Shown: piece by piece, positions 1 through 64,000 of the stretch
How the letters are laid out: each line of letters opens with the position of its first letter
Position numbering within the stretch: position 1 is the first letter of the stretch
DNA from: a virus
Direction: 5' to 3' (one strand)
Virus record (IMG/VR): IMGVR_UViG_3300025889_000092
Location: 1-64,000 of that record
Length of the DNA stretch: 64,000 bases
The notes under the pieces: model-generated
Database searches by the model: none
Told to the model about the DNA's origin: nothing
Seen by the model: only the letters and a program-made list of their open reading frames with translations
Translations under genes and position numbers: made by a program

Positions 1-186
1 CCACTGATCGTCGCCCAACCAGGCAAGACGTTTGTAAAGTGTTTCGATCTGATCGCGGGTTAGTAGACACTTCTCACCTGAAGCATCGGTGTACATGAGG
101 GGAACACCAGACACACAAGGCTTAGATTCACCCCAGGAGAGGATAGCTTCAGCCAAGAATTTGCACTCGGTTTGAGATAGTTTCAC
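1..186 (-). CDS. hypothetical protein (runs off window edge)
   Basis: GTG start at 186 overlaps the stop of the upstream gene (GTGA); frame stays open to the window edge: MKLSQTECKFLAEAILSWG... Confidence 0.55.
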   Translation of the reverse strand, partial: MKLSQTECKFLAEAILSWGESKPCVSGVPLMYTDASGEKCLLTRDQIETLYKRLAWLGDDQW

Positions 187-389
187 AGTGATTTCCTCCG
201 ATTAAGTTCGTCTGCGTAGGTAAAAGCTTGGTCTTCGTAGTAACCCTCACGCACAGGATTAACCTTGCGCAAGTTAGCTGCAGCCTTCCTGCAGTCTGTG
301 ATGATGTAGCGCAGAGAATAGGTATCTAAAGTCTCTGCGTGAGATCTCCACTTAGAGAAGTCTTCCGGCGTGGCATAGTCAGGTCGCAT
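183..389 (-). CDS. hypothetical early protein
   Basis: 68 aa ORF tightly packed in a leftward run of small genes. Confidence 0.7.
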   Translation of the reverse strand: MRPDYATPEDFSKWRSHAETLDTYSLRYIITDCRKAAANLRKVNPVREGYYEDQAFTYADELNRRKSL

Positions 390-391
390 GA

Positions 392-709
392 TCAGATCTC
401 CCAGTAGTTGCCAAGTTCGAACTCAGCTTTGAACGCGTTAGCTATATCTTCAGCGATAATCATGCGCAGATTCTTAGGGAATGTGTTGCGCAGAGATTGT
501 GTCATCGAGCCGTGGCACATCAGGTAATCCTTAGCTGCAGGAAGTACCAAATTGCGCTCGATAAACTTAACAGCACGTTCGTAATCGTAGGTGCCCTTCT
601 TGTGAAACTTGGAGAGACATTTGCCCACTGAGTTGTAGTGAGCAGATGAAAAGTTGGTCGAGTAAAGTTCTAGCTCTACTCGAGCATCTTGATCAACAAA
701 AACAGTCAT
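392..709 (-). CDS. hypothetical early protein
   Basis: ATG at 709 preceded by AGGTG SD-like sequence; first gene downstream of the long structured leader. Confidence 0.75.
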   Translation of the reverse strand: MTVFVDQDARVELELYSTNFSSAHYNSVGKCLSKFHKKGTYDYERAVKFIERNLVLPAAKDYLMCHGSMTQSLRNTFPKNLRMIIAEDIANAFKAEFELGNYWEI

Positions 710-794
710 GAGAATCACCTGTAATTTGATAAACAAATGGAGGGAAAGAATCCCTCAGTGAGCCTACAAAGCTCAGGGAGAGAATCTAGCTCGA

Positions 795-824
795 TGATCT
801 AATTTGATCCAATGTGATCTAATT
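795..824. repeat. 3 x 10-bp direct repeat TGATCYAATK
   Basis: TGATCTAATT TGATCCAATG TGATCTAATT. Confidence 0.7.
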
Positions 825-849
825 AAGAACAACCAAGCGGACAAGGTAC

Positions 850-886
850 AAACTAAAAGGCCCCTCACAGACAGAAACCGTGAGAG
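850..886 (-). terminator. terminator-like hairpin near the 3' end of the leader
   Basis: Minus strand CTCTCACGG-7nt-CTGTGAGGG followed by GCCTTTTAGTTT. Confidence 0.4.
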
Positions 887-1297
887 AAAAAGTGAAACAA
901 TTTGGCAGGCATGTAGTTAGTTACAGTGCGCAGATTGGCCTCTGACGTATAACTGACCCAGCCATCGCACGGATCGGCGCCGTGGTGATAGGTCAGTGTC
1001 CAGAGTTTGCGTACCTGCACCATAGACAGATACGCTGGACAAAAAATCTGACACGTAACTAACTACAACCGGACCAGTTGGATTGTATTTAGTTGCAACC
1101 TGACGAGGGTTACTAACATTTAGCGTCACTGGTTTGCCTTAGTTACAGACAAGATACCCGCTGACAAGTAGTTAAGAGTGCTTATCCAATGGCCTACTTA
1201 GTTCGGCTGCATTGTCCTAGCTACTTGTGCAAACTATTTGAGAACAACAGTAAGTTGATTTCGTACTAACGTCGCCGCGTTCCTACTACACTTACAG

Positions 1298-1317
1298 CTA
1301 TTCTGTTGTCAAGGTTC
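1298..1317 (-). promoter_or_regulatory. cyanobacterial rrn boxA-like antitermination element
   Basis: GAACCTTGACAACAGAATAG, close to the picocyanobacterial ITS boxA (GAACCTTGACAACTGCATAG as recalled). Confidence 0.65.
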
Positions 1318-1459
1318 GTCAACCTAGAAGCCTTTACAGTTCCGGCGCTCGCGTTAGGTCACACCATGCCTGCCATTGCCTACACTTCAGGCGCTCCCTG
1401 GTGGGAGCCCCCTACCATCAGCGGCAGAGCGTGGGGACCTTTCGGCCGTCCCGGTTCCG

Positions 1460-1478
1460 TCTTCAGCTTTCGAGGTTC
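1460..1478 (-). promoter_or_regulatory. second, more degenerate boxA-like element
   Basis: GAACCTCGAAAGCTGAAGA directly after a 5' hairpin (ATCGATC-7nt-GATCGAT, 1480-1500). Confidence 0.45.
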
Positions 1479-1506
1479 AATCGATCGTTATTTGATCGAT
1501 GAGCAC

Positions 1507-1536
1507 AGCATCGCTCCGGATCGGTGCGAACGTCAA
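1507..1536 (-). promoter_or_regulatory. sigma70-type early promoter
   Basis: TTGACG-18nt-GATGCT; imperfect palindrome with TGTGTGCCAGTTG just upstream (1544-1568). Confidence 0.5.
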
Positions 1537-1959
1537 CCCCTTCCAGCCGGTCTCTCAACTGGCACACAATGGCATGGGGCTCACCTAGTTACAAGAACGA
1601 AACGCACGCGCCCGCGCAAATACCACGCGGCAGGCCCGCAAGTCAAGCTTTGAAATAAAACGTGATAGGTCATCCCCGCTAGAACAGATGTATTAATACA
1701 GCTTCACAATACTAAATGATACATTTAACATAACTTAATGATATTTAAGGGGCAAAGATTTACCCGCAGGATATAAACTTTCCTCCCCGACATTTCTTTT
1801 TTTTCCATAAGGAGCAATTCCGCCGCGCCCGGCGAGAAGTATTTGGTTTTGTAGCGGGAAAAATGGGATGAGAGTTTTGAGTACCAACATACTAACAGCC
1901 CTGACGAAAAAAATTTCGCCGCGTGGGCATAAGCCCTAAATGTTTTACTGGTTATATAT

Positions 1960-2157
1960 TTATCTATTTTTGCTTTCTAGGTCTTTAATTAGGTCTTTTA
2001 AAAACACCACGTAGGTACGGAGCAGGTCCGCCGCGATCAGATGTCGCGTATCCATACTCTCAAAGTAATGTTGATTATGTTTATCTACCGTATCGAGTGC
2101 CGTTTTAATCGTGCCGTTCCAAGGCGCACGCAAAGGCGTGTTCCACTCCCGTGCCAC
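1960..2157 (-). CDS. hypothetical protein of a type seen in cyanophages
   Basis: REWNTPLRAPWN...HL..A..LR.YV pattern. Confidence 0.7.
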   Translation of the reverse strand: MAREWNTPLRAPWNGTIKTALDTVDKHNQHYFESMDTRHLIAADLLRTYVVFLKDLIKDLESKNR

Positions 2158-2343
2158 GGGGCGAAATCAGGGTACTTATTTATGCTAAGACGGGAAATCT
2201 TATTAAAATTTTCGGCTTCAACTTTTAATAAGGAAGCCAATAAGCAGTCTTATTAAAGGTTCAGGCATTTATGAACATATTCAGCACAAAAAAGTTTTAC
2301 ATCTCGTGTCGCCTAGAGTTATAAGATACTTTTAAAGCACCTC

Positions 2344-2493
2344 ATGGACTCTGACACCCTAAAAAAGTGGGAAAAAGTCAAAGATGCGTTAGAAGAAGCA
2401 GGTAAAACGAACAGTCACTTCTACAAACGTGCCCTAATAATTCTGAAAACGGGTGCAGATCCTGGACCTGAAGAGTTTTTCAAGAATTTTTAG
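2344..2493 (+). CDS. small cyanophage-type protein (49 aa, not in ORF track)
   Basis: MDSDTLKKWEKVKDALEEAGKTNSHFYKRALIILKTGADP...; W.KVK.ALE.AGKT...FYKRA pattern. Confidence 0.75.
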   Translation: MDSDTLKKWEKVKDALEEAGKTNSHFYKRALIILKTGADPGPEEFFKNF

Positions 2494-2556
2494 GTTTTTA
2501 TGCGGCGCACTAAACCTTTTTTAGCGTCTTAGGCTGGTATAACTGGGAGCCTCCAC

Positions 2557-2871
2557 ATGCTTTCGACGAGCACCCGTCAGAGAGTTGAATTTATCTGTGA
2601 ACGAGTCGCAAAAGGTGGTGAAGTCCAGTTTAAGGACATGGAGTGGATCCAAAAATTGGCTAAGGTCAATCACTCTGTGGAGGCGATGCTTCGCCGAGCG
2701 CGACGTACAGCTATTAACGGTGATGTACCGGAGGGTAGTTTGGACGATTTTATGCAGAAAATGGATTTGGGGGATCCTGATCCGTCTAACCACCTTTCGG
2801 GACCGCAGGATCCGACCACTTTGGCGGAGTGGTTCTCTGAAAAGCGCAAATGGTTCCGTGGAGCGGAATGA
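2557..2871 (+). CDS. conserved cyanophage/cyanobacterial hypothetical protein
   Basis: MLST..R.R.EFIC.R.A.G.EV...DM.W..KLAK...LDDFM..M.LGDPDP pattern. Confidence 0.8.
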   Translation: MLSTSTRQRVEFICERVAKGGEVQFKDMEWIQKLAKVNHSVEAMLRRARRTAINGDVPEGSLDDFMQKMDLGDPDPSNHLSGPQDPTTLAEWFSEKRKWFRGAE

Positions 2872-2881
2872 CTTCTTGTAC

Positions 2882-3091
2882 TTAGTTCAAAGGTTTATCT
2901 TTCAAGTCAGAAAGAGTTTTTATTATTAACTCACTTCGCTCGTCATCTGACAAGCTGTTCCACTCTGAAAGGGCGGGATCGTCTTCATCCCAAATAAAAT
3001 TTACGGTGCAAGACCCATCCTCGTGTTCTTCCGCTACTTCTATGTAAATTGAGGGCAAGTCTTTACTAGAAGTAGGATTTTTGTCAGACAT
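2882..3091 (-). CDS. acidic hypothetical protein
   Basis: 69 aa ORF with ATG start. Confidence 0.65.
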   Translation of the reverse strand: MSDKNPTSSKDLPSIYIEVAEEHEDGSCTVNFIWDEDDPALSEWNSLSDDERSELIIKTLSDLKDKPLN

Positions 3092-3121
3092 AGTGGTTTT
3101 TAGTGTTTTTTTGCAATCAGC

Positions 3122-3322
3122 TTAGACACCTCGTAACTCAATTCCGCTGATCTGATCCATTAGTTTCTTCATCGTCGCTTCACCGGGGTTAGGGATATCT
3201 CCCTTCATAATCATCTCGTAAATAATACGAGCTTCTTCGCGATGCCTCAAGCGATCATCGTAGTCAGATGCAATTGTGGAATCATTTTTATCGGTGTTAA
3301 AAATTGACCCAGCGATCCGCAT
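3122..3322 (-). CDS. hypothetical protein (N-terminal RIAG motif)
   Basis: 66 aa ORF; TAAAAT box 23 nt upstream. Confidence 0.65.
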   Translation of the reverse strand: MRIAGSIFNTDKNDSTIASDYDDRLRHREEARIIYEMIMKGDIPNPGEATMKKLMDQISGIELRGV

Positions 3323-3421
3323 TTGATGTTCCTATTGTCTGTTTAATTTTAGCTAGTTGTTTGCCGCTAAGTGTCTTACAGTGCTGCCGCTATACTAATA
3401 AATAAGAGTTGATCGCTTCTA

Positions 3422-3718
3422 ATGCTCCACCAGGGTGCTGGTTACCGTTTAGGTGCTGAACAGGAAGCCGAAGAACTGACTAAACAAGGTGTAGATTTCC
3501 TGAATAGCTACATTCAGAGCTCTTTTTCTGCTCCTACCGAGATCGCGGGCGGGATCCCCGTGGGCCAAGACCCCATTTTCCCGATGGCTCAGGATGAGTT
3601 CCGTGATTTAGTTTTGCAGCGGATCGACAGGCGTGAAGGCAATGCCCAGAAAGCTGCCGATCGATTTGGCGGTTCTTTGATCAACGCCATTCGATCCGGT
3701 CAGCTCAAAGGGGTTTAA
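3422..3718 (+). CDS. hypothetical protein
   Basis: 98 aa ORF; TATACT box 25 nt upstream. Confidence 0.7.
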   Translation: MLHQGAGYRLGAEQEAEELTKQGVDFLNSYIQSSFSAPTEIAGGIPVGQDPIFPMAQDEFRDLVLQRIDRREGNAQKAADRFGGSLINAIRSGQLKGV

Positions 3719-3798
3719 GGTTTTCTTTAACCTGTAGGAAATAAAAAGATCCCACCAGGAGCCTAGGTGAGTCCCCTATTGTCAGGGGAATCTCATAG

Positions 3799-3981
3799 AT
3801 GGGCATGGAAGCCGAGTTCCCCTCAGAAAAACTTGTTGCGTCTATGAGCAAATTAATAGCGCTCTCGTCTGGCTGTGAGACACCATCTTTTCCACGAGCC
3901 AGCACTGTGCGTAAAACGCCCCAATACGGTCTCATGTCCAGCCTTACATGGGATGAGAACGGGGAACTTGATATTAAATAA
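3799..3981 (+). CDS. hypothetical protein
   Basis: 60 aa ORF (alternative ATG at 3805); start lies in the loop of a hairpin at 3785-3825. Confidence 0.5.
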   Translation: MGMEAEFPSEKLVASMSKLIALSSGCETPSFPRASTVRKTPQYGLMSSLTWDENGELDIK

Positions 3982-4069
3982 CCGTAATTATTTCTTAACT
4001 TCTTGTGTAGCTTAATAAACGGTATCTAATACTACCGTTTTCTAGTGTAATAGTAGTCTCCTTAAGGGC

Positions 4070-4234
4070 ATGACTACTATTACGTATCGCGGTGTACAGT
4101 ACGACCGCGAGCGCCACCATGAATTATTCAGGGACTGGTGGGCTCTGATACACCGAGCTACGCTTTGGCTCTGTTACAGGGGTATAAAGTACAGGCCCGC
4201 CACCCAAAACCACGGTGGACCTTCGGTTTTTTGA
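4070..4234 (+). CDS. DUF4278-like small protein (54 aa, not in ORF track)
   Basis: MTTITYRGVQYD...LCYRGIKY: two YRG-x-x-Y motifs typical of cyanobacterial DUF4278 peptides. Confidence 0.75.
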   Translation: MTTITYRGVQYDRERHHELFRDWWALIHRATLWLCYRGIKYRPATQNHGGPSVF

Positions 4235-4356
4235 CCTACGCACCCCTCAAGGCAGCAAAAGACTGCTTTTCTTTGTGACTTAAGCGTTTTTACCGTTTTC
4301 AGGAGGTAATCCCGTACGCACTGTGTTATTATATGAGTGTCTCATAGTTACATCAC

Positions 4357-4692
4357 ATGAAAACCAAAGCCCCTGTTGAGCTCAAGTCTCGTCATCTACC
4401 GCTTTTTGCGCTCGCGTGGCAGTCTTGGAAGCTTTTAGACACTGGATCTCAGATCCTGATCAAAGGTTCCGTGCTTGCGCTTGCTTTTTTCCTTTGCGGC
4501 GTGGCCATTTCTAATGGACCGCTCGTAAACGAGGAGACTCGGATCCGAATGCGAGCCGAAGATGAGTGTATTGCGGAAGGTCTCAGCAACCTTGACAACG
4601 ATAGGTACAGTGTGTATCGCTTGTGTAAGGCCTATGCCCTGCGGTACGCAAGAGAAGCTGTGTCTCCTTCTGAGACAAAAATGATTTATTGA
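4357..4692 (+). CDS. hypothetical membrane protein
   Basis: Hydrophobic segment ILIKGSVLALAFFLCGVAI. Confidence 0.65.
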   Translation: MKTKAPVELKSRHLPLFALAWQSWKLLDTGSQILIKGSVLALAFFLCGVAISNGPLVNEETRIRMRAEDECIAEGLSNLDNDRYSVYRLCKAYALRYAREAVSPSETKMIY

Positions 4693-4726
4693 GTGTACTA
4701 GCAAATACGTTGCCCTGAGGGAGTTC

Positions 4727-4969
4727 TTGTGCTTTACTTCAGTGCGAGGACAGCCCTCTTACATCGTGTCTCAAGGCCTTCAATTTTTCACCTGCCCAGT
4801 TTGTCAAAAGTTTTTCTATCTAAAGGGGGCAAAATTACGCGTTTGGACTGCTCGAGCGGTCCGTAACCCTTCCACTCCTGGTCCTTACTGCAATTACAAG
4901 TGCTCTTCGTCGCACAACGCTGCGAAAGCAACAGCAGCACGGAAACTAAAAGACAAAGTAAAGACGTGA
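4727..4969 (+). CDS. small zinc-finger protein (true start may be GTG ~4766)
   Basis: CPVC...YCNYKC. Confidence 0.6.
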   Translation: MCFTSVRGQPSYIVSQGLQFFTCPVCQKFFYLKGAKLRVWTARAVRNPSTPGPYCNYKCSSSHNAAKATAARKLKDKVKT

Positions 4970-4988
4970 GTCTTTCTTGTTTGAGTGT

Positions 4989-5020
4989 AATAGGGTCTTT
5001 CTGTAGCTAAGGACCCTATT
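4989..5020. other. stem-loop upstream of the tRNA pair
   Basis: AATAGGGTCTTT-8nt-AAGGACCCTATT followed by TTT. Confidence 0.5.
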
Positions 5021-5036
5021 TTGTGTACCTTTTACT

Positions 5037-5112
5037 GCGCATCTAGCAATCTGGTGAATGCAGTCGACTCATAATCGACCTTAGGTGAGTTCAATTCTCG
5101 CGATGCGCACCA
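5037..5112 (+). tRNA. tRNA with CAT anticodon (elongator Met or Ile2), CCA encoded
   Basis: Acceptor GCGCATC/GATGCGC, anticodon arm GTCGA-CTCATAA-TCGAC, T arm GTGAG-TTCAATT-CTCGC, ACCA end; lacks initiator features. Confidence 0.92.
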
Positions 5113-5113
5113 C

Positions 5114-5197
5114 GCCTCTGTGACGGAATAGGTATACGTAACGCACTTAAAATGCGTCGCTCTTTAGGGCTTGCGAGTTCGAGTCTCGCCGGAGGCA
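5114..5197 (+). tRNA. tRNA-Leu(TAA)
   Basis: Acceptor GCCTCTG/CGGAGGC, anticodon arm ACGCA-CTTAAAA-TGCGT, long variable arm, T arm GCGAG-TTCGAGT-CTCGC. Confidence 0.95.
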
Positions 5198-5213
5198 CTT
5201 TTTATTAAAGACC

Positions 5214-5597
5214 ATGGTTTTCCCCGAAGATTTTCAACAAACGCCTTACTTGGAGTGCCCTTCTTGCGGCGAAAAACAGTTTAAGGTCATCGAAAGTCGT
5301 CTAACTGGTCAGCACCGACGACGCAGAAAGCGATGCCTCTGTGGGTATGCGCAGACTACGTATGAAGTAACTCAAGAGTATTTCAAAGACGCGGAGAATG
5401 CTTCTGCTGTTCTGGAACAGTTCCGAAAGTTACTTGGCGTTTCTTCTTTTCAAAATACGACTTTTTCGGTTGAGTCAGAAAAATCGTGTGAAGATTGTGT
5501 TCACATGCTTAGAGCAGGGTGCGCTTTCGATTTCCCTGAGGCGGGTACTTCCTACGCTTCAGAGTGCATTCACTTCGAATCGACAAACGATGACTAA
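5214..5597 (+). CDS. NrdR-like zinc-ribbon protein
   Basis: CPSCG...KVIESR...RRRRKRCLCG...TTYE as in the NrdR N-terminus; C-terminal Cys cluster. Confidence 0.7.
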   Translation: MVFPEDFQQTPYLECPSCGEKQFKVIESRLTGQHRRRRKRCLCGYAQTTYEVTQEYFKDAENASAVLEQFRKLLGVSSFQNTTFSVESEKSCEDCVHMLRAGCAFDFPEAGTSYASECIHFESTNDD

Positions 5598-5889
5598 AGC
5601 AGTTCAATCCTTTGAAGTCGGTGACCGTGTGGCGGAACGACCGAAAAATTCCCTGATTCAATTTACGACCAAAGAAGGTCGTCAAAGAGCCACTGCTAAT
5701 TCGGGTCAGCGTTATGGGACCCTTGTCGAATGCGTCCTCAAGAAGAACGCTCGTAAGGATGAAATTAGGTACTGGTTAGTACTATGGGACGGCTCTAAAA
5801 CGCCTTCTTTGCACTGTCAGGGGCGTTTGTGCAGGATCGAAGAGCATGCAGCTATTGCGCATGATTACAGAGAAGGTTTAGGAATCTAG
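5590..5889 (+). CDS. hypothetical protein (SH3/KOW-like)
   Basis: ATG 5590 overlapping the upstream gene end; FEVGDRV...G.....V.WDG. Confidence 0.7.
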   Translation: MTKAVQSFEVGDRVAERPKNSLIQFTTKEGRQRATANSGQRYGTLVECVLKKNARKDEIRYWLVLWDGSKTPSLHCQGRLCRIEEHAAIAHDYREGLGI

Positions 5890-5891
5890 AA

Positions 5892-6149
5892 ATGTGGGTC
5901 GCCTCTTTCTCGGATCTGCCTCTTTATATGCGCCACGTGATCAGCATGGAGCGTGTCGGCACTTGGCGGCGTTTAGGAAAGCTTGAGTATGGAAAGCACT
6001 ATTTGACTCTCGAAGAGGCTCAGAAGTTTAATTTACAAGTTACGGGGCTCAATCCTCGTATTGGTGTGAAACAACGTTTTGTCTATAACCCAGAGACACT
6101 TTTTGAGTTTTTTAAAGATAAAACCTACACCACCAGAAAGCCGCGATGA
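5892..6149 (+). CDS. hypothetical protein
   Basis: 85 aa ORF in operon-like packing. Confidence 0.65.
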   Translation: MWVASFSDLPLYMRHVISMERVGTWRRLGKLEYGKHYLTLEEAQKFNLQVTGLNPRIGVKQRFVYNPETLFEFFKDKTYTTRKPR

Positions 6150-6319
6150 GAAGACAGTACTGGTGGGTTGTTGTTGCCCGAGCACTGGGTGATAAAGCAC
6201 ACCATAACGACCGTGTGGCCGATCATGTTGCTATTGTAAGGTTTTCAGTCTTACTTGCTTACATGATTACTAATGTTTTCATTTGTGCTGGAGTTATTCG
6301 TCATTGGAACCAACTATGA
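6146..6319 (+). CDS. small cyanophage-type membrane protein (57 aa, not in ORF track)
   Basis: ATGA overlaps at both ends; ARALGDKA...ADHVAIVRF...ITNVFICAGVIRHW. Confidence 0.75.
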   Translation: MRRQYWWVVVARALGDKAHHNDRVADHVAIVRFSVLLAYMITNVFICAGVIRHWNQL

Positions 6320-6759
6320 GCTCTTGGGATCAACGTTTTCTTGATCTTGCGCAGCATATTGCTCAGTGGAGCAAAGACCCTTCTACTCAAGTCGGTGCTG
6401 TCGCAGTGCGCGAACGACGGGTGCTAGCTACGGGGTACAACGGATTCCCTAGAGGTATAGCCGATTTACCCGGTCGCTTGAACGACCGTAACGAGAAACT
6501 TCTTCGTACTGTCCACGCTGAGGGGAATGTTGTCGCTCAGGCTGCTCGAAATGGAGTTTCCCTGGACAGAGCGACCGTTTACGTCTGGCCGTTTATTCCC
6601 TGCAACTCCTGCTGCACGTTGCTGATCCAGGCAGGGATCAAGCGTGTGGTTGCCCCTGATATGCCTATTCCCGACCGATGGAAGCAAAGTTTTGATCTCT
6701 CTATAAAGATGTTCAAGGAAGCGAGTGTAGAACTTACATTGGTAGAAATTGAGTTTTGA
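6316..6759 (+). CDS. dCMP deaminase
   Basis: WSKDPSTQVGA, TGYNGFPRG, HAE.N and PCNSC zinc motifs; start at MSSWD. Confidence 0.93.
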   Translation: MSSWDQRFLDLAQHIAQWSKDPSTQVGAVAVRERRVLATGYNGFPRGIADLPGRLNDRNEKLLRTVHAEGNVVAQAARNGVSLDRATVYVWPFIPCNSCCTLLIQAGIKRVVAPDMPIPDRWKQSFDLSIKMFKEASVELTLVEIEF

Positions 6760-6850
6760 AAATGTCCCACGAGGACACGGTCGCACTCGTATCCACAATA
6801 TGTTTAGCGCTATTTCTAGGTATCTTGTATTTGGGCGCCGGAATCAAGTA

Positions 6851-7033
6851 ATGGAACTTCCTTCAGTCGAAACTTTTACGCTTGAGGATGGGTGTGTCCG
6901 CGTCCAGGTAGGGGACCAATCAGGCGTGGTGAGTAGTTTTCACCTTGTTGAGCCCAAGGCCAATCAGCTTAAAGATGCTTGGATTCGAGCTCATATGATG
7001 CAGGACCCCGACTTAAGCGGAAGCGCTGTCTGA
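6851..7033 (+). CDS. hypothetical protein
   Basis: MELPSVETF...GVVSSFHLVEPKANQL. Confidence 0.6.
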   Translation: MELPSVETFTLEDGCVRVQVGDQSGVVSSFHLVEPKANQLKDAWIRAHMMQDPDLSGSAV

Positions 7034-7735
7034 TTTAGGTATTGCGACGTACATGTTGTCGAAGGGACGGATCTCCTTGATTTCGTACTGGGTCACGTAC
7101 AGGTAGTTAAACAGCTCTTTTTTCTTAGCTGCGAACCACTCGTCGTTGTTTGCCTCAAAAATGATGGGGACTTTTCCGCATCGGTTGAGGGTGTGTGTCG
7201 CTCCCTGCAGGGCGCTCAGTTCGTTGCCCTCGATGTCGAGCTTGATTAGGCCTACGTTCTCGAGGTGGAAACTGTCGATAGTTTTCGTTTTGACTTTTTC
7301 TTGACGGAGAACCGGTTGATGGGGTTCGCAGATGGTCGAGCCGCCGCCGTCTTCGGAAACAATCGAAAGAGTCGTGGTGGTGTTAGCTTTGGAAGGGTTA
7401 GTCAGAGCCACATTGTAAGCGTGGACATTATCCTTTTCGTTTAAAAAGATATTTCCACAGAGTTGGTTGTAGGTGCGTCGCTGCGCTTCAAAGCTGTGTA
7501 CCTCTTTAAAGCTGTCAGCTAAGAGGATTGAGTACGCGCCCATGTGAGCGCCACCGTCGATAAAGACCTTGTTTTTGTCTGCGAAGGTCTGTTTTGCCCA
7601 CTGGATGATGGGTAGTTCAGGCACGCCAACTTGGTGCATCTGACAACGACCGGAATCGTCATCGTGCATCAGGAAGGCACGGTCAGGAACGGGGACGATG
7701 AGACTCTTTTCAGGACCCCACAGATAAGTTGCCAC
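7013..7735 (-). CDS. FkbM-family methyltransferase
   Basis: FIDGGAHMG.YS, SFEA, IKLDIEGNE..ALQGA. Confidence 0.9.
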   Translation of the reverse strand: MATYLWGPEKSLIVPVPDRAFLMHDDDSGRCQMHQVGVPELPIIQWAKQTFADKNKVFIDGGAHMGAYSILLADSFKEVHSFEAQRRTYNQLCGNIFLNEKDNVHAYNVALTNPSKANTTTTLSIVSEDGGGSTICEPHQPVLRQEKVKTKTIDSFHLENVGLIKLDIEGNELSALQGATHTLNRCGKVPIIFEANNDEWFAAKKKELFNYLYVTQYEIKEIRPFDNMYVAIPKSDSASA

Positions 7736-7780
7736 CAGATTCCTGTGTAAGTGCTAGCATGCTACCAGCTTCAGACGAAA

Positions 7781-8548
7781 ATGACGATACCTGTTATTGG
7801 CACTGCCGTCGTTAATACGCCTTATTGGGTATACCGCTTACTATATAGCATAGATTACCCTGTAGACACCTTCGTCATCTTTAACAATAACGGTCGCGGG
7901 GAGATTACCGAGGAGCTGGATCTGCTGACCAAGGTCCCGCACAAGCACGTCAAAAAGATCGTTGTTTGCCACATGCCAGCAAACATCGGATGTTCAGGAG
8001 CGTGGAACTTGATAATCAAGTCCTATATGAATGCTCCGTATTGGGTGATCGTAAATCATGACATTATGTTCACGCCAGGCCTACTTGCGTCAATGGTCGA
8101 GCGCGTGCAGGATGCAGAAACCGGTATTGTCCATGGAGAGAATGGCAGCTGGGATTTGTTTGCGATAAAGGACTGGGTTGTACAACAGTACGGTTTGTTT
8201 GATGAGAACCTGTATCCGGCTTATTGCGAGGATATGGACTATGGGATGCGTTTTAAACATCGCGATTTGAAGCGCAACATGTCCGTCGGTAAGCCTTACT
8301 ACCACGGTGAAACTTCAGGTGATTATGCTGATGGCAGTCAGACCTGGCGTAGTGACCCGTCCTTAGCTATGGGTATCCACAGGGCGCATGAGTTGAACAA
8401 ACAGTATCTTCACGCCAAGTGGAATCCAGCGTGGCAGGCGCACGTTGAGGGGGAGGTGTACAAGACACCGTTCAATAACCCAAGTATCCCTCTCGATTAC
8501 ACCCAATATGATCTACATTTTGTTCGATCTAAAAATCTAGGTTTTTAG
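7781..8548 (+). CDS. GT-A fold glycosyltransferase (GT2-like)
   Basis: N.G.SGAWN, VNHD, GLFDENLYPAYCEDMDY. Confidence 0.8.
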   Translation: MTIPVIGTAVVNTPYWVYRLLYSIDYPVDTFVIFNNNGRGEITEELDLLTKVPHKHVKKIVVCHMPANIGCSGAWNLIIKSYMNAPYWVIVNHDIMFTPGLLASMVERVQDAETGIVHGENGSWDLFAIKDWVVQQYGLFDENLYPAYCEDMDYGMRFKHRDLKRNMSVGKPYYHGETSGDYADGSQTWRSDPSLAMGIHRAHELNKQYLHAKWNPAWQAHVEGEVYKTPFNNPSIPLDYTQYDLHFVRSKNLGF

Positions 8549-8549
8549 A

Positions 8550-8891
8550 ATGTCCGAAGGTGGTTTCCCCTGCACTGGATGCGGCGCTTGTTGTATGGCC
8601 GTCGGGAAGGTTCTTAGCAATGTTGATTGCTTAGATAACCCTGTCCTACGAGCAGCAGTGGAAGTTTTCCCTTACAAAGCCGATGAAAACGGTGTGTGCG
8701 AGAAACTTGTTGATAATAAGTGTAGTGTTTATGACGACCGACCCATTATGTGCAATGTGACTGCTTTAGGTCAGCTGTTGGGACGGAACCCTTACGAGTT
8801 CTATTCTGAAAATATAAAATACTGCAATCAGCTTATTGATCTCTTTGGTCTCGATGAAAGTTACAAAATCACCCAAGAGGGGCTAAAGTAA
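8550..8891 (+). CDS. YkgJ-family CxxCxxCC metal-cluster protein
   Basis: FPCTGCGACC...C..L..N.CSVYDDRP..C. Confidence 0.85.
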   Translation: MSEGGFPCTGCGACCMAVGKVLSNVDCLDNPVLRAAVEVFPYKADENGVCEKLVDNKCSVYDDRPIMCNVTALGQLLGRNPYEFYSENIKYCNQLIDLFGLDESYKITQEGLK

Positions 8892-8914
8892 AAAGTCAGT
8901 ATGTTGTTAGTGGG

Positions 8915-9199
8915 ATGCCTTATTATTCCTCCTACACAACGCACGGATCGCTGGTTAATAGTCTGAAAAGGCTATTGGATTCCCGAGGGATTAGCTCTTT
9001 CAAGCTCAGTAAGGTCTCGGACCTGTCGCCAACGACCACGCGGAAGATATATCTGGACGAACGTTATATACCGTCCCCAGATGTCCTTGAGCGTATTTGC
9101 TTAACTTTGAAGGTGCAACCTGGCGATATCTTGCAAATTGCACCTAAACTAGAAGCATCAGTAGGGGTATGTTCTGGTGTTCTCGCCTCAGGATTATGA
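8915..9199 (+). CDS. Cro/C1 (XRE) helix-turn-helix regulator
   Basis: LK.LLD.RGIS...LS....LS.TT.......P....LERIC..L.VQPGDIL. Confidence 0.85.
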   Translation: MPYYSSYTTHGSLVNSLKRLLDSRGISSFKLSKVSDLSPTTTRKIYLDERYIPSPDVLERICLTLKVQPGDILQIAPKLEASVGVCSGVLASGL

Positions 9200-9680
9200 A
9201 CTAGCAGCTCGGGTCCTGGGTCTTCCAGTTCCTCAGTCTGACGCGGAGCGAGCTGTGGCGGCTCCTGCTGTCCACGCTGTTTTACGTAATTACTACCGTG
9301 CTGCTGCTCCCATGCCGGGGCACGAGCCGGAAGGCCTTTATACCGGAGCTACTCGTTCCTTAAACGGGTACCCCGATAACAACAAGCCTGAAGCGCAAGA
9401 TCAACTCCAGCGTCGCATTACCGCTGGTGTCACCACTCCTGAGGATGGTGCAGAGGTTGAGGGTCTATTGGAAATCCTCCTTCAGGACCCGATGCTGATG
9501 GAGATGTTCATCGACTTCCTCGAGAGTCAGCAACGTCAGTCTCTTGAAAGCGGTGAATATTTGAGCCGCCAGCGTCCCCTTGAGTACGACATGCCTAACT
9601 ACGGCGGTCAGTATTCTGTTCTGAACGCACCTAGCTCCTCCTCCATTCCTCCCTCTGTCGAGTATCAGGCTCTGGGGTGA
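9177..9680 (+). CDS. hypothetical, probably virion-associated protein
   Basis: GTG start with TAAACT box upstream; first gene of a tightly packed block. Confidence 0.7.
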   Translation: MFSPQDYELAARVLGLPVPQSDAERAVAAPAVHAVLRNYYRAAAPMPGHEPEGLYTGATRSLNGYPDNNKPEAQDQLQRRITAGVTTPEDGAEVEGLLEILLQDPMLMEMFIDFLESQQRQSLESGEYLSRQRPLEYDMPNYGGQYSVLNAPSSSSIPPSVEYQALG

Positions 9681-9681
9681 T

Positions 9682-9915
9682 ATGACGGAACGAGAACGAC
9701 AGCTCAAAGAACGCGACGTTCGGAAGATTGCGCCTGATTTAGACCCTACTGGTTTCCTTCAGGCCTACATTCGTTCTAATTTTCCTCAGACGGCAGTGAT
9801 GCCTTCTCCGGAACAAAGAGAGCGTGGCATCTTTAGTTCGTCGTCTGATAATTTACTACAATTAGAAAAGAAGCCTTCCTCAGGCACTTCATACGACAAT
9901 CCAGGTAGGAGCTAA
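9682..9915 (+). CDS. hypothetical protein
   Basis: 77 aa ORF, operon packing. Confidence 0.65.
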   Translation: MTERERQLKERDVRKIAPDLDPTGFLQAYIRSNFPQTAVMPSPEQRERGIFSSSSDNLLQLEKKPSSGTSYDNPGRS

Positions 9916-10667
9916 TGGCAAACCCCTTTCGTCGGTCTCCTATGAGCAATATCGGGGGTACTGCTGGTGACTTGAATCAGCTCGTTCAAACCCTGGTTAA
10001 TGCTTTTGGCCCTGAGGAAGCTGCAAAGATCAGTCGTAGTCCTCAGTTTGGGCAAATGCTCCAGGCTGTTGCATCTCCTAAAAACGTCGGAAGATTTGGC
10101 TTAGGTGGTTTAGCTGCAGGCGTAGGAGCTGAGCTACTCGCTCAACCTATAAGTAATGCGCTGGGAAGTATTCTTCAATCTGGTGCTGGTGCTATAAACC
10201 CGACTTCTTATCAAGCTGCTGGCATGGGCGGCTCGAGTAAGTATTTTGTTCAGCCAGAAGCTATTGCCGGGTACACCCAGTGGTACCAAAACGAGATCCC
10301 ACGCATCCGTTTATGGAACTCGACTATTGGTGCTGCAACAGGCCAGCGTTTGGAGGAACCTCCGACTCCGGAAGAGTATCGTCGCTCGTCGATTGAAGGA
10401 GCTGAGTATCAAGCTCAGACCTTTAATCAGCGTTTAATCGAACAAGAGCGGGCAAAAGCGCAAGCTGAATACGCAATGCGTGCCCTTGAGGCTGGTTATG
10501 GCTTAGAGGCGGAAAAAGTTAAGACACTTGGTGATGTGCAGCGTCAGCGAATTTCTTCTGGTTACAGCGCTGCAGGAAGTGCTCTGAATTCTGCTATCGA
10601 AAACATCCTTGCTACGAGTAAACTAGAGAATAGCCCGGTCCTTTCTGAAGTCGGAAGGGCTTTCTAG
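9915..10667 (+). CDS. putative internal virion/DNA ejection protein
   Basis: Ala/Gly/Gln-rich, Gly-rich hydrophobic segment GLGGLAAGVG, helical C-terminus. Confidence 0.55.
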   Translation: MANPFRRSPMSNIGGTAGDLNQLVQTLVNAFGPEEAAKISRSPQFGQMLQAVASPKNVGRFGLGGLAAGVGAELLAQPISNALGSILQSGAGAINPTSYQAAGMGGSSKYFVQPEAIAGYTQWYQNEIPRIRLWNSTIGAATGQRLEEPPTPEEYRRSSIEGAEYQAQTFNQRLIEQERAKAQAEYAMRALEAGYGLEAEKVKTLGDVQRQRISSGYSAAGSALNSAIENILATSKLENSPVLSEVGRAF

Positions 10668-10675
10668 TACGAAAG

Positions 10676-11398
10676 ATGTTACCTCTCTTAGCTCCAGTTG
10701 CAATTGGTGCCGGTCTCTTCGGTCTCGGGGCAGTGCTTGGAGGCACCCAAAAACCTCGTATGGCTGGGGAAGGGCCGAGCCCTAAAGGAGAGATGCCTCC
10801 TGGGACTACTTATATAGACGCTAATGGGGAGATAAAGGTCTGGGGAGGACCTGATTACGGCCCACAAAGCGTTGCAGCGTGGGAAAAGATGACCGGCCAA
10901 CGTGCTACTGGTTTAGATCAAGCTCAAACCAAAGGTACTCTTCCTCCTGTTCAAAAAGCTCCTCCTCTTGAGGTCCCCCCTGCGCCTCCGCTTCCGCCGC
11001 CGACTAATTTCCCTGACGCTTCTGAAAAAGCTCAGCAGACTATAGATCCAAACTTACAGGCTGTTCTTGATATCCTCAAGGGTCAAACTTCATCTGAGTC
11101 GATTAACGCACTCGAGGAAGCTCGGCTTGATCGACTGCTCCGTGCTCAGCAAGCTCTCTCCGAACAGAGCTACCAGAAAGGTTTGGAGATTTCCCGCCGT
11201 CAAGCTGAACTTGAACGGCTGAGGCAGTGGGGTGCGGTTGAACAAACCCGAATCGCAGCTAATCTAGCTAATACAGGCCTTGTGGCTCAAGCTATGTCAC
11301 TTGCTGCTACGCCTAACGTCAGCGTTATGGACGCCATGACGAAGGGAACTCAGGCTGCTCTTGCTCCTTTCCAGTTTAAACTGGGTGTACGGGGTTAA
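10676..11398 (+). CDS. putative internal virion/DNA ejection protein
   Basis: N-terminal Gly-rich hydrophobic helix, Pro-rich linker, coiled coil. Confidence 0.55.
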   Translation: MLPLLAPVAIGAGLFGLGAVLGGTQKPRMAGEGPSPKGEMPPGTTYIDANGEIKVWGGPDYGPQSVAAWEKMTGQRATGLDQAQTKGTLPPVQKAPPLEVPPAPPLPPPTNFPDASEKAQQTIDPNLQAVLDILKGQTSSESINALEEARLDRLLRAQQALSEQSYQKGLEISRRQAELERLRQWGAVEQTRIAANLANTGLVAQAMSLAATPNVSVMDAMTKGTQAALAPFQFKLGVRG

Positions 11399-11403
11399 AT
11401 AAA

Positions 11404-12123
11404 ATGGCAGTTCCGATCTTAGCAGCTGCAGTAGGTGGTTTAGCTTCCGGTTTCGCGGGAAGTCTCTTTGGCGGCGGCGGCGGCGGAGGCGGAGGCGGTG
11501 GAGGCGGTGGCGGGGCTGCCAGCCCTGATTACGGCGGTCAAGCTGCACTTTACCTTGCACAGCTGAGTCCTTATAACACTCGGCTCACGACTGCAGCTCA
11601 AGAGCTTTCCACCATGCAAGCTCCTTATTTAGGGGGTATTGCAGCTCAGCAACAGGTTTTGGGTCAAGGTCAGTACGACATCTTTGACGCCGCTAAGCAA
11701 AAAGATCTCGCTGAGTCGAATCTTCGTTTAGGTATCGCGCAGGCTTACTCGTTAGGTGCTGCTGATACTCTCCTCAAAGACGCTCAAAACCGGCAGACGC
11801 TTGAGCTGATGGGTGCTCAAACCCAGTCGGACATCGCTAAAGCGTATGCAAATGCTGCTTACGGTTTGCAAAATTCAATTCTGTCTGGCGAGCAAGCTCT
11901 GCAGCAGCCCACTGCGACTGGTTTAGCAAGTGCTGGTCTTAGCGCTCTTCAGTCGAAGAACCAGTTAGCTCAGAATCTGGCGACTACTAACCTCAACCTG
12001 CGCTCCATGGAAGCTGACACGCAAAACAAACTTGCGTTGCTCCGTGGCGATGTTGAAGGTAAATTAGCGCTTAAGCGTTTCGAAGCCGGATTAGCGGGAG
12101 CTACTCACGGCGCTCTTGCATGA
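11404..12123 (+). CDS. putative DNA pilot/ejection protein
   Basis: MAVPILAAAVGGLASGFAGSLF followed by a long poly-Gly run, then Ala/Gln-rich helices. Confidence 0.6.
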   Translation: MAVPILAAAVGGLASGFAGSLFGGGGGGGGGGGGGGGAASPDYGGQAALYLAQLSPYNTRLTTAAQELSTMQAPYLGGIAAQQQVLGQGQYDIFDAAKQKDLAESNLRLGIAQAYSLGAADTLLKDAQNRQTLELMGAQTQSDIAKAYANAAYGLQNSILSGEQALQQPTATGLASAGLSALQSKNQLAQNLATTNLNLRSMEADTQNKLALLRGDVEGKLALKRFEAGLAGATHGALA

Positions 12124-12650
12124 TTAAATCGACAATTGGTGACTCGACCACGGTTGCTTCCTGGTTGGCTTCGCTCGAAAAGTCGCAGAAGGACGCGTTC
12201 GTTTTCTACGCGAAGAACTCGACCAGCGACGTTGAAGCGTATATGTACGCCCGGTTCCTTACACCGGGTTATGCAGGAAGCATCGCAGACCTTACAGCGT
12301 GGGTTCAGGAGAAGTACCCGAAGAGCGACCTTCGCAAGGTACTCCTTCGTGAAATCGACGATCTTCAGGTCGATATTAAAAATATTCGGGATATGACGCT
12401 AACAGGCATGTTGGATCATGCCACGGCAGCAACCAAAATTTCTGCGTTACAGAAGGAACTTCGCTCGCACATCCAAACCGTTCGTCAGATCAGTGACGGT
12501 CTAGATCGTCGAGGTCTTTTGCTGGCGGGAGCTGACCGCTGTCTCCGTGAGTTGGTTAACACGTTTGACGGCCAGCCCGCTATCCAGGCTTTGCTCGAAG
12601 ATTCGTCGCTTCTTGTCTGGTCGACTTTGGAGCGGGAAGAGAAGTCTTAA
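12120..12650 (+). CDS. hypothetical protein, possible terminase small subunit
   Basis: 176 aa helical protein; last + strand gene before TerL. Confidence 0.4.
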   Translation: MIKSTIGDSTTVASWLASLEKSQKDAFVFYAKNSTSDVEAYMYARFLTPGYAGSIADLTAWVQEKYPKSDLRKVLLREIDDLQVDIKNIRDMTLTGMLDHATAATKISALQKELRSHIQTVRQISDGLDRRGLLLAGADRCLRELVNTFDGQPAIQALLEDSSLLVWSTLEREEKS

Positions 12651-13729
12651 TCGACTTCCTTAAGTTTGCTAGTGATGGACCTCAGCGGGCACCTGAAGAT
12701 GCCGTTGAACGCATCATTAACACCGAGTGCCATCACGAGTTGCTGGTCCTCGACGTAGGCACCAAAAGGAAGGATACATGCCGGTTGGAACGAAACCGGA
12801 TGACCGTATTCGTTTGTCCAACAGATAAGTCGATCGTGCAGGGAACCGGAGAAGAGAGGTTCCGGGATCGTGTGGGTGATCCGGGTGAAGTCTTTATCAA
12901 TGACGTAAGCACTGAGGTGGTAAAGGAGGTAATGATTTCCATCCTGCTTTCGAGCCATATGCTTCCAGTGATAAAACACCAGATACCCTGAGCCGATATC
13001 GATCGGGGGAAGCGAGTTGAAGGTAGCGGTGTCCCCAGTGACGGAATTTAAAACATCACTATTGATCTCAATAGCTTTGCTTTTTTCGCACTCGATGAGG
13101 AGAGGGCGAGTCGAATAGAGACAACGGAGTTCATCATGGTGCGAGAAGAAGCACCAGTTTTTCTCCGTTTTATCTTTTTCGTGATTACCCCCGATGGGAG
13201 GGATCGTTGCGCTTACCGCTTCGAGCTCCTCGTTGATGTGACAAACAATGACCTTGGGTTTGTCGAAGAAGCGCAGACCACCCTTTTCGTACTTACTTGC
13301 GTAAGTCGAAGCGACGAACTGTACATACATCTCCCCGTCGGGACCTTCGAAAAGTCGAGGATCTTCGTAGCTCAGACGGTGTTTTCCAGGACGCAGAAGC
13401 TTTGTCCCGAGAATCGTGTTGTCCTCAGCCAGCACACCGATGTAAATATCCGTGGGCTGATTGTTGAGATAGAAGTACTTCATGTCCCAGCGGAAACCAA
13501 ATGCTTCCGGTTGGGAGCGCCACGCGATGTACGTAGTCCCCTTGTGCCGAAGAATGCTGGGACTGAAGTTCGCGACGGAATGCTCAGGGTTGCCCCGAGT
13601 AATTCGCGTAAAGCGACCGTTTAGTTTCTCAGCCTGTGCGTAGACATCAGGGATACCTTCGACATCCTTTTTAATAGGATGGAGCACATAGCTGTGCTTA
13701 TGGTAGTAACGAAGATGCTGCATGATCAC
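12647..13729 (-). CDS. GH130/GT91-like beta-propeller glycoside enzyme
   Basis: NFSPSI, SYEDPRLF, EKNWCFF, PFGA...LGVND motifs. Confidence 0.7.
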   Translation of the reverse strand: MIMQHLRYYHKHSYVLHPIKKDVEGIPDVYAQAEKLNGRFTRITRGNPEHSVANFSPSILRHKGTTYIAWRSQPEAFGFRWDMKYFYLNNQPTDIYIGVLAEDNTILGTKLLRPGKHRLSYEDPRLFEGPDGEMYVQFVASTYASKYEKGGLRFFDKPKVIVCHINEELEAVSATIPPIGGNHEKDKTEKNWCFFSHHDELRCLYSTRPLLIECEKSKAIEINSDVLNSVTGDTATFNSLPPIDIGSGYLVFYHWKHMARKQDGNHYLLYHLSAYVIDKDFTRITHTIPEPLFSGSLHDRLICWTNEYGHPVSFQPACILPFGAYVEDQQLVMALGVNDAFNGIFRCPLRSITSKLKEVD

Positions 13730-14898
13730 TTAGTGAGGTCAACAACGGCTTGGGAGAAACCTGCTGCCACCGATTCCCATCGATACTCAGGTCGTTGGGT
13801 CACGGCGAAGCAAGCATCGGCTACTTCTGCGTAAAGAGCCTTGTCGGCATAAAGCTGGGAGAGAAGGTTCGCAGCGTGGCTCGTATTAATCAAGCCACGT
13901 TCAACACTAAGGTCTTTATCAATAATCCAGGTTGCTACATCGATCAGCATGCCAGCACCGTCCCACAAATCCATGCAGGAGGTGTGACACGGTTGAACTT
14001 GAGGTTTGCGGCAAGCTGCATGCTCAAACGCAACTAGACCCCAACCTTCACCATTAGTGGTATTAAGTCCAACGTCAGCTGCGTTGTAGATCTTGTTCAG
14101 TAGCTCATCCGGAGGAGCCGCGATGTAGTTGATATCCGTAGAGGTCAACACCAAACGGTTGGTTGGATCAAGCCCACGGAGCTTCATCTCCCTTTCGAAC
14201 AAGGGGATAATTTCCCAACCCATGTCCTTAGCCCCCATATGGAGGTAGAGCATGGTGTCAGGTTTGTCTTGCGCAAACTCCGCGAAGGCTTTGATCGTCA
14301 GGTCGATCTGTTTGCGAGGCTGGTTCCTATTTGCGTTCAGGACAATGAACTTGTCCAAAGGCAGGCTTAACGCTTTCCGCGCTTCCTCCCTTGGCATGGG
14401 ATTGAACTTGGATAGGTCAACCCCATGTGGGAGAACGCCCATGCGACTAGGAGAGATACCATGTGAAAGGATGCGGTTTGCTTGTTGTACGGTAAATGTA
14501 ATAGCTAGGTCCCAATGGGGGATATGCCGAAGCATTTCGTTAGGATAGCGCTCGCTGTCCGTGGGGAAGTACGCCACGAACTTAAAGTTGTTTTTCTCTT
14601 TCAGGAAATGGATTCGTTCCCACACCTGATTAACGACCCAAATGTCGTTTAGACAGATAAAAACGTCAGGTTTTTCCTTGTTAAAGATCTCGACTAATCG
14701 AGGTAGACCGAACCGATCCGCACAGTGCAGGTTCGAGGCAGGGTAGATCTTGTAGTCATACTCGTGAGGATCACCGTTGTAGTTGATGCCTATAACAGCA
14801 ACTTCGTGCTCCTTACTTAGGTGGGCCAGGACACTATGTGTTACACGACCAAATCCAGTGTTGGAACAAGCGTCTCCGTACCAAAGGATTTTTGCCAC
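13726..14898 (-). CDS. GT4 (GT-B) glycosyltransferase
   Basis: TGFGRV, PHGVD, NRNQPRK.ID, YNAADV..NTT.GEGWGL...E.AAC. Confidence 0.92.
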   Translation of the reverse strand: MAKILWYGDACSNTGFGRVTHSVLAHLSKEHEVAVIGINYNGDPHEYDYKIYPASNLHCADRFGLPRLVEIFNKEKPDVFICLNDIWVVNQVWERIHFLKEKNNFKFVAYFPTDSERYPNEMLRHIPHWDLAITFTVQQANRILSHGISPSRMGVLPHGVDLSKFNPMPREEARKALSLPLDKFIVLNANRNQPRKQIDLTIKAFAEFAQDKPDTMLYLHMGAKDMGWEIIPLFEREMKLRGLDPTNRLVLTSTDINYIAAPPDELLNKIYNAADVGLNTTNGEGWGLVAFEHAACRKPQVQPCHTSCMDLWDGAGMLIDVATWIIDKDLSVERGLINTSHAANLLSQLYADKALYAEVADACFAVTQRPEYRWESVAAGFSQAVVDLTK

Positions 14899-14950
14899 TC
14901 TGACTTGAATCGAGATAGAGTTAATATAGCAATAGTGTCAACTTAGTGAT

Positions 14951-16471
14951 ATGCCTAGCCGTGAAACATTTGCCTACAGACGCGGTGCGCAAATGCGTGC
15001 GGTTCGTGCAACTGAGCAAACTACAGATGCACTAGATTCTATCTATGGTAGAGCGTCTAATGACTTCCATACGTTCTGTACTATTTTAGATAAAGCCCCA
15101 GCAAAGCACATGCTGGAGTGGCACCAGCACTTGATTACAGGGGAGTCCAATAAGTACCTACTAGATATTGCTGGCCCCAACTTGGACATTCTGGCTCCTC
15201 GTGGCAGTGCGAAGTCCACCGTCCTAAACCTGTTTACCGCGTGGATTATCGGTCGTCACACCACAGCTAAGCGACCGCTTCAGATCATTTATTGCTCGTA
15301 CAACATCGCGACTGCCATTCCGAAAAGTCGGATTATTAAGCAGATCATCGACTCTCCCGAGTACCGCAAGGTCTTCCCGCGTGTTCAGCTCAGGTCGGGT
15401 ATGCAATCGGATATCGGTTGGTCAATCGACTTTGATTACGCTGGTATCCCACGCCTGGGTGACGAGGAATTCACCCTTCGTGCCGCTGGTCTGAGGGGCT
15501 CGATTACGTCGAAACGCGCCCACCTCGTGATCGTGGATGACCCTATTAAGTCGAGTGCGGACATCAAAAACCCCGCGATTCGGGAGGAGATGAACACTAA
15601 CTGGTCCTCCGTTATCAGCCCGATTATCTTTGAAGGTGGTCGAGCTATTTGCCTGGGAACCCGATTCCACCCCTTGGACATCCATAAGACAATGTTCGCT
15701 CCTGAGAAGGGTTGGAAGCAGGTCACACAGGAAGCAATCACTTACGGGGACCACGGTGAGCCTGTCAGCTACTGGCCTGAGCAGTGGTCCTCTAAGTACC
15801 TCCTGCAGCAGAAGGAACTGGATCCCGTCGCGTTTGCGTATCAGTACCAGCAACAACCCGTGATGACCACGGACCTTGTGGTCTCCCCAGATCTCCTTGT
15901 TAAGGGTGAGGTTGTTACTGAGTTCGATACGTTGGCGCTGGGCATCGACCTTTCGGCGAGTAAAAACGAGACCAGCGACTACACCGCTTTTGTATTGGGT
16001 GGTCGTCTTAAGGACAAGTACTACATCATCGATTCCCACCAGTGCCGTTCGATCGGGAACCTGGAGAAGATCGACATGCTCTGCGACATGCTCCTGGAGT
16101 GGGGGATCCTGCAGAACTCAGACGGGATCTTCCTTCCAACGTATTCGACCATAACGTTGGTTGTTGAATCCGTCGCGTATCAAGCCTCTCTGGCAGCTGA
16201 CCTTCGACGGGTGCTGATCAACGAACGGGAATTAACAAACCTTCACATCCACGAGGTCAAGGGTTTCCGAGGGGACAAGATTGCCCGCTTCAGGGGAACA
16301 CTTGGTCTGCTTGAAAATAAGAAGGTGACGTTTAATAAATACCGTAAGTTCGATGCTCTGTTTGATCAGTTGATCAACGTAGGTGCTACAGCGCACGATG
16401 ATATGCTGGATGCCTACACATGGCTTGTGACGTATCTGCAAAGAAGAGGAAATTTTTCAATCGAGTACTGA
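14951..16471 (+). CDS. terL: terminase large subunit
   Basis: Walker A-like APRGSAKST, IVDDPIK Walker B, GTRFH, nuclease motifs GIDLS...SDYTA and HDDMLDA. Confidence 0.93.
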   Translation: MPSRETFAYRRGAQMRAVRATEQTTDALDSIYGRASNDFHTFCTILDKAPAKHMLEWHQHLITGESNKYLLDIAGPNLDILAPRGSAKSTVLNLFTAWIIGRHTTAKRPLQIIYCSYNIATAIPKSRIIKQIIDSPEYRKVFPRVQLRSGMQSDIGWSIDFDYAGIPRLGDEEFTLRAAGLRGSITSKRAHLVIVDDPIKSSADIKNPAIREEMNTNWSSVISPIIFEGGRAICLGTRFHPLDIHKTMFAPEKGWKQVTQEAITYGDHGEPVSYWPEQWSSKYLLQQKELDPVAFAYQYQQQPVMTTDLVVSPDLLVKGEVVTEFDTLALGIDLSASKNETSDYTAFVLGGRLKDKYYIIDSHQCRSIGNLEKIDMLCDMLLEWGILQNSDGIFLPTYSTITLVVESVAYQASLAADLRRVLINERELTNLHIHEVKGFRGDKIARFRGTLGLLENKKVTFNKYRKFDALFDQLINVGATAHDDMLDAYTWLVTYLQRRGNFSIEY

Positions 16472-16526
16472 TTTTTACCGTGGGGGTACGTAAAGTCAAA
16501 AGGGTTTCTCGGGTATCCGAGCCGGT

Positions 16527-17402
16527 ATGACGGAAAAAATTTGGGTTGCCATAACGGCTCATAAGCCTATGTCACGGCTTAATAGTCTTATTGATGTGTT
16601 AAACGAATATTTGAAGTTTCCGTTCGATTTTGCTGTTAAGATTTACATTGACTACGACAGCCAAAATGATGTTGAGCTGCTCGAAAGTGTTCTTGAGCCG
16701 TACAAAAAGTTAAACGTTCAAGTAGTTGTAGCCGCGCCAAATTACGAAAATTGGTATCTAACTTGGGCGCATAAAACTGACTTAGCCCTAGAAATTCTCA
16801 ATAGACGCGCAGATTTTTATATTTATCAAGAAAACGATATGGTTCTCACTCTTGAGAACTTTTTGTATTGGCGTAAGTGGAAACCGGTTTTAGAGCGTCG
16901 AGGACTGGAACCAGGGTTTATTCGTTATGAAAACTTTGACTCCAAGCGCATCCCCTTCGACAACCATCACGTTTTTTCTTTAACAAAGGAAACCCCCAAC
17001 GTCTGGTACGACATCGGATTCACAGTCCCGAAGATTCTCGTCGTGGATTACGACGTTGATTTCTTTGTGCAAGTGTCGAACCCGTATTACGGGGCGATGA
17101 TTCTGAATCAAGCTGACGGGGAGAAATACATCCGCTCAGATAGCTTCGACCCAGAAAAGAGTTACGGCAAAGTCGGTATTCGTAACTGGCCTATCGCAGA
17201 CAGAAGCTCAATGGGTCTCGCGTTTGAAGACGTTCCTGCGGGATTAGAGCATCGACGTTGTGTTCCAGTAGTGAAAGAAAATGGTGCTTACGTTCCCCAC
17301 GATGCTGGGCTTATTCTTCATGACGACTCACGGTATGCTCCTGAATTAGCTCTAAAACCTGAAGGGGTCATAGACTGCAAAGAGATGTTTACGTTGGATT
17401 AA
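16527..17402 (+). CDS. glycosyltransferase-like protein
   Basis: GT-A-like N-terminus (IWVAITAH), FYIYQENDM (ExD-type), NPY.GAM. Confidence 0.5.
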   Translation: MTEKIWVAITAHKPMSRLNSLIDVLNEYLKFPFDFAVKIYIDYDSQNDVELLESVLEPYKKLNVQVVVAAPNYENWYLTWAHKTDLALEILNRRADFYIYQENDMVLTLENFLYWRKWKPVLERRGLEPGFIRYENFDSKRIPFDNHHVFSLTKETPNVWYDIGFTVPKILVVDYDVDFFVQVSNPYYGAMILNQADGEKYIRSDSFDPEKSYGKVGIRNWPIADRSSMGLAFEDVPAGLEHRRCVPVVKENGAYVPHDAGLILHDDSRYAPELALKPEGVIDCKEMFTLD

Positions 17403-17405
17403 AAA

Positions 17406-17555
17406 GTGAGACCCCGTGGGGCTGAATATGTTGAAGTGTGCTACTACCTAGATAACCGCCATATCTGCCAAATTGTCCGACGAGAAGATGCTTATAGACT
17501 GCGTAAATATGTTGAAGGTCGAAATGGAACAATCTACAGATTTGACCCAAGGTGA
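17406..17555 (+). CDS. hypothetical protein (49 aa, not in ORF track)
   Basis: GTG start 3 nt after the upstream stop; MRPRGAEYVEVCYYLD... Confidence 0.5.
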   Translation: MRPRGAEYVEVCYYLDNRHICQIVRREDAYRLRKYVEGRNGTIYRFDPR

Positions 17556-17760
17556 AAATCCTGTTAAGCCGAACTACTACAGACGAAATGGTCTGGAGTG
17601 TTATGACGTTCAGAAGGCGTCAATGGGCTTGGTGAAGTACCAGGGGTACCTAGAGGGCTGTGCCCAGAAATACCTATGGAGATGGGAGCAGAAAAACGGT
17701 AAACAAGATCTAGAAAAAGCTGTGGAATACTTGGCTAAACTTATAGAGACACTCGATTAA
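17524..17760 (+). CDS. DUF3310 (T7 gp1.7 / SaV-like) protein
   Basis: V.P.YY....LECYD......GYLEG.A.KYLWR...KNG.QDLEKA..YL. Confidence 0.85.
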   Translation: MEQSTDLTQGENPVKPNYYRRNGLECYDVQKASMGLVKYQGYLEGCAQKYLWRWEQKNGKQDLEKAVEYLAKLIETLD

Positions 17761-17762
17761 TT

Positions 17763-18047
17763 ATGGACATCAGAGCTTTTGGGTCTATTTACGGGCAGAC
17801 GGCTGCTCTCCCTTACGCAAGTGGTTTCGGCTGGGAACCCGCTACAGGTCGTGTTGATTTTCCCTCTTGTAGAGCAATCTTTATCGAAGCAAAATCTACT
17901 TCAGGTAAAGACACCTTATCGGTCGAGCTTTCCGATGCTCCGGGCCAAGTCTCCACGGCTATTAACCTAGAAGGTAATACTCTTGTTCCTATTTCCTGTA
18001 CTGCTCTCATTAGCGGCACCGTTCAGGGTGTTTTTGTCTTGTTCTAA
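17763..18047 (+). CDS. small beta-rich protein, possibly virion decoration
   Basis: 94 aa; RAIFI and G.TLVPI patterns. Confidence 0.65.
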   Translation: MDIRAFGSIYGQTAALPYASGFGWEPATGRVDFPSCRAIFIEAKSTSGKDTLSVELSDAPGQVSTAINLEGNTLVPISCTALISGTVQGVFVLF

Positions 18048-18271
18048 TGGCTGACATCGCTAAGAAAAAAGATCCCGAGAAGTGGGCTAGAGCGAAAGCT
18101 AAAGCCCGTAAAAAACTTGGGGGTCATAGTGCGCGAGCTATGCAGCTTGCGACTAAGTACTACAAGGAAATGGGAGGTAAATATGAAGGTAAAAAATCAA
18201 GTGATAACAGACTCTCTAAATGGTCTAAAGAAGATTGGCAAACTAGAGAGGAGTATGAAAAGGACAAATGA
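18047..18271 (+). CDS. basic protein, DUF5872-like N-terminal half
   Basis: SARAMQLA..YYK..GG.Y.G.K....LSKWSKEDW. Confidence 0.7.
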   Translation: MADIAKKKDPEKWARAKAKARKKLGGHSARAMQLATKYYKEMGGKYEGKKSSDNRLSKWSKEDWQTREEYEKDK

Positions 18272-18378
18272 ACGAGGATGATTTAGAAGAACTTAATGAG
18301 CGAGTCAAGGAGATGAAGATCTCGGTTCTCTTTGAAGAACCTTGCCCCCTTTACGAAGAAGACGAGTCGGATGGCTGA
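18268..18378 (+). CDS. small acidic protein (36 aa, not in ORF track)
   Basis: ATGA overlap; MNEDDLEELNERVKEMKISVLFEEPCPLYEEDESDG. Confidence 0.55.
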   Translation: MNEDDLEELNERVKEMKISVLFEEPCPLYEEDESDG

Positions 18379-18586
18379 TTTAGCACGCGAAAAAGGTAGG
18401 ACTGAGCGCTACCTACCCAAAGCAGCGTGGGCAGCACTCTCAAAAGAGGAGCGTCGCGCAACGGACGATAAGAAAAAAGAGGCTACACAAGGCGACAAAC
18501 CTGTAAATACCCGTGTGCCCAACACGGAGAAAGCAAAAGCAGCACGTCGACGTGCAAGCAAGTATCTTAGTAATAAGGAAAAATAA
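18371..18586 (+). CDS. basic protein, DUF5872-like C-terminal half
   Basis: ERYLPKAAWAALSKEERRATD.KK.......VPNT.KAK. Confidence 0.7.
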   Translation: MADLAREKGRTERYLPKAAWAALSKEERRATDDKKKEATQGDKPVNTRVPNTEKAKAARRRASKYLSNKEK

Positions 18587-18590
18587 CCCT

Positions 18591-18911
18591 ATGGATTATT
18601 TCGCTAGAAATTCAAATTATTTCACTAACGCTCTCAACGCACAGGAGCGAGCTGCTCGCGCACAGACGATGGCGCAGCAGTCTGATATGGCTTCGGATCA
18701 ATATAGTTCGCAGTTCGACCAACTGGCGTCTCAAGGTCCGGTCCCTCCTCAATACGGCTTTTACGGGGTGGAGGATGACGGCGAGAACCACACTGGAACC
18801 ATCCCTTTGGATATCAAAGAGGACCTGCTAAATCGAGCTAAAGCTAAAAAACGAGAAAGTAACGGCTCTTTAAGGCTGCTTGCCGGTGGCGGTATCTTCC
18901 AGGGGAGTTAG
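18591..18911 (+). CDS. hypothetical protein
   Basis: ATG 18591 (MDYFARN). Confidence 0.65.
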   Translation: MDYFARNSNYFTNALNAQERAARAQTMAQQSDMASDQYSSQFDQLASQGPVPPQYGFYGVEDDGENHTGTIPLDIKEDLLNRAKAKKRESNGSLRLLAGGGIFQGS

Positions 18912-18936
18912 TATGCTGTCAGCTTCATAGGCTGAC

Positions 18937-19782
18937 ATGCTTTTTGATTGTTTTATGTATTTCGACGAAGCGGAGCTTTTAGAGCTTCGAGTCGAGATGC
19001 TTAAGGATGTTGTAGACGGTTTCATAATCACTGACGCAGACAGGACGTTTAAGGGTGATAAGAAGTCGTTTTCCTGCGTGGAGACGATTAGAAAATTAGG
19101 TCTGCCTGAGGACCGAATTCAGGTTCTTCACTGTGAGCTGCCCACCCCGGAAACTCACCCAAATCCATGGGTTCGGGAATACGCCCAGCGTGACGCCCTT
19201 GGGGTTGGTATGCGTATGTGTCCTCCTGATTCAGTGTTTTTCTTTAGTGATGTAGATGAGATCCCTAAACCTTCGGCTCTGCTTGAAGCAATTGAGCTAG
19301 CCGAAGATAACCCGGATCGGTGCGTCCGCCTCTCGATGCCTATGTTTTACGGGCGAGGGGATCTCCGCGTGATGGATCCGAACGGCGATCCAAGTAAGCC
19401 CCCGACAAATTGGACGTGCGGAACGGTCGTTTTATTCGAGCACCTCGTCGAAACACCGTCCCAGATTCGCATGAAGGACAATGGTCTCGTTCACGGAGAC
19501 TGTGATGCCGGGTGGCACTTTTCCTGGATGGGTGATGCTGCTCGAATGAAGCGCAAGCTGACTTCCTTCTCCCATTGTTACGACGTTATTCCTAACGCAC
19601 ACGCTCCCGCTGATAGCCAGGAAATGCTTGATTTCCTGGATTCTTATAAGGCGTCCGCTGGGGGTACTGATCCTTTAGGTCGTTGTGACCACATTTTGAC
19701 CGCGTACCCTCATGACCTATTACCCGAAGAGGTGTTTAAACTAGAGAGAGTAAAGAAGTACCTCCTTCCTAACCATGTCTGA
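18937..19782 (+). CDS. GT17-like beta-1,4-N-acetylglucosaminyltransferase
   Basis: DCF.YFDE.ELLELR, TF.G..K, W.RE..QR, SDVDEIP, AGWHFSW.G, K..SFSH. Confidence 0.88.
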   Translation: MLFDCFMYFDEAELLELRVEMLKDVVDGFIITDADRTFKGDKKSFSCVETIRKLGLPEDRIQVLHCELPTPETHPNPWVREYAQRDALGVGMRMCPPDSVFFFSDVDEIPKPSALLEAIELAEDNPDRCVRLSMPMFYGRGDLRVMDPNGDPSKPPTNWTCGTVVLFEHLVETPSQIRMKDNGLVHGDCDAGWHFSWMGDAARMKRKLTSFSHCYDVIPNAHAPADSQEMLDFLDSYKASAGGTDPLGRCDHILTAYPHDLLPEEVFKLERVKKYLLPNHV

Positions 19783-19930
19783 CAAAATGCCTGAGGCTCT
19801 TCGTAAGCATTTTGAAAAGAAGGGTGAGAGCGGAGAGGAGGGAGGTAAAATGAAGAAACGGGGTGAAGCTCTCCGCAAAGCTAAGAAGGCAAAGTCCAAG
19901 CGTGAAGCTGAAAAAGAAGCTAAGCGCTGA
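19775..19930 (+). CDS. small basic protein (51 aa, not in ORF track)
   Basis: MSDKMPEALRKHFEKK... Confidence 0.6.
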   Translation: MSDKMPEALRKHFEKKGESGEEGGKMKKRGEALRKAKKAKSKREAEKEAKR

Positions 19931-19955
19931 TTCTTTTTAATAAATTGGGGTACTA

Positions 19956-22202
19956 ATGGCGGACACACTCGGCGTTAAGCAACGCTTCAATGAAATCGTA
20001 GAGGCCGCCCGGAACCAGACCAAAGGGAAACAGGCGGCCACGATGGTCGTTTTGAGTCATCTTCAGCAAATGACGCTGTTGATGATCAAGAAAGGACTGT
20101 TTTTTTACTGTGAGCAGGATACTTTCCGTTCCCGAGCCAAGTTTATAAACAGTCTTTTAGAACTAAATAAAATCGACATCCGATTTCCGTCGATTATTAG
20201 GAACTTTTTAGTTGACGGATGCGGTCTTTTTTACTTCCGCCCCGACCCCAAGCTTAAATATCAGATTTATTTCTTCCCGAAGGATCAATACCGTGTTTTT
20301 CATGACGTAAATGGGAATATAAATGAAGTCGTAATCATTTACAGCTACAACGTACGTAACTCGACGCTAGGCCTGCCGTCCGATTCGTACGGTTTAAACA
20401 AAAGATACGTTCGAATCTCTATTACTGAAGACACAATCTCTGAATATGAGGCGAATACAGAGCTCAGCTTCGAGTTAGAGCCCGGAGCGATCATTTCTCC
20501 GAAGAGTGCTAAGCCAAACACGCTTGGTTTTATACCTGCAGTTGAGGTTTTAAATAAACCCAATGCCAGTGGCACCGAAGGGGAGGGTGAATTCGACCCC
20601 TTCATGGAGCAAATTGTGCTTCATGACGAAATGATGCGTAATATCGCCAAAAATATTGAATTTTTTGGCAATCCGACGCTTATCAGCTCTCGTCCCCGGT
20701 CTGATCTGGTCGAAGCAGCAGATGCTGATCGGACTTTCCGCCCCACGATCAGCAGTCAAAGCGGTTTTGGCGGTCGAGACACTCCTTCAACCCGTGTTTC
20801 GGAGCCTTTTGGCGCAAATTCGTCTCTTGGCGGTCTCCGAGTCCCTCGTGTAATCGCAAACGTCGAACCGAGCGACCGTGTGGGCTACATGTCTCCCGAC
20901 CCGATCAACGGGGACATGAATCGTTACGCATTGTTACTGCGTGAGGAGATTCGGACTGCTTTAGGCGGTGTTGATGAACTTTCTGTCTCGGCAGGTGCCA
21001 CCGCGACGGAAATTAAGAGCTTGATGGGTCGCGCACAAGCGACTGCACTCCGTAAGAACAAGAGTTTCCTCACTTACGGCTTCTGTAAGTTGCTCGAGAT
21101 GATTATTTATCATCAAGAGCAGGTCTTCCGAGAGAGTTTTGTTGCCGTCACTGGTTTAAAAGCTCCTAAATCACCTGAAGAGAAGACACTCGAAACTGAG
21201 AAAGAGTATTCGCAAGCTCTTAACAAGTTCGAGTCGACTGTCGATCTCGCCATTCAAGATGCACTGAACAGCAACCAGCTGCCACCGGGTGTCTTTGGCC
21301 TTCCGCCTGACGGAGCTCGCGAAGTTTCTTATCGCTTCCAGGGTGATGTTTATGAGGATACGGCGTATGACATTAACCAGAAATCTATCGTCGTTCGTAA
21401 CCTGCAAGAGCTAGGCGTGGACAGCGTTGAGGCTCTTAAATATCTTTTCCCTGATAAGACAGACGCAGAACGTTCTGAGATGTTGAAGGGGTTCCCTTTC
21501 CGAATGGTTCAACAAACACAGAGCGCATTCTCACAATTTTTAGTATTATTAACTCAGATGTTGCAAACGCCACATCCTTTATCACCGGATCAGCCTCTCG
21601 GGGCAGACCCGCGTCTAAACCTAACGCCCCTGTTATACAGGACGTTTGACCACCTTGCGCAAGAACTGACTTACTCGGGCAGCTATGAGCCAGCAGATCC
21701 CAGCTTCGACCCCGAGCCCGGTCTCCCCGGCGGTAGCGGCCCCTCAGGCGGCGCCCTCGGACCAGGGCTCAACCGCCTACCCGCAGTGGGTGGCCTCTAC
21801 CCAGGGGGTGCCTTCGGCAACTACAGCCCAAGCGCCGTCGCCGGTAACACCCCCTTCGGCCCCTTCTACCAGCAGCCAGTCCAACCAGTATCCGTCAACG
21901 TCCTCCCCGTCGAACCCGTGGGAAGCGGCGATGAGCAGCTTGGAGCGGGTGGTCTCCCGTATCTCTCCGTCCCCCAGCCAGGCAGCACAGTATCCGCAGT
22001 ACCAAACGGCGGCGCTGGATACTCAACAGCTCAGTCAGAATTTACAGGCCCAGCCTTGGCAAACCCAGGCCGCCTCGGATCCGCTGACCTTATCCAACAA
22101 CGGATATACAACCCAGACTTCTTATCCGACTTCTACGGCGCAACAACCGCAAGCCCAAAACCAAACTCCGGTTCTAAGCGAGGCAAGCGCAGCCGTAGTT
22201 AA
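19956..22202 (+). CDS. portal protein with low-complexity C-terminal extension
   Basis: Size and position between TerL and MCP; LGFIPAVE, GEGEF, SAGATATEI motifs. Confidence 0.75.
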   Translation: MADTLGVKQRFNEIVEAARNQTKGKQAATMVVLSHLQQMTLLMIKKGLFFYCEQDTFRSRAKFINSLLELNKIDIRFPSIIRNFLVDGCGLFYFRPDPKLKYQIYFFPKDQYRVFHDVNGNINEVVIIYSYNVRNSTLGLPSDSYGLNKRYVRISITEDTISEYEANTELSFELEPGAIISPKSAKPNTLGFIPAVEVLNKPNASGTEGEGEFDPFMEQIVLHDEMMRNIAKNIEFFGNPTLISSRPRSDLVEAADADRTFRPTISSQSGFGGRDTPSTRVSEPFGANSSLGGLRVPRVIANVEPSDRVGYMSPDPINGDMNRYALLLREEIRTALGGVDELSVSAGATATEIKSLMGRAQATALRKNKSFLTYGFCKLLEMIIYHQEQVFRESFVAVTGLKAPKSPEEKTLETEKEYSQALNKFESTVDLAIQDALNSNQLPPGVFGLPPDGAREVSYRFQGDVYEDTAYDINQKSIVVRNLQELGVDSVEALKYLFPDKTDAERSEMLKGFPFRMVQQTQSAFSQFLVLLTQMLQTPHPLSPDQPLGADPRLNLTPLLYRTFDHLAQELTYSGSYEPADPSFDPEPGLPGGSGPSGGALGPGLNRLPAVGGLYPGGAFGNYSPSAVAGNTPFGPFYQQPVQPVSVNVLPVEPVGSGDEQLGAGGLPYLSVPQPGSTVSAVPNGGAGYSTAQSEFTGPALANPGRLGSADLIQQRIYNPDFLSDFYGATTASPKPNSGSKRGKRSRS

Positions 22203-22617
22203 CCACTTCGGTATCGAAGCTCCTGCGGTTCTCAATCAGTACGCCACCACGCTGGAAGATGCTCTGATCCAGCAGGATCAAGCTCTGAACGCAATCGGTG
22301 CCCGTTCTCAGGCCATGGAAACGATCCTTACGGATCCCGATCACCTGGCTGATTACACCAACCGCTTCTTCACCGAAGTCTACCCCGTGGACATCGAAGC
22401 TCCTTCCCAGCCTCCCACGCAGTATCAGCCTCAGTACGATCAGATGCCTGCTGTCCCCGCAGCTTCTAGCTCTGCTTCTCGTCCCGCTGATCCTGACACC
22501 CAGTGGCAAGGCTTCAGCCAGACCATGAATCAGTCTCCTGATCAGGCTTGGCGTTATCTGTCTCAGATGTCTCCTGAAGCAATCCGTAGCAAGCTTCTCT
22601 TTATGGATGCTGGCTGA
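21685..22617 (+). CDS. capsid scaffolding protein, overlapping the portal gene
   Basis: P/S/Q-rich N-terminus, helical core, conserved-looking C-terminus (PDQAWRYLSQMSPEAIRSKLLF); followed by a terminator. Confidence 0.7.
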   Translation: MSQQIPASTPSPVSPAVAAPQAAPSDQGSTAYPQWVASTQGVPSATTAQAPSPVTPPSAPSTSSQSNQYPSTSSPSNPWEAAMSSLERVVSRISPSPSQAAQYPQYQTAALDTQQLSQNLQAQPWQTQAASDPLTLSNNGYTTQTSYPTSTAQQPQAQNQTPVLSEASAAVVNHFGIEAPAVLNQYATTLEDALIQQDQALNAIGARSQAMETILTDPDHLADYTNRFFTEVYPVDIEAPSQPPTQYQPQYDQMPAVPAASSSASRPADPDTQWQGFSQTMNQSPDQAWRYLSQMSPEAIRSKLLFMDAG

Positions 22618-22645
22618 TCTGCCGAGACTACCATTGTGCAAGTTG

Positions 22646-22669
22646 AACCCTCCTTCGGGAGGGTTTTTT
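22646..22669 (+). terminator. rho-independent terminator
   Basis: AACCCTCC-TTCG-GGAGGGTT-TTTT. Confidence 0.9.
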
Positions 22670-22700
22670 ATTTAAACTAAAAACTAAAGAGACTCTTGCT

Positions 22701-22871
22701 ATGCCTTTTAGCAGCGAAGCTCAGCGTCGTAAGTTTTACGCGATGGCAGAGCGCGGTGAAATCTCTGAGGATAAAGTTCGTGAGTACGAAAAAGAAACTC
22801 ACGGTAATCTTCCTGAGAGGGTGAAAGCGAAAAAGAAGGCTAAGAAGTACACTGAATCTAAGAGCTCTTAA
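22701..22871 (+). CDS. small phage protein (56 aa, not in ORF track)
   Basis: MPFSSEAQRRKFYAM...LPERVK, a widespread phage motif. Confidence 0.75.
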   Translation: MPFSSEAQRRKFYAMAERGEISEDKVREYEKETHGNLPERVKAKKKAKKYTESKSS

Positions 22872-22875
22872 TTCA

Positions 22876-23052
22876 ATGCCTAATCCAATTGGTCGTAAGC
22901 GTATTCCCTCTGCTTCTTCAGAGGTGGATACCCTGAAAAAGGAGCTGGAAGCACTCAAAGCTATGTACGTTCAAGACATGGCCAACATCAGTGCTGACAT
23001 TCAAACCCTGGGTAACCAATCGCAGCCTGCTGATTCCCAACCAGCAAGCTGA
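22876..23052 (+). CDS. small coiled-coil protein (58 aa, not in ORF track)
   Basis: MPNPIGRKR...EVDTLKKELEALKAMY. Confidence 0.65.
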   Translation: MPNPIGRKRIPSASSEVDTLKKELEALKAMYVQDMANISADIQTLGNQSQPADSQPAS

Positions 23053-23094
23053 GAATTTTTAAAAACTTATAATGGGTATAGCTGATCCACAAAT

Positions 23095-23844
23095 GTGGTC
23101 TATACCCCTCTTTCTAATTACAGATACGATTCGGGACCACATCGGATACAGAGCGGTCCTAATAGGGAAGCGTATCAAGTTGTAAGCTCTGGAATTGTAG
23201 ATCTCGGGGCGGATTACGGTGTAGTTGTTCCTGGCCCCCCTAATAGTGGTATATACAGCACCGACGCGTGGCGGGCAGTACCAGCCGCTGTTTCTGGTTA
23301 TTGGACTGATTACCAACACGTTGACTATCAACCAAGCGGTACTTTTTTAAGTGCTTACGAAGGTTATAGACCTCTTGGGTTCAGCACGATAGCCAATGCA
23401 AAAGTTCAGACTTCTTACGGACCCGAGTGGGGTGTAAGAGGCACGGGCAAGTACACGTATTTTGGTGGAACTGCGCCGGACAACCAGGCTTACAACCCAT
23501 ATAACACTCCGGAAGGAAATACAGCCGCTCAAGGGCACACGGGAGGTCAGTCTCTACAGCAGCGTTATGCCACGACGCTTTTAACAAATCCAACGAACGA
23601 CACTTCCGGAAGCAGAGCCTCGTGGGTTTACCATCCTCCTGTTTACTGTCAAACATTTACGGAGGTTTCAAGAAGTGAAACTCCTGGTCTGATGTCTACT
23701 GATTTGAGGTACGTGTATAGAGGTAGAGCAGGTAATTACGTCTCTAACTTTGCTTCTATCTACCATCAACTTCCGGAGGGTGTTCGTTCAATTGTGCGTA
23801 CCTACAGTCCTACAGTTAACTCAAGTAATCAAAAAACTAATTAA
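23095..23844 (+). CDS. putative virion structural protein
   Basis: Tyr/Gly/Ser-rich; immediately upstream of MCP. Confidence 0.65.
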   Translation: MVYTPLSNYRYDSGPHRIQSGPNREAYQVVSSGIVDLGADYGVVVPGPPNSGIYSTDAWRAVPAAVSGYWTDYQHVDYQPSGTFLSAYEGYRPLGFSTIANAKVQTSYGPEWGVRGTGKYTYFGGTAPDNQAYNPYNTPEGNTAAQGHTGGQSLQQRYATTLLTNPTNDTSGSRASWVYHPPVYCQTFTEVSRSETPGLMSTDLRYVYRGRAGNYVSNFASIYHQLPEGVRSIVRTYSPTVNSSNQKTN

Positions 23845-23924
23845 CGCTAAAAACGCGACAGTCACTGTGTTGTCAGGCTTTCAAGTAGTTATATTTAGTA
23901 AGTAGTTCTTCGGGAGTTGACGCT

Positions 23925-25040
23925 TTGTTCGTCGACAATGATTTTCCGAAGCTGCTCGGTGCGGAATTATACCGTCCCCATCCTGCGTACGTCGTAGAGA
24001 TGGCCGCTGAGCCGGTCGTTGTTCACGATTTCTCGAAACAACCCGGTCAGACCGTTCAGCTCGATCGTTACCGTTTCTGGGGCAATCCCGGCTCGAAAGA
24101 GTCTCGGGAGCGCACCGCTGAGCAGACCATTGGTACTGCTAATAGCCGGAACATCGTCAAGGACAAAGTGCTCGTGACTCTTCGCGAGTACACCGGTCCT
24201 GCCGATCCGAGTGACCCCACTCAGCCCAGCACCTTCAAGATTGCTCGCGAGACACTGATCACCGCGCAGCGTCTTCTGCTGGACACCGGCAACCTGACTG
24301 CTTTCCACCAGTCCATCGGTTCTCTGACCCTGCTCGACGACTATCGTCGTTGGCGCGATCGGGTGTTCATCAACGAACTCCTGAAAGCTGTCTCTAAAGG
24401 TCAAGCCTCCGATAGCCAAGGTGGTTACTACTACCCCGGCGATCTCGCCGTCGGTAGTCTGACCTACGCGAACGCTGAACAAGCTAAGTTCGACGTTAAG
24501 GACGACCTGCTGCGCGTGGTCAAGAGCCTGCGCAAGCGTAACGTTCCTACCTACCAGGACGGTTTCTATCGCTGCGTTTGCGATCCGACCTTCCTGATGC
24601 ACCTGCGTCAGAACAGCGACTTCCGTGAAGTTGCTCGTTATCCCGGCAACGGTCAGATCAACCCCCTCATGTCCGCGATGCAGCCCAACGCTGCCATCTA
24701 CATGGGTCAGGGCTTTGGTCAAGCCACCTTCGTGGCTGGCGAGCCGATCATGCCGACCGGTTTCGTGTTCGAGGGCGTTCGCTTCTTCGAATCCACGAAC
24801 ATGCCTTCTCAAAATGCGTCCGCGACCATCGGTGGTTCCGCGTCTTCTTACGAGACCGCCATCGGTATGTTCTTCGGACCCCAGTCTGTTGGTGTGGGTA
24901 TTGGCGGTAACAACGCCCAAGTCCTGCTCAACAACAATGACGACTTCAGCCGTTTCATCATGATGATTTGGAGCCTGTACGCAGGTTTCGAACTCCTGAA
25001 TGCTGATTTCGCCACCATCGCTTACTCCTTTAACGCCTGA
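23925..25040 (+). CDS. major capsid protein
   Basis: 371 aa, TTG start after GGGAG SD, strongest codon bias in the window; HDFSKQPGQTV and FEGVRFFES..FFG.Q..G motifs typical of HK97-fold MCPs. Confidence 0.88.
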   Translation: MFVDNDFPKLLGAELYRPHPAYVVEMAAEPVVVHDFSKQPGQTVQLDRYRFWGNPGSKESRERTAEQTIGTANSRNIVKDKVLVTLREYTGPADPSDPTQPSTFKIARETLITAQRLLLDTGNLTAFHQSIGSLTLLDDYRRWRDRVFINELLKAVSKGQASDSQGGYYYPGDLAVGSLTYANAEQAKFDVKDDLLRVVKSLRKRNVPTYQDGFYRCVCDPTFLMHLRQNSDFREVARYPGNGQINPLMSAMQPNAAIYMGQGFGQATFVAGEPIMPTGFVFEGVRFFESTNMPSQNASATIGGSASSYETAIGMFFGPQSVGVGIGGNNAQVLLNNNDDFSRFIMMIWSLYAGFELLNADFATIAYSFNA

Positions 25041-25054
25041 GGAGGTAACTAACG

Positions 25055-25927
25055 ATGGCTATTAATCCTAACCAGCTCTCAGTTGCCAAGATCTATCCTG
25101 GTAACTACACGAATGTTCTTCGTTACTGGCACGAAGAAAAGTCCGTTACTTATCTGAATGAGAACGGCACCAGCGAGACTCTCGCCAACCAACCTGTTGG
25201 CGGTCCCGTTGGCGTGGTCTTCCGTCCCGGTTGGATCGCTCAACAAGCCGTTGGCTACGTTGACCTGTCCTACCAGGCCGCTGGCACCACCAACCAGCTC
25301 GACTACTACGCTCAAGCGTATTCGTCTGGTCTGAATGGCGCTAACGCCGCTTTCGTTAACGGCAGCGTCATTATTCCTTCTCCCGACTACCACAAGGATG
25401 TTCGGGCAGACATCACCAACGGTATCACTGTGCCTTCCGGCGCTTATGTGTACCGCGCTTCTATCCGTCTGGACGGTGGCGATGTGGTGTCGAGCGGTGT
25501 GGGCGGCGCTTCCGCAACTCCCACCCTGGGTCTTGGCCCCGCCCTGGGCGTTGGTCTGACCTCTGCTCCTACCCCCAGTGGCTTCTTCGCCACCGTGGTT
25601 GGTTCGAACAGCCGCATTGAGAACGGTTCGTTCAGCTCCAGCAACGCCTGGAACTCTGCGAACATGCACGCCGTTAAGGCAGACACCACTTACAAACTGT
25701 GGACTGTCGGCAACCTCGGCGGTGTTGCTGCTTCCGGTCTGGCTCAAGCCTCCGGTGTGTACGACGCTCGTGCCACCAACGGCAAGCTCAACGGCAAGGA
25801 CAAAGCCCTCGCTATCTGCGAAGTGTGCTGGTTGGTTCCCGATCAGCCCCCCGAGCGTAGCGACCTGGCTCTGCAGCCCGGCGGTGTGGTTGAGTCCAGC
25901 ATCTACACCAGCACTGTCCCTCAGTGA
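25055..25927 (+). CDS. capsid decoration/minor capsid protein
   Basis: Strong SD GGAGGT, same codon bias as MCP, followed by a terminator. Confidence 0.7.
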   Translation: MAINPNQLSVAKIYPGNYTNVLRYWHEEKSVTYLNENGTSETLANQPVGGPVGVVFRPGWIAQQAVGYVDLSYQAAGTTNQLDYYAQAYSSGLNGANAAFVNGSVIIPSPDYHKDVRADITNGITVPSGAYVYRASIRLDGGDVVSSGVGGASATPTLGLGPALGVGLTSAPTPSGFFATVVGSNSRIENGSFSSSNAWNSANMHAVKADTTYKLWTVGNLGGVAASGLAQASGVYDARATNGKLNGKDKALAICEVCWLVPDQPPERSDLALQPGGVVESSIYTSTVPQ

Positions 25928-25953
25928 TACACTGACACAGCGAAACCACGGCG

Positions 25954-25979
25954 ACCCCCTCTTCGGAGGGGGTTTTTTC
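25954..25979 (+). terminator. rho-independent terminator
   Basis: ACCCCCTC-TTCG-GAGGGGGT-TTTTT. Confidence 0.9.
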
Positions 25980-25988
25980 TTGGAAGAA

Positions 25989-26156
25989 CTACTCGGTTTC
26001 GATCTCTGTAAAGGGGTCAGTTTCTATATAGGTTTCAGTCTCTATATAGGTTTTCAGTGTTTCGAGAGCTTGCTGAAGAAGCTGTTCCTCTTCGGGAGTC
26101 AGTTCAGAAACTTCTGAATCGTTTTCGGAAGGCTCGGAAGAGGCGAAAGAAACCAT
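25989..26156 (-). CDS. small acidic protein (55 aa, not in ORF track)
   Basis: MVSFASSEPSENDSEV...TYIETETYIET with an internal 18-nt duplication. Confidence 0.55.
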   Translation of the reverse strand: MVSFASSEPSENDSEVSELTPEEEQLLQQALETLKTYIETETYIETDPFTEIETE

Positions 26157-26158
26157 AG

Positions 26159-26677
26159 TTATTGTTGACCCAACCGCTGGCGCAGCTGCTCAAACCTTTT
26201 GTTTACGTCCAAAGAGTAACTCGTGTCACTGGTCTGTGGGTCAACGCGATCGACAATTGAGCGTGCGTGAGCTTCGCTATTGATGTAGTCCGCCACTCGG
26301 GCTGCAGCTTCGAGTGCTGCCGGATCTTGCCAGAACTGCCCCATTGCAATAGACGGAGCCATCCCGCTTAAGACTCTTGGGTCGGTGCCTCGTGTGATTG
26401 GAGCTCCCCAAGTTTTGCTGGGTTTGTTCTCGGGGTTGACTTTGCGTTCCCTCGCTGCTATCGCTCGGAGAACTTCAGGCCCTACGTTGGTTACTCCGAA
26501 GGGATCCACGACGTTGGTGACCATTCCTGTAACACCGACAGGAATAGAACGAGCTAAAGCTTTAGGAGCACTAAAGCCAGCTTCTCGTTGGTCGCGATAC
26601 TCTAAAGATGTGTTGTAGATATCACCTAGGAAAGGCAGCGCTCGAAGGATCTGACCAGCGAACCTAGGAATCGGCAT
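26159..26677 (-). CDS. hypothetical protein (N-terminal RFAG motif)
   Basis: 172 aa ORF; TAAACT box 22 nt upstream. Confidence 0.7.
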   Translation of the reverse strand: MPIPRFAGQILRALPFLGDIYNTSLEYRDQREAGFSAPKALARSIPVGVTGMVTNVVDPFGVTNVGPEVLRAIAARERKVNPENKPSKTWGAPITRGTDPRVLSGMAPSIAMGQFWQDPAALEAAARVADYINSEAHARSIVDRVDPQTSDTSYSLDVNKRFEQLRQRLGQQ

Positions 26678-26733
26678 TTTAATAACGTGCTCTATTGACA
26701 GTTTAATGTAAACTTATCCCAGATTCTGTTCAC

Positions 26734-27171
26734 ATGATGACGGTCACCCAGTCGAAAGAATTTACTTACACTCCTAATGGAGTCAAAATCGAAATTCTTA
26801 GCGAGCACGACGAGGGTGAGTACAAAATGGTTCGGTCCCTGACTACAGGGAAAGTCTTTTTTGCTCACAAGAATCAAATCGCTGAGATCCTTAAAGAGGA
26901 AGATGAGGGGGAAAAACCCGTTAAGCAGCGCCGTGGGCGTCAGATTGTTAAGCCAGAGGTACCTGCTTACAACCGAGTCAACATCAACTCGGCAACTCCC
27001 CAGCTGCTGACTCAGGTTCTGAAAGGCGTTGGACTTAAAACTGCCACTGAGATCAAGGAACTTCAGCAGTCGATGCCCGGCGAGCGCTTCACCAAACTGG
27101 ATCAGCTGCGGTCCATCACCCGTGTGGATTGGGATTCTGTTTTGGAAGGCGACACTGTTTATGTCGAGTGA
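26734..27171 (+). CDS. helix-hairpin-helix (ComEA-like) protein
   Basis: RVNINSAT...L...LKGVG.KTA..I.......F..LDQL. Confidence 0.8.
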   Translation: MMTVTQSKEFTYTPNGVKIEILSEHDEGEYKMVRSLTTGKVFFAHKNQIAEILKEEDEGEKPVKQRRGRQIVKPEVPAYNRVNINSATPQLLTQVLKGVGLKTATEIKELQQSMPGERFTKLDQLRSITRVDWDSVLEGDTVYVE

Positions 27172-27230
27172 GACGAATTTTTAACGATTAAATAAAGCGA
27201 TAGAATACGTTTATCGCTTGTAGTTAGATC

Positions 27231-27851
27231 GTGGCGCAGTTATCTCCACAAGAACTTGAGCAGATTCAAAGTTATCTGGCTCAACAGGGAGTTGTATTCC
27301 AACCGGATACTACTGACGCCACTAAACGTGAGGTTGTATATGCTGCGATAAATCAGTTATCCAGAAACCCTGCGCAGGTTTTTGGTTACAGATTAGATGA
27401 TTTTAACTTCAGTCGCGTAGCATATCACCTCGGCTATAACATCGCTACAGTTCCTGCGGGCGATTATGCCCGTTTGATGGAAGCTTGCAACAGCGTCCCC
27501 AGCGAGTTTTACTACGACAAAATCGTTCAGCAAATTGAGCGTTGTGAAGAAGCTGAGCGTTTAACTGAACTTGCAACCGGTCGCGCCACGAGTCGTCAGG
27601 AGCTGATTCAAGGTGACGTGAGTCGCTCCATCAACATTCAAGACAAACGCGAGACCGCGAAAATCTGGCGGGAGAACTACTTATATGAGTGCGATCGTCT
27701 TGCCCACATGCTTTATATTCCTAACTATCGAGACCCCGTGGCAGCTCGGTACCGCTTTGAAAGGAGCGGCGGAGAGTTTATCCAAGCTATACCTGGACCT
27801 CCTGATACTTCCAGGGCAGATAGGTTATGGTTTAACGCAAATTGGCGATAA
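27231..27851 (+). CDS. putative head-tail adaptor/neck protein
   Basis: R.AYHLGY pattern; position after the capsid genes. Confidence 0.55.
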   Translation: MAQLSPQELEQIQSYLAQQGVVFQPDTTDATKREVVYAAINQLSRNPAQVFGYRLDDFNFSRVAYHLGYNIATVPAGDYARLMEACNSVPSEFYYDKIVQQIERCEEAERLTELATGRATSRQELIQGDVSRSINIQDKRETAKIWRENYLYECDRLAHMLYIPNYRDPVAARYRFERSGGEFIQAIPGPPDTSRADRLWFNANWR

Positions 27852-27887
27852 AAGCTATAGTAGTTCTAGGAACTAGATCCATTTGTA

Positions 27888-29489
27888 ATGGCTGGGAAGC
27901 AAGGGTTTTTTAAGGACCTTGAGTCTATTCGTCAGGCTGTAACTACTTACGGTCCTCAGTTTTTAATGGGTCTGGGTGATGCAGGCGAAGCCATAATTCG
28001 AAGAGTTGGCCAGCAAGGTGGTCTCACTCAACCCGCAGCTCGGCAAGTCAGGCCTCCCGCCGCAAGACCGATCCCTACTCGAGCTGTCGAGTCCACTCAA
28101 CTCCGTCTTCCCTTAACATCTCGAGAGAGCGGCAGATTTGTCTCTCCCTACGGGCCAAAAATTGACCCTGCGGATATCGATGCTCGGTTGGCGGTGCAGA
28201 ATCGTCCAAGCATCATGGACGTTCCTGCCGTCCCACGTCGCTCTGTGCCTGTCCAAGGGCAGACGCAAATGAGCGTCTTCAGCGCTCCTGAGCCTGCGTT
28301 CAAGACAACCCCTATGCAGGGACCCGTTTCGCGAACTGCCCAGGATCTGTACGCTAATGATCCTGGCACTTATCGCGCAATCGATGAGTTAGCACAACGT
28401 GCTTCGACCTATTACGGCAAGCCCGTAACTGTTGACGATCTTGTCTCAGAGCGCGGCACCTTGATTCTTCAAGATCTGCAACGAGGTCAGGCTTTAGCTC
28501 CTCGTACTCCCGGAGGCATGATCCCTCGTGGTCCTGGAGGAGCTGTCATGGAAGGCACCCCCGGCGGACGCATCACCCAATATCAGAGGGGTGCCATGAC
28601 AAAGGATATGGGTGATGCTGGACGAGCATACCAAGGCGAACCCATCATCGATGTCGACGTTCGTGAGATCCAGAACGCTGCAGGCGGTCTCCGTACTCTT
28701 GACCTCAAAAAAATCGCTGCGCTGAGCGCGTTGGCAGGTCTGGGCGGGGTAGGCCTCGCTTCTCGACAGGGTCAACCCGATTTTGTTCCTGCCGATCGAC
28801 GGAGCGCTATTGAAGGAGCTTTTGATCGGGAGCCTGATGTCGACGCAGATCGTTCCGGTCGCTATGTCGGAGAAAACTTCCCCGGCCCTGGGGCGGCTGC
28901 TGGACTGAATCAAGGAGCCGTCACGATTGGAGCTGGTTCGATCCCGATTGTCACTTCTCGAGGTCGTGCTCGTGACGAAGCCCTCAACGAAGCGATGCAG
29001 AATATTCAGCGACCCTCCGGTTTGACCAAACAACAAGCTGATTTGGCTCGTTATTACCAGCAACGCGAGGCGTACGCTCAGCACCCCACCACTAAGGCTC
29101 AGATTCTTGCAGATTTTGCAGCCCTTGGGGAGCGCTACGCTCAAGCTGATATGGCAGCGTGGGCTAGTAAAAACCCTGAGTTGGCTTACGAACTGACTCA
29201 GAAAATGAAGGGCAAACTGCCTAGCCAGCAAATGCCTCAAGCTCAGCAGATTGGCGCACCCACCGCTGAGATCGGTTCAGACGCTGGCCGGACTCTTGCA
29301 GGCAATGTCGATATGGCTGGGCAGGTCGCAGTAACGGACGCTATGGCTAATGCTGGTGCCCGAGACCTTCAACAAGCAACTACTCCCCGCATGCCTGTTC
29401 AGATCGGTAACCCCGGTCCTTATCCAGTTGGGACCGGCAACCCCGGCTACAACATGTACGGGTACCCCTTAATTAATCCCTACAACTGA
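27888..29489 (+). CDS. hypothetical, probable internal virion protein
   Basis: 533 aa low-complexity, Ala/Gly/Gln/Pro-rich, one hydrophobic segment. Confidence 0.65.
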   Translation: MAGKQGFFKDLESIRQAVTTYGPQFLMGLGDAGEAIIRRVGQQGGLTQPAARQVRPPAARPIPTRAVESTQLRLPLTSRESGRFVSPYGPKIDPADIDARLAVQNRPSIMDVPAVPRRSVPVQGQTQMSVFSAPEPAFKTTPMQGPVSRTAQDLYANDPGTYRAIDELAQRASTYYGKPVTVDDLVSERGTLILQDLQRGQALAPRTPGGMIPRGPGGAVMEGTPGGRITQYQRGAMTKDMGDAGRAYQGEPIIDVDVREIQNAAGGLRTLDLKKIAALSALAGLGGVGLASRQGQPDFVPADRRSAIEGAFDREPDVDADRSGRYVGENFPGPGAAAGLNQGAVTIGAGSIPIVTSRGRARDEALNEAMQNIQRPSGLTKQQADLARYYQQREAYAQHPTTKAQILADFAALGERYAQADMAAWASKNPELAYELTQKMKGKLPSQQMPQAQQIGAPTAEIGSDAGRTLAGNVDMAGQVAVTDAMANAGARDLQQATTPRMPVQIGNPGPYPVGTGNPGYNMYGYPLINPYN

Positions 29490-29896
29490 TGCCTTACCAA
29501 GATATCCCAGGGTACGACCAGTATCCTTCTAGCGTTTCTCCGAAGGTTGTTCCCGACTCTTCGTATTGGGGTGGGGACCCCACTTTCACTAACCCCTCCT
29601 GGGGAAATCCAACACCATACAACTTTAAAAGTAACTTCCAGCAACCTTCTATCTGGGACGCTCTGAAACAAGGCCTGTATGAAGGATTAACTCGAGGCAT
29701 ATCTGGAGGCCTCGGTACCGATCCTTATGGTCGAAATCCTTTCTCCGGGTATGTTCCGGAAGCTGGCCGCATGGCCGGAGACAACCAACGGGCTATTGGC
29801 GCTCTTCCTGATATCCTTAAATACGATGTCCAGCGTTTGCTAAACCCGAAACTGCAGGTACGTCCTACCTCGATTTATTCTGGTTTCCTTCGCTAA
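29489..29896 (+). CDS. hypothetical protein
   Basis: 135 aa, overlaps the upstream stop. Confidence 0.65.
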   Translation: MPYQDIPGYDQYPSSVSPKVVPDSSYWGGDPTFTNPSWGNPTPYNFKSNFQQPSIWDALKQGLYEGLTRGISGGLGTDPYGRNPFSGYVPEAGRMAGDNQRAIGALPDILKYDVQRLLNPKLQVRPTSIYSGFLR

Positions 29897-29953
29897 TACT
29901 CTTAGCGAAATTTACGGTAACATACAGTAAGACCGGTCAATTAAGAGAAAACT

Positions 29954-30508
29954 GTGGCGTCTACTTCGACTAATAAGCAGCCCTGTCTGATTGACCGCCC
30001 ATTCCTTCGCGGCGCACGGATCACCAGTTCCACTGGTACCTGTGATCCCACGAACCCTAATCTGACTGACTTAATCCAGCTAGTCCGAGTCGGTGATCTT
30101 CCTTCTGAAGACGCCGCTCTTGTTGAAGATATTACGATCGTCAGCAACGAAGATTATCCCGACAACTCTGGTATTCGGACCTGTGATATTGGTCTGTATG
30201 TGTATGCCCCCAACCAGTCTGCTCCCTCCACCTCAGCTGGTCTGATGGTCGGTCGGGTCGAGGTTGGTTTAAGTGGTGCAACTTTCGGTTACCCTCAGCA
30301 GATTCAACTCTTCGCTGTTAACGCCCCCGTCCCCGCTGTGGGTGACACTGCCCTTCTGACCCCTATTCAGATTGGTAAAGGCGAAGGTCTTTACCTTGAA
30401 AAAGGTTATATCTTGTGTGCGGGTTACATTGGTAATGGCCCGACCTCTGTTAGCGGTGGCCTTAGTCCTTCCGGCATCACGATCTGGGCGCAGGGCGGCT
30501 TCTATTAA
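29954..30508 (+). CDS. putative tail/virion structural protein
   Basis: MASTSTNKQP..IDRP...AQGGFY, beta-rich. Confidence 0.65.
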   Translation: MASTSTNKQPCLIDRPFLRGARITSSTGTCDPTNPNLTDLIQLVRVGDLPSEDAALVEDITIVSNEDYPDNSGIRTCDIGLYVYAPNQSAPSTSAGLMVGRVEVGLSGATFGYPQQIQLFAVNAPVPAVGDTALLTPIQIGKGEGLYLEKGYILCAGYIGNGPTSVSGGLSPSGITIWAQGGFY

Positions 30509-30510
30509 TC

Positions 30511-32046
30511 GTGGGACGGACAAAGAGACCAGACGATTTTGGTTTCAAGTCTTTTAACAAAACTGATAGTTTCAAAGCCCCAAAAACCATAAGGGGCTCT
30601 GACAACCCTAAGGAGCTTCTTGAAGTCTTACCCTTCAAGAGGCGCTTCCGACCGCCGACGCAATCGAAGGAAAGATTTCTTCAAAGTGATTACGATTATG
30701 CGTCGCTCTGGTGCCGCTGGAGGCGTGGTTACGAGCTTGCGATGTACTCGCAGCAAGCTTATGACGGACTGAATTATTCATTCAAGTACTACCCAGTCGG
30801 AACTCCAGGGGTGGGAGTTTTCCTTCCTGGGGCTTGTTTTATGTACCCCACGACCCGCTCCGACATGCGGATGTGGATGGTTGGAGTTCGTCCTAGAGAC
30901 TCATTTAACTTCTTGAGTTTCGGTTACGCAATTGAGTCCGTAACCGCTTATAACTCCACCACCTACGCAGTCAAACTGAACACCCGTTTCGGAGCGCCCA
31001 TATCCTTCTTCACGGGAGAAGTTGTCTCTAACAGGTTTAATTCAGATGGTTCTGAAAAAGCTTACGGGTACAACAATTACACAGTCACCGCCGTGGGATT
31101 CGATGGCGTCCCACTTCCGCCAGCTTACGCGCCAATTTTTAATACCCTTTTTATCTCGGTAGCTCAGGCAAATAGCTGGTCAGTTGTTGACCGAAATACT
31201 TTGGCTGCTCCAGCCAGTGGTCCGCCAGCTGTAGGCGAATACTTTGCCACTGAGATGAGAGCTCAGTGTACGTGCCCCGACTTCTTGAATCGTGAAGGGT
31301 ACAACCTTTGGAATTCAAACCTTAAAAACCGCTATCCCACTTCAAGCATCTGGAACGTTGATCCTGCAACGTATGACGCCGGTCCAGACGCTTCTGTACG
31401 TCCTTTACCAAGCCCCGATGATCCTGGCTACACACGAACGTTTGGCTTTATTTATCTGAATCAGATTTACAACATCCCTGAGTACCAGTACAACAACACT
31501 TACTCAGACCCAAATCTTTACTACTACCAACCCAAGTGGTGTAAGCACATCTACGCCGCTATGTGGGATATGTACCTGAAGTATGGGCAGCAAGAATCAA
31601 CGTCTCAGTGGATTCTTCATCAGCCGAACGACGAGCCGATGAATGAGTACTACCGGGAACGATTCGAAATCGATTTGAAAAAACAAACTGACTTCCTAAA
31701 GAGGGAAAAAGACCTCGTTTGGTGGCAGCGTTACAGCCCCCAGATTAATGGAATGCCTAACCGCATGATGCAGCCGGATATGTACAACATGATGGGTAAG
31801 ACCCTGAACTCTGGCGATCTGGATTCGTTAAATACGCTTGTAGCTACATCATTCGAAATGTTTACGTTTGATGAATATAATCCGTTTGATCCTGTTGAGC
31901 TTCAAAATCTTGATGTATACGATGGGGGAACGTATGCTTATGGCTCACCCGTCCTTTCCCCTGTCAACATCCTTGACGGCTCCGTGTACGCCAATGGAAC
32001 TCAGGGACCTGTAACCTCCTATGCCCTTAACGGGGGTATTTACTAA
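30511..32046 (+). CDS. virion-block protein with split SWIM-type zinc finger
   Basis: CTCPDF ... WCKHIYA; C-terminal DGG repeats. Confidence 0.65.
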   Translation: MGRTKRPDDFGFKSFNKTDSFKAPKTIRGSDNPKELLEVLPFKRRFRPPTQSKERFLQSDYDYASLWCRWRRGYELAMYSQQAYDGLNYSFKYYPVGTPGVGVFLPGACFMYPTTRSDMRMWMVGVRPRDSFNFLSFGYAIESVTAYNSTTYAVKLNTRFGAPISFFTGEVVSNRFNSDGSEKAYGYNNYTVTAVGFDGVPLPPAYAPIFNTLFISVAQANSWSVVDRNTLAAPASGPPAVGEYFATEMRAQCTCPDFLNREGYNLWNSNLKNRYPTSSIWNVDPATYDAGPDASVRPLPSPDDPGYTRTFGFIYLNQIYNIPEYQYNNTYSDPNLYYYQPKWCKHIYAAMWDMYLKYGQQESTSQWILHQPNDEPMNEYYRERFEIDLKKQTDFLKREKDLVWWQRYSPQINGMPNRMMQPDMYNMMGKTLNSGDLDSLNTLVATSFEMFTFDEYNPFDPVELQNLDVYDGGTYAYGSPVLSPVNILDGSVYANGTQGPVTSYALNGGIY

Positions 32047-32660
32047 TGACATCAACACCTGTTGTCTTTCTTTTAAAGCGTTCGGGTATTTCTTCCGACC
32101 GTCCCAGCGGTACGATCCTGCAAGCAGGTGAACCTGCTATGTGTTTTGGCGGGGCAGATCCCGGCCTTTATTTTGAAGATTCGGCTGGAGATGTCCGTAA
32201 GATCGGGCCTTCGGCTTATGGTACGACTGCGCCTAACTCAACTCCCGCAGGTCTCGCTGGCAACTCCGTAGGGGAACTTTGGACGGATAGCAGCGGACCG
32301 AATTATTACTTAAAAGTTTGGACTGGAGGAGCGTGGCAGAAGGTTGGTGCTGGTTTTGCTGACAGCAGTACCACGGCGGGTTCTGCCACAACTGCGAATA
32401 CAGCTAATTTTGCTTCCGCTTCTGCGATTGCGTCTGGAGCAATAGTCGCGTCCGGGGCAATAGTCGCATCCGGAGCAATCGTTGCGTCTGGAGCAATTTT
32501 GGCTTCAGGAGCTGTTCAGACCTGTGCGATTGTCATCAGCGGTTTACCCGCTGTAGCCACAAGCCTCTCCGGCTCCCTTGTTTACCAAATCCAAAGCTCT
32601 GGTACAACGCCCAGCGGTCTGTTTGTTCGGGTACTAGACGGTTGGGCGTTTACTAACTAA
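32046..32660 (+). CDS. tail fibre-related protein with (AIVASG)n repeats
   Basis: LKRS.....RP....L..GE and GELW.D....YLKVW.G..W fibre motifs. Confidence 0.75.
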   Translation: MTSTPVVFLLKRSGISSDRPSGTILQAGEPAMCFGGADPGLYFEDSAGDVRKIGPSAYGTTAPNSTPAGLAGNSVGELWTDSSGPNYYLKVWTGGAWQKVGAGFADSSTTAGSATTANTANFASASAIASGAIVASGAIVASGAIVASGAILASGAVQTCAIVISGLPAVATSLSGSLVYQIQSSGTTPSGLFVRVLDGWAFTN

Positions 32661-33193
32661 CCCCGAAGCGTGGCTTTTAGGAACCAAGCCGCTTTGAACG
32701 ACGCTCCGACATATTCGGCTAGGTAGTTCTCGATGTCAGGAGCGTCTACTTCTTTTGCGACTTTTTGCATATCCTTAGCCATCATTCCAGCTTTCTCGAG
32801 GTTGTTCAGGTAGGTCGTCAGCATGTCCCGCATTTCGTAGGACTTGACGTGCTTAAAGGATTTGTACGCCTGCTGCAGACCGCGAGCACACATCGGCATA
32901 AAAAAGTCTAAGGTCCGCACGAACTCCGACAGAGCGTCGAACTGCTCGATGTGGAGTTCGTACTGACCCTTTAAGTACTCGTGGATAGGCAGGAAAATAG
33001 GACCTTCAATGTTTAAGTGGATTAAATGTGATTGGGTGTACAACTGGTTTGTATACGAAGCAAGGCCCACGAGCTGAGAAGAAAGCTCCTCAACCGTAGG
33101 CCTAGCCACCATCTCGGGAACTTCGGTGACGATTGTCTCTACCTGTTCGACTACAGGAATCGGACGATCAGCAAAAGTTTCCGAGTAAGTCAT
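32657..33193 (-). CDS. dps: Dps/ferritin-like DNA-binding protein
   Basis: H..HLNIEGP.F..IHE.L..QYE.....FD.LSE..R.L; ends KAAWFLKA. Confidence 0.88.
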   Translation of the reverse strand: MTYSETFADRPIPVVEQVETIVTEVPEMVARPTVEELSSQLVGLASYTNQLYTQSHLIHLNIEGPIFLPIHEYLKGQYELHIEQFDALSEFVRTLDFFMPMCARGLQQAYKSFKHVKSYEMRDMLTTYLNNLEKAGMMAKDMQKVAKEVDAPDIENYLAEYVGASFKAAWFLKATLRG

Positions 33194-33194
33194 A

Positions 33195-33464
33195 TCAGAA
33201 AGGGCAAGCTGCGGTGCTCAGCTGTTGAACTTCCTCTTCCACTTTAACTGTAGAAGAACTACGAAGATACTCTTCAAGAGCGTTACGGTTTACGCGATAA
33301 AGAGACTTTGCGCCGTTGGGCTGAAGATTCACGTACACGGACTTAGGCCAGCCACCGGGTTGGTTAGCTTCAGACAAAGCGATGCGCTTCCGCACAAAAC
33401 CAGAACTGCAGTTCAGAAGTTCAGCCGTTTCCGCGATAGTAAGAAGAGTCTTACTTTCCGACAT
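33195..33464 (-). CDS. excisionase/MerR-like HTH DNA-binding protein
   Basis: LLTIAETAELLNCS...VRK.I ... YRV....LEEYL. Confidence 0.75.
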   Translation of the reverse strand: MSESKTLLTIAETAELLNCSSGFVRKRIALSEANQPGGWPKSVYVNLQPNGAKSLYRVNRNALEEYLRSSSTVKVEEEVQQLSTAACPF

Positions 33465-33592
33465 TGTATATGCGGGAAATGAGTTACGGCTCTATGTTAC
33501 ATACGTTTCTTGTGTGCGCAACACAAGCTTCTTCTACCTCACAACTTCTTTATTATTCGGATGCTACTATTAAGGTGAGACTCGTGACCAAC

Positions 33593-33838
33593 ATGATTCG
33601 ACTTGCCGGAGAAGTCTTTAAGTCATACAACAAACCAAAAAGAGACATCCAGGGAGGTAAACAGTTCGCTGTGGCCGCTAAAGAAGATGGTGAAGTTCGG
33701 TTAGTTCGTTTTGGAGATGCGAATATGGAAAACAAAAGTGACGACCCCGAACGCCGCAAGAACTTTAGAGCACGTCATAATTGTGATGAGCCCAAGAGTA
33801 AATTAACAGCTGGATATTGGAGCTGTAAGGCTTGGTAA
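33593..33838 (+). CDS. widespread small basic phage protein
   Basis: YNKPKR...K.FAV.AK......LVRFGD.NM......PERRKNFRARH.C......AGYWSCK.W. Confidence 0.8.
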   Translation: MIRLAGEVFKSYNKPKRDIQGGKQFAVAAKEDGEVRLVRFGDANMENKSDDPERRKNFRARHNCDEPKSKLTAGYWSCKAW

Positions 33839-33923
33839 ACCGATTACTTAATAAAAGCTGTAAGTCATAAGCCCAACGAAAATTTCCGCTAGAGGTAGAC
33901 TTTAAATATGCAGCTCTCTAACT

Positions 33924-34175
33924 ATGGGCTCCCGGAAGTCCGATGACGCTCAGAACGTCTCGTGCGGCTTAACTTTAGAAGACGAATTCGTTTTAACACG
34001 AATACGAGTCAAAGCTCACTCACTCAAGAATAAAGAAAGAGATCAGTATCTTTGGGAGACCGTTTTTAAGTTAGTTTGTCGCGAAAGAGCTTATAAGACG
34101 GTAATGAATGAAGTAGGAATCGCTGTGGACACTAACATGGATCTTTTTGATGATGTTCTTGAAGACCAAGATTAA
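33924..34175 (+). CDS. nblA: NblA-like phycobilisome degradation adaptor
   Basis: LTLEDEF.L........L...E....L..........RE.AYK matches the NblA helical-hairpin pattern (LSLEQ.F...REQ...L......REN.YK). Confidence 0.55.
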   Translation: MGSRKSDDAQNVSCGLTLEDEFVLTRIRVKAHSLKNKERDQYLWETVFKLVCRERAYKTVMNEVGIAVDTNMDLFDDVLEDQD

Positions 34176-34217
34176 TTGAGTTTAAACTATAAGTAAGTAA
34201 CCGAAGTACGCGTAGCA

Positions 34218-35345
34218 ATGAGCGAACGGCAGATACTCGAGCAGTTTCGTTCGACTCCTGAAGGCCAACGTCTGCTTCAGGCTATCCGTTTTGCTGAGGG
34301 GACCTCTGGACCTCAGGGGTACCGCACCATGTTTGGTGGCGGCACATTTTCAGATCTAAGTAGGCACCCAGATCGAGTTATATCCGCTGGCGGTTACAAC
34401 AGTGCAGCTGCTGGCGCATACCAATTTATGCCTGGGACATGGAATCAACAGGCATCGAAGCTTGGGCTGTCGAGTTTTGGTCCTTACGAGCAAGATATAG
34501 CCGCTCTTGGTTTAGCTAGAGATCGGTTGATGCCTCTTGGAGGTTTATCAGTCTTAAAGACGGAGGGTTTAAGTCCGCGTGTATCAGCCGCACTTGCTCC
34601 TGAATGGGCGTCCTTCCCGACTCTTTCAGGTAAAAGCTATTACGGTCAGCCTGTAAAATCTCTTCAACAGATTCAAAGTGTGTATGGCGGTGAGGTTCGG
34701 AACGCCGCAGCTCCTGGTTCTCCAGCTGCAGCACCGGCTCAAAGAGACTTCAAGTCTGAAATGGCCGGTATTCTGTTCAAATATTTAGGTAATCGCAATC
34801 AAGCTTCTGATCCCTACTCCACTTTGATAAGTTCAAACGCAACTGCAGACTTATTAGAGCAAGAAGGGACTCTCGAAGCTCTTGAGAAAGCTGACGAACT
34901 ACGCTCAGCGGGACTTATGAAGGCTTTTGAAAGTTCCTCTACTTCAGACGATTACTCAAAACTAGCTTCAGATTTACTTTCGGTTGTCCAGCAACGAGAG
35001 CTTGGTCAAGCAACGGCTAGCTCCACATCGCCTGGTTCACTTAGTGTAGTTCAATACATCACAGGTGATCCTCAACATCCAAACTTTGTGTCCGACCACG
35101 GTGGTTCTAATTATCACGACCATTTGGAATTTCCTACGGTCGAGCAAGCAAGAGTTGCTGCCGCAAAGTTAAACCAGGCTGGAATTAAAACCACGGAACT
35201 TAAAGGTATCAACCCCGTGGGACAACACACAGCCGGGTCGGCCCACTATCGCGGCGTGGCCTTTGACGTTCCTGGGGCACAAGTTCCAGTTGGCCAGGAA
35301 AGGCAGCTTTCTTCTCGGGTCAGGAACGTTCTTGGTTTCGGGTAA
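34218..35345 (+). CDS. virion-associated lysin: lambda-like (GH104) muramidase plus C-terminal M15-type His-motif domain
   Basis: AIRFAEGT, Y..MFGG..F.D.S.HP, SAAAGAYQF...TW, QD.AA; C-terminal HTAGSAHYRG.AFDV. Confidence 0.8.
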   Translation: MSERQILEQFRSTPEGQRLLQAIRFAEGTSGPQGYRTMFGGGTFSDLSRHPDRVISAGGYNSAAAGAYQFMPGTWNQQASKLGLSSFGPYEQDIAALGLARDRLMPLGGLSVLKTEGLSPRVSAALAPEWASFPTLSGKSYYGQPVKSLQQIQSVYGGEVRNAAAPGSPAAAPAQRDFKSEMAGILFKYLGNRNQASDPYSTLISSNATADLLEQEGTLEALEKADELRSAGLMKAFESSSTSDDYSKLASDLLSVVQQRELGQATASSTSPGSLSVVQYITGDPQHPNFVSDHGGSNYHDHLEFPTVEQARVAAAKLNQAGIKTTELKGINPVGQHTAGSAHYRGVAFDVPGAQVPVGQERQLSSRVRNVLGFG

Positions 35346-35415
35346 TTTCTTAGATGAGTTCGATTGATGTCTAAAACATCTACTAAACTAGAATGAAGAA
35401 AGATTAGAGCTAAAA

Positions 35416-36057
35416 ATGTCCGTTCCGCCAATTGACTGGGGCAAAGTTTTAACACCCGCCGCGACCAGTCTTGGCACAGGGCTTGGCGGATTTCTCGGAG
35501 GCAAACTTGGACAGGCTGTTGGCCTGACTCCTACCAGCTATCAAAGTGGGGTCACCCAAACAGCGATCAACGATCAAATAGAAAATATCAAAAAGTTAAC
35601 CGAAGAAATCCAAGCTCGCGCTGAGTACTATCGCGGTTTGGGTGAGCAGGCAACCGCAGACCTCGGAAAGATTTCAGGGATTTCAATTCCTGAGTACCGC
35701 ACATCGGCGCTTGATCAATTTAATCAAGGTGTGGCCGCTGAACGAGCCCTGGGTCAAAGCACCCTGCAAAATTACGACCCCAATCTCTTACGTTCTGCAG
35801 CCGGTGGACGTTTTCGGTCTGCGCTCTCCTCTTCGGCTGATGACTACCGAAGGGCTATCGGATCTTTAAGTAGCGAAGGATCCCAACGCTTTTTAACCGC
35901 AGCAACCGCTGTTCCCGTAGCAGCATTCAAGTCGATAGCCGACGATCGAGATTTCAATAATCTCCTCAATCCGGAATTCATGTCTCAAGCCACGAACCCC
36001 ATGACCGTTAGTATGGATCTAACTAAATACAAGCCCTACATGACATATAATGTCTGA
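35416..36057 (+). CDS. putative ejection/internal virion protein
   Basis: Gly-zipper N-terminus (LGTGLGGFLGGKLG), coiled coil. Confidence 0.55.
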   Translation: MSVPPIDWGKVLTPAATSLGTGLGGFLGGKLGQAVGLTPTSYQSGVTQTAINDQIENIKKLTEEIQARAEYYRGLGEQATADLGKISGISIPEYRTSALDQFNQGVAAERALGQSTLQNYDPNLLRSAAGGRFRSALSSSADDYRRAIGSLSSEGSQRFLTAATAVPVAAFKSIADDRDFNNLLNPEFMSQATNPMTVSMDLTKYKPYMTYNV

Positions 36058-36355
36058 TCAGATTAGGGAACTTCCTCACGAAAGGAAACTTAGGTTTCAT
36101 GGTGAGGCAGGTTTTGCTAAACATACTTATAGATTTCGCTCTAGACCCGACATCCGGTTTGCTGGAAAAGTTTGGTCTGAGAGTGAATTAGATAGGAGTC
36201 GTCGTCTAGCTCGCACACGCGACACTCGAAAGATGACGGAAACCCCCGTGGGACCAGGGTTTGGTACTAGAGATAATGTCGAGCCGGATAACACACCTGC
36301 ATCGGTTGAGTTTCTCAACAAAAAACTCGACCAAATGAGCTATAAAGATCGATAA
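36050..36355 (+). CDS. hypothetical protein
   Basis: 101 aa, overlaps the upstream stop. Confidence 0.6.
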   Translation: MSDQIRELPHERKLRFHGEAGFAKHTYRFRSRPDIRFAGKVWSESELDRSRRLARTRDTRKMTETPVGPGFGTRDNVEPDNTPASVEFLNKKLDQMSYKDR

Positions 36356-36893
36356 AATCTCCGATCCTCTTGTCTGTATTTAAGGAAGATGGAAAGTAAT
36401 ACACAAAACCAAAACATCTTGTTCTACCAAGTTTTGGTAAACCTGGAGCATCTATAAACAGCTCAGGTCTTTCTTTTGCGATACACAAAGGAAGGTCTAA
36501 ACCTATTTTCTGAGTAGTCAAAAGAGCTACTTCGGAAGAAGTTAAAAATACGATTGCTTCGTCAAACTCGTTTTTTCTATATTTGGACAGGCAAGTTTCT
36601 AACCAAACTCGCTGAGCAGATCTATGAAATCTTTTTCTCTTTTTAAATATGTAAGGATCTTTTGGTTGTTCGTCATTATTTAGAAAATCGCGTGGGGGAT
36701 AGAGGTAAACAGACTTACCTTTCCAATTCTGTCTAAGTCCGTCTGTTTCTCGGGTAAAAAATCTATTGGCATTTATAAGCGTATTTGCTCGTTCACTTGA
36801 TGCGGGATCGAGATCGATTTCACCTCCGAAAAAGGAAGTCGTCAAACCTATGAGTTCCGGAGGTGAAACAAAATCAATCTGAGCTAGCGGCAT
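36315..36893 (-). CDS. phage N6-adenine methyltransferase-like protein with degenerate motif IV
   Basis: IDLDPAS..AN....A..FFT...DGL.Q.W.G.VYLYPP; NPPY replaced by YPPR. Confidence 0.75.
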   Translation of the reverse strand: MPLAQIDFVSPPELIGLTTSFFGGEIDLDPASSERANTLINANRFFTRETDGLRQNWKGKSVYLYPPRDFLNNDEQPKDPYIFKKRKRFHRSAQRVWLETCLSKYRKNEFDEAIVFLTSSEVALLTTQKIGLDLPLCIAKERPELFIDAPGLPKLGRTRCFGFVYYFPSSLNTDKRIGDFIDLYSSFGRVFC

Positions 36894-37296
36894 CAGAGGT
36901 TTTATTCAAAAGTTCGTCAGCGGCATCGAGATCAATTAGGTGGACACTCATGCCTTTCTGATCGACCATAACAACGATAGGTTTATTGTTATCGCCTTCC
37001 TTGTCGACTACTGAAAGAAGTTTACGTAAAAATGCTGCGAGATCTTCATCCATTATCTCCTCAGCCAGTGCGATATCCGTTTGGATATCAGTGACGCTCA
37101 TGTATTGACTGTAGTCAGGGTTAGAAGGATTAAAAAATAAGGCTCCTTTACCCTCAGCTTTTTTAAACTCATCGTAGAGCGTAACAATATCACCGATAAT
37201 CATTTTCACGGTGTTGAGCGCGATTCGATTTTGAACCTCGCTCTTACCAAACAATTTCTTGGCTAAGCCAGAAGCAGTGTTCTTGAAACTACCCAT
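36874..37296 (-). CDS. hypothetical protein
   Basis: 140 aa, operon packing. Confidence 0.7.
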   Translation of the reverse strand: MGSFKNTASGLAKKLFGKSEVQNRIALNTVKMIIGDIVTLYDEFKKAEGKGALFFNPSNPDYSQYMSVTDIQTDIALAEEIMDEDLAAFLRKLLSVVDKEGDNNKPIVVMVDQKGMSVHLIDLDAADELLNKTSDAASSD

Positions 37297-37606
37297 TGCA
37301 ATACCCTGAGAAAGAATTCCATGCGTCGCTTAGCACTTTAGCTGAATCAAAAAGAAAATTTGAGATGTTGGTTTCCGCCGGGTCTAATTTGCAGTAATGC
37401 CTACCCTCAACCAGACCGGACTCCCCTTTTGATGTAATACCTTGGTAAACGAGTTTATCTATGACAACAGGTTGCACACCAAGACGCGCAGCTACTGTTT
37501 TTTTGTTTACGAACGCTGTGGTGACCCCGCCAGACGAAGAGTTGGCAATGATCATCAAACTTGCGTCAATGTTCCTCAAAATTTGAAGTAAATCTTTGGT
37601 CAACAT
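37289..37606 (-). CDS. putative HTH/Xis-like DNA-binding protein
   Basis: VAARLGV....I......L.EGRHY; start at MLTKD. Confidence 0.6.
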   Translation of the reverse strand: MLTKDLLQILRNIDASLMIIANSSSGGVTTAFVNKKTVAARLGVQPVVIDKLVYQGITSKGESGLVEGRHYCKLDPAETNISNFLFDSAKVLSDAWNSFSGYCNG

Positions 37607-37620
37607 GTTTAAGATTGTTA

Positions 37621-37728
37621 AAAAATGAGGGGCTGCCCCGGCACCTGATATCAGGCACAGGGGTTCAGTTACCACGATCAGGAAATGGCGAAAACTGATC
37701 GTACCCCGGAGGTTACTGGCACAGGGCC
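37621..37728 (-). ncRNA. candidate cis-regulatory structured RNA
   Basis: GC-rich intergenic island with several stems and a U-tract. Confidence 0.35.
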
Positions 37729-37755
37729 ATTCTTACAAGTACCAGCGATGTAATT

Positions 37756-38178
37756 TTAGGGTTGTTTAAGCCAATCTGAGTCAGATAAGTCGCTGAGTTT
37801 AGTGTTTTTTCGATTAAAACCAGAGCGAACGGTCTTTGAAATAGCCGGTTGCTCGAATCTTGACCTTAGATGTGCTGGATTTACGCAGCCGATAGTTCCG
37901 CATATCCTTTTTACGCAGAAATTACCGATATCTGCTTTATAAAACCCATAAAAAATGTTTTCTATATTTATTTTTTTACCTTGTATTGTTATCGTTTTAT
38001 ACTCTGTCTTCCAGCACTTACACATATCCCTGTTTTGAAGGGTTAATTGTGTAAAAAGTGCCCTGAGGTCAGGAGAAATTTGATTCAGATCGGGTTCTGA
38101 AGCTCCCTCGTTTATTGACTCGAGGCACTGTTGGCAGACTGTATCGGTGTTTAAGTGATCTTTGTTCCTTAAACACAT
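37756..38178 (-). CDS. HNH-like (His-Me finger) protein, degenerate
   Basis: CW...; CGTIGCVNPAHL. Confidence 0.7.
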   Translation of the reverse strand: MCLRNKDHLNTDTVCQQCLESINEGASEPDLNQISPDLRALFTQLTLQNRDMCKCWKTEYKTITIQGKKINIENIFYGFYKADIGNFCVKRICGTIGCVNPAHLRSRFEQPAISKTVRSGFNRKNTKLSDLSDSDWLKQP

Positions 38179-38181
38179 GAC

Positions 38182-38607
38182 TCAAAGATCATTGAGTATG
38201 CACTCAAGTTTAGGAACGAAATCACTAGGTTCCTCAACCAGAAGCTCGACAAGATCTTTAAGTTTTCCCTTCAAATCAGGGCTTTCCTTAGGGTCGTTCA
38301 AGATCCCCCAGTACTTGTAGGCGTTGAGCAGATAAAGGTGCGTTTGCTTAGCTCGGAGAGCCTGGGTTTTCCATTTTTCAAAGTCAAAACTGCTTTGATG
38401 TCGGCTACTACCGGTCTTAAGTTCAAGCTCTCGAATTTCAATTTGAAGCTCAATGTCCCGAATCGTGTATTCGATAGAAGAGATCTTGGCTTTGCACTCA
38501 GCGATGTTGTTGGGTTCCTCGGAATCGGAATAAATCCAGGGAGGAAGATTGTCGATGATGTACTTCTTATCCCAGAGACAGGGTTTTTGTTCCGGCGTGG
38601 AAATCAT
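38182..38607 (-). CDS. coiled-coil hypothetical protein
   Basis: 141 aa, operon packing. Confidence 0.7.
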   Translation of the reverse strand: MISTPEQKPCLWDKKYIIDNLPPWIYSDSEEPNNIAECKAKISSIEYTIRDIELQIEIRELELKTGSSRHQSSFDFEKWKTQALRAKQTHLYLLNAYKYWGILNDPKESPDLKGKLKDLVELLVEEPSDFVPKLECILNDL

Positions 38608-38825
38608 GAGCTCAAAATGGAGTGAATTAATGCGTTGTAATTGCCGTCGATCACATAAAGAACATGTGACTCAAAGCTTACCCTAACGATCAGCTTGTAC
38701 TTTCTTAGCTGTTTTAAGTCCCGTAAGAGTTTTTGTTTTGACAGTCCTAACTCATCGAGGATTTCTTTAAGGGATAACGGCTGCCGACATAGTAACAGAT
38801 AAATTAAATTCGAGTGATGGCTCAC
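38604..38825 (-). CDS. winged-HTH (ArsR/MarR-like) protein
   Basis: IY.LL...PLS..EI...LGLSK..L.R.L..L....LI; GTG start inferred at the GTGA overlap. Confidence 0.65.
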   Translation of the reverse strand: MSHHSNLIYLLLCRQPLSLKEILDELGLSKQKLLRDLKQLRKYKLIVRVSFESHVLYVIDGNYNALIHSILSS

Positions 38826-39526
38826 ACAAGCACTGATTTTTTTAAATTCGTAATTGTTCGTAGAGAAAGCTGACAATTGTACTTCGCTTCGAGGAGCAGT
38901 TGAATCGTCTTGTTTGAAAACTTCTTGGTAAGCCATAGACGAACATCCTCCTTCATTTGAGGGGTAACTTTGGTTGCGGGACTCAGGGTCCGCATCATGT
39001 GATACGGATTGACACAGTCTTCACATCCGCAGGTTGGCAGCACCTTGTCCCTGGTCGCCAACTCAATGTCATAAAACTTTGAGAAAACGAATCTTCTCGG
39101 GCGCATGATCGTCCCATCCCTGTCGACAAGACGTTGAAACTGCTTAGGAAGAAACAAGTGGTCCTGAGCGTTTACGCGAATCCTGTTTTGGGCCAGCCAA
39201 GCGGAAACCTGATCGGAGGGGCTTCTGGCGTCTCGGTCTTCTTGGATGCAGGTCGGGCATGCGAAGCGCCCGGAAACCCTGTGGGAACGCGCCAGGTCTT
39301 CAGTGGCTACCCATTCAGGGTCTGAGCGACCGCACGAGCAAGTCAGCCGGGCATACGAACCGAAGTCTTCAACGGTGTAAGCGTCGAGCTTGTACGTGTT
39401 TTCTGGGTCTCCGTCGGGTTTTTGGGCTGTTAAAGGCGTCTGAACGACAAGTCCAAAGACGGAAACCAACACAGGGTTGGTCACGATGTGATCTGGATTG
39501 ACATGTTGATCACAGAAGGATAGCAC
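38822..39526 (-). CDS. zinc-ribbon plus HNH-like plus HTH protein
   Basis: CSCG...CPTC, CGCEDCVNPYHM, C-terminal LSLRTI. Confidence 0.7.
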   Translation of the reverse strand: MLSFCDQHVNPDHIVTNPVLVSVFGLVVQTPLTAQKPDGDPENTYKLDAYTVEDFGSYARLTCSCGRSDPEWVATEDLARSHRVSGRFACPTCIQEDRDARSPSDQVSAWLAQNRIRVNAQDHLFLPKQFQRLVDRDGTIMRPRRFVFSKFYDIELATRDKVLPTCGCEDCVNPYHMMRTLSPATKVTPQMKEDVRLWLTKKFSNKTIQLLLEAKYNCQLSLRTITNLKKSVLV

Positions 39527-39847
39527 GGTCCGCTTTGCCCTTGGACTTAGTTTTTCTATTCAATGGTTTTCTTAACGAAATTTGCGTGTCGCTTGTGTCT
39601 CACTCGGTCTGAGCCCCATAGCTACCGCAAAAAGACGGAACTTTTGTTTTTGCTCATAGTATTATATAAATTAATTTTAAATACGTTTACAGAATCCAAT
39701 TCTAAGGAACTTCTCGTTAAGCCCCGGTTCCACAGAACTTTTTTTGCTGCGAAGGGTAAGCGAGGGAAGCACCGTGGTAACACGATCTACAGATTTTCTT
39801 TGGCAAACAGGTATTATGGAATCATTAAGCACTCTGGCTGAGCCCCA

Positions 39848-40003
39848 ATGGTTACCGTGCATCCTGCAACCTCGGAGTCTCCTGAAGTCGAGTATTGGCA
39901 AGAGTGTCGGCGACGTGCTCAAGAGCTGAACATCCCCGCCTGGCAGCTTGCGGAGTCTGAGTGGCATCACGAGCTACTAGACAACTCCAAGCGCAATCAA
40001 TAA
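39848..40003 (+). CDS. small hypothetical protein (51 aa, not in ORF track)
   Basis: MVTVHPATSESPEVEYWQECRRRAQELNIPAWQLAE... Confidence 0.55.
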   Translation: MVTVHPATSESPEVEYWQECRRRAQELNIPAWQLAESEWHHELLDNSKRNQ

Positions 40004-40031
40004 CATCTAGGGGATTTCACATGAACTTCTC

Positions 40032-40376
40032 GTGAAGACCGAGCACTCTGAAGAATTGTTTCAAGATCGTTTTGTTCAGATGTACGAGATGTACCTCGAT
40101 GGGGACTCGTACGAAAAGATCGGGAAGCGTTTCAAGCTCAGTAGAGAGCGTGTTCGTCAGATACTTAAAAACCGGAGCTCAGAGGACGAATACGAACAAA
40201 TAAGAAAAAGAATCTTGAGCAAACGTGTAAACACTTGGCAAGTTAAAGAAATAGCTAACCTCATTAAAACGGGTCATTCCTGTCGTCAGATCGCTGAAGT
40301 TTTAGGTTGCAGCGTTGACTGTGTTAAACGGATTTCGTCGAAGTACAAATTTCAAGAGTTACGAAAAGTAAGCTAA
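40032..40376 (+). CDS. sigma-70 region 4-like tandem HTH protein
   Basis: SYEKIGKRFKLSRERVRQI and S.RQIAEVLGCS...V. Confidence 0.8.
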   Translation: MKTEHSEELFQDRFVQMYEMYLDGDSYEKIGKRFKLSRERVRQILKNRSSEDEYEQIRKRILSKRVNTWQVKEIANLIKTGHSCRQIAEVLGCSVDCVKRISSKYKFQELRKVS

Positions 40377-40416
40377 TATTTAGTAAGGAGGGCCGTATTT
40401 ACAAAGAGCATAATAG

Positions 40417-41250
40417 ATGCCCGCGTGCCCGCATTATCCCAGTCGACACAGTTTACACACTCCTAATTTTGGAGGCGCTATTGCAGCGCTTGTAGAATGT
40501 ATCAATACGATTAGCGGCGTGGGAACTACATCCTTTACGATTGACCCCTCGGGTTACGCCGCGAATTTCGAGGGTTTAGTTCAGGTTATTGAGGATTTGA
40601 ACTTCACCATGAGCGGTATTACCGCTGGAGGTGGAGGAGGCTCTTATAACGCAGGTTCTGGTTTATATCTAACAGGTGGCGACACCTTTAACGTTAACTT
40701 TGAAACTGTTTACCAGGAAGTTGTTTCTGGTCACTTCTTTGCTGAAGCTGATCTCGCTGTAACTTTCAGCGGTAACAATGTCGTTTATAGCGGCAGCCAA
40801 GGCGGCGGCGGTGGCGGCGGAGGAGGAGGCGCAACTGTCGGAACCAGTCCTGGTGTTGGCTTTACCGACGGTTCGCTTTGGTTTGATACTAATGAAGGCC
40901 GTCTCTTCGTTTACGCGTCTGGCGCTTCGGTCTCCGACCCAGATTGGTACCAAACTAACGCTGAAGCTCTTGCCTACAAGTCTGAAGAACCACCTTCCGG
41001 CGCTGGTTACAACGCGCCGCCGCGTGATGGCTCACTGTGGTTTAACACTTTAATAGGTAACCTGTTTGTATACGATGCCGTTTCGAGTGGGTGGTATGAA
41101 GCTGGTCCTTCTCGATCTTTCGCTTACGGTGCTGCTGCTCCCGCTCCCACTGTTGAAGGAGCAGGTTGGTTGGATTCGACTGTTAATCGTTTGAAGATCT
41201 GGAACGGAACCTCTTGGGCAGATATTGATATTGACGGAGGTGTCGTTTAA
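40417..41250 (+). CDS. tail fibre/spike-associated protein
   Basis: Repeated G.LWF.T..G.LFVY.....W modules, poly-Gly linkers. Confidence 0.75.
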   Translation: MPACPHYPSRHSLHTPNFGGAIAALVECINTISGVGTTSFTIDPSGYAANFEGLVQVIEDLNFTMSGITAGGGGGSYNAGSGLYLTGGDTFNVNFETVYQEVVSGHFFAEADLAVTFSGNNVVYSGSQGGGGGGGGGGATVGTSPGVGFTDGSLWFDTNEGRLFVYASGASVSDPDWYQTNAEALAYKSEEPPSGAGYNAPPRDGSLWFNTLIGNLFVYDAVSSGWYEAGPSRSFAYGAAAPAPTVEGAGWLDSTVNRLKIWNGTSWADIDIDGGVV

Positions 41251-41954
41251 TGGCTAATTATCAACGTTTAAAGCGGACTACTTCTACTGTCCAAACAGGC
41301 GATCCTGCTGTTGGAGAGCTGATTGTTAATACTCCCTCCGGTTATGTATATACGACTAGGGATGATGGTGCTCTTGTTTTACTAAATAACGGCATTCCTG
41401 GTCCGATTGGCCCGAGCGGCGTGGTCGGGCCGTCCGGTGCAGTCGGTCCTAGCGGCGTTATAGGTCCAAGTGGAGCCATCGGACCTGCAGGTAGTGGACT
41501 CATACCGTATTACGGCTCTTTTTACAGCAATGCAAACCAGACAAACGCATCTGGTACTGCTGTAAATCATATGACGTACAACAATACAGCTGAGGTTAAC
41601 GGAGTTTCCGTTGCTTCTGGCTATATTGTCCAGGTAGCTAATTCGGGTGTTTATAACGTCAAATTCACCGCTCAGATCCAGAAGTCGAATGCCAGTTCCG
41701 AAGATATACAGATTTGGATTGCGAAAAATAACGTCAATGTTGCTGACTCCAACACGAGTTTGACGATACAGGGGTCAAACAACCGAATCGTTGCAGCGTG
41801 GGGTTGGTTTATTGCTTTAGATCGTAACGAACATGTGGACCTCCGTTGGCATTCAACAGATACTTCAATGTTCTTATTAGCTTCTGGCGCTAATAATTTA
41901 CCTACAAGACCCGCTATTCCTTCTGTTAGTTTAACAGTTAATAGAGTTGGTTGA
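41250..41954 (+). CDS. collagen-repeat fibre protein with C1q/TNF-like head
   Basis: About 12 G-X-Y triplets followed by YGSFYS...SGVYNVKF.AQ beta domain. Confidence 0.8.
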   Translation: MANYQRLKRTTSTVQTGDPAVGELIVNTPSGYVYTTRDDGALVLLNNGIPGPIGPSGVVGPSGAVGPSGVIGPSGAIGPAGSGLIPYYGSFYSNANQTNASGTAVNHMTYNNTAEVNGVSVASGYIVQVANSGVYNVKFTAQIQKSNASSEDIQIWIAKNNVNVADSNTSLTIQGSNNRIVAAWGWFIALDRNEHVDLRWHSTDTSMFLLASGANNLPTRPAIPSVSLTVNRVG

Positions 41955-41998
41955 CACGCACGGTTTGACCCGTATACTTGGTCCGCTTCACCCTCCTT

Positions 41999-42121
41999 AT
42001 GGCCAAACCCAAGTCCACTCTTAACAAAATTGAGTCCAAGCCTAAGAAGACCCGTCAAGGAGACGGTCAGCACTCAAAGGCTTCTCATGGAAGGAAAAAA
42101 TATCGCGGACAGGGAAAATAA
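41999..42121 (+). CDS. small basic phage protein (40 aa, not in ORF track)
   Basis: KPKKTRQG.G.HSK....RKKYRGQGK. Confidence 0.75.
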   Translation: MAKPKSTLNKIESKPKKTRQGDGQHSKASHGRKKYRGQGK

Positions 42122-42152
42122 AAGTAGAATTAAAATAGTAAATACCCCGTAA

Positions 42153-42638
42153 ATGTCTTTTGCCACATTTTTGGCGGGGGAGACTTTAAGCCCCGGCGAT
42201 CCCGTTGCTCTCACAAGTGGTGGAGTCGTTTATAAGTGCTGTGCTGTCGACCCCAACACCCACTTTTTAGCTGGTGTTTGTTTAGAAAGCGGCACAGCTA
42301 ACGGTCAAGTCCGCGTGGGAACGGATAACGCCGGGAGCATTTATTCTGGTTTGACTCCAGGTTATCCCTATTATGTTGGTTTAGCTTCGGGTACTTTAGT
42401 TAATAGTTACGATCAATTTATTACCGATTTGGGTAACACTGGATATGGAAGTGCAGTACTTAATTACGTTGGTCGAGCTATTACTAGTTCGCGCATTTCT
42501 GTTGAGCGTTCCAATCCAATTACTATTACAAATCCGACAGCGGGAAGTTTCTTACTAGAGTCTTCTGTCAGTATTGTGACCCCATTTTTCATTCTTCAAG
42601 AAGATGGGTCTAAAATTACCTTAGAAGGTGCTTCCTAA
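42153..42638 (+). CDS. putative virion structural (cement/RecA-like fold) protein
   Basis: AGE.L..GD.V...G...GLTPG..YYV...G.L....VGRA; paralogous to 47493-48002. Confidence 0.65.
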   Translation: MSFATFLAGETLSPGDPVALTSGGVVYKCCAVDPNTHFLAGVCLESGTANGQVRVGTDNAGSIYSGLTPGYPYYVGLASGTLVNSYDQFITDLGNTGYGSAVLNYVGRAITSSRISVERSNPITITNPTAGSFLLESSVSIVTPFFILQEDGSKITLEGAS

Positions 42639-43390
42639 TGGCTAACGAGAAGATTTCGCAATTTACACCACTAACTACGTTAGCCAGTGGTGACTATTTA
42701 CCTATTATCGACATTTCTGAACCCGCTGCTGCGGATCAGAACAAACGAGTTGGCATTGATATTCTTGACGGTCGGTATTATGCCGCAGCTAGTGGGGATG
42801 CCGCACTAACCTTAGCTGTTTCCGCTCAAGCTTCAGGTAACGCCGCACTTGTTGATGCAGCAGTTGCGTCTGTTGCTCTCGCTTCCGGTAACGCCGCACT
42901 TGTTGATGCAGCAGTTGCGTCTGTTGCTCTCGCTTCCGGTAACGCTGCTCTTGTAGATGCTGCTACCGCTCAAGCTTCAGGTAACGCAGCTTTAACTGAC
43001 CTTAGCGGCAAGTACGACAAGACCGGTGGTCCTATCTCGGGTCCCGTAACCGTTCAGTCTCAGTCGATCGGTACGATCTCGACCTCGACTGTCTCTGGTG
43101 TCATATTCCTCGATTTCGGCAGCGGTAATAATTTTGATATCACCCTTAACGACGCTAACAACACTCTGGCGGCTCCTACCAGCGCCAGTGGCGGTCAGAC
43201 TGGTCAGATCGTTATCCGCCAAGACGGCGGGGGGAGTCGATTACTAAGTTACAGCGGCGGTTGGCAGTTTACCGGCGGTTCAGCACCTACCCTTTCGACT
43301 GCTGCTGGGTCTACCGATGCACTTACTTATTACTGCGCATCTTCTTCGGGCTTCTTAGCTATTCTTACCGCAAACTTCCAGGGAGTTTGA
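42638..43390 (+). CDS. tail fibre protein with ASGNAAL repeats
   Basis: N.KISQ.T.L N-terminus; YDKTGG.ISG; C-terminal I.QDG.GSR.LS....W.F.GG.AP.LST.A...D.L module. Confidence 0.8.
   Translation: MANEKISQFTPLTTLASGDYLPIIDISEPAAADQNKRVGIDILDGRYYAAASGDAALTLAVSAQASGNAALVDAAVASVALASGNAALVDAAVASVALASGNAALVDAATAQASGNAALTDLSGKYDKTGGPISGPVTVQSQSIGTISTSTVSGVIFLDFGSGNNFDITLNDANNTLAAPTSASGGQTGQIVIRQDGGGSRLLSYSGGWQFTGGSAPTLSTAAGSTDALTYYCASSSGFLAILTANFQGV
42836..42937 (+). repeat. exact 51-nt tandem duplication
   Basis: GGTAACGCCGCACTTGTTGATGCAGCAGTTGCGTCTGTTGCTCTCGCTTCC x2. Confidence 0.9.
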
Positions 43391-43393
43391 TAG

Positions 43394-45856
43394 ATGGCTT
43401 TAGGTTCTAAGCTCGCTCCCTTTTTTGGCGCTGCTGGAGCTGCCGGAGCTGGTGGCTACGAGATCGAACGTTCGCTGCGGTTCAACTCATCGGATAGCGC
43501 ATCGCTTACGAAAACTTTTAACGCAACTGGCAGTCAAACTACCTATGCATTTTCTTTTTGGCTAAAGAAGACCAACAACAGTAGTATTTACCAAAACATC
43601 CTTATTGACAACGATTCAAGCAGCTCTCAGATAAGAATAAACGATACTACTGGTGGATTTGAGTTGCGCTTTGCTGCTGCAGGAGCCAGTGCCGCTTTAA
43701 CAACAAATAGAAAGTTTAGAGACCCTTCTGCGTGGTATCACATTGTCTGCGTCTACGACTCCACCAATGCAACGTCTAGCAACAGGATGCGAATCTATGT
43801 CAATGGCGTGCGTGAGACTAGCTTTTTAGGCGAGACACAACCGACACAAAACTTAGCTAGCGCGTTCATAACTAATGGGCACACATACACACTAGGTTAT
43901 TTTGCCGCAAACACGGCTATCGACGGGTATTTAGCTGAGGTCAACTACCTGGATGGTCTCACCCCCGGCACTGCTACAGACGATGCCAACGGTTCTGTCA
44001 CGGGTATTCCCAACGCCCAGTACCTGACGGACTTCGGGGAGTTTGACGCCACCACTGGCGTGTGGAACCCCATCGAATATACCGGCAGCTATGGCACCAA
44101 CGGCTTCCACCTGGATTTTGCGGATAACTCTTCTGCCGCTGCACTGGGCTACGACGCCGCTGGTTCTAATGATTGGACCGTCAACAATCTGAGTGTGACG
44201 GCTGGTGCAGGTAACGACTCCCTGCGCGACTCGCCCACGAACGGCGACCCGGCGAATGACACCGGACTTGGCGGAGAAGTGCCGGGGAACTATTGCACTT
44301 GGAATCCTATTGCATCTAACTCTATTTATTTTGCTACACTTTCCAACGGCAATTTAGATGCTGCAGCTAGCGGTAATGCGCGAATAGCATTTGGAACTAT
44401 TGCTATTCCTTCATCCGGAAAGTGGTATTTTGAGGTTACAACCACTGGAAGCCCAAGCTATCCATATATCGGTGTTGCAAGTTATGGCGATACAAGCACC
44501 GCCTACCCCCAGGACAACATTTTTCCAAGTGTCACCTATTACGGCACGGACGGCACAAAAGATGTAGACGGAACTTATAGTGCTTATGGCGCTACATACA
44601 GCAACGCAACCATTGGCGTAGCCGTCAATGTTGACTCGTCTCAAGTCACTTTCTATAAAGACGGCGTTTCTCAAGGAGCAATCTCCAAAGCGGTTGTTGG
44701 AGCGTTTCCTTTTGTAAGCACTGCGGGCGGCAGCGGAACGTTTATAGCAAACTTCGGCCAACGCGCCTTCGCCTACAGCGCCCCCAGCGGCTTCAAGGCG
44801 CTATGCACAGCCAACCTTCCGACGCCGACCATTGCAGACGGCAGCACCGCGATGGATGTGGCGCTTTATACGGGTAATGGAACGTCTGTCACGGTCGCGG
44901 ATCTAGCTTTTAGTCCTGATTTTGTTTGGTTGAAAGGTCGTTCAGACCCGGACAGACATGGTTTGTATGACACTGTGCGTGGAGCTACCAAGCGCCTTCA
45001 GTCTTCGGAGACCAATGCAGAGGATACGCAAAACGGGGTAACTGCTTTTAATTCTGATGGTTTTGTTGTCGGAAATTACGCCGAAACGAATGGAAGTGGT
45101 AGGACGTATGTCGGCTGGACCTGGGACGCCGGCACGAGCAACGCAACCAACACCAGCGGCACAATAACCAGCACCGTCCGCGCTAACATCTCGGCGGGAT
45201 TCTCGATTGTTACCCTAAGTTATTCGGAATTATCAGGTGCTGTAACCGTTGGGCATGGGTTAGGCGTGGCGCCAAAGATGATCATTGTCAAACGCAGAAA
45301 TACCACCGGGAATTGGTATGTCGCTCATACTGGGCTTACGAATATGAGTGGCTACTACCTACTTCTAGAGTCCACAGCGGCTCAAGGTGCTGCAAGCTGG
45401 GGAAGCGCGCCAACTTCCACTGTTTTTGGGATGAGTGACAACATATTTGGAACTGGAGATTACGTCGCCTACTGCTTCGCCCCAGTCGCGGGCTACAGCG
45501 CCTTCGGCAGCTACACCGGCAACGGCAGCGCAACTGACGGTCCGTTTGTTTATACCGGGTTTAGACCAAGGTGGGTGATGATTAAGGGTTATGTTGGCGG
45601 TCAAGGTAGTTCCTCTCAGTGGTTAATTATTGACACTTCAAGAGATACCTATAATGTTGCTGGCAATAAGCTTGCAGCTAATTTATCTGATCTAGAAAAC
45701 TCCGCAAACGTTGGTACAGTTACGCAGAATACTTTAGACATATTAAGTAACGGGTTTAAGCCAAGAACTTCAAACGGAAGCAGTAACGACGGTACCACTT
45801 CGTATGTGTGGGCAGCTTTCGCCGAAAACCCCTTCAAGTACACCCGTGCGCGATAG
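43394..45856 (+). CDS. large tail fibre/receptor-binding protein (LamG/ConA plus SPRY domains)
   Basis: YEIERSLRFN, RDPSAWYHIV, SGKWYFE, NFGQR.F.Y..PSGFKALCT.NLP, YTGNG, YTGFRP, AFAE.PFK. Confidence 0.85.
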   Translation: MALGSKLAPFFGAAGAAGAGGYEIERSLRFNSSDSASLTKTFNATGSQTTYAFSFWLKKTNNSSIYQNILIDNDSSSSQIRINDTTGGFELRFAAAGASAALTTNRKFRDPSAWYHIVCVYDSTNATSSNRMRIYVNGVRETSFLGETQPTQNLASAFITNGHTYTLGYFAANTAIDGYLAEVNYLDGLTPGTATDDANGSVTGIPNAQYLTDFGEFDATTGVWNPIEYTGSYGTNGFHLDFADNSSAAALGYDAAGSNDWTVNNLSVTAGAGNDSLRDSPTNGDPANDTGLGGEVPGNYCTWNPIASNSIYFATLSNGNLDAAASGNARIAFGTIAIPSSGKWYFEVTTTGSPSYPYIGVASYGDTSTAYPQDNIFPSVTYYGTDGTKDVDGTYSAYGATYSNATIGVAVNVDSSQVTFYKDGVSQGAISKAVVGAFPFVSTAGGSGTFIANFGQRAFAYSAPSGFKALCTANLPTPTIADGSTAMDVALYTGNGTSVTVADLAFSPDFVWLKGRSDPDRHGLYDTVRGATKRLQSSETNAEDTQNGVTAFNSDGFVVGNYAETNGSGRTYVGWTWDAGTSNATNTSGTITSTVRANISAGFSIVTLSYSELSGAVTVGHGLGVAPKMIIVKRRNTTGNWYVAHTGLTNMSGYYLLLESTAAQGAASWGSAPTSTVFGMSDNIFGTGDYVAYCFAPVAGYSAFGSYTGNGSATDGPFVYTGFRPRWVMIKGYVGGQGSSSQWLIIDTSRDTYNVAGNKLAANLSDLENSANVGTVTQNTLDILSNGFKPRTSNGSSNDGTTSYVWAAFAENPFKYTRAR

Positions 45857-45927
45857 AGAAACTAATAAAGTCGGCATTTGCTCTACCGTCGACTTAACGG
45901 TTAGAATTTAAAAAAATCCTCGCGTCG

Positions 45928-46503
45928 ATGTTTGTCTTAAACGGAAAACCGTTAGCCCTCGATAGGCCGTTTGAGGCAAACGGTACCCTTTATCCTGCTA
46001 ATTGGCTGAGGTTATCTTCAACCGCAGCTCGTGAAGCCATTGGTATTACTTGGGTTCCGGACCCTCCTTCTTACGACCAACGTTTTTACTGGGGATATAC
46101 AGCTAGCGGTACGTTGATCCCTAAAGATCATGACCAACTGGTCACCCAGTGGACCGACACGACGCGTCAGGCGGCAAATAGCTACCTCACTCCGACTGAC
46201 TGGATGGTCATTCGTGAGGCTGACAACGGCACCGTGGTACCCAGTGGCCTTAAGGCTTGGCGTCAGGATATCCGCTACGCCTGCGAAGGCAAGGTGACTA
46301 TGCTGTCATTGACCACCGATACTTTCGGACTGGCTGAGTACGTCACTTACGTAAGTCCCTCTGGCGGTGCTCCTTCTGATTACAACTATTGGCCCCGTGA
46401 TCCCAGTTCTACTCCTATTTTTATTAGCGACTCTGCTTCTGACGGGCTGGAGCCTCTTATCGATGTCGAAACTGCAGGACCAATTAGCGGAGAAGCAGTT
46501 TGA
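45928..46503 (+). CDS. tail fibre assembly chaperone-like protein
   Basis: YPANWLRL....R.AIGI, YDQRFYW, L..TDWMVIR...WRQ.IR. Confidence 0.75.
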   Translation: MFVLNGKPLALDRPFEANGTLYPANWLRLSSTAAREAIGITWVPDPPSYDQRFYWGYTASGTLIPKDHDQLVTQWTDTTRQAANSYLTPTDWMVIREADNGTVVPSGLKAWRQDIRYACEGKVTMLSLTTDTFGLAEYVTYVSPSGGAPSDYNYWPRDPSSTPIFISDSASDGLEPLIDVETAGPISGEAV

Positions 46504-46512
46504 TAGTTTGCG

Positions 46513-47391
46513 TTAAATTCGCGTTATCAAGGTTCTGAACTTAGAGCGCCAGTCCTGTTTCCATTGGTTCCAGAACGAGATGCACTTTTCCTGCATCTCC
46601 GAGGAACCTTCTTTTTTTATACGCTTTACAACATCTGCCCAGTCGTTTTCAATAACAAACGGTATTTTTTCGGTACCAAAAAACACTGCGTGCCAGTAAG
46701 AGGGTTCCACTTTTATTTGCTCTGTGTGTTTTAGAGTAATAGGTATCGCGCCTGCTTCTAGTGCCTCGTATATACGGAAGCTGTCCATACTATCCTGACC
46801 CTGGGGGCACAAGGCAAACTTAGAGTTATTAAGTAGTTCTCTGTACTCTTCAGTACTCAAACCATCCGCAGCGTTAAAGCCGCTGCAAAAATGTGTCTTG
46901 AAGTTTGTGCTGTAACTTTTTAATTGTTCGACGGCGCTTCTACGCATGTCGTCATGCAAACTACCGGCAAAGCACCAGTCGTATTTTCGATCCTCGAACT
47001 TTTTAATTTCAGTACTGCACTCACTAAAACCCTTCTTGTAGCCAAGACCGAACACAGTCAGTTTTGGATGCCTGTGGTAGAACGGATGGAAATAGTTACG
47101 CGCAACGAAAGCACAGTTGGGATCATGGAGGTACTCCATTGGCTCTCTCAGATTTTCATCAGATAGCAGTATCACTCCGTAGCGTTTCCCGTTTTGTCGT
47201 AAAGCGTCTAAATAAGCTCGATAGTTTACGGCGTGATTACATACAACAACACAGTCTTCTAAAGGAGGTAGGTTATCAAACGTGTTAGTGACGATTACCT
47301 CAACTTCTGCATCTTTAAATAGCTCTGAGAGCCAGTCGTACTCCCATTTATCCAGGTTGACATCAAACCAAATGACTTTTGTTCTTGTCAT
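46513..47391 (-). CDS. exostosin-like (GT47) glycosyltransferase
   Basis: RKYDWCFAG, Y...L.NSKFALCP.G....SFRIYEALEAGAIP. Confidence 0.82.
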   Translation of the reverse strand: MTRTKVIWFDVNLDKWEYDWLSELFKDAEVEVIVTNTFDNLPPLEDCVVVCNHAVNYRAYLDALRQNGKRYGVILLSDENLREPMEYLHDPNCAFVARNYFHPFYHRHPKLTVFGLGYKKGFSECSTEIKKFEDRKYDWCFAGSLHDDMRRSAVEQLKSYSTNFKTHFCSGFNAADGLSTEEYRELLNNSKFALCPQGQDSMDSFRIYEALEAGAIPITLKHTEQIKVEPSYWHAVFFGTEKIPFVIENDWADVVKRIKKEGSSEMQEKCISFWNQWKQDWRSKFRTLITRI

Positions 47392-47492
47392 ACGTCGATT
47401 TTAATGCTTGGCTAGTTTAAACCAAAGTCCGTAGCCGCCAACAAAAAACTTAGGTGGTAGACTTAAAAATATAACCCTGCCGACAGGGATAA

Positions 47493-48002
47493 ATGACAGA
47501 CCGGGCGATTTTTAATCGGAAGTACACTTCCTTTACTTCTGGCAGTACGTCTGTCTTTCTCGTTAACGGAGCTGGGGTTACCACCCAGTTGTCTCCTACC
47601 GAGGACTTTACTGCTGGTGAAGATTTACTTCAAGGCGATTTTGTTTACGTAAGCGGCGTTTCTGTCTTTAAAGCAAGCGCCCTCAGCGGTCTTGCAGCTA
47701 CTAACTACGCTGCAATTGGCGCAACTGCGGCAGCGGCTTCTATTGGTGGCACCGTTTCCGTTAATTTAGACAGCATTGTTGTCCTGGGTGATGCCAACAT
47801 TACGGCTGATTCCGCGCTTATTCCTGGTGAGTACTATTATCTTTCTAAGTATTCAGGGCAAGTTACAAGGTTCTCCACGGCGTCGGGTACTATTTCAAAC
47901 TCCGGTACCCTCCAGTATCAGGTCGTCGCCCCCGTGGGACAAGCCTTAAGCACTTCGGAGCTCGAGGTTGAGATTCAGCCCGTTACCATCATTTTTGATT
48001 AA
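47493..48002 (+). CDS. putative virion structural protein
   Basis: AGEDL..GD.VYV...L.PG..YYLS...G....VGQALS..EL. Confidence 0.65.
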   Translation: MTDRAIFNRKYTSFTSGSTSVFLVNGAGVTTQLSPTEDFTAGEDLLQGDFVYVSGVSVFKASALSGLAATNYAAIGATAAAASIGGTVSVNLDSIVVLGDANITADSALIPGEYYYLSKYSGQVTRFSTASGTISNSGTLQYQVVAPVGQALSTSELEVEIQPVTIIFD

Positions 48003-48634
48003 TAGTTCTCACTTAGTGTTTTTATAAGAGTGTTCAGAAGCATTCGGGAGTCATTGTCTTCTCCCGTAGCCGTGTTTTTATCGAACTCAAGTTCTTGATT
48101 AAACGTGTAGTGAAGAAAAATTTGCTTGACCCACTTTTGCTGGCATTTTTCTCGCCAGTGTGGCAGCTCCATACCCATGTAGATGATTCCGTCACCTATT
48201 TCAGGTTTACCTGAATACGTGACTTCCTGCTGTTTGTTCTCGAAAAATATCTCCCAGGGTTGACTCTTATCGTGCATATCCAAGCATATAGAGATACTTA
48301 ACTCACATTCAGGTCTGTCTATATGTTTTTTTAAGTCTTGAAATTTATAGTATTTTCTGTAAAACCCGTATGTGCTGTAAATACTTTCTAATTCTAGTTT
48401 ATTTTTAAGTTTTTCGAGAACTATACTGTTTGCTATTTTTGTTCCTACTGAGTTGTAGACTTCTCTGGAACCTTCAACTTGATTAGAGTTTGTTTTTACT
48501 GCTTTTAGTATATCTAACTCAGTTTGTATGCTGAGGTACTTACAAAGATCATAATCAAGAATGTTTTTTACTAGACAGCACCTGTTACTAGAGAAGTCTT
48601 TGATATTTTCAGATATTTGTGTGATGCCTGCCAT
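47999..48634 (-). CDS. 2OG-Fe(II) oxygenase
   Basis: LKKHIDRPECE.S.S, GDG.IY.G....HWRE, Q.FLHY. Confidence 0.85.
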   Translation of the reverse strand: MAGITQISENIKDFSSNRCCLVKNILDYDLCKYLSIQTELDILKAVKTNSNQVEGSREVYNSVGTKIANSIVLEKLKNKLELESIYSTYGFYRKYYKFQDLKKHIDRPECELSISICLDMHDKSQPWEIFFENKQQEVTYSGKPEIGDGIIYMGMELPHWREKCQQKWVKQIFLHYTFNQELEFDKNTATGEDNDSRMLLNTLIKTLSENY

Positions 48635-48685
48635 AATCTTTTTAAGTAGATTTATAATGTAGCTACACAGGAGATTAGCGGCAAA

Positions 48686-49084
48686 GTGACGTTAAGAAAA
48701 CCCCTCGTCATTATTAGTGGTTTATCTTCTCAGTTGCCTCCTGGCGACACCATCGAAGGGGCCGCTGTTTCAAGCACTGCAACAGCAGGCAGCGGCCTTT
48801 CTGGAGGGGGCGCGGTCGGAAGCGACTTTAGATATGACGTAGTTCTAGCGGCGAGTGCAAGCGGACTGATCTTTACTCCTGGCGCAAGCGGCCTAGGTAT
48901 TGACGGTTCGGCAATTGCGTCCGGCAATGCTGCGCTTAGCCTCGGCAATACCGCTTTATCCTCAGGTAACGCAGCCCTTGTGGACGCTTCGACCGCCCAA
49001 GCATCGGGTAATGCCGCATTGGCTGCGGTAGCAACTAAACCGACGACCGCTTCTGTCGTTGGTTTGATTATTGCTCTCGGCTAA
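48686..49084 (+). CDS. fibre-related protein with ASGNAAL repeats
   Basis: RKPLV..SG...QL..GD; AGSGLSGGG; ASGNAAL repeats. Confidence 0.7.
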   Translation: MTLRKPLVIISGLSSQLPPGDTIEGAAVSSTATAGSGLSGGGAVGSDFRYDVVLAASASGLIFTPGASGLGIDGSAIASGNAALSLGNTALSSGNAALVDASTAQASGNAALAAVATKPTTASVVGLIIALG

Positions 49085-49125
49085 TTGTTCTGAAGCTGCT
49101 ATAATTTTTGTAAGGAGGCCACATC

Positions 49126-49449
49126 ATGTCAGCTTTTGTCGCTTCGGGTGTTGACTTACCTGGAACGGAGCCTTTAACCGTCTTAAGGAACGCCAACTAC
49201 GATCAAGTAGTTCTTAGTATTCTTGGGGCAAATACTGGCGCTAGTCCCGTTAACTTAGATCTTACTGTTTCCGGTTCTACTACCGGTTACAAATATCTTT
49301 TTAAGAATAATCAGGTCGCTGCCGGTAACTCGACAGATTACGTCGCAAATAAATATATACTTCCCTCGGGCTGTGAGCTTCAAAGTCGTGCTTCTGCAAG
49401 CGGCACAGTTACTATGTTTACGAGCTCGTATTTGGTCGATTACCCCTAA
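49126..49449 (+). CDS. small virion beta-protein
   Basis: SD AAGGAGG; 107 aa. Confidence 0.65.
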   Translation: MSAFVASGVDLPGTEPLTVLRNANYDQVVLSILGANTGASPVNLDLTVSGSTTGYKYLFKNNQVAAGNSTDYVANKYILPSGCELQSRASASGTVTMFTSSYLVDYP

Positions 49450-50540
49450 TGTCTAACCGTTGGGAACGCGGTCAATCACCGCCGTATACGCTTTCTCGGC
49501 TTACGACCGGGGGCACTGTAATTGCGAGTAGCACCGCTCTCGAGAGTTCCCAAACGGGTAATTCTCAACTTTCTATTGCCGGTCAAATTGTTCCTTATTT
49601 CAACTCTGTTTTCCATCAAGGTGACGGTGAAGCGGCTGTCTCTGGTTATGTTACCCCTAGTGGCCAAACTTTAAGCCGCACTAATTACGCAGCGCTATAC
49701 GGACGCATTTCGACTACTTGGGGAGTAGGGGACGGAGTCAATACCTTTAATGTTCCCAAAGTTGATGGCGGCGTAAGTTTGCAATGCGCTACAGCTCCTT
49801 CAGTTCCTAAACCTGTCGGTACTGTTTCTTCTGGCACCTTCCCGGTTCATACTCATAACATTCTTATAGCGCCTAGTCCTGCATACAATTGCCCCTATAT
49901 ACCTAATTTTGGCGGCCCTAATGGGTTCGATCCGACTGGAAACAACGAAATTTACCCCTCGACTAGAACCGTTAATCCTATTCCCGTCAGCAACCCGAAC
50001 CCACTATCAATAAATGCAAACTCCCGCATGATCGGGACCCTTTCGGCTACCGCACTGGCTGTTCAGGATTCTAATGTTCTTCCGATAGGAACGATCATTG
50101 GTTACATAGGTACGTCTACTAACTGGGATAATACTGTTTACCCTTGGCTTCTTTGCGACGGTTCCGCGTATCAACGCGCTGATTATCCAGCTCTTTATGC
50201 ACTGTGGGGAACTACGTTCGGCTCCTCTTCATCTACAAATTTTTTAGTTCCTAATTTACAAGGAAGATTTATATACCACGGTAACCAGTACACTGGTCAG
50301 TATGAAAGTTTGTCAATTAATCCATCTACGATATTTCAAAATATTGGCGAGATGATGCCCCAGCATATTCACGCTCTCAGTAGCCCTCGTAGTATTGCAG
50401 CTAACGATACTCGACAGAAAAACCCAGCTAGCACTGGTTCTGACGGTGCCCCTGTGCTTGTTAGTACCGTAAGCACTGGACCGGGAACCCAGTCTGTACC
50501 CGGTAATGCTTCTGTTCTTTGGCTGGTGAAGGCGTCATGA
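49449..50540 (+). CDS. tail collar domain protein (two domains)
   Basis: GQ.LSRT.YAALY..I.TTWG.GDG..TFNVP; P.GTI......WLLCDGS...RADYPALYA..GT.FG......F.VPNLQGRF. Confidence 0.88.
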   Translation: MSNRWERGQSPPYTLSRLTTGGTVIASSTALESSQTGNSQLSIAGQIVPYFNSVFHQGDGEAAVSGYVTPSGQTLSRTNYAALYGRISTTWGVGDGVNTFNVPKVDGGVSLQCATAPSVPKPVGTVSSGTFPVHTHNILIAPSPAYNCPYIPNFGGPNGFDPTGNNEIYPSTRTVNPIPVSNPNPLSINANSRMIGTLSATALAVQDSNVLPIGTIIGYIGTSTNWDNTVYPWLLCDGSAYQRADYPALYALWGTTFGSSSSTNFLVPNLQGRFIYHGNQYTGQYESLSINPSTIFQNIGEMMPQHIHALSSPRSIAANDTRQKNPASTGSDGAPVLVSTVSTGPGTQSVPGNASVLWLVKAS

Positions 50541-51076
50541 TTATTGGAGCCCTTATTACAGTTGCCTGGGACACAGGCGGCAACATTTTTACCGATGCTT
50601 TGGGTCGATTGTGGAAACGACCTGACGGGTCTTCTCTTTTAATTGCGGATTATCCTGATCTCTATGCCGTTATTGGAACTCGTTATGGTAGCGCTACAGC
50701 TTTAGATTTTAAGCTCCCTAATTTCACCACACGTTTTGTACGTGGCTGGGATCCAGCAGCATCAATTGATGTTGATGCCGCATCAAGGACGATTCCTGGC
50801 CCAGGAGCCACAAGTGCGGACGCTGGTACTGTACAACCTGAGATCGTACGGACACACTCTCACTATGGTTTTGATGCGGGTCGGTTTGTTAGGACTGACA
50901 TTCCCGGCACCTGGGCCGACCCAGGAGCCGTTAATGTATATGGTTCAGGACCCAATTTTCCGAGTCCTACAACCGCTACAACTATTAGCGGGTATACAAC
51001 CAACCGTGTGAATTACACCCCTGACGGCTTCAAGCCTTATCATATGGTTGTAGACTTCTTAATCAGAATAAAGTAA
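50537..51076 (+). CDS. tail collar domain protein
   Basis: DGS.L.IADYP.LYAVIGTRYG.....F.LPN...RFVRGWD. Confidence 0.85.
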   Translation: MIIGALITVAWDTGGNIFTDALGRLWKRPDGSSLLIADYPDLYAVIGTRYGSATALDFKLPNFTTRFVRGWDPAASIDVDAASRTIPGPGATSADAGTVQPEIVRTHSHYGFDAGRFVRTDIPGTWADPGAVNVYGSGPNFPSPTTATTISGYTTNRVNYTPDGFKPYHMVVDFLIRIK

Positions 51077-51603
51077 TGACTACTTTTTTCCGCAAAGGAG
51101 AGCAACCGAGTCCTCTTCCGGATGTCTATACCGATGATTCCGGCACAAGCTATACCAACCTCTATAGCTTATCCGAGGCACAGCTTAATTTATTAGGTTT
51201 TTATAAGGGCGCTGATGCACCTATTTTGAGTGATTTATTCCACTCTTTTGCCGAGTGGAGTTTACAAGATGAACAGTGGGAAATTCGTGATCGTATTTAT
51301 GACGATCGTTTGAATATTTTTACCGGCATGATTAACGATCACGTTAATCAGTGGCGTAAAATTATGCGTACATTTGAACTTCAAGTACTTACAGGGGATT
51401 ATGAAACCGAAGCAGATCTCCAAAAGCTTAAAGATTCTATTACCTGGGTTAAACAAAAAATAGTTTCTTTAGAAAACATAACGTACAGGAACTGGCAGGA
51501 ACCCAGCGTGGCTGGCTTTGCTTCTGACCAGGACTATAATCCAGAAGCATTCAACTTCATGGATAATGAGCCTGAACCCTCCTTCAGTAGAGTTGGAAGC
51601 TGA
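51076..51603 (+). CDS. hypothetical protein (fibre chaperone-like)
   Basis: 175 aa following the collar genes. Confidence 0.6.
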   Translation: MTTFFRKGEQPSPLPDVYTDDSGTSYTNLYSLSEAQLNLLGFYKGADAPILSDLFHSFAEWSLQDEQWEIRDRIYDDRLNIFTGMINDHVNQWRKIMRTFELQVLTGDYETEADLQKLKDSITWVKQKIVSLENITYRNWQEPSVAGFASDQDYNPEAFNFMDNEPEPSFSRVGS

Positions 51604-52192
51604 GCTTGAGGAGCTTTACGAAGCATTTATAAATTCTTATTTTTTTTCTGACGGTAAAGACAATTTCTTAGGTTATAGGAGTATGGATGTGGCTCCGTTT
51701 GTCTTGGAGCCACGTTCTTCTTTTTTACTTGAAATTCCTATAAAGTGCCCGATTTTATCTAATTTTTTGCAGGTCTATAAAAACCGCTATATGTGGTTTC
51801 AAGGGTCGTCTTGCGAACGTATTACTGCTGAGGACAGAAAGAGCTCGAAGTATAAACCTTTTTGGACAATTCTTGATAATTTTTTTGAAGATTCGGCTAG
51901 GCAGTATCAACGTTTTTATAATTTACCTGATTTATACGGGATGTTTGAAACCTTTGACGTTTGTTCCACAGCTCAATCTCTAAATTTTACCTTTAATGGC
52001 ATAATTGATAACTATAAAATTGCCTGTTTAGTTAATTTCGGGAGTAGTGATCTATCTAACGTATTTATTAATTATCCCGACGTACAAATTAAGTCCAATT
52101 TTTTATACTTATTTCCTTCTTCTTTTACACACAGTTTAAGCTCTAGTTTTTGTGCTGAAGAGATTTTTACATTATTAGGAGGGTTCGCATGA
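51566..52192 (+). CDS. divergent 2OG-Fe(II) oxygenase-like protein
   Basis: C-terminal LFPSSFTH; no HxD motif recognisable. Confidence 0.45.
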   Translation: MSLNPPSVELEAELEELYEAFINSYFFSDGKDNFLGYRSMDVAPFVLEPRSSFLLEIPIKCPILSNFLQVYKNRYMWFQGSSCERITAEDRKSSKYKPFWTILDNFFEDSARQYQRFYNLPDLYGMFETFDVCSTAQSLNFTFNGIIDNYKIACLVNFGSSDLSNVFINYPDVQIKSNFLYLFPSSFTHSLSSSFCAEEIFTLLGGFA

Positions 52193-52803
52193 AAAGTTTA
52201 AATTTGACTCGATTAAAACAAGCCCCTAATTTAAAATCCTACATTCGCTATTCTGAAAACTTTTGTTCGCTACATTTTTGTGAAAAATTAATTAAAGAAA
52301 GTAAGCACAGACGAGATAATCACTCTGTCGTGGGAGGGAATGTAAAAAACACAAATATTCGTGATGCATGCGACATTAGTTTTTCCTTTGAAGATCCTCT
52401 ACGGAATGAACTTGAACAGTACTTTACTGAACAGATGCTGGCTTATGTAGAAGCTTATGAGTTTACGGCTTTGAACACCGATCAACTTTTTCCAGAAATT
52501 TGTATTGTATCGTATAACAATCAGAGGGGCTACATACCTCATGTAGACGCTAATAGACCTTTTAACGAAAAAAAACAAACTCGTTTTATAAGTATTGTTG
52601 CGTACTTTAATGATGACTACACAGGAGGCGATGTTTATTTTCCAAATATCGGTGTTTCTTTTAAACCTAAACAGGGTTCTTGTTTAATTTTTCCGAGTGA
52701 CGACCTCTTTGTTCACGGAGTGAAACCTGTGAGGGGGTTTAAACTTATATCACCTTGTTGGTTTCACAGTAAAGTTACTGGTATCAATCCATTCGGCTTT
52801 TGA
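52189..52803 (+). CDS. prolyl-4-hydroxylase-like 2OG-Fe(II) oxygenase
   Basis: Y.PHVD, S.V.Y.NDDY.GG...F, KPK.GS.LIFPS....HGV.PV.G.K. Confidence 0.9.
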   Translation: MKSLNLTRLKQAPNLKSYIRYSENFCSLHFCEKLIKESKHRRDNHSVVGGNVKNTNIRDACDISFSFEDPLRNELEQYFTEQMLAYVEAYEFTALNTDQLFPEICIVSYNNQRGYIPHVDANRPFNEKKQTRFISIVAYFNDDYTGGDVYFPNIGVSFKPKQGSCLIFPSDDLFVHGVKPVRGFKLISPCWFHSKVTGINPFGF

Positions 52804-53268
52804 GCAGAACTTAAGTTCAAACATAAGTATATTTTGCGGCGTATCAGGCTTTAATTTTAAACCTTTTTTACATAAGATTAAGTCTCCTGCAGAGTACTGT
52901 ATTGCTGCGTCGTCTTCAAGATTATTATCTATTACTATAGTTGCTTTACTTGTTTCGCATTTAGTTCTGGTTCTTAGAATTACAAATCCGGTGTAATCGT
53001 ATTCTGCCTCCAATACTGCAGCTTTACAGTGCGTAAGTTTATTGATTTTTACAGTAGTTTCTGTTAAAGAATATATATTCATAGACGCAATGTTTGACAC
53101 TATATTTTTCTCTTCTTCTGTTAGGTCTAAGTCGTCTTTTCTAAGAGATATAAATTGACACAATTGCCTATCTAGTAGACGGTTGTACGTAATATAAGGT
53201 TCGGATTCGAGCTTATCGAATTCGAGCTCCGAGCTTACAAACGGAATACAAGCTCCCGACCAGGGCAT
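52750..53268 (-). CDS. hypothetical protein
   Basis: 172 aa AT-rich ORF. Confidence 0.55.
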   Translation of the reverse strand: MPWSGACIPFVSSELEFDKLESEPYITYNRLLDRQLCQFISLRKDDLDLTEEEKNIVSNIASMNIYSLTETTVKINKLTHCKAAVLEAEYDYTGFVILRTRTKCETSKATIVIDNNLEDDAAIQYSAGDLILCKKGLKLKPDTPQNILMFELKFCSKAEWIDTSNFTVKPTR

Positions 53269-53285
53269 CTGTTCTTAGTTGCACT

Positions 53286-53831
53286 ATGGAAATTCTAACC
53301 TTAGGTACTCAAAAAATAGGACATCAAAATTTAACTATTGAGGAGAGCGACGCTCTTTTGAGCTTGTGCTTAAATGACGAGGACCAGTGGGACAACAGCC
53401 CTTTTCTTGCGGGGGTAGTTACTTCGCAAATAGCCCTTAGTGATTGTGACGCTATTTTGTCTCTCCTGAAGAATAAGATAAGCGTTTATGCGCGTTCCCA
53501 AGGAATGCCTTTAACTTTTTCTTTAAAAAAATGCTGGTATAACGTTATGAGACCAGGGGATTTTAATCCCCTGCACGATCACTCGGGTGATCTCTCTTTT
53601 ATAGTTACTTTTGAAGCTTCACAGGAGCTCCGTGAAGAGCAAAAACAAAACGATCACCCAGGACAGCTGTGGTTTTACGCACCTTCTTTTTATGGCACGA
53701 TTGTAGGGCTAAAAGCTTCGACTGAAGGATCAAATTTTTACATATTTAACTCGACATTGGATCATGCTGTATACCCCTTTAGAAGCGAGACCTTACGTTA
53801 TTCTTTAGCAGGTAATTTAGTCTTTAATTAG
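53286..53831 (+). CDS. 2OG-Fe(II) oxygenase (TIGR02466-like)
   Basis: W.N.M.PGDFNP.HDH...LSF, G.L.F, IF.S.L.HAVYPF.....R.S.AGN. Confidence 0.88.
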   Translation: MEILTLGTQKIGHQNLTIEESDALLSLCLNDEDQWDNSPFLAGVVTSQIALSDCDAILSLLKNKISVYARSQGMPLTFSLKKCWYNVMRPGDFNPLHDHSGDLSFIVTFEASQELREEQKQNDHPGQLWFYAPSFYGTIVGLKASTEGSNFYIFNSTLDHAVYPFRSETLRYSLAGNLVFN

Positions 53832-53889
53832 CGTTTTTCTCATTTAAATTTTCGCGACTAAACTTAATTGGATTTTATGACTTACCTCG

Positions 53890-54231
53890 TTGGACCTCAA
53901 GCACTTTACTTTAGATCTTATTGGTGCTGATAAAACCTTGTTAGATGATGAGGACTATATACGTTCAATCTTAAAAAAAGCAATCGGAAAAGCCAACGCT
54001 TCACTTATACAGTTACGAAGCCATAAATTCGATCCTCAAGGTCTCACTGCTTTTGCGATTCTTGCAGAATCTCACGTATCTATACACACATGGCCCGAAA
54101 TTAATTTTGCCGCCGTGGACTTTTTTACTTGCGGAGAGCACACCAAACCAGAGGAAGCGTGTGAGTATATTTCATCAGCATTGAAAGCTAAGTCGCACAG
54201 TATATTCTTTGTCGAAAGATTTTCTCCATAA
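53890..54231 (+). CDS. speD: S-adenosylmethionine decarboxylase proenzyme
   Basis: HKF.PQG.T....LAESH.SIHTWPE...AAVD.FTCG. Confidence 0.93.
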   Translation: MDLKHFTLDLIGADKTLLDDEDYIRSILKKAIGKANASLIQLRSHKFDPQGLTAFAILAESHVSIHTWPEINFAAVDFFTCGEHTKPEEACEYISSALKAKSHSIFFVERFSP

Positions 54232-54289
54232 TTCCTTCTTATTTACGTATTGCATCTGACTAAAATAAAATAAACTTGCGCACAGATTT

Positions 54290-54721
54290 GTGAGCGAGTC
54301 TGATTTAGTCTTTAACCTTCAGTGTCTCCAGAGACGTACTGCAAGGAAACGTTTCCGTAAAGATATTCTCGACGCTTGGAATAATTTTTGCGCCTATTGC
54401 GGTTCAGATCGCGCTTACACCCTCGATCATATAGTACCAAGGGCCAAGGGCGGTTCGACCAAGCGAGGTAATCTGCTTGCATGCTGCCCTACCTGTAACC
54501 TTCAAAAGTCCGACACCGAGTGGCTCCTCTGGTTTAGATCGCAGACTTTTTGGGATCACGAACGTGAGCTCACTATCTGGAACTGGCTGAGCTACAACCA
54601 CGAAAGTAATATTGCTGCTCGCGAATACGAAGAAGCGTGCCGAGAGCCCTTAAAACTCCCGGCACACGACGAGATTGAAGAGGAATCAACGCTTAGCGAG
54701 CTTGGAGATGATGCCAGCTAA
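54290..54721 (+). CDS. HNH endonuclease
   Basis: CAYCG....TLDHIVPRAKGG.....NL..CC..CN..K. Confidence 0.9.
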   Translation: MSESDLVFNLQCLQRRTARKRFRKDILDAWNNFCAYCGSDRAYTLDHIVPRAKGGSTKRGNLLACCPTCNLQKSDTEWLLWFRSQTFWDHERELTIWNWLSYNHESNIAAREYEEACREPLKLPAHDEIEEESTLSELGDDAS

Positions 54722-54862
54722 CATCTCGATGATTCGATAGTACTTAGCGACAGCCTCGTCGTCCTTGGGGGTAGGAGTCAAGTTCACGATGGTGAGTGCG
54801 AGTGCATGCACCGCAAACATGATCGCGAGGATTTGTTGAGCGTGGGCAATAAATTGATCCAT
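54686..54862 (-). CDS. holin-like small membrane protein
   Basis: ILAIMFAVHALALTIVNLTPTPKDD...K.Y..IE.LAG. Confidence 0.6.
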   Translation of the reverse strand: MDQFIAHAQQILAIMFAVHALALTIVNLTPTPKDDEAVAKYYRIIEMLAGIISKLAKR

Positions 54863-54883
54863 GGTGTCTAACACCTTCTGGAT

Positions 54884-55207
54884 TTAGTTTAAAGGATCCC
54901 GTTTGAAATTACTTTTTATTTCTATCGCTCCACCTAGAAGTTCTTGTGCCTTGGATCCGTCTGGCTCGTGCTCGACTACTAAGAATTTGGGAAGCTCTTG
55001 TCCCTCCCAGTACTTTTTTAGCTGTTCTGCTTCTCTATCTACATCTTTTAAAGTAAGCTCGACCTTCCAAAGTATCCAGTCGTGCCTACAGTAGTTTAAA
55101 ACCATCCTTACAATTTTATTGTTTTTTATGCTCTTAAATTTATTTCTTAAAGTATATAAAACTTCGTACAATAAAGCGAACCAGATGTTGTACTCAGAAT
55201 TTTCCAT
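54884..55207 (-). CDS. hypothetical protein
   Basis: 107 aa; ends GS.AQ.LLGG..EI. Confidence 0.65.
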   Translation of the reverse strand: MENSEYNIWFALLYEVLYTLRNKFKSIKNNKIVRMVLNYCRHDWILWKVELTLKDVDREAEQLKKYWEGQELPKFLVVEHEPDGSKAQELLGGAIEIKSNFKRDPLN

Positions 55208-55463
55208 TTACTTTACTCATTATTAGTTGATCTAGTTTGTCATCAATATGATTTAATCGATCTTTGATTTCACTTAATCCTGTATTTAAGTCGTTCTTAG
55301 AAGCGTAAGTTAAGGGGATTGCGTTTATATCCTGTTCAATACAGTCTATTCTTCTATTTATGTTTTTAAATCTGTCGTTTAGAACGCCCTGACGCTGTTG
55401 GTGAGACCACGTCATAAGCCCAATAGCCGTTGCCAGAATAGCTACTACAGCTTCAGCACCCAC
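55194..55463 (-). CDS. membrane-anchored coiled-coil protein (lysis-cassette type)
   Basis: N-terminal TM segment, then LP..Y.SK.DL...L..I..RL..I..KLD. Confidence 0.65.
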   Translation of the reverse strand: MGAEAVVAILATAIGLMTWSHQQRQGVLNDRFKNINRRIDCIEQDINAIPLTYASKNDLNTGLSEIKDRLNHIDDKLDQLIMSKVNGKF

Positions 55464-55556
55464 AGTCGTTTTGTCTCTCTTGTAATTTTAATAGAGCCCA
55501 TAACTAATCAGTAGGAATTTTTCGTTTAAACTAAAGATATCTAACAGCCGCACATC

Positions 55557-55955
55557 ATGGCACAAACTACTTTTAACCGTGAATTAGGTGCTGCGCCTGC
55601 GGGTATAAGTCGGTTTGGGCAGGTTCGCACTGAGGATGGTTTGAACGTAACTGTTGATAGCTACCGAGCTTTTGCTGGTGATGGTAAATATCCCCTCTCG
55701 GATGTTTACACCATCACTTACGGCGCAACTGGAACTGCCACTTTCCTCTTGGACGCGGAAGCTTTCGGTGTGACGGGCTTTACCATCGTGGGCTCTGATG
55801 GCGTTTCTGACGGTTCATATACCGCTCCGAAAACCAGCCGTCGCCAAAGTGGCGGGGTGGGCATCTCGGCTTCTTCCGGCGATACAGCAACTCTTTATGT
55901 GCATCGCTCCGACCGTAGTGCATCTGAGTATCGCATGACCATGTTGGTCGCTTAA
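55557..55955 (+). CDS. putative virion protein
   Basis: 132 aa beta-rich; TAAACT box 24 nt upstream. Confidence 0.65.
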   Translation: MAQTTFNRELGAAPAGISRFGQVRTEDGLNVTVDSYRAFAGDGKYPLSDVYTITYGATGTATFLLDAEAFGVTGFTIVGSDGVSDGSYTAPKTSRRQSGGVGISASSGDTATLYVHRSDRSASEYRMTMLVA

Positions 55956-56019
55956 TTTATAAAGTTTTCACCCATTTTTGATCGGTTTTTGCCAAAGTAA
56001 TTGAGGTTAAAGCCGATCA

Positions 56020-57252
56020 ATGGGGCTCTCGCAGCGCGGACTTGATTTAATAAAACACTTCGAAGGTTTGCGCCTTACTGCTTATAAATGCAGTGCGGGT
56101 GTCGACACGATCGGTTACGGACACACTGGTCCTGACGTTAAACCGGGCTTACGGATTACGCAGGAAGAAGCAGAAAAATTGCTGTGGAAGGACACCGAGA
56201 GCGCACAGCAAGCTGTAAATAGTTTCGTAAATATTAGATTAAATCAGAATGAGTACGATGCTTTAGTTTCCTTCGTTTTCAACGTAGGCCCTAGTGCGTT
56301 TGTAAGCAGCACACTCCTCAGACTTTTAAATTCGGGTGCGGAGCGTAATATCGTTGCGGGCGAGTTTGCGCGATGGGTTAAAGCCGGTGGCGATAAAGCA
56401 GTTCCAGGACTGGTTAGGAGACGCCAGAAAGAAAAGGAGCTATTTTTGGAACAAATTAAACACCCTCTCTTGGGCAAGTCCATCCTGGCCAATAGGGACA
56501 CTTGGTTGAAACGCCAACCGATTGACTCTGGCAAGCTTCCGGCTGAGCAAAAACTCTTTGTGCCGAAAGGTGCTGCCTGGCAGTGGACTGAGATTCGTAT
56601 GTACGCTGGTGAGGCTCATCAAAGAGTCTTCCTGCAACAGCAACCAGATAAAGAATGGTGGTTTTATCCTGATCACTGGAAAATAATTAATGATGCGTCT
56701 ACGGAAACAGAGGTAACAGCCCCCTCTAAAGATATAAAACTTGATGTTCCCTATTACTCTCAGCGAGATAATTACAGAGATGCCAACCGCACCTGTTTTT
56801 CCAGCAGTTGTGCGATGTTGCTTAGCGGGCTGGACAAAAATGCCATCCGTAATGACGACGACTACATACGTGAAGTTTTTAAATTAGGGGACACTACAGA
56901 TGCTTCAGTACAAATAGAAACCTTAGCTCATTTTGGAGTCGAGGCTAAATTCCTTACCTCAGGCAATTGGTCTAGCGTCGAGGATCAGCTCAAAAAAGGC
57001 GTACCTGTTCCTATTGGCATTCTTCATCACGGTTCCGTCAGTAACCCCAGCGGCGGAGGGCACTGGATCTGCGTGGTCGGCATCACTGCCGATCGCTCAA
57101 AATTATTAGTTCACGATCCTTGGGGTGAGCTTGACCTTGTTTCAGGGTCCTATGTGAGCCAGAACGGCAAATACAAGCTCTATTCGAAGAAAAATCTCGG
57201 TCCTCGATGGATGGTCGAGGGAGAGGGGTCGGGTTGGCTCATAAAAGCTTGA
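56020..57252 (+). CDS. endolysin: GH24 lysozyme plus C39-like cysteine peptidase
   Basis: IK.FEGLRL.AY.C.AG..TIGYGHT, GLVRRR..E; L.VPYYSQRDN....RTCFSSSCAM, GHW..VVG, VHDPWG. Confidence 0.92.
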   Translation: MGLSQRGLDLIKHFEGLRLTAYKCSAGVDTIGYGHTGPDVKPGLRITQEEAEKLLWKDTESAQQAVNSFVNIRLNQNEYDALVSFVFNVGPSAFVSSTLLRLLNSGAERNIVAGEFARWVKAGGDKAVPGLVRRRQKEKELFLEQIKHPLLGKSILANRDTWLKRQPIDSGKLPAEQKLFVPKGAAWQWTEIRMYAGEAHQRVFLQQQPDKEWWFYPDHWKIINDASTETEVTAPSKDIKLDVPYYSQRDNYRDANRTCFSSSCAMLLSGLDKNAIRNDDDYIREVFKLGDTTDASVQIETLAHFGVEAKFLTSGNWSSVEDQLKKGVPVPIGILHHGSVSNPSGGGHWICVVGITADRSKLLVHDPWGELDLVSGSYVSQNGKYKLYSKKNLGPRWMVEGEGSGWLIKA

Positions 57253-57287
57253 ATCTGCCTTAAAATCATTTTCCCAGCCTTGCTCCG

Positions 57288-57524
57288 ATGGCGTTCAATT
57301 TAGAGGACATCCTTCTCACATGGGACACCCAGTGGGAACAAGACAAAGCTGATTTCTTAGAGGAACTTTATGAGTTTTATTCCCCCGCAGACCACTGCTA
57401 TACAGGGCTGTTTCAAAAATACCAGAAAGACCTTTGTCTATTTATACGGGATTGGCATCGGCTGCCTCCCGAAGATCTGCGATTTGGTAAGCCGTGGCTA
57501 TTCCCTGTACCTACAATTATTTAA
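57288..57524 (+). CDS. hypothetical protein
   Basis: FLE.LY..Y......YTGLFQ. Confidence 0.65.
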   Translation: MAFNLEDILLTWDTQWEQDKADFLEELYEFYSPADHCYTGLFQKYQKDLCLFIRDWHRLPPEDLRFGKPWLFPVPTII

Positions 57525-57538
57525 GAAGAAGTAACGCA

Positions 57539-57763
57539 ATGTCTGCTCGGGATTACAGAAAGGAATACGATGATTATCAAGGTAAACCTGAGCAGATAAA
57601 GCGTCGCTCGGCTCGCAACAAAGCTCGACGCCACCTAGAAAAACAAGGTCGTGTCAGTAAGGGGGACGGAAAGGAAGTAGATCACAAAGATCACAATCCC
57701 CTAAATAATAGTGCTGCTAATATAAGAGTAAGATCCCGTTCTGCTAACCGGAGCGATCAATAG
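57539..57763 (+). CDS. small HNH protein
   Basis: RDYRKEY...R.ARNKARR...KGDGKEVDH...N...N.RV.....NR. Confidence 0.85.
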   Translation: MSARDYRKEYDDYQGKPEQIKRRSARNKARRHLEKQGRVSKGDGKEVDHKDHNPLNNSAANIRVRSRSANRSDQ

Positions 57764-58266
57764 TGGCAATTATCCCTGGTTCTGACGCTTCCGGTAAGAC
57801 ACCAGAAGGTCTTACTCAAGGTCTTCAGTTCCCTCCTGGTCTGGGTGGGTACAACCGTCAGCCCGGTCTCGGCATCCGGCGAGCAATGATGCTCGATAAC
57901 GGTAACCGGATTGCCTCTCAGCTCGAACACGATCGAGGAGTTTACGTTCGCCCTCCCGTTGGCCCCGTGGAGTATGCGGAGGGAAACATTAAAAAAAGCA
58001 CTGAGCTGACTGGTGTTGCGGGGTATAACCAGCGGGCAATCCCTTTAAAGGACAGTGCTGATGACATGAGTCAGATGGAGTATCTCAGTGCTCTTCGTCA
58101 AGCTGATCCCGCTCAGCGCCTCCGCATGCAGCAGGGTCTTTTAATGTCTAAGCAGAATTTCCTGAACACTCCGACTGTTCAGGCTGAGTATCCGTCCATG
58201 AGCAGCAACATGGTCGATAACCTCATGATGCTGGCCAAAGCCAAACTCTCCGCGAAAAAATCGTGA
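57763..58266 (+). CDS. hypothetical protein
   Basis: 167 aa, GTG start. Confidence 0.65.
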   Translation: MAIIPGSDASGKTPEGLTQGLQFPPGLGGYNRQPGLGIRRAMMLDNGNRIASQLEHDRGVYVRPPVGPVEYAEGNIKKSTELTGVAGYNQRAIPLKDSADDMSQMEYLSALRQADPAQRLRMQQGLLMSKQNFLNTPTVQAEYPSMSSNMVDNLMMLAKAKLSAKKS

Positions 58267-58394
58267 CCGACAACGACTTCCCTATCCGGATGGCTGGGCA
58301 GCGTTTAGGACTTGAAGCCTATAAGCTCTCTGGTCTGACCCCCACTGAAATTACCCGTAGACTGCGGTACCAAGAAGCATTCCCCAGAACCTGA
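58263..58394 (+). CDS. small protein (43 aa, not in ORF track; RMAG motif)
   Basis: GTGA overlap; MTDNDFPIRMAGQRLGLEAY...; exactly fills the gap before thyX. Confidence 0.6.
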   Translation: MTDNDFPIRMAGQRLGLEAYKLSGLTPTEITRRLRYQEAFPRT

Positions 58395-58396
58395 GC

Positions 58397-59113
58397 GTGG
58401 CTTTATCTGATCAGCACAAGGTACAGCTCGATTGGATCACACCCGAACCTGAGAGGGTTCTTGCTAAACATGCTCGGGTATCAACCAAGAACCCTGAGCG
58501 TGAAGAGTACTTAAAGCTTCTTCAGTACTGTTTAAAGCACGGCCACGTAAGTGTCTTTGAACAGGTTTGCGCTTCATTTGAGATTATTACGACTCGTAGT
58601 ATCTCTCCGCAGATACTCAGGCACCGTTCCTTCTGCTTCCAAGAGGCGAGTCAACGGTACTGCAATCCATTAGAGGTTCTCGAAGAAGAGACCTCCCATA
58701 TAGATGCTTTTGAACTACGCGGTCAGGACATTAAAAACAGGCAAAACAGCATCGTCTATACGGACGGGGACATCGAGGAGAAGTTCAGGGGTCGTATCCA
58801 GGACGTTGTATCTGAAATCAATAGTCTTTACCGGGACCTCGTTGCTGCTGGGGTGGCACGGGAATGCGCTCGAAACATTCTTCCTCTCGGCACTCCTACA
58901 AAACTCCATATGCAAGGCAACCTCAGGAATTGGTTGTTTTATGTCGGTCTGAGGAGCGCTCCAGGTACTCAGAAGGAACATAAATTCATCTCCAGCTTGA
59001 TCGGACGGGAACTACAGCTACAGATGCCGGACCTGATCCAAGCGGTAATTGAAGCTGCAGAAGGTGACGAGAGCCTTGGCTTGCGTGGGTGGAAATTTAT
59101 CCATAACACATAA
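58397..59113 (+). CDS. thyX: flavin-dependent thymidylate synthase
   Basis: ARVS, GH.SVFE, QILRHRSF.FQE.SQRY, GVARECAR..LP, TQKEH. Confidence 0.95.
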   Translation: MALSDQHKVQLDWITPEPERVLAKHARVSTKNPEREEYLKLLQYCLKHGHVSVFEQVCASFEIITTRSISPQILRHRSFCFQEASQRYCNPLEVLEEETSHIDAFELRGQDIKNRQNSIVYTDGDIEEKFRGRIQDVVSEINSLYRDLVAAGVARECARNILPLGTPTKLHMQGNLRNWLFYVGLRSAPGTQKEHKFISSLIGRELQLQMPDLIQAVIEAAEGDESLGLRGWKFIHNT

Positions 59114-59119
59114 AGCGAA

Positions 59120-59149
59120 ACCGGGGCTTGAATTAGGCCCCGGTCTTTT
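59120..59149. terminator. terminator between convergent genes
   Basis: ACCGGGGC..GCCCCGGT followed by CTTTT. Confidence 0.7.
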
Positions 59150-59168
59150 CGCCTCACGCGTTTCTTAA

Positions 59169-59792
59169 CTATAAGAGATTTCCCCAAGGGTTTTCAGTTG
59201 TTTTATCTTTTCTTAAGGATGTCTGTGCGTTGCTCGTAGCTTGGTCTTTACCTGAGTTTGCTCCTACCTGAGTTTGCATTCTTATCATGTTTTGAAACGC
59301 CACAACAGTTTGCTTCAACTTTGCGTTTTCCCTTAAGGCCTCATCCGTTTGCTGATCAGCCCATTGCGCTGCACGCATTGTCAACGTATCAATTACGTTT
59401 TGAGGGTGAGGGAAAGAAAAAACATCCCCGTTCTCGTTCGGGATTTGCTTACCCCCTTGCTGCGCGGCAAGGGCAACAAGGAAGTTAGTTGCTTTTTCAA
59501 GAGTTATATCAGCGTGGTAACCCAGCTGAACGGGAGATACTATCCCTTTATTGCTCTCGTATAAAACCGTAAAGACCTTACCAACTTTGAAGGCTTCTTC
59601 AGTTTTTTTGTTTTTGGCAATCCTTCGTTCCAGTGCCAGATGAGCACCCACCATCACACCCCCTGTAGCCGCTAGCGCAGGCGCGTAAAACTTTGGGGCA
59701 ATCGCGGCGGCAGCTGCTGCTCCCGCAACTCCCAGAGCCATCAGAGGGGCGACATACGCTGTCCATGGTTCAATCGCTGGATTTCGGGTCAT
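59169..59792 (-). CDS. membrane protein with winged-helix-like and coiled-coil region
   Basis: Two N-terminal hydrophobic segments; start at MTRNP. Confidence 0.65.
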   Translation of the reverse strand: MTRNPAIEPWTAYVAPLMALGVAGAAAAAAIAPKFYAPALAATGGVMVGAHLALERRIAKNKKTEEAFKVGKVFTVLYESNKGIVSPVQLGYHADITLEKATNFLVALAAQQGGKQIPNENGDVFSFPHPQNVIDTLTMRAAQWADQQTDEALRENAKLKQTVVAFQNMIRMQTQVGANSGKDQATSNAQTSLRKDKTTENPWGNLL

Positions 59793-62556
59793 GTTCTTCG
59801 AAGGCTTTTTGCCAGTGAGGGTCTGCTGGGTTTGATGCCCACTCAACAGGGCTGGGCAGCCGGTTAGTTCCGGCACAAGCTCTGTCAGTGGAGGGGTCGA
59901 ACGGCTTCAATTTTAGGCCTGTGAATACCGCTTTACCATCAATGAAGCGGGGCTCAACTCCGGAGACTTTAAGGACATTCCTTATCGTTTCTTTTAAACG
60001 ATCGACAAAGCGTGGTTTGGCCGAGTGTTTGTAACCGTTCGACTTACAGAAGTTGACGTAAGAGGAGTAGAGCTCCGAGTATGCGTTTTTAACAAATAAA
60101 CCTCGTTCCGACTCGTCGGTGCTGGGACGAAAAGCACCCATACCAATAACGCTTTGACTGTTGGGTGCGTACATAGTGCATTCAGCAAGCCACGCAACAT
60201 AAGGGTTATTGAAGATCAACGCCTCGAGGTTAGTCGAGTTCAACGTAGGCACATGCTTAACTGGATTCGCAAGCACGTCACGCATCACGTCAAAAGGTAG
60301 CGAGAGTGCCCAGCTGACTACGCCCGATAGCTCCGGCGCCAGTTCCCCATCCACCCGATCAGCGTGGACATTCAAGAGGTCACGCCGTTTTGAGGCAGGC
60401 ACTACCTTGTCCATAATTATCGTCAGTCGACGACGCTCGAGACCGCTGCTGATATCGCTACTGCTGATGTGCTCGTTCGAAGCGATGCAGACTAGAACTT
60501 CGGGTTTGAAGTTGATTACCTCTTTCCCGTATTTCCGTTCTGCGCGAAGAGTGTCTGATGCGGAGGTGATCTTCTTAAGGACATCGAGACGCTTGTTGAA
60601 GTTAGCCTCGTCAGTGAGCAGGAGGAGGCGTTTTCCTATGAGGTTATGACACTCAAATTTGTTCGTCTCAATGATCTCGAGGTTGCTTGTGTGCGTTCCA
60701 GAAAAGCCAGCGAGGGCAATAAGCATCTGCTGCAGCGTGGACTTACCTGTACCGCCAGGACCGACAAGGTGTAGAAAGCGTTCGCCCGTTGTATAACCTG
60801 TAAGAAGAGCTCTGCAGAAAGCTTGAATAATTATTACTTTGTCCTTTCCGACTGAGGATTCAAGCCAGCTTAAAAAGTTGGGACACTTGGCTTTGTCGTT
60901 GTAGTCAAAGGAAAGCTTCGTTCTGAGGTACAGAGTTTTATCGTTGCCTGGAGTGAACTCAAGGTTCTGAGATTTAAGAACACCGTTTTTGAAGGGGATG
61001 AATTCCCTGTTCTTACTCCAGATGGAGACTCGTCCACCGCTGACAGATTTAAGGAGCTTGGCTTTTAGGATGTGAAATACTGAGCCTACAGTCGCAGAGT
61101 TGTAACGCTGCAGAACACCAGCAGCAACAAAGGTATCGAGTGTCTTAACGATGCGCCTCTTAATGTGTTGTTCGTCTTGTATGTACCACACGCCTTCTTC
61201 TTTATCGTATGTAAAGAACTCGTCTAAAGAGGAATCAAATAAAAAATCCTCTCCATAGTTGTTTACAATAATATCCGCAACATCATTTTCAGAGAAGTTT
61301 TTCGTATCTTTCTGCAGTTTTATCAGCTGCGTGGGGCTCTTGGGAGTAGAGTCCATGGTTTCCGGGTCCTCTGGTGTTGTTTTTGTTGTTTTTGTGTGTT
61401 GGGGTTTTTGACCCCTTTCAAACTCAAGCGTCAGGATCGAGCTGACAGGCTTTGGTTTCTGCTTACTAAGCTCGCTCTTCAACTCCTCAGGACATTTGTC
61501 GTCGAAGATTTTCTTGTTGAAGTACTTGAGTTTTTTCCATACGGCGGTCTCACCGTCCTCTGATGCGATGACCAGAGCAGGTTTCAGCTCACCGCTGTCG
61601 GAGACGCTGTTCAGGATCCGATCAAACTTTCCATCGAGTAGAGGGCTGTAGTCGTATATATTCTCGAATACAAGCTGTGCGGTTGTCAAGGGGTCGATAA
61701 GTACCGCAATATCCCTCTCGTTTAGCCAGTTGCACCAACCGATGATCTCCTTAAAAGCCATGGCCATGGCAAAGGAGCGGTCCTCTACGGAAGATCCGTT
61801 AAGGATTTCTCTGACTGAATTACTTAAAAGTTTTTCTAGATTTATACCTTCTTCTGAGATTGTCGCTTTTAGATAATCAAAACCGGAGCCCTTGCTCGTT
61901 TGCTCCTTAGGAAGCTTTAAAAAATATCTATATGCCTCGTTAATTTTTTCGGAGGGAATGTAGTTTTCACTTACGTAAAAAAGTTCTTCGTTTGGGGCGT
62001 CACCTTTTGTCCCGTAAAAAAGGTTCGGCACCGTCGTGGCCCTGATGTCTGACCCCGGAATTTGCCCTGAGAGATGGCGAGTAAACCATTGGTAAAAATC
62101 GGTATCGATAATTGGTGTTTCAAGCCCGAAGACTAAACGGAATCGGGGCCAATCTTGTGAGTAGCTTGGTGACCTATATGCAAAGGAGCAGTACTTTTTA
62201 ACTATTTCAAGTTCAAGTGACTCAGCTTCTGAAAGTTCTTGCTTTTGTATTTTGTTTCCGTCTTTATCCTTACCGTCATCTTGGTTATCAATATCGATAA
62301 TAATCAAGCCCGCTTTTATACATTCTGTCGCGTCTTTCGAGCGTCTTCCATTAAGAAGGTGCCACGCGCAAAGACCCTGTCCCTCCGCAACATAGTCAGC
62401 GATATCTTTTATAGCTTTATTTTCACTAATCCAGTTTTCGTTAAATGCCTTAAAGTTTCCACCCGGCATGATCTTGCCGGTTTTCTTGCTCACATGCTTT
62501 TTTACCTCTTCGTTCCGGCTGTAAAAAAACTGCATCGGTCCCCTCAGTCCTGCCAT
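59770..62556 (-). CDS. primase-helicase (D5/P4-type SF3 helicase)
   Basis: N-terminal IIDID...SPS.....PRFRLVF primase-like region; D5_N (IPFKNG), Walker A GPGGTGKST, LLTDE, ASN. Confidence 0.9.
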   Translation of the reverse strand: MAGLRGPMQFFYSRNEEVKKHVSKKTGKIMPGGNFKAFNENWISENKAIKDIADYVAEGQGLCAWHLLNGRRSKDATECIKAGLIIIDIDNQDDGKDKDGNKIQKQELSEAESLELEIVKKYCSFAYRSPSYSQDWPRFRLVFGLETPIIDTDFYQWFTRHLSGQIPGSDIRATTVPNLFYGTKGDAPNEELFYVSENYIPSEKINEAYRYFLKLPKEQTSKGSGFDYLKATISEEGINLEKLLSNSVREILNGSSVEDRSFAMAMAFKEIIGWCNWLNERDIAVLIDPLTTAQLVFENIYDYSPLLDGKFDRILNSVSDSGELKPALVIASEDGETAVWKKLKYFNKKIFDDKCPEELKSELSKQKPKPVSSILTLEFERGQKPQHTKTTKTTPEDPETMDSTPKSPTQLIKLQKDTKNFSENDVADIIVNNYGEDFLFDSSLDEFFTYDKEEGVWYIQDEQHIKRRIVKTLDTFVAAGVLQRYNSATVGSVFHILKAKLLKSVSGGRVSIWSKNREFIPFKNGVLKSQNLEFTPGNDKTLYLRTKLSFDYNDKAKCPNFLSWLESSVGKDKVIIIQAFCRALLTGYTTGERFLHLVGPGGTGKSTLQQMLIALAGFSGTHTSNLEIIETNKFECHNLIGKRLLLLTDEANFNKRLDVLKKITSASDTLRAERKYGKEVINFKPEVLVCIASNEHISSSDISSGLERRRLTIIMDKVVPASKRRDLLNVHADRVDGELAPELSGVVSWALSLPFDVMRDVLANPVKHVPTLNSTNLEALIFNNPYVAWLAECTMYAPNSQSVIGMGAFRPSTDESERGLFVKNAYSELYSSYVNFCKSNGYKHSAKPRFVDRLKETIRNVLKVSGVEPRFIDGKAVFTGLKLKPFDPSTDRACAGTNRLPSPVEWASNPADPHWQKAFEEHDPKSSD

Positions 62557-62595
62557 TTTGGCACGACTCCAGCACCGTGGCTACGGAAAGCAAGC

Positions 62596-63375
62596 TTAAG
62601 TCGCCTTAAGGTCTTCGTAAAATTTTCGTACGATCTGGAGCCACTGCTCTTCATTCTTTTCTACTTCCTTCTGCCCGAATGTGAATACTTGAACTGAGTA
62701 ACCAGGGACGGCAGTAGAAACAATAATTTGGGTTTTATTGATCTTTATGCCTAAGCAACTCTCTGCAGCAATTTTATAAGCAGCGAGTTGCAATTGTGTC
62801 TTTTTAAGTTTAAATACTCCTGAGATGAGTGCTTTTTTAGTTTTTTCGTCTATTCCCGCATTTGCTTTGGGGAACCTGGCACTGTAAGGTCCGTTCGACG
62901 TTTTGAAGTCGCCTAGGATTATCTCACCGTTTGTGTCCTTATAAATTATATCGCAGCATCCTGCCCATCCTTCTTTAGTCTTTTCATCGAAATAGTGAAT
63001 TCTGCCTACACCATCCTCACCTACGTAGCGCGACCACTGAGGTTGGTTGTAGGGTTTTTCGCTCCACAGTACTTTTCCTCCTTCGAGAAGGTCATCGAGT
63101 CTTTCTGGCATGTCTACCCAGTACGGCTCGTACTCTCTGGGCGGACGAACGTCAAAACCACGAATGTAATTCTCAACAGCGTTGTGGATCCACGTCCCAC
63201 GCTCTGCCGCCTTATCGGCAGCTCCGGGGTTTAACAGATTCCAATGGGCCAACTTTTTACGCGTTTCCTCTGTCTGTGTGGCAGAGAGAATACTTGTTAC
63301 GGAAGCTAGCGGAACAGGAACTCCGGAGCAGTTGTAGTGCCTTAAGCCGTTAAGGGTTAATCGTGTTTGGGACAC
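62596..63375 (-). CDS. PD-(D/E)XK exonuclease
   Basis: SVTSIL, AAERGT.IH..VE, AG..D, DFKTS, QLAAY. Confidence 0.88.
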   Translation of the reverse strand: MSQTRLTLNGLRHYNCSGVPVPLASVTSILSATQTEETRKKLAHWNLLNPGAADKAAERGTWIHNAVENYIRGFDVRPPREYEPYWVDMPERLDDLLEGGKVLWSEKPYNQPQWSRYVGEDGVGRIHYFDEKTKEGWAGCCDIIYKDTNGEIILGDFKTSNGPYSARFPKANAGIDEKTKKALISGVFKLKKTQLQLAAYKIAAESCLGIKINKTQIIVSTAVPGYSVQVFTFGQKEVEKNEEQWLQIVRKFYEDLKAT

Positions 63376-63413
63376 AAACCTGTGTCAAATTAACCCAAGT
63401 TTAGTGTCTTTAT

Positions 63414-63776
63414 TCAGAATTTCATAGACACTGACCTCCGAGTATCGGGTTCGTCGTCATCATCATTTTCGTCTATATCATCTGAATATTCTTCATCTTC
63501 CTCTGTTTCAATAAAGAATTCAGATTTTTGATACTCAAACTCTTTTGATCGAGCATTGAGCTCCTCCGACAGACACATACCTGCGCAGTAGCTTTCGTTG
63601 ACAATGTCGGCACATTCTTCGGCAGTACGTGTCTGCCCTTCGGGGGACACACATTCCTGAAGGAGCTGAGTCGACACGAGGAGAGCGCAGACCTTGTCGA
63701 GTTTTTCGTTGACCGCATGAAGTTGCTCTACCACAGAGCGCTGGAAGTCTTCAAACTTCTGAGATTTAGATTTCAT
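63414..63776 (-). CDS. hypothetical protein with acidic tail
   Basis: 120 aa. Confidence 0.7.
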   Translation of the reverse strand: MKSKSQKFEDFQRSVVEQLHAVNEKLDKVCALLVSTQLLQECVSPEGQTRTAEECADIVNESYCAGMCLSEELNARSKEFEYQKSEFFIETEEDEEYSDDIDENDDDDEPDTRRSVSMKF

Positions 63777-64000
63777 AGGGGTAAGGAAGGAAGCTGATCA
63801 ACGCGGTCCCAATTTAATCCGAAAGAGATCTGTGTGTTATCCCGCCATTTATCGGGGTGCTGGAAGAGGAACCAGCAACTTGTAACGGAGTCTTTAGTTG
63901 ATCCAATAGCACGAAATTTAGGCCGTGGGCTCAAAACAACCATATTGGACATCCTATGCTTCAGGAGAAAGTTCCTGCGTTTAGCGACAGGTTCGATAAA
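63773..64000 (-). CDS. C-terminal part of a DNA methyltransferase-like protein (truncated by window)
   Basis: FIEP..KRR.FL........VLSPRPKF.....KDSVTSCWF.F. Confidence 0.55.
   Translation of the reverse strand, partial: FIEPVAKRRNFLLKHRMSNMVVLSPRPKFRAIGSTKDSVTSCWFLFQHPDKWRDNTQISFGLNWDRVDQLPSLPL

Follow-up and report, generated by a model that had tools for sequence, protein, structure and literature searches.

A non-coding folded leader lies ahead of the leftward early genes

The window is a stretch of 64,000 nucleotides (positions 1 to 64,000 of the IMG/VR record IMGVR_UViG_3300025889_000092), and its minus strand carries, between 1500 and 710, a non-coding folded RNA of ~790 nt ahead of the leftward early genes (Table 1). 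The source phage is a freshwater cyanophage and a relative of S-EIV1, the nearest cultured phage, with which its large terminase shares 53% identity. Should the record be circular or permuted, the minus-strand genes past the leader resume at its end, where they encode DNA polymerase A, MoxR/VWA proteins and a D5-type primase. A gathering-score Rfam scan of the whole window matched two phage tRNAs and nothing else.

A sequence-only reading had placed here a large structured RNA with no credible ORF. The structured RNA was borne out by folding z-scores, by covariation and by a conserved promoter in front of it. As for coding content, only short overlapping ORFs were present on either strand of 740–1540. 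Across 19 homologous leaders the longest ORF varied in position and length, and one of them (L024) had no sense-strand ORF of at least 30 aa; no conserved ORF was found in 1500–710 (-) of the window and these leaders.

Table 1 Features of the leader and its surroundings, in window coordinates and in order of transcription, with domain D followed by its parts.
Feature	Position	Strand	Basis or detail
Early sigma70-type promoter	1507..1536	-	-35 TTGACG 1536-1531, 18-nt spacer, -10 GATGCT 1512-1507
BoxB-like hairpin AUCGAUC/GAUCGAU	1480..1500	-	Ends 1 nt ahead of boxA1
BoxA1, leader type, GAACCUCGAAAG	1467..1478	-	Homolog variants include GCACCUGGACAA and GAACCUGGACAA
Domain 1, long irregular rod	1321..1477	-	RNAalifold and pair counts, 14 sequences
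BoxA2 GAACCUUGACAA (1317-1306), then CAGAAUAG	1298..1317	-	Spacer type
Two variable hairpin modules (1304-1241, 1232-1161)	1161..1304	-	Predicted fold
Conserved stretch, hairpin 1152-1134 and two crossing helices	1095..1152	-	Pair counts
Domain D, long closing stalk on a three-way junction	912..1067	-	Model R1 and pair counts
Core hairpin of domain D, UGUCCAG...GCGUAUCUG-loop-CAGGUACGC...CUGGACA	997..1041	-	Sequence-invariant
Covarying hairpin of domain D with conserved CGAUGGC	953..996	-	Double-sided changes in 9/13 pairs
Terminator-like hairpin (887-861) with U-rich tail	851..887	-	Limited to the window and its nearest relatives
Three GAUCA/GATCA repeats, 10-nt spacing	819-815, 809-805, 799-795	-	Read from sequence
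Two mutually exclusive hairpins (786-748; 756-740)	740..786	-	Covariation and terminator-like listing
Shine-Dalgarno-like AGGUGA	720-715	-	Read from sequence, ahead of the first early gene
Start codon of the first early gene	709-707	-	Sequence and ORF list

At least 25 distinct sequences from phages and metagenomes share the leader, at 68–77% identity. The proposed sigma70-like promoter recurred with it: the layout TTGACN, 18 nt, nAnnnT was found in 20/20 distinct homolog segments, a count that leaves out three loci (two on contigs too short, one mis-anchored), and the promoter was not among the listings of a consensus promoter scan. Its position would put the transcription start near 1500. 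A candidate second promoter farther upstream, near 1645 (TTGAC), was discarded as not kept in L014-type relatives. At the site of this TTGAC, L014-type relatives carry an alternating purine–pyrimidine tract.

Other collections returned little. A blastn search of 700–2350 against the phage collection gave no match, and the exact 19-mer of the closing helix was absent from the viral contigs searched. Domain D turned up neither elsewhere in the phage record nor in four host loci, and a search of the whole S-EIV1 record at E up to 1 gave no match to it. Fifty loci matching the hairpin pattern in the prokaryote genome collection were rejected as chance, since the domain D model recovered none of them at E up to 0.01. 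The S-EIV1 record holds three one-mismatch matches to an 11-mer.

The expectation that the RNA was undescribed held as well. None of 4227 Rfam models gave a relevant match at E up to 10, and within the region every family stayed below its gathering score; by E-value, 600–2400, 1290–1480 and positions 800–985 of a relative (L030) gave snoRNA and sRNA matches at chance level. Five relatives yielded nothing relevant at E up to 1, and there were no Rfam matches to RNase P, 6S or Y RNA.

Two boxA elements match rRNA operon signals of the presumed host

A boxB-type hairpin adjoins boxA1. It is predicted in 20/20 homologs (-7.0 to -18.0 kcal/mol), ends 1–3 nt upstream of boxA1 in all 20, and differs visibly in stem sequence among them; upstream of boxA2, no clear boxB-type hairpin could be defined. 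The second element was kept in all 18 distinct homologs in which the script detected two boxA. Start to start, boxA1 and boxA2 are 117–179 nt apart in the 19 homologs where the regex matched twice, and 148–161 nt apart in 14 of these.

Both elements have counterparts in two small cyanobacterial genomes, G194 and G170 (2.7 and 1.75 Mb). The boxA2 sequence GAACCUUGACAAC is identical over 13 nt to sequence lying between tRNA-Ala and 23S rRNA in both, and upstream of 16S in both a hairpin is followed by GAACCUGGACAAC, which resembles the phage boxA1 variants. The phage boxA thus matches the rRNA boxA of its presumed host. A published account gives the cyanobacterial spacer boxA as GAACCTTGAAAA (PMC8461337). 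An extended boxA pattern was present in 71 of 201 cyanobacterial genomes, compared with 0/201 for a reversed control pattern. Among 57 loci, the core hairpin and a sense-strand boxA occurred together in 38, compared with 3/57 for the antisense control, and a sense-strand boxA accompanied 1 of 36 loose matches to the hairpin pattern.

The leader showed no likeness to host 5S, to the region upstream of 16S or to the spacer beyond boxA. By eye, AAGAG follows boxA1 in some homologs and is also present upstream of host 16S. On the plus strand, a boxA-like CAACCTTGACAA upstream of the phage tRNAs (4587–4598) was set aside, as it apparently lies, by eye, inside the ORF that starts at ATG 4358.

Covariation and strand bias support folding of the minus-strand RNA

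The minus strand of 740–1540 folds at -289.9 kcal/mol (z -5.83, with 0/20 shuffles as good), as against z -2.56 for the plus strand. We then took the leader part by part with 200 shuffles each. The z-scores on the minus and plus strands were -3.5 and -3.9 for 1500–1298, -6.0 and -4.2 for domain D (1075–905), and -2.9 and -1.7 for 795–710, and were not significant for 1168–1072 and 905–790. In domain 1, predicted energy by itself separates the strands only modestly. The earlier observation that imperfections are mostly G-U wobbles on the minus strand was confirmed in the counted helices, where G.U exceeded A.C 3 to 4.5 fold (65 vs 20 in domain D, 63 vs 14 in domain 1). A domain D model scored 119–170 bits on the sense strand vs 25–48 bits on the antisense strand.

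Homologs, gathered by a pattern in which the core hairpin is fixed, showed double-sided changes in four parts of the leader: domain 1, domain D, 1128–1095 and 786–748. In the three parts where it was counted (domain 1, domain D and 1128–1095), covariation lay above the shuffled and slid controls. It was 0.187 in domain 1 vs 0.103 +/- 0.009 in shuffles (0/500) and 0.266 in domain D vs 0.112 +/- 0.009 (0/500; slid controls 0.083 or less); because the homologs are mutually related, these shuffle controls are not probabilities. RNAalifold returned no structure on MAFFT blocks containing swapped, unrelated hairpins, which reflects a limit of the alignment and is not counter-evidence.

In domain 1 (14 sequences), 95.7% of cells were paired and 9 of 43 pairs had double-sided changes, including G-C to A-U switches in pairs 150 nt apart. 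Nucleotides 1477–1471 of boxA1 pair with 1327–1321, directly ahead of boxA2, and the second position of boxA1 forms C-G in eight sequences and A-U in six with the base before boxA2, without exception. Helices 1–3 enclose the domain as a long helix of flanking sequence next to boxA, and domain D likewise has a long closing stalk. The conserved core includes CUGCC/GGCAG and GAUGGUAGGG. We rejected the idea that this core is a relic of 5S rRNA, as it had neither an Rfam 5S match nor likeness to host 5S; local alignment to the 5S of G194 did no better than shuffles, of which 107, 70 and 99 out of 200 reached the same score.

Domain D (25 distinct sequences) was 93.4% paired, with double-sided changes in 13 of 41 pairs. 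Its stalk joins 1067–1055 to 924–912 and is lengthened inward by covarying pairs. No covariation is seen in the core inverted repeat, GCGTAYCTG...CAGGTACGC, whose sequence does not vary, an invariance that the search pattern partly forces on the core hairpin. Between the two domains, the stretch 1152–1095 was 95.1% paired. Its crossing helices (1128–1124 with 1105–1101; 1113–1108 with 1100–1095) had three and two double-change pairs, respectively, and would represent either alternative folds or a pseudoknot.

Of the helices drawn by eye in the sequence-only reading, the 13-bp closing helix (912–924/1055–1067) was kept and mostly invariant, CUGCCG/UGGCAG was kept and invariant, and UGUCCAG/CUGGACA and CGUAUCUG/CAGGUACG were present, with an invariance partly due to the search pattern. 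Double changes were present in 9 of 13 pairs of CACGG/CCGUG with CUGACCUA/UGGGUCAG and in 3 of 5 pairs of UGACG/CGUCA. UUGUCU/AGGCAA showed one-sided changes only. GGGAC/GUCCC found no support: its 3′ strand (1403–1399) instead enters helix 5 of domain 1, a long-range helix whose commonest pairs are C-G, G-C, G-C, G-C and C-G, three of the five changing on both sides. For the two hairpins proposed within 1304–1161, relatives have different hairpins in their place; folding of 1310–1160 was not significant (z -1.36, 22/200 shuffles as good).

The leader may borrow the transcription machinery of host rRNA operons

The earlier suggestion of an RNA antiterminator stands in kind, given the two host-type boxA and the boxB-like hairpin, but not in its HK022 put-like form: two boxA matching host rRNA signals point to antitermination of the Nus/boxA type. 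We therefore favour, as a fairly likely reading, that 1500–710 (-) is the non-coding folded 5′ leader of a long leftward early/replication operon and carries antitermination signals of the kind found in rrn, lambda nut and T7. The leader would probably borrow the host machinery for rRNA transcription, and from the elements described above we infer Nus binding, antitermination and any cutting of the stalks by RNase III.

Under this model, host RNA polymerase would transcribe the leader from the conserved sigma70-type promoter. The order of elements resembles a miniature pre-rRNA: a boxB-like hairpin, a leader-type boxA, a rod, a spacer-type boxA, variable hairpins and domain D, with the closing helix of domain 1 joining boxA1 to the segment before boxA2 in the manner of a leader–trailer helix. 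As RNA, the two boxA would recruit host NusB-S10 together with NusA and NusG, and the polymerase would become an rrn-type complex, resistant to termination and fast in elongation. Such a complex could pass the terminator-like hairpins of the leader and continue through the early operon, which would extend to DNA polymerase A and the D5-type primase should the record be a permuted circle. These hairpins are weak candidates, however, 756–740 for its short stem and 887–861 for its lack of conservation, which counts against the model. The tethered complex may in addition aid the closing of long-range helices.

Several points qualify this model. To our knowledge, cyanobacteria have no Rho, and they would then lack the chief advantage that rrn antitermination is known to bring in E. 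coli. The antitermination signals of T7 and lambda measure tens of nucleotides; ~600 nt of conserved structure far exceeds what antitermination needs, and the leader therefore probably has a further role that the main explanation does not cover. Finally, boxA1 is base-paired in the final predicted fold and NusB-S10 binds single-stranded boxA, according to one report (PMC2800207), so binding would have to be co-transcriptional and precede synthesis of the partner strand.

Modular architecture and a possible trans-acting RNA

Alternatively, the leader might mainly be a gene for one or more stable ncRNAs, domain 1 and/or domain D, cut at the stalks by RNase III as rRNAs are and acting in trans. 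They might, for example, titrate host ribosomal proteins, Nus factors or proteins of rRNA maturation; boxA would then serve fast and abundant synthesis. Two stalk-closed domains, each with a boxA ahead of it, fit this view, as do the sequence-invariant motifs within them (UGCAGGUACGC, CGAUGGC and GAUGGUAGGG). So do the recurrence of domain D and its core hairpin in leaders built differently, where their order also changes, and the retention of the leader ahead of unrelated first genes. Yet modules are swapped or re-ordered even between close relatives, and two of these (L002 and L003) have first genes 93–94% identical but largely different leaders. Moreover, no conserved terminator separates domain D from the first gene among the homologs, the hairpin at 851–887 not being kept as a terminator outside the nearest relatives, and no described RNA family was matched. 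Contigs from RNA libraries cover 1164–1401 and 1510–1661, which argues for a stable RNA only weakly, as such libraries can contain DNA. On this evidence we regard a stable trans-acting RNA as the main product as unlikely.

Contigs of the RNA libraries X22 and X23 cover 1510–1661 and then diverge from the window. Library X24 covers 1164–1401 with 12 differences, together with 749–788. As these contigs may be DNA and show no ends, neither transcript boundaries nor the uncovered parts can be interpreted from them.

A bolder form of the idea, which we put forward as speculation with rather little expectation that it is right, is that the phage, using an rrn-type promoter and boxA control, makes a miniature pre-rRNA decoy first in infection, from which two folded, stalk-enclosed RNAs (domains 1 and D) would be released in the manner of rRNAs to act in trans. 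Their targets would be host rRNA transcription, rRNA maturation or ribosome assembly, or some other conserved host factor able to recognise the invariant UGCAGGUACGC hairpin. If true, such decoy RNAs would form a new class of phage RNA, beyond a mere leader.

Elements at the 3′ end of the leader

Between domain D and the first gene, two hairpins compete for the same strand. In hairpin 786–748, UCUCUC pairs with GAGGGA; in hairpin 756–740, GAGGGA pairs instead with UCCCUC, forming a 6-bp stem followed by a U-rich tail that makes it terminator-like. RNAalifold on 23 sequences gave 15 pairs for the former, six with double changes, and the latter is nearly invariant among homologs. GATC(A) triplets are retained in the aligned homologs directly upstream of hairpin 786–748, and three GATC in the 345 nt that follow the start of the compact hairpin were present at 25 of 68 loci with that hairpin. 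In most homologs, the ribosome-binding site lies under a hairpin.

These elements could make the region chiefly a cis-acting sensor or attenuator setting early-gene expression, in which a factor on the GAUCA repeats or on the UCUCUC strand would choose between the two hairpins. The mutual exclusivity of a covarying and a nearly invariant hairpin, the conserved triplet just upstream and the covered ribosome-binding site all accord with it. Against it, however, the larger hairpin is the first to form and has the greater stability, which would make read-through the default; there is no known ligand or protein, and the scheme accounts for the last ~110 nt of the leader only. As an explanation of the whole region we find it improbable.

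Last, it is very improbable that the conserved elements work at the level of DNA (as replication origin, operator cluster or packaging site) with RNA structure as a by-product of inverted repeats: the core inverted repeat is invariant without covarying, three GATC sites stand at the 10-bp spacing of a helical repeat and several contigs end within or close to the leader region, but the excess of G.U over A.C, the compensatory G-C to A-U switches 150 nt apart, the one-sided scores of the domain D model and the fixed orientation of promoter and boxA all oppose it, and contigs can be expected to break off where coexisting strains have conserved modules in common.

Discussion

The leader is a defined, conserved and testable case in which two boxA, of the kinds found upstream of host 16S and in the host spacer, are tied together by a covarying helix. 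Antitermination by boxA is textbook knowledge for lambda and in print for T7; what is new is the pair of conserved folded domains, 1 and D, as structured RNA domains, and our literature searches found no paper on host-boxA processive antitermination in cyanophages. The domains are found on dozens of phage contigs from fresh and estuarine waters. Control of transcription elongation is little studied in cyanobacteria, and the leader offers a handle on cyanobacterial Nus factors. It also bears on why phages keep hundreds of nucleotides of folded RNA before their early genes, and on whether such RNAs act on the host, and the boxA match helps to assign uncultured phages to picocyanobacterial hosts.

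Among known systems, GOLLD and ROOL, which we take to be Rfam families of large, ornate phage-associated RNAs, share with the leader their size class, their location in phages and a multi-domain covarying fold. Unlike them, the leader is modular, re-ordered between relatives, joined to an mRNA and equipped with boxA, and it has no Rfam match; a free-standing RNA of the GOLLD/ROOL kind is conceivable. HK022 put measures ~65–70 nt, forms two stem-loops and acts directly on the polymerase without Nus factors or boxA. It too is an element of an early leader RNA, and both would make the polymerase resistant to terminators, but the phage leader has explicit boxA signals, and nothing in it could be matched to put as so described.

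Lambda nut and T7 are closer in their use of signals, since there, too, a phage sets a host boxA behind early host-polymerase promoters for processive antitermination; this arrangement is in print for lambda nut and for T7 (PMC3709561). The leader differs in having two boxA inside a conserved folded RNA of ~790 nt, and in its cyanobacterial host. In lambda, the N protein is required on boxB; among the phage genes here, no candidate for an N-like protein was recognised. The rrn operons, for which PMC10250234 describes leader–trailer helices and a boxB-boxA-boxC order, differ in that their transcript encloses rRNA, whereas the phage leader encloses RNAs of ~130–155 nt without an Rfam rRNA match and continues into protein genes. 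The likenesses to them are a hairpin and then boxA directly behind the promoter, a second boxA downstream that is identical over 13 nt to the one in the spacer of small cyanobacterial genomes, an extended helix joining the strand next to the first boxA to the strand before the second, and beyond it a second stalk-closed structure.

A folded non-coding leader precedes the first leftward gene

The stretch analyzed covers the initial 64 kb of a virus record in IMG/VR that is 81.8 kb long. The stretch encodes two tRNAs as well as a large terminase, lysozyme, and D5-type primase. Only one close relative is in culture, Synechococcus phage S-EIV1 from an arctic lake; the two large terminases share 53% identity. 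Metagenome runs containing sequence from the window came from freshwater, estuary, and sediment.

A sequence-only reading had proposed that a large RNA with no credible ORF, folded preferentially on the minus strand, lies ahead of the leftward genes, and our analysis bore this out. From 709 to ~1540, just short overlapping ORFs occur on either strand; among 19 homologous leaders, the longest ORFs vary in place and length, and one leader has no sense-strand ORF of ≥30 codons. The minus strand of 740–1540 folded at −289.9 kcal/mol (z = −5.83 against shuffled sequences, 0/20 shuffles as good) versus z = −2.56 for the plus strand, and G·U wobbles exceeded A·C mismatches by 65:20 and 63:14 in two counted domains, again as that reading had it. 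Excess stability resided in 1500–1298 (z = −3.5), in 1075–905, which contains the stalk-closed domain D (z = −6.0 on the minus versus −4.2 on the plus strand), and in 795–710 (z = −2.9), while the two hairpins within 1310–1160 folded no better than shuffles (z = −1.36). A covariance model of domain D scored 119–170 bits on the sense strand versus 25–48 bits on the antisense strand. The leader matched no Rfam family. Promoter, boxA1, and boxA2 share one orientation.

Features of the leader and its promoter, in order of transcription
Feature	Position	Strand	Remarks
Promoter	TTGACG 1536–1531, 18 nt, GATGCT 1512–1507	minus	layout common to homologs
boxB-like hairpin	starts ~6–7 nt past −10, ends 1–3 nt before boxA1	minus	20 homologs
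boxA1	1478–1467	minus	GAACCUCGAAAG
Domain 1	1477–1321	minus	irregular rod
boxA2	1317–1306	minus	GAACCUUGACAA, then CAGAAUAG
Variable hairpin modules, two	1304–1161	minus	
Conserved stretch	1152–1095	minus	two crossing helices, double changes in both
Domain D	1067–912	minus	long stalk and three-way junction
Terminator-like hairpin	887–861	minus	not conserved
GAUCA repeats, three	819–795	minus	exact 10-nt spacing, kept in homologs
Hairpins, mutually exclusive pair	786–748 and 756–740	minus	
Ribosome-binding site, then start codon of the first leftward gene	start codon 709–707	minus	3′ end of leader

Homologs support the structure by covariation

The closest relatives by first gene, L002 and L003 (protein identity 93–94%), carry an ORF-free, GC-rich stretch of equal length that has only islands in common with the window. 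One such island, a hairpin with UGCAGGUACGC at its end, served as the search pattern and matched viral contigs at 28 places and metagenome contigs at 119. Eleven viral loci aligned to most of window 1950–700 at 68–77% identity, and 25 distinct full-length domain D copies were obtained with metagenome loci included; S-EIV1 has none. Another 50 matches, in a prokaryote genome collection, were taken as due to chance, given that the domain D model fitted 0/50. Compared with window 800–1950, the L002/L003 leader is largely different and holds three boxA copies despite a 93–94% identical first gene, so the leader is swapped as modules between close relatives.

Covariation among homologs was present in domain 1, domain D, the 1152–1095 stretch, and hairpin 786–748. 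The closing helix of domain 1 is formed by boxA1 itself, paired with bases just 5′ of boxA2, and position 2 of boxA1 complements the base immediately 5′ of boxA2 without exception, as C with G in 8 sequences and as A with U in 6. Across 14 sequences of this domain, 95.7% of cells were paired and 9/43 pairs had changed on both sides. Covariation was 0.187 against 0.103 ± 0.009 in shuffles (0/500) and ≤0.061 in slid controls, with pairing shifted; in domain D it was 0.266 against 0.112 ± 0.009 (0/500) and ≤0.083, the shuffle controls overstating significance in that homolog sequences are related. In the 25 domain D sequences, 93.4% of cells were paired and 13/41 pairs had both-side changes in an alignment fitted to the model and hence biased toward structure; a MAFFT alignment recovered the same covarying pairs, but fewer. 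The domain D core hairpin (1041–997) is invariant in part from search construction, and because every homolog was collected via one fixed motif, invariance of the core motif is uninformative. A GGGAC/GUCCC hairpin named in the sequence-only reading gave way to a covarying long-range helix, in which 1403–1399 pairs ~45 nt downstream.

Compensatory changes occurred in both crossing helices on the minus strand (1128–1124/1105–1101 and 1113–1108/1100–1095). These would be either alternative folds or a pseudoknot, and may be the former because a classical pseudoknot with no linker looks strained. Toward the 3′ end, 6/15 pairs covary in hairpin 786–748, and hairpin 756–740, whose 6-bp stem hardly varies, leads into a U-rich run. 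Just 3′ of the GAUCA (GATCA) triplet comes UCUCUCC. Because GGATCACCTCCT forms the end of 16S rRNA in a small cyanobacterium, the repeats could echo the 16S 3′ tail; they could also be Dam-type GATC sites or protein-binding sites.

Promoter and boxA elements

A TTGACN-18-nAnnnT layout was found in 20/20 distinct homologs, with TACCTT the commonest −10. The boxB-like hairpin is fixed in place even as lineages visibly differ in the sequence of its stem. Parts of the promoter spacer (1513–1530, minus) are conserved as well, and many homologs have a GCACCGATCC-like sequence there, which hints at a regulatory site within the promoter. Upstream of the promoter, L014, L019, L037, and L002 bear long alternating purine-pyrimidine tracts (GCGTGTG repeats), of which window 1600–1640 (minus) is a shorter GC-rich version; such tracts might respond to supercoiling or be prone to form Z-DNA. 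Further upstream, a conserved block (1796–1920, minus) carries a hairpin (CGCC...GGCG) and eight consecutive A that never vary, and homologs have a terminator-like hairpin and U-run there.

In homologs, boxA1 reads GCACCUGGACAA, GAACCUGGACAA, and similar. The conserved cyanobacterial spacer boxA is described as GAACCTTGAAAA, followed by D4 CTGCATA (PMC8461337), and an extended boxA pattern occurred in 71/201 cyanobacterial genomes searched (reversed control, 0/201). Two small genomes (2.7 and 1.75 Mb) carry GAACCTTGACAACTGCAT between tRNA-Ala and 23S rRNA, a 13-base match to phage boxA2, and upstream of their 16S a hairpin and then GAACCTGGACAAC, the form of boxA1 in several homologs. In a larger cyanobacterium, GAACCTTGACAACTGAATAG stands immediately before a long tRNA array, with 19/20 bases identical to phage 1317–1298. 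Outside boxA, the leader showed no similarity to the 16S-upstream stretch, spacer, or 5S of the phage's inferred host. In a cyanobacterial genome of filamentous size (G140; locus L230, 2037–2056, minus), boxA plus CTGAATAG directly precedes an array of >20 tRNA genes, so cyanobacterial boxA use extends past rRNA operons.

Among 57 compact-hairpin loci with ≥600 nt upstream, 38 had a sense-strand boxA and 31 had two or more, against 3/57 on the antisense strand and 1/36 for loose pattern matches. In the L026/L112 lineage the modules are rearranged, with the core hairpin placed between the promoter and a boxA that is accompanied by a CGAUGGC hairpin. Elsewhere in the window, a boxA-like CAACCTTGACAA at 4587–4598 (plus) lies ~440 nt ahead of the phage tRNA gene pair (5037–5198); it may be due to chance because, by eye, it apparently falls within an ORF starting at 4358.

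A putative antitermination leader

We read the element as a putative antitermination leader of the Nus/boxA type that would serve the leftward operon, given its pre-rRNA-like layout and the precedents of rrn operons, lambda nut, and T7. Were the record a permuted circle, this operon would run on through numerous small genes as far as DNA polymerase A and primase. The early products scanned included no recognisable N-like protein or other antiterminator, and the literature searches returned no title or abstract that describes, for cyanophages, either boxA or a structured early leader. Antitermination leaves unexplained a conserved fold of ~600 nt that contains invariant motifs; given the stalks, stable RNAs might conceivably be cut from it in the manner of rRNA.

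The leader's layout copies that of pre-rRNA: promoter, hairpin-boxA, stalk-closed RNA, boxA, stalk-closed RNA. In rrn operons, the antitermination complex is put together by boxB-boxA-boxC, with leader-trailer helices arising from the flanking sequences (PMC10250234). Lambda nut and T7 carry a host boxA behind early promoters, and in the phage leader, too, boxA follows the promoter.

Follow-up and report, generated by a model that had tools for sequence, protein, structure and literature searches.

A putative glycosyltransferase set and a serine-specific Ser-Gly bias in the peripheral virion proteins of a cyanophage related to Synechococcus phage S-EIVl

The window analyzed here is a 64-kb stretch of an 81.8-kb phage, which is kin of Synechococcus phage S-EIVl (their major capsid proteins, MCPs, are 68% identical) and belongs to a lineage of cyanophages widespread in lakes and the sea. 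An earlier note had proposed that seven enzymes encoded there glycosylate the phage's own virion proteins at Ser-Gly (SG) sites. The enzyme calls were made with the curated Pfam and NCBIfam cut-offs and with PHROG profiles. Four of the enzymes were recognized by family profiles: an accessory FkbM-family methyltransferase (7013..7735, minus strand; PF05050, 52 bits; TIGR01444, 79 bits), a GT4-family GT-B glycosyltransferase (13726..14898, minus strand; PF00534 and PF13439, over the cut-offs), a GT17-like glycosyltransferase (18937..19782, plus strand; PF04724, 60 bits, residues 2–115 corresponding to profile positions 75–190 of 348), and an accessory GT47/RXYLT1-like glycosyltransferase (46513..47391, minus strand; PF03016, 43.5 bits; PF24785 (RXYLT1_C), 49 bits). 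The best solved relative of the GT4 protein is chlorovirus B736L (3oy2; 2e-17 over residues 12–326), and the GT47-like protein matches Exostosin-1 (7sch) at 1e-4.

The other three enzymes are less uniform. The GT2-like glycosyltransferase (7751..8548, plus strand), 26% identical to gp015 of phage S-CBS4, matches PHROG 29879 'galactosyl transferase' (4e-21), while its PF00535 score of 23.0 bits is just below the cut-off of 23.3; it is counted among the five of the seven named enzymes tallied at the curated cut-offs. The protein at 12647..13729 (minus strand) is weakly GH130-like, a candidate mannoside phosphorylase or transferase fold: PF04041 gives sub-threshold matches in five of six orthologues (E 6e-5 to 0.05) and is found in 13–37% of the members of the nearest Atlas clusters. 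The protein at 16527..17402 (plus strand) has no named family, but in the Foldseek check suggested in the earlier note its AF2 model (pLDDT 87, pTM 0.87) gave 357 PDB matches at E ≤ 1e-3, and the top matches listed were mostly GT-A glycosyltransferases with a few nucleotidyltransferases (TM 0.31–0.44). As modeled, this protein has a GT-A fold, and Y100, E102, and D104 are invariant. No hydrophobic 19-mer above KD 1.25 occurs in any of the seven enzymes. These sequences support a set of enzymes that is real and soluble, without membrane anchors.

The SG-biased virion genes described next, all on the plus strand, extend across the head, tail, and fibre regions. Between the portal and MCP genes lies a protein (23095..23844) with 7 SG, 1 GS, and 2.6 SG expected (p = 0.009), and its 63 orthologues have a mean of 5.7 SG against 3.3 expected. 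The protein after the MCP (25055..25927; SG 6, GS 3, expected 3.3) is biased in both clades of the lineage: its orthologues have a mean of 6.5 SG against 3.3 expected, and that of S-EIVl has SG 9, GS 3, and 3.4 expected. Two small proteins (29489..30508; 29489–29896 and 29954–30508) have SG/GS of 3/0 and 4/0, and the orthologues of the second in the S-EIVl clade have SG/GS/expected of 8/1/2.8 and 8/0/2.5. The richest protein (32046..32660; PHROG 356 minor tail protein) has SG 12, GS 2, and 3.8 expected (p = 0.0005), and includes five copies of an ASGAIV-type hexapeptide repeat at 32424–32519, with weak matches to hexapeptide transferases (E 0.09–0.3). In the fibre gene block (40417..43390), the proteins at 40417, 41250, 42153, and 42638 have SG/GS/expected of 10/5/4.4, 10/3/2.7, 4/4/2.4, and 13/4/3.5, respectively; the second carries four collagen-like GPSG units at 41409–41486, and the last carries four ASGNAAL units at 42830–42994, a region predicted to be helical. 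Further downstream, the protein adjoining the GT47 gene (45928..46503) has SG 4, GS 0, and 1.2 expected (p = 0.02), and its orthologues at loci without a GT47 gene retain 3–5 SG. A small protein at 47493..48002 follows (SG 6, GS 1, expected 2.0, p = 0.0095), and then two more (48686..49449; 48686–49084 and 49126–49449, SG/GS/expected of 8/3/2.9 and 4/1/1.1), the former with three ASGNAAL units at 48917–49021.

Two virion proteins provide a contrast. The MCP (23925..25040, plus strand) contains no SG in 371 aa (GS 4, expected 2.1), and the mean in 80 MCP orthologues is 0.2. The large distal fibre protein (43394..45856, plus strand; Laminin_G_3, SPRY, DUF7483), the largest fibre protein, has SG 8, GS 14, and 10.0 expected, and in its orthologues GS is about as frequent as SG. 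The shuffle test found no SG bias in this protein or in the collar fibres 49449 and 50519, an observation that weighs against self-glycosylation of the particle.

All ten SG and GS hand counts of that note, as well as the absence of SG from the MCP, were reproduced exactly. In shuffles of 87 ORFs (each ≥ 80 aa) that kept the composition of each protein, SG was in excess at p < 0.01 in seven ORFs (23095, 32046, 40417, 41250, 42638, 47493, and 48686) and at p < 0.05 in four further ORFs (37289 on the minus strand, 45928, 49126, and the endolysin 56020); 25055, 29489, and 29954 were not significant singly (p about 0.1–0.15). Pooling 13 virion proteins (2583 aa), which were picked after the counts were seen, gave 91 SG against 33.1 expected (2.75-fold) and 27 GS, an asymmetry with p = 2.7e-9, whereas the remaining 74 ORFs had 89 SG, 97 GS, and 87 expected (p = 0.61), that is, no excess. 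The post hoc choice of these 13 proteins also weighs against self-glycosylation. In the same pool, TG was depleted (12 vs 25 expected, 0.48-fold), and NG (0.96-fold) and DG (0.76-fold) were not raised; the excess is Ser-specific. That it stems simply from composition, from tandem repeats, or from this choice of proteins, which are Ser/Gly-rich and in some cases repetitive, is a reading that we consider largely refuted and highly improbable, because the composition-keeping shuffles give p ≤ 0.01 in seven proteins, GS is not raised, and 87 of the 91 SG 8-mers are distinct; moreover, the bias appears again in the orthologues of both clades. The AIVASG, ASGNAAL, and GPSG units exist as had been described, but given these distinct 8-mers they explain little of the excess.

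The SG sites have further regularities. They draw on each of the six Ser codons (AGY 42%) and on every Gly codon, and therefore no DNA motif underlies the bias. The residue preceding the Ser is enriched in A (2.4-fold) and P (3.2-fold; each p < 1e-4), so that of the proposed [A/V/P/S]-S-G context A and P are the favoured residues, and no acidic flank was seen around the sites. The Ser is more conserved in SG than elsewhere (0.76 vs 0.57, p = 0.004), with T as its commonest replacement. The bias spans at least 10 unrelated families of small fibre, tail, and head-associated proteins, 42638 and 48686 being the sole sequence-related pair. Between the clades (~30% identity), 2 of ~14 SG columns coincide in the 25055 family and ~1 of ~13 in the 29954 family, and still the density is kept. 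These results support an [A/P]-S-G bias that is selected at the amino-acid level, limited to peripheral virion proteins, and conserved within clades.

The GT4 homologue is the sole enzyme found in all SG-biased genomes of the two clades: all 10 near-complete relatives have it, as does S-EIVl, which together with the window phage makes 12 of 12 genomes. However, because GT4 belongs to the core gene set of the entire lineage, this co-occurrence is inseparable from common descent. In the window's own clade, the GT2-like protein is also core (5/5 relatives), the GH130-like and GT17-like proteins are each present in 5/5 relatives, and the GT-A-fold protein occurs in 5/5 genomes and at 23/23 loci with TerL and portal genes. 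Of five near-complete relatives, the same two carry both a GT47 and an FkbM homologue (GT47 at 3 of 26 fibre loci), and the other three keep the bias; the exostosin-like extension and the methyl cap, which the earlier note had made part of the system, are therefore not core to it. The co-occurrence comparison for an initiating enzyme leaves GT4 as the candidate; the other six enzymes are missing from the S-EIVl clade, where the bias is kept.

The persistence of the bias without six of seven enzymes would also be expected if SG were a lineage-specific structural or biophysical device (turn, hinge, or packing) and the glycosyltransferases acted on the host envelope, exopolysaccharide precursors, or small molecules, a reading that is possible although we think it doubtful. 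The repeats match known structural classes (collagen-like GPS, the helical ASGNAAL region, hexapeptide), a fit that we also note against self-glycosylation, and phage glycosyltransferases often fall in the PHROG category of auxiliary or host-takeover genes. Five cultured phages have the C-terminal domain of 42638 in proteins annotated as fibres; PF00534, PF00535, and the window GT4 found no matches in their genomes (0/5), and yet one SG (GQSG) is conserved in that domain. SG is also plentiful in Syn5 gp54 (SG/GS/expected 14/3/5.6) and SS120-1 ORF 029 (15/6/8.2), although no glycosyltransferase is annotated or was detected in these phages, and the excess is mild (1.9–2-fold) in lambda J, lambda H, and T7 gp12; these observations, too, count against self-glycosylation. 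On the other hand, a generic turn preference should lift NG and DG as well, at least 10 unrelated families are biased, and the sites shift between clades at constant density. SG is laid over a fibre fold that elsewhere does without it (5 SG in the 42638 domain vs 1–2 in the five phages). With a single criterion held constant, the window genome and S-EIVl together had 12 of 163 ORFs flagged, whereas seven further aquatic phages had 2 of 284 (Fisher p = 1.8e-4); these seven, for which glycosyltransferases were neither found nor annotated, are taken to lack the bias. No flippase, polymerase, or priming transferase family and no membrane anchor was found among the scanned ORFs, and GT4 homologues lie inside the head and tail modules of S-CBS4 and Mae-JY09.

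The reading we favour, though tentatively and as a putative one, is that the phage encodes a cytoplasmic O-glycosylation of its own particle, started by GT4. Because SG is overused in fibre and decoration proteins and soluble glycosyltransferase genes are always present, the particle may be sugar-coated. Late in infection, GT4 would attach the first sugar to exposed SG sites, at the hydroxyl group of the Ser; it is proposed as the initiator because no other enzyme is common to all SG-biased genomes. Gly, having no side chain, would let the acceptor backbone into the catalytic cleft. Extension of the sugar in the window's clade may fall to the GT2-like, GT-A (16527), GT17-like, and GH130-like enzymes, and in some strains the GT47-like enzyme and the FkbM methyltransferase might add an optional terminal elaboration. 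Against this reading, GT4 enzymes of this kind are not known to act on protein. The pathway of the earlier note is supported in part, on sequence grounds, by the enzyme set and the Ser-specific bias. If it operates, the coat would, at a guess, protect or tune the fibres.

The Ser-specificity, the [A/P]-S-G context, and the raised conservation would suit any enzyme-recognized site, and S-EIVl has a single recognizable glycosyltransferase. Phosphorylation, acylation, or host glycosylation of the SG Ser, with the phage enzymes unrelated to it, is nevertheless very unlikely: kinase and acyltransferase families were not found among the scanned ORFs, and S-CBS4 again combines an SG bias with GT4 and GT2-like genes. 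Decoration of the phage DNA (T-even or TET/JBP style), with a separate SG bias, is likewise very unlikely. The genome does encode a dCMP deaminase, ThyX, a Dam-like methyltransferase fragment, and three 2OG-Fe(II) oxygenases, one with a weak Tet_JBP match (E 0.0013, below cut-off), but a hydroxymethylase family was not found, oxygenase homologues were not found at the related fibre-module loci, and the S-CBS4 and Mae-JY09 GT4 homologues lie in head modules. Five to seven different glycosyltransferases also exceed the need of known DNA systems such as that of T4.

Self-glycosylation has several partial parallels. Mycobacteriophages Che8, Corndog, and Myrna encode glycosyltransferases that glycosylate their virions (Freeman et al. 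2023, as cited in PMC12363180). The likeness is that soluble phage enzymes would modify the phage's own structural proteins in the cytoplasm; the hosts are actinobacteria, unlike that of the window cyanophage, and dispersed [A/P]-S-G sites on many small fibre proteins are apparently not described there. The proteins modified in these mycobacteriophages are reportedly capsid and tail-tube subunits, unlike the SG-free MCP of the window. Chlorovirus B736L and A546L (3oy2, 3oy7) are, like the window GT4, virus-encoded GT-B enzymes without membrane anchors, although from a eukaryotic algal virus. B736L binds GDP-mannose, and its acceptor is described as unknown and may not be the capsid protein (PMC9614988), a point against self-glycosylation; by likeness, the first sugar here may be mannose from GDP-mannose. 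The bacterial autotransporter heptosyltransferases TibC and Aah, soluble and cytoplasmic, similarly hyper-glycosylate many serines of repetitive β-rich surface proteins, TibA and AIDA-I, ahead of export or assembly (PMC4358343); they belong to another family, dodecameric with an iron finger, and neither heptosyltransferase nor xylosyltransferase families matched any ORF scanned. The eukaryotic proteoglycan analogy of the earlier note is echoed by the Ser-Gly acceptor dipeptide and the GT47-like gene, but neither an acidic flank nor a xylosyltransferase family was seen in the window, and three of five bias-keeping relatives lack GT47.

The exosporium collagen-like glycoproteins BclA and BclA3, associated with SgtA, place a hydroxy amino acid (GPT) in Y of Gly-X-Y. 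The window GPS triplets do likewise near glycosyltransferase genes; they number ~8 in one protein (41250; Pfam Collagen 18.9 bits, cut-off 27.2), and most SG sites lie outside triplet repeats. Among other phages with GT4 homologues, TJE1 (34%) had none of its 57 ORFs flagged and Mae-JY09 had 1 of 33, which stands against self-glycosylation. The placement of the GT4 gene in Mae-JY09, after the MCP gene and separated from it by one small ORF, speaks for it. S-CBS4 is an unrelated cyanosiphovirus with unrelated capsid and tail and fewer enzymes. Its gp014–gp016 cassette of GT4 (45%), GT2-like, and methyltransferase genes lies inside the morphogenesis module directly after the portal gene, and four small tail-module proteins, not homologous to those of the window, together contain 26 SG against 7 GS and 7.8 expected.

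The ten SG and GS dipeptide counts reported in the earlier note, and the absence of SG from the major capsid protein, were all reproduced exactly, and the tandem repeats named there are present in the window. In a composition-preserving shuffle test of the 87 ORFs of at least 80 aa, seven ORFs showed an SG excess at p < 0.01 and four more did so at p < 0.05; the excesses of ORFs 25055, 29489 and 29954 (ORFs are named by their start positions in the window) were not significant singly. The 13 virion proteins that were pooled, which were picked after the counts were known, contain 91 SG against 33 expected, together with 27 GS and with 12 TG against 25 expected, and their NG and DG reach 0.96 and 0.76 times the expectation, respectively. 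Because NG, DG and TG are not raised in this pooled set, the excess is specific to Ser preceding Gly. The remaining 74 ORFs hold 89 SG and 97 GS, with 87 SG expected, and the SG/GS asymmetry gave p = 2.7e-9 in the 13 pooled proteins versus 0.61 in the other 74 ORFs. At the residue preceding the Ser of SG, Ala and Pro are raised 2.4-fold and 3.2-fold, respectively.

A generic X-Gly beta-turn preference was rejected as the origin of the excess, since neither NG nor DG is raised, and so was a DNA-level motif, since the SG sites draw on the full set of six Ser and four Gly codons and the rest of the genome is unbiased. Nor is the excess a repeat artefact: 87 of the 91 SG 8-mers are distinct. When 18 fibre and SG-rich proteins were compared with one another, the only related pairs were 42638/48686, both SG-biased, and 49449/50519, which are collar fibres without the bias. 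In the capsid protein and its 80 orthologues, SG is depleted (mean 0.2 versus 2.1 expected; GS 3.0), which is the reverse of the trend in the fibre proteins. The SG excess of the endolysin, ORF 56020 (7/3/2.7 for SG, GS and expected SG; the same order is used below), was taken as chance, the SG/GS counts of its orthologues being 2/2, 3/4 and 1/6. It was also observed that a 94-aa protein encoded at 17763-18047, between the 16527 and GT17 genes, has 2-4 SG in 29 orthologues (mean 2.7 versus 0.9 expected).

The main rival to glycosylation is that SG is a lineage-specific structural motif and that the transferases are active elsewhere, a reading which we consider somewhat doubtful. Several results say that the folds themselves do not demand SG. 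The Ser of SG is conserved at 0.76 versus 0.57 for other Ser (p = 0.004), with Thr as the commonest replacement, and most SG columns are 70-100% conserved within a clade. Between the window's clade and that of Synechococcus phage S-EIVl (about 30% identity), which is the sole cultured relative found and whose capsid protein is 68% identical to the window's, the SG columns coincide at 2 of about 14 positions in the 25055 family and at about 1 of about 13 in the 29954 family; the number of SG sites is retained across the clades despite the shifted columns, in alignments whose middle portions are uncertain. Over its C-terminal 100 residues, 42638 shares homology with fibre proteins annotated in Caulobacter phage S2B, cyanophages SS120-1, S-CBP2 and PSS2, and Roseobacter phage CRP-811. 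This common domain carries 5 SG in the window protein versus 1-2 in the other five, with one SG in common, and the full-length fibre proteins of those five phages are unbiased (2/3/2.0, 11/18/8.2, 11/12/8.3, 3/2/1.9 and 10/8/5.0). Searches of the genomes of these five phages with PF00534, PF00535 and the window GT4 gave no matches.

Under a single fixed criterion, which asks for five or more SG, an SG count no less than double the GS count and a shuffle p below 0.01, the window genome has 7 flagged ORFs out of 93 and S-EIVl has 5 out of 70, and in seven other aquatic phages the flagged ORFs number 1/34, 0/37, 0/38, 0/35, 1/35, 0/32 and 0/73 (Fisher p = 1.8e-4; Syn5 and P-SSP7 were counted as being without a glycosyltransferase from record annotation only). 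Among coliphage fibres, the SG excess is at most 1.9-2-fold, as in lambda J and H and in T7 gp12, and is often absent, as in T4 gp37 and T7 gp17. Counted against the glycosylation reading are Syn5 gp54 (14/3/5.6) and SS120-1 ORF 029 (15/6/8.2), which are SG-rich without annotated and without detected transferases, respectively, the matches of the window repeats to ordinary structural classes as well, and the lack of bias in the largest fibre protein, 43394 (8/14/10.0), and in the collar fibres. The AF2 model of 42638, built with 20 relatives, is of low confidence (pLDDT 44) and has a helix in the ASGNAAL region only; the 'Pizza' matches of 32046 represent a propeller-blade-like motif; and sequence searches of solved structures with 42638, 32046 and 25055 returned nothing usable. 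The number of ASGNAAL repeats varies among relatives from about 1 to 8. Relatives (L086, L090, L091 and L102) have two cassettes of a small 42638-like and a large 43394-like fibre protein, and the window a single full one together with the short 48686.

Among the enzymes named in the earlier note, FkbM, GT4, GT17 and GT47/RXYLT1 stand above curated cut-offs, the GT2-like one falls 0.3 bits short, and 12647 is sub-threshold. The GT4 protein (13726-14898, minus strand; GT-B) matches Glycos_transf_1 with 31.6 bits (cut-off 26.4) and Glyco_transf_4 with 31.8 bits (cut-off 28.5), and its nearest relative among solved structures is chlorovirus B736L (3oy2, 2e-17). B736L binds GDP-mannose and has no known acceptor (PMC9614988), which counts against the glycosylation reading; by analogy with B736L only, the GT4 donor may be GDP-mannose. 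The FkbM methyltransferase (7013-7735, minus strand) scores 79.4 bits with TIGR01444 (cut-off 37.7) and 52.3 with PF05050 (cut-off 22.7), and the GT47 exostosin/RXYLT1 protein (46513-47391, minus strand) 43.5 with Exostosin_GT47 (cut-off 33.4) and 49.1 with RXYLT1_C (cut-off 27), and it matches Exostosin-1 at 1e-4 across 64 residues. For the GT17 protein (18937-19782), the Glyco_transf_17 match of 60 bits (cut-off 26) spans just profile positions 75-190 of 348, and no solved relative was found by sequence search. The GT2-like protein (7751-8548) has 23.0 bits with Glycos_transf_2 (cut-off 23.3) and matches PHROG 29879 (galactosyltransferase) at 4e-21, with no match in a sequence search of solved structures; its homologue in one complete relative (G003:C1:35830-36618) contains an in-frame TGA. 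ORF 12647 (12647-13729, minus strand) is a candidate GH130/GT108-like beta-propeller: Glyco_hydro_130 gives sub-threshold signals of 13-22.5 bits (cut-off 26) in 5 of 6 orthologues, over the C-terminal 100 residues only, an additional GH130 lead came from Atlas, and a sequence search of solved structures gave nothing usable.

For ORF 16527 (16527-17402), the searches of Pfam, of NCBIfam and of profiles against solved structures found no family, and the predicted structure (AF2 pLDDT 87) has a GT-A fold. Foldseek gave 357 PDB matches at E of at most 1e-3, and the top matches listed were mostly GT-A glycosyltransferases, with E from 6e-7 and modest TM values of 0.31-0.44. With its invariant E-x-D motif (E102 and D104) of the acidic metal-binding type, the protein as modeled fits the GT-A fold glycosyltransferase class. 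Membrane-like segments were found in none of the seven enzymes. 16527 and GT17 are located in the TerL-to-portal interval, and the GT47 gene lies among the fibre genes. Families for nucleotide-sugar synthesis, flippases or polymerases were absent from the Pfam matches of the ORFs scanned. Three 2OG-Fe(II) oxygenase-like genes (47999-48634 on the minus strand, 52189-52803 and 53286-53831) occur among and past the fibre genes. The oxygenases were tried as partners that hydroxylate Pro in P-S-G, and this was rejected with nothing in its support. Homologues of these genes and of the collar-domain fibre genes 49449 and 50519 were not found in related fibre-module loci, and thus both look like an accessory island.

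Which enzymes accompany the bias was examined in five near-complete relatives of the window's clade (CheckV 93-100%). GT4, GH130-like, GT2-like, 16527 and GT17 genes were each found in 5/5, and FkbM and GT47 in 2/5, the same two records. Homologues of 16527 and GT17 are also present in 23 of 23 IMG/VR loci having both terminase and portal. In fibre-module loci that lack the GT47 gene, so that the 45928 and 47493 orthologues are direct neighbours, the bias is kept (e.g., 13/4/3.6, 12/2/3.5 and 14/2/3.5). S-EIVl, whose sole homologue among the seven enzymes is GT4, has five SG-biased proteins (pooled SG 49, GS 12, expected 18.5). Each of the five long records of its clade (of which four are 100% complete and one is 89%) has a GT4 homologue at 42-45% identity, none has a GT2 match over the cut-off, and the 25055 and 29954 orthologues in the S-EIVl-clade loci examined are nearly all SG-biased. 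GT4, the sole universal enzyme of the seven, thus occurs with the bias in 12 of 12 genomes, a co-occurrence that is confounded with descent, the GT4 gene being core to the lineage. GT47 and FkbM are optional, because relatives and S-EIVl without them stay SG-biased. Consequently, neither the exostosin-type enzyme as the one tied to the acceptor motif nor the methyl cap as a core part, both suggested in the earlier note, was retained.

Beyond the lineage, homologues of the window GT4 were found in three cultured phages, S-CBS4 (45%), TJE1 (34%) and Mae-JY09 (30%). In S-CBS4, a single small ORF separates the portal gene from the GT4 gene downstream of it, and the GT4 gene is followed by a GT2-like homologue (26%, 1.6e-8) and a methyltransferase. 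Four small proteins of its tail module have a pooled SG of 26, GS of 7 and expected SG of 7.8, its capsid protein has zero SG, and these proteins have no homology to those of the window; a fifth flagged ORF was dropped as an antisense artefact of ORF picking. Judging from sequence, S-CBS4 may be regarded as an independent replicate of the association of GT4 with the SG bias. In Mae-JY09, the GT4 homologue comes after the capsid gene, again with one small ORF intervening, and one tail protein was flagged. TJE1 had zero flagged ORFs and mild SG excesses only. Its GT4 homologue is encoded upstream of the terminase in a gene cluster (L224:5388-10731), together with genes for nucleotidyl transferase, nucleotide kinase, epimerase and methyltransferase, and this cluster looks like a small nucleotide-sugar pathway.

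The proteoglycan-type xylosylation of Ser-Gly does not fit the window: the acidic flank is not seen, with none of the six most frequent residues from position -3 to position +3 around SG being acidic, and no GT14-type xylosyltransferase family appears among the Pfam matches of the ORFs scanned. To our knowledge, chemical proof of self-glycosylated particles is so far confined to some mycobacteriophages and to algal and amoebal giant viruses. The likeness to the mycobacteriophage type consists in the soluble phage glycosyltransferases in or beside the structural modules. BAHT heptosyltransferases are alike in mode of action only, and no heptosyltransferase-type catalytic domain occurs in the Pfam or NCBIfam matches of the ORFs scanned. 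Mycobacteriophages provide a precedent for phage virion glycosylation (PMC12363180). Searches of the literature for glycosylation of cyanophage or tail-fibre proteins returned nothing relevant.

The SG observation of the earlier note is thus confirmed and strengthened, its glycosylation interpretation is supported in part, and its proteoglycan and methyl-cap ideas are not. A virion O-glycosylation system is the best single explanation, at a little short of an even chance; glycosylation would be started by GT4 rather than by the exostosin-like enzyme, with the GT47 step and the methyl cap as optional additions. More tentatively, we propose that a sequon-like [A/P]-S-G marks the fibre and decoration proteins of this globally abundant cyanophage lineage for cytoplasmic O-glycosylation started by a B736L-like GT4, and that this logic of soluble transferases and Ser-Gly recurs in unrelated aquatic phages, e.g., S-CBS4. 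If so, sugar-coated tails would be a common, overlooked trait of aquatic phages, many of their orphan glycosyltransferase genes would gain a function, and, with a readable motif, glycosylation sites would be predictable from sequence. Host recognition, stability and decay of lake and sea cyanophages would also acquire a new variable. Direct tests of the hypothesis are feasible, since S-EIVl (host Synechococcus sp. PCCC-A2c) and S-CBS4 are in culture.

The source record is a single contig of 81,807 bases, of which the window covers the initial 64 kb. It encodes the large terminase (14951-16471), the portal (19956-22202), the major capsid protein (23925-25040), the tail and fibre gene block (about 27.9-51 kb), the endolysin (56020-57252) and, on the minus strand, the primase (59770-62556); the family A DNA polymerase gene is outside the window, further along the genome. 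More than 590 stretches in IMG/VR encode relatives of the window capsid protein, the best 80 of them being 94-98% identical, and the S-EIVl capsid protein likewise has more than 590 contigs with near-identical best matches; the lineage is very common in public viromes. The S-EIVl terminase (14080-16620, 846 aa) aligns with that of the window (506 aa) as two segments, covering residues 1-199 and 193-506 of the latter, which are about 990 bases apart in S-EIVl; because the terminases of S-EIVl-clade relatives are 508-512 aa long, that of the isolate seems to hold an insertion, perhaps an intein or mobile element. A ferritin/Dps-like gene (32657-33193, minus strand) within the structural module is kept in both clades, its product being 51% identical to the S-EIVl 'DNA-binding ferritin-like protein'. 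In the replication half, a gene for a MoxR-type AAA+ ATPase (bpMoxR, 2e-55) adjoins one for a VWA-domain protein (genome positions 71958-74691, minus strand). Finally, two domains are joined in the endolysin, a phage lysozyme domain and a C39-like papain-type peptidase domain, of which the latter is shared with S-EIVl 3215-4324.
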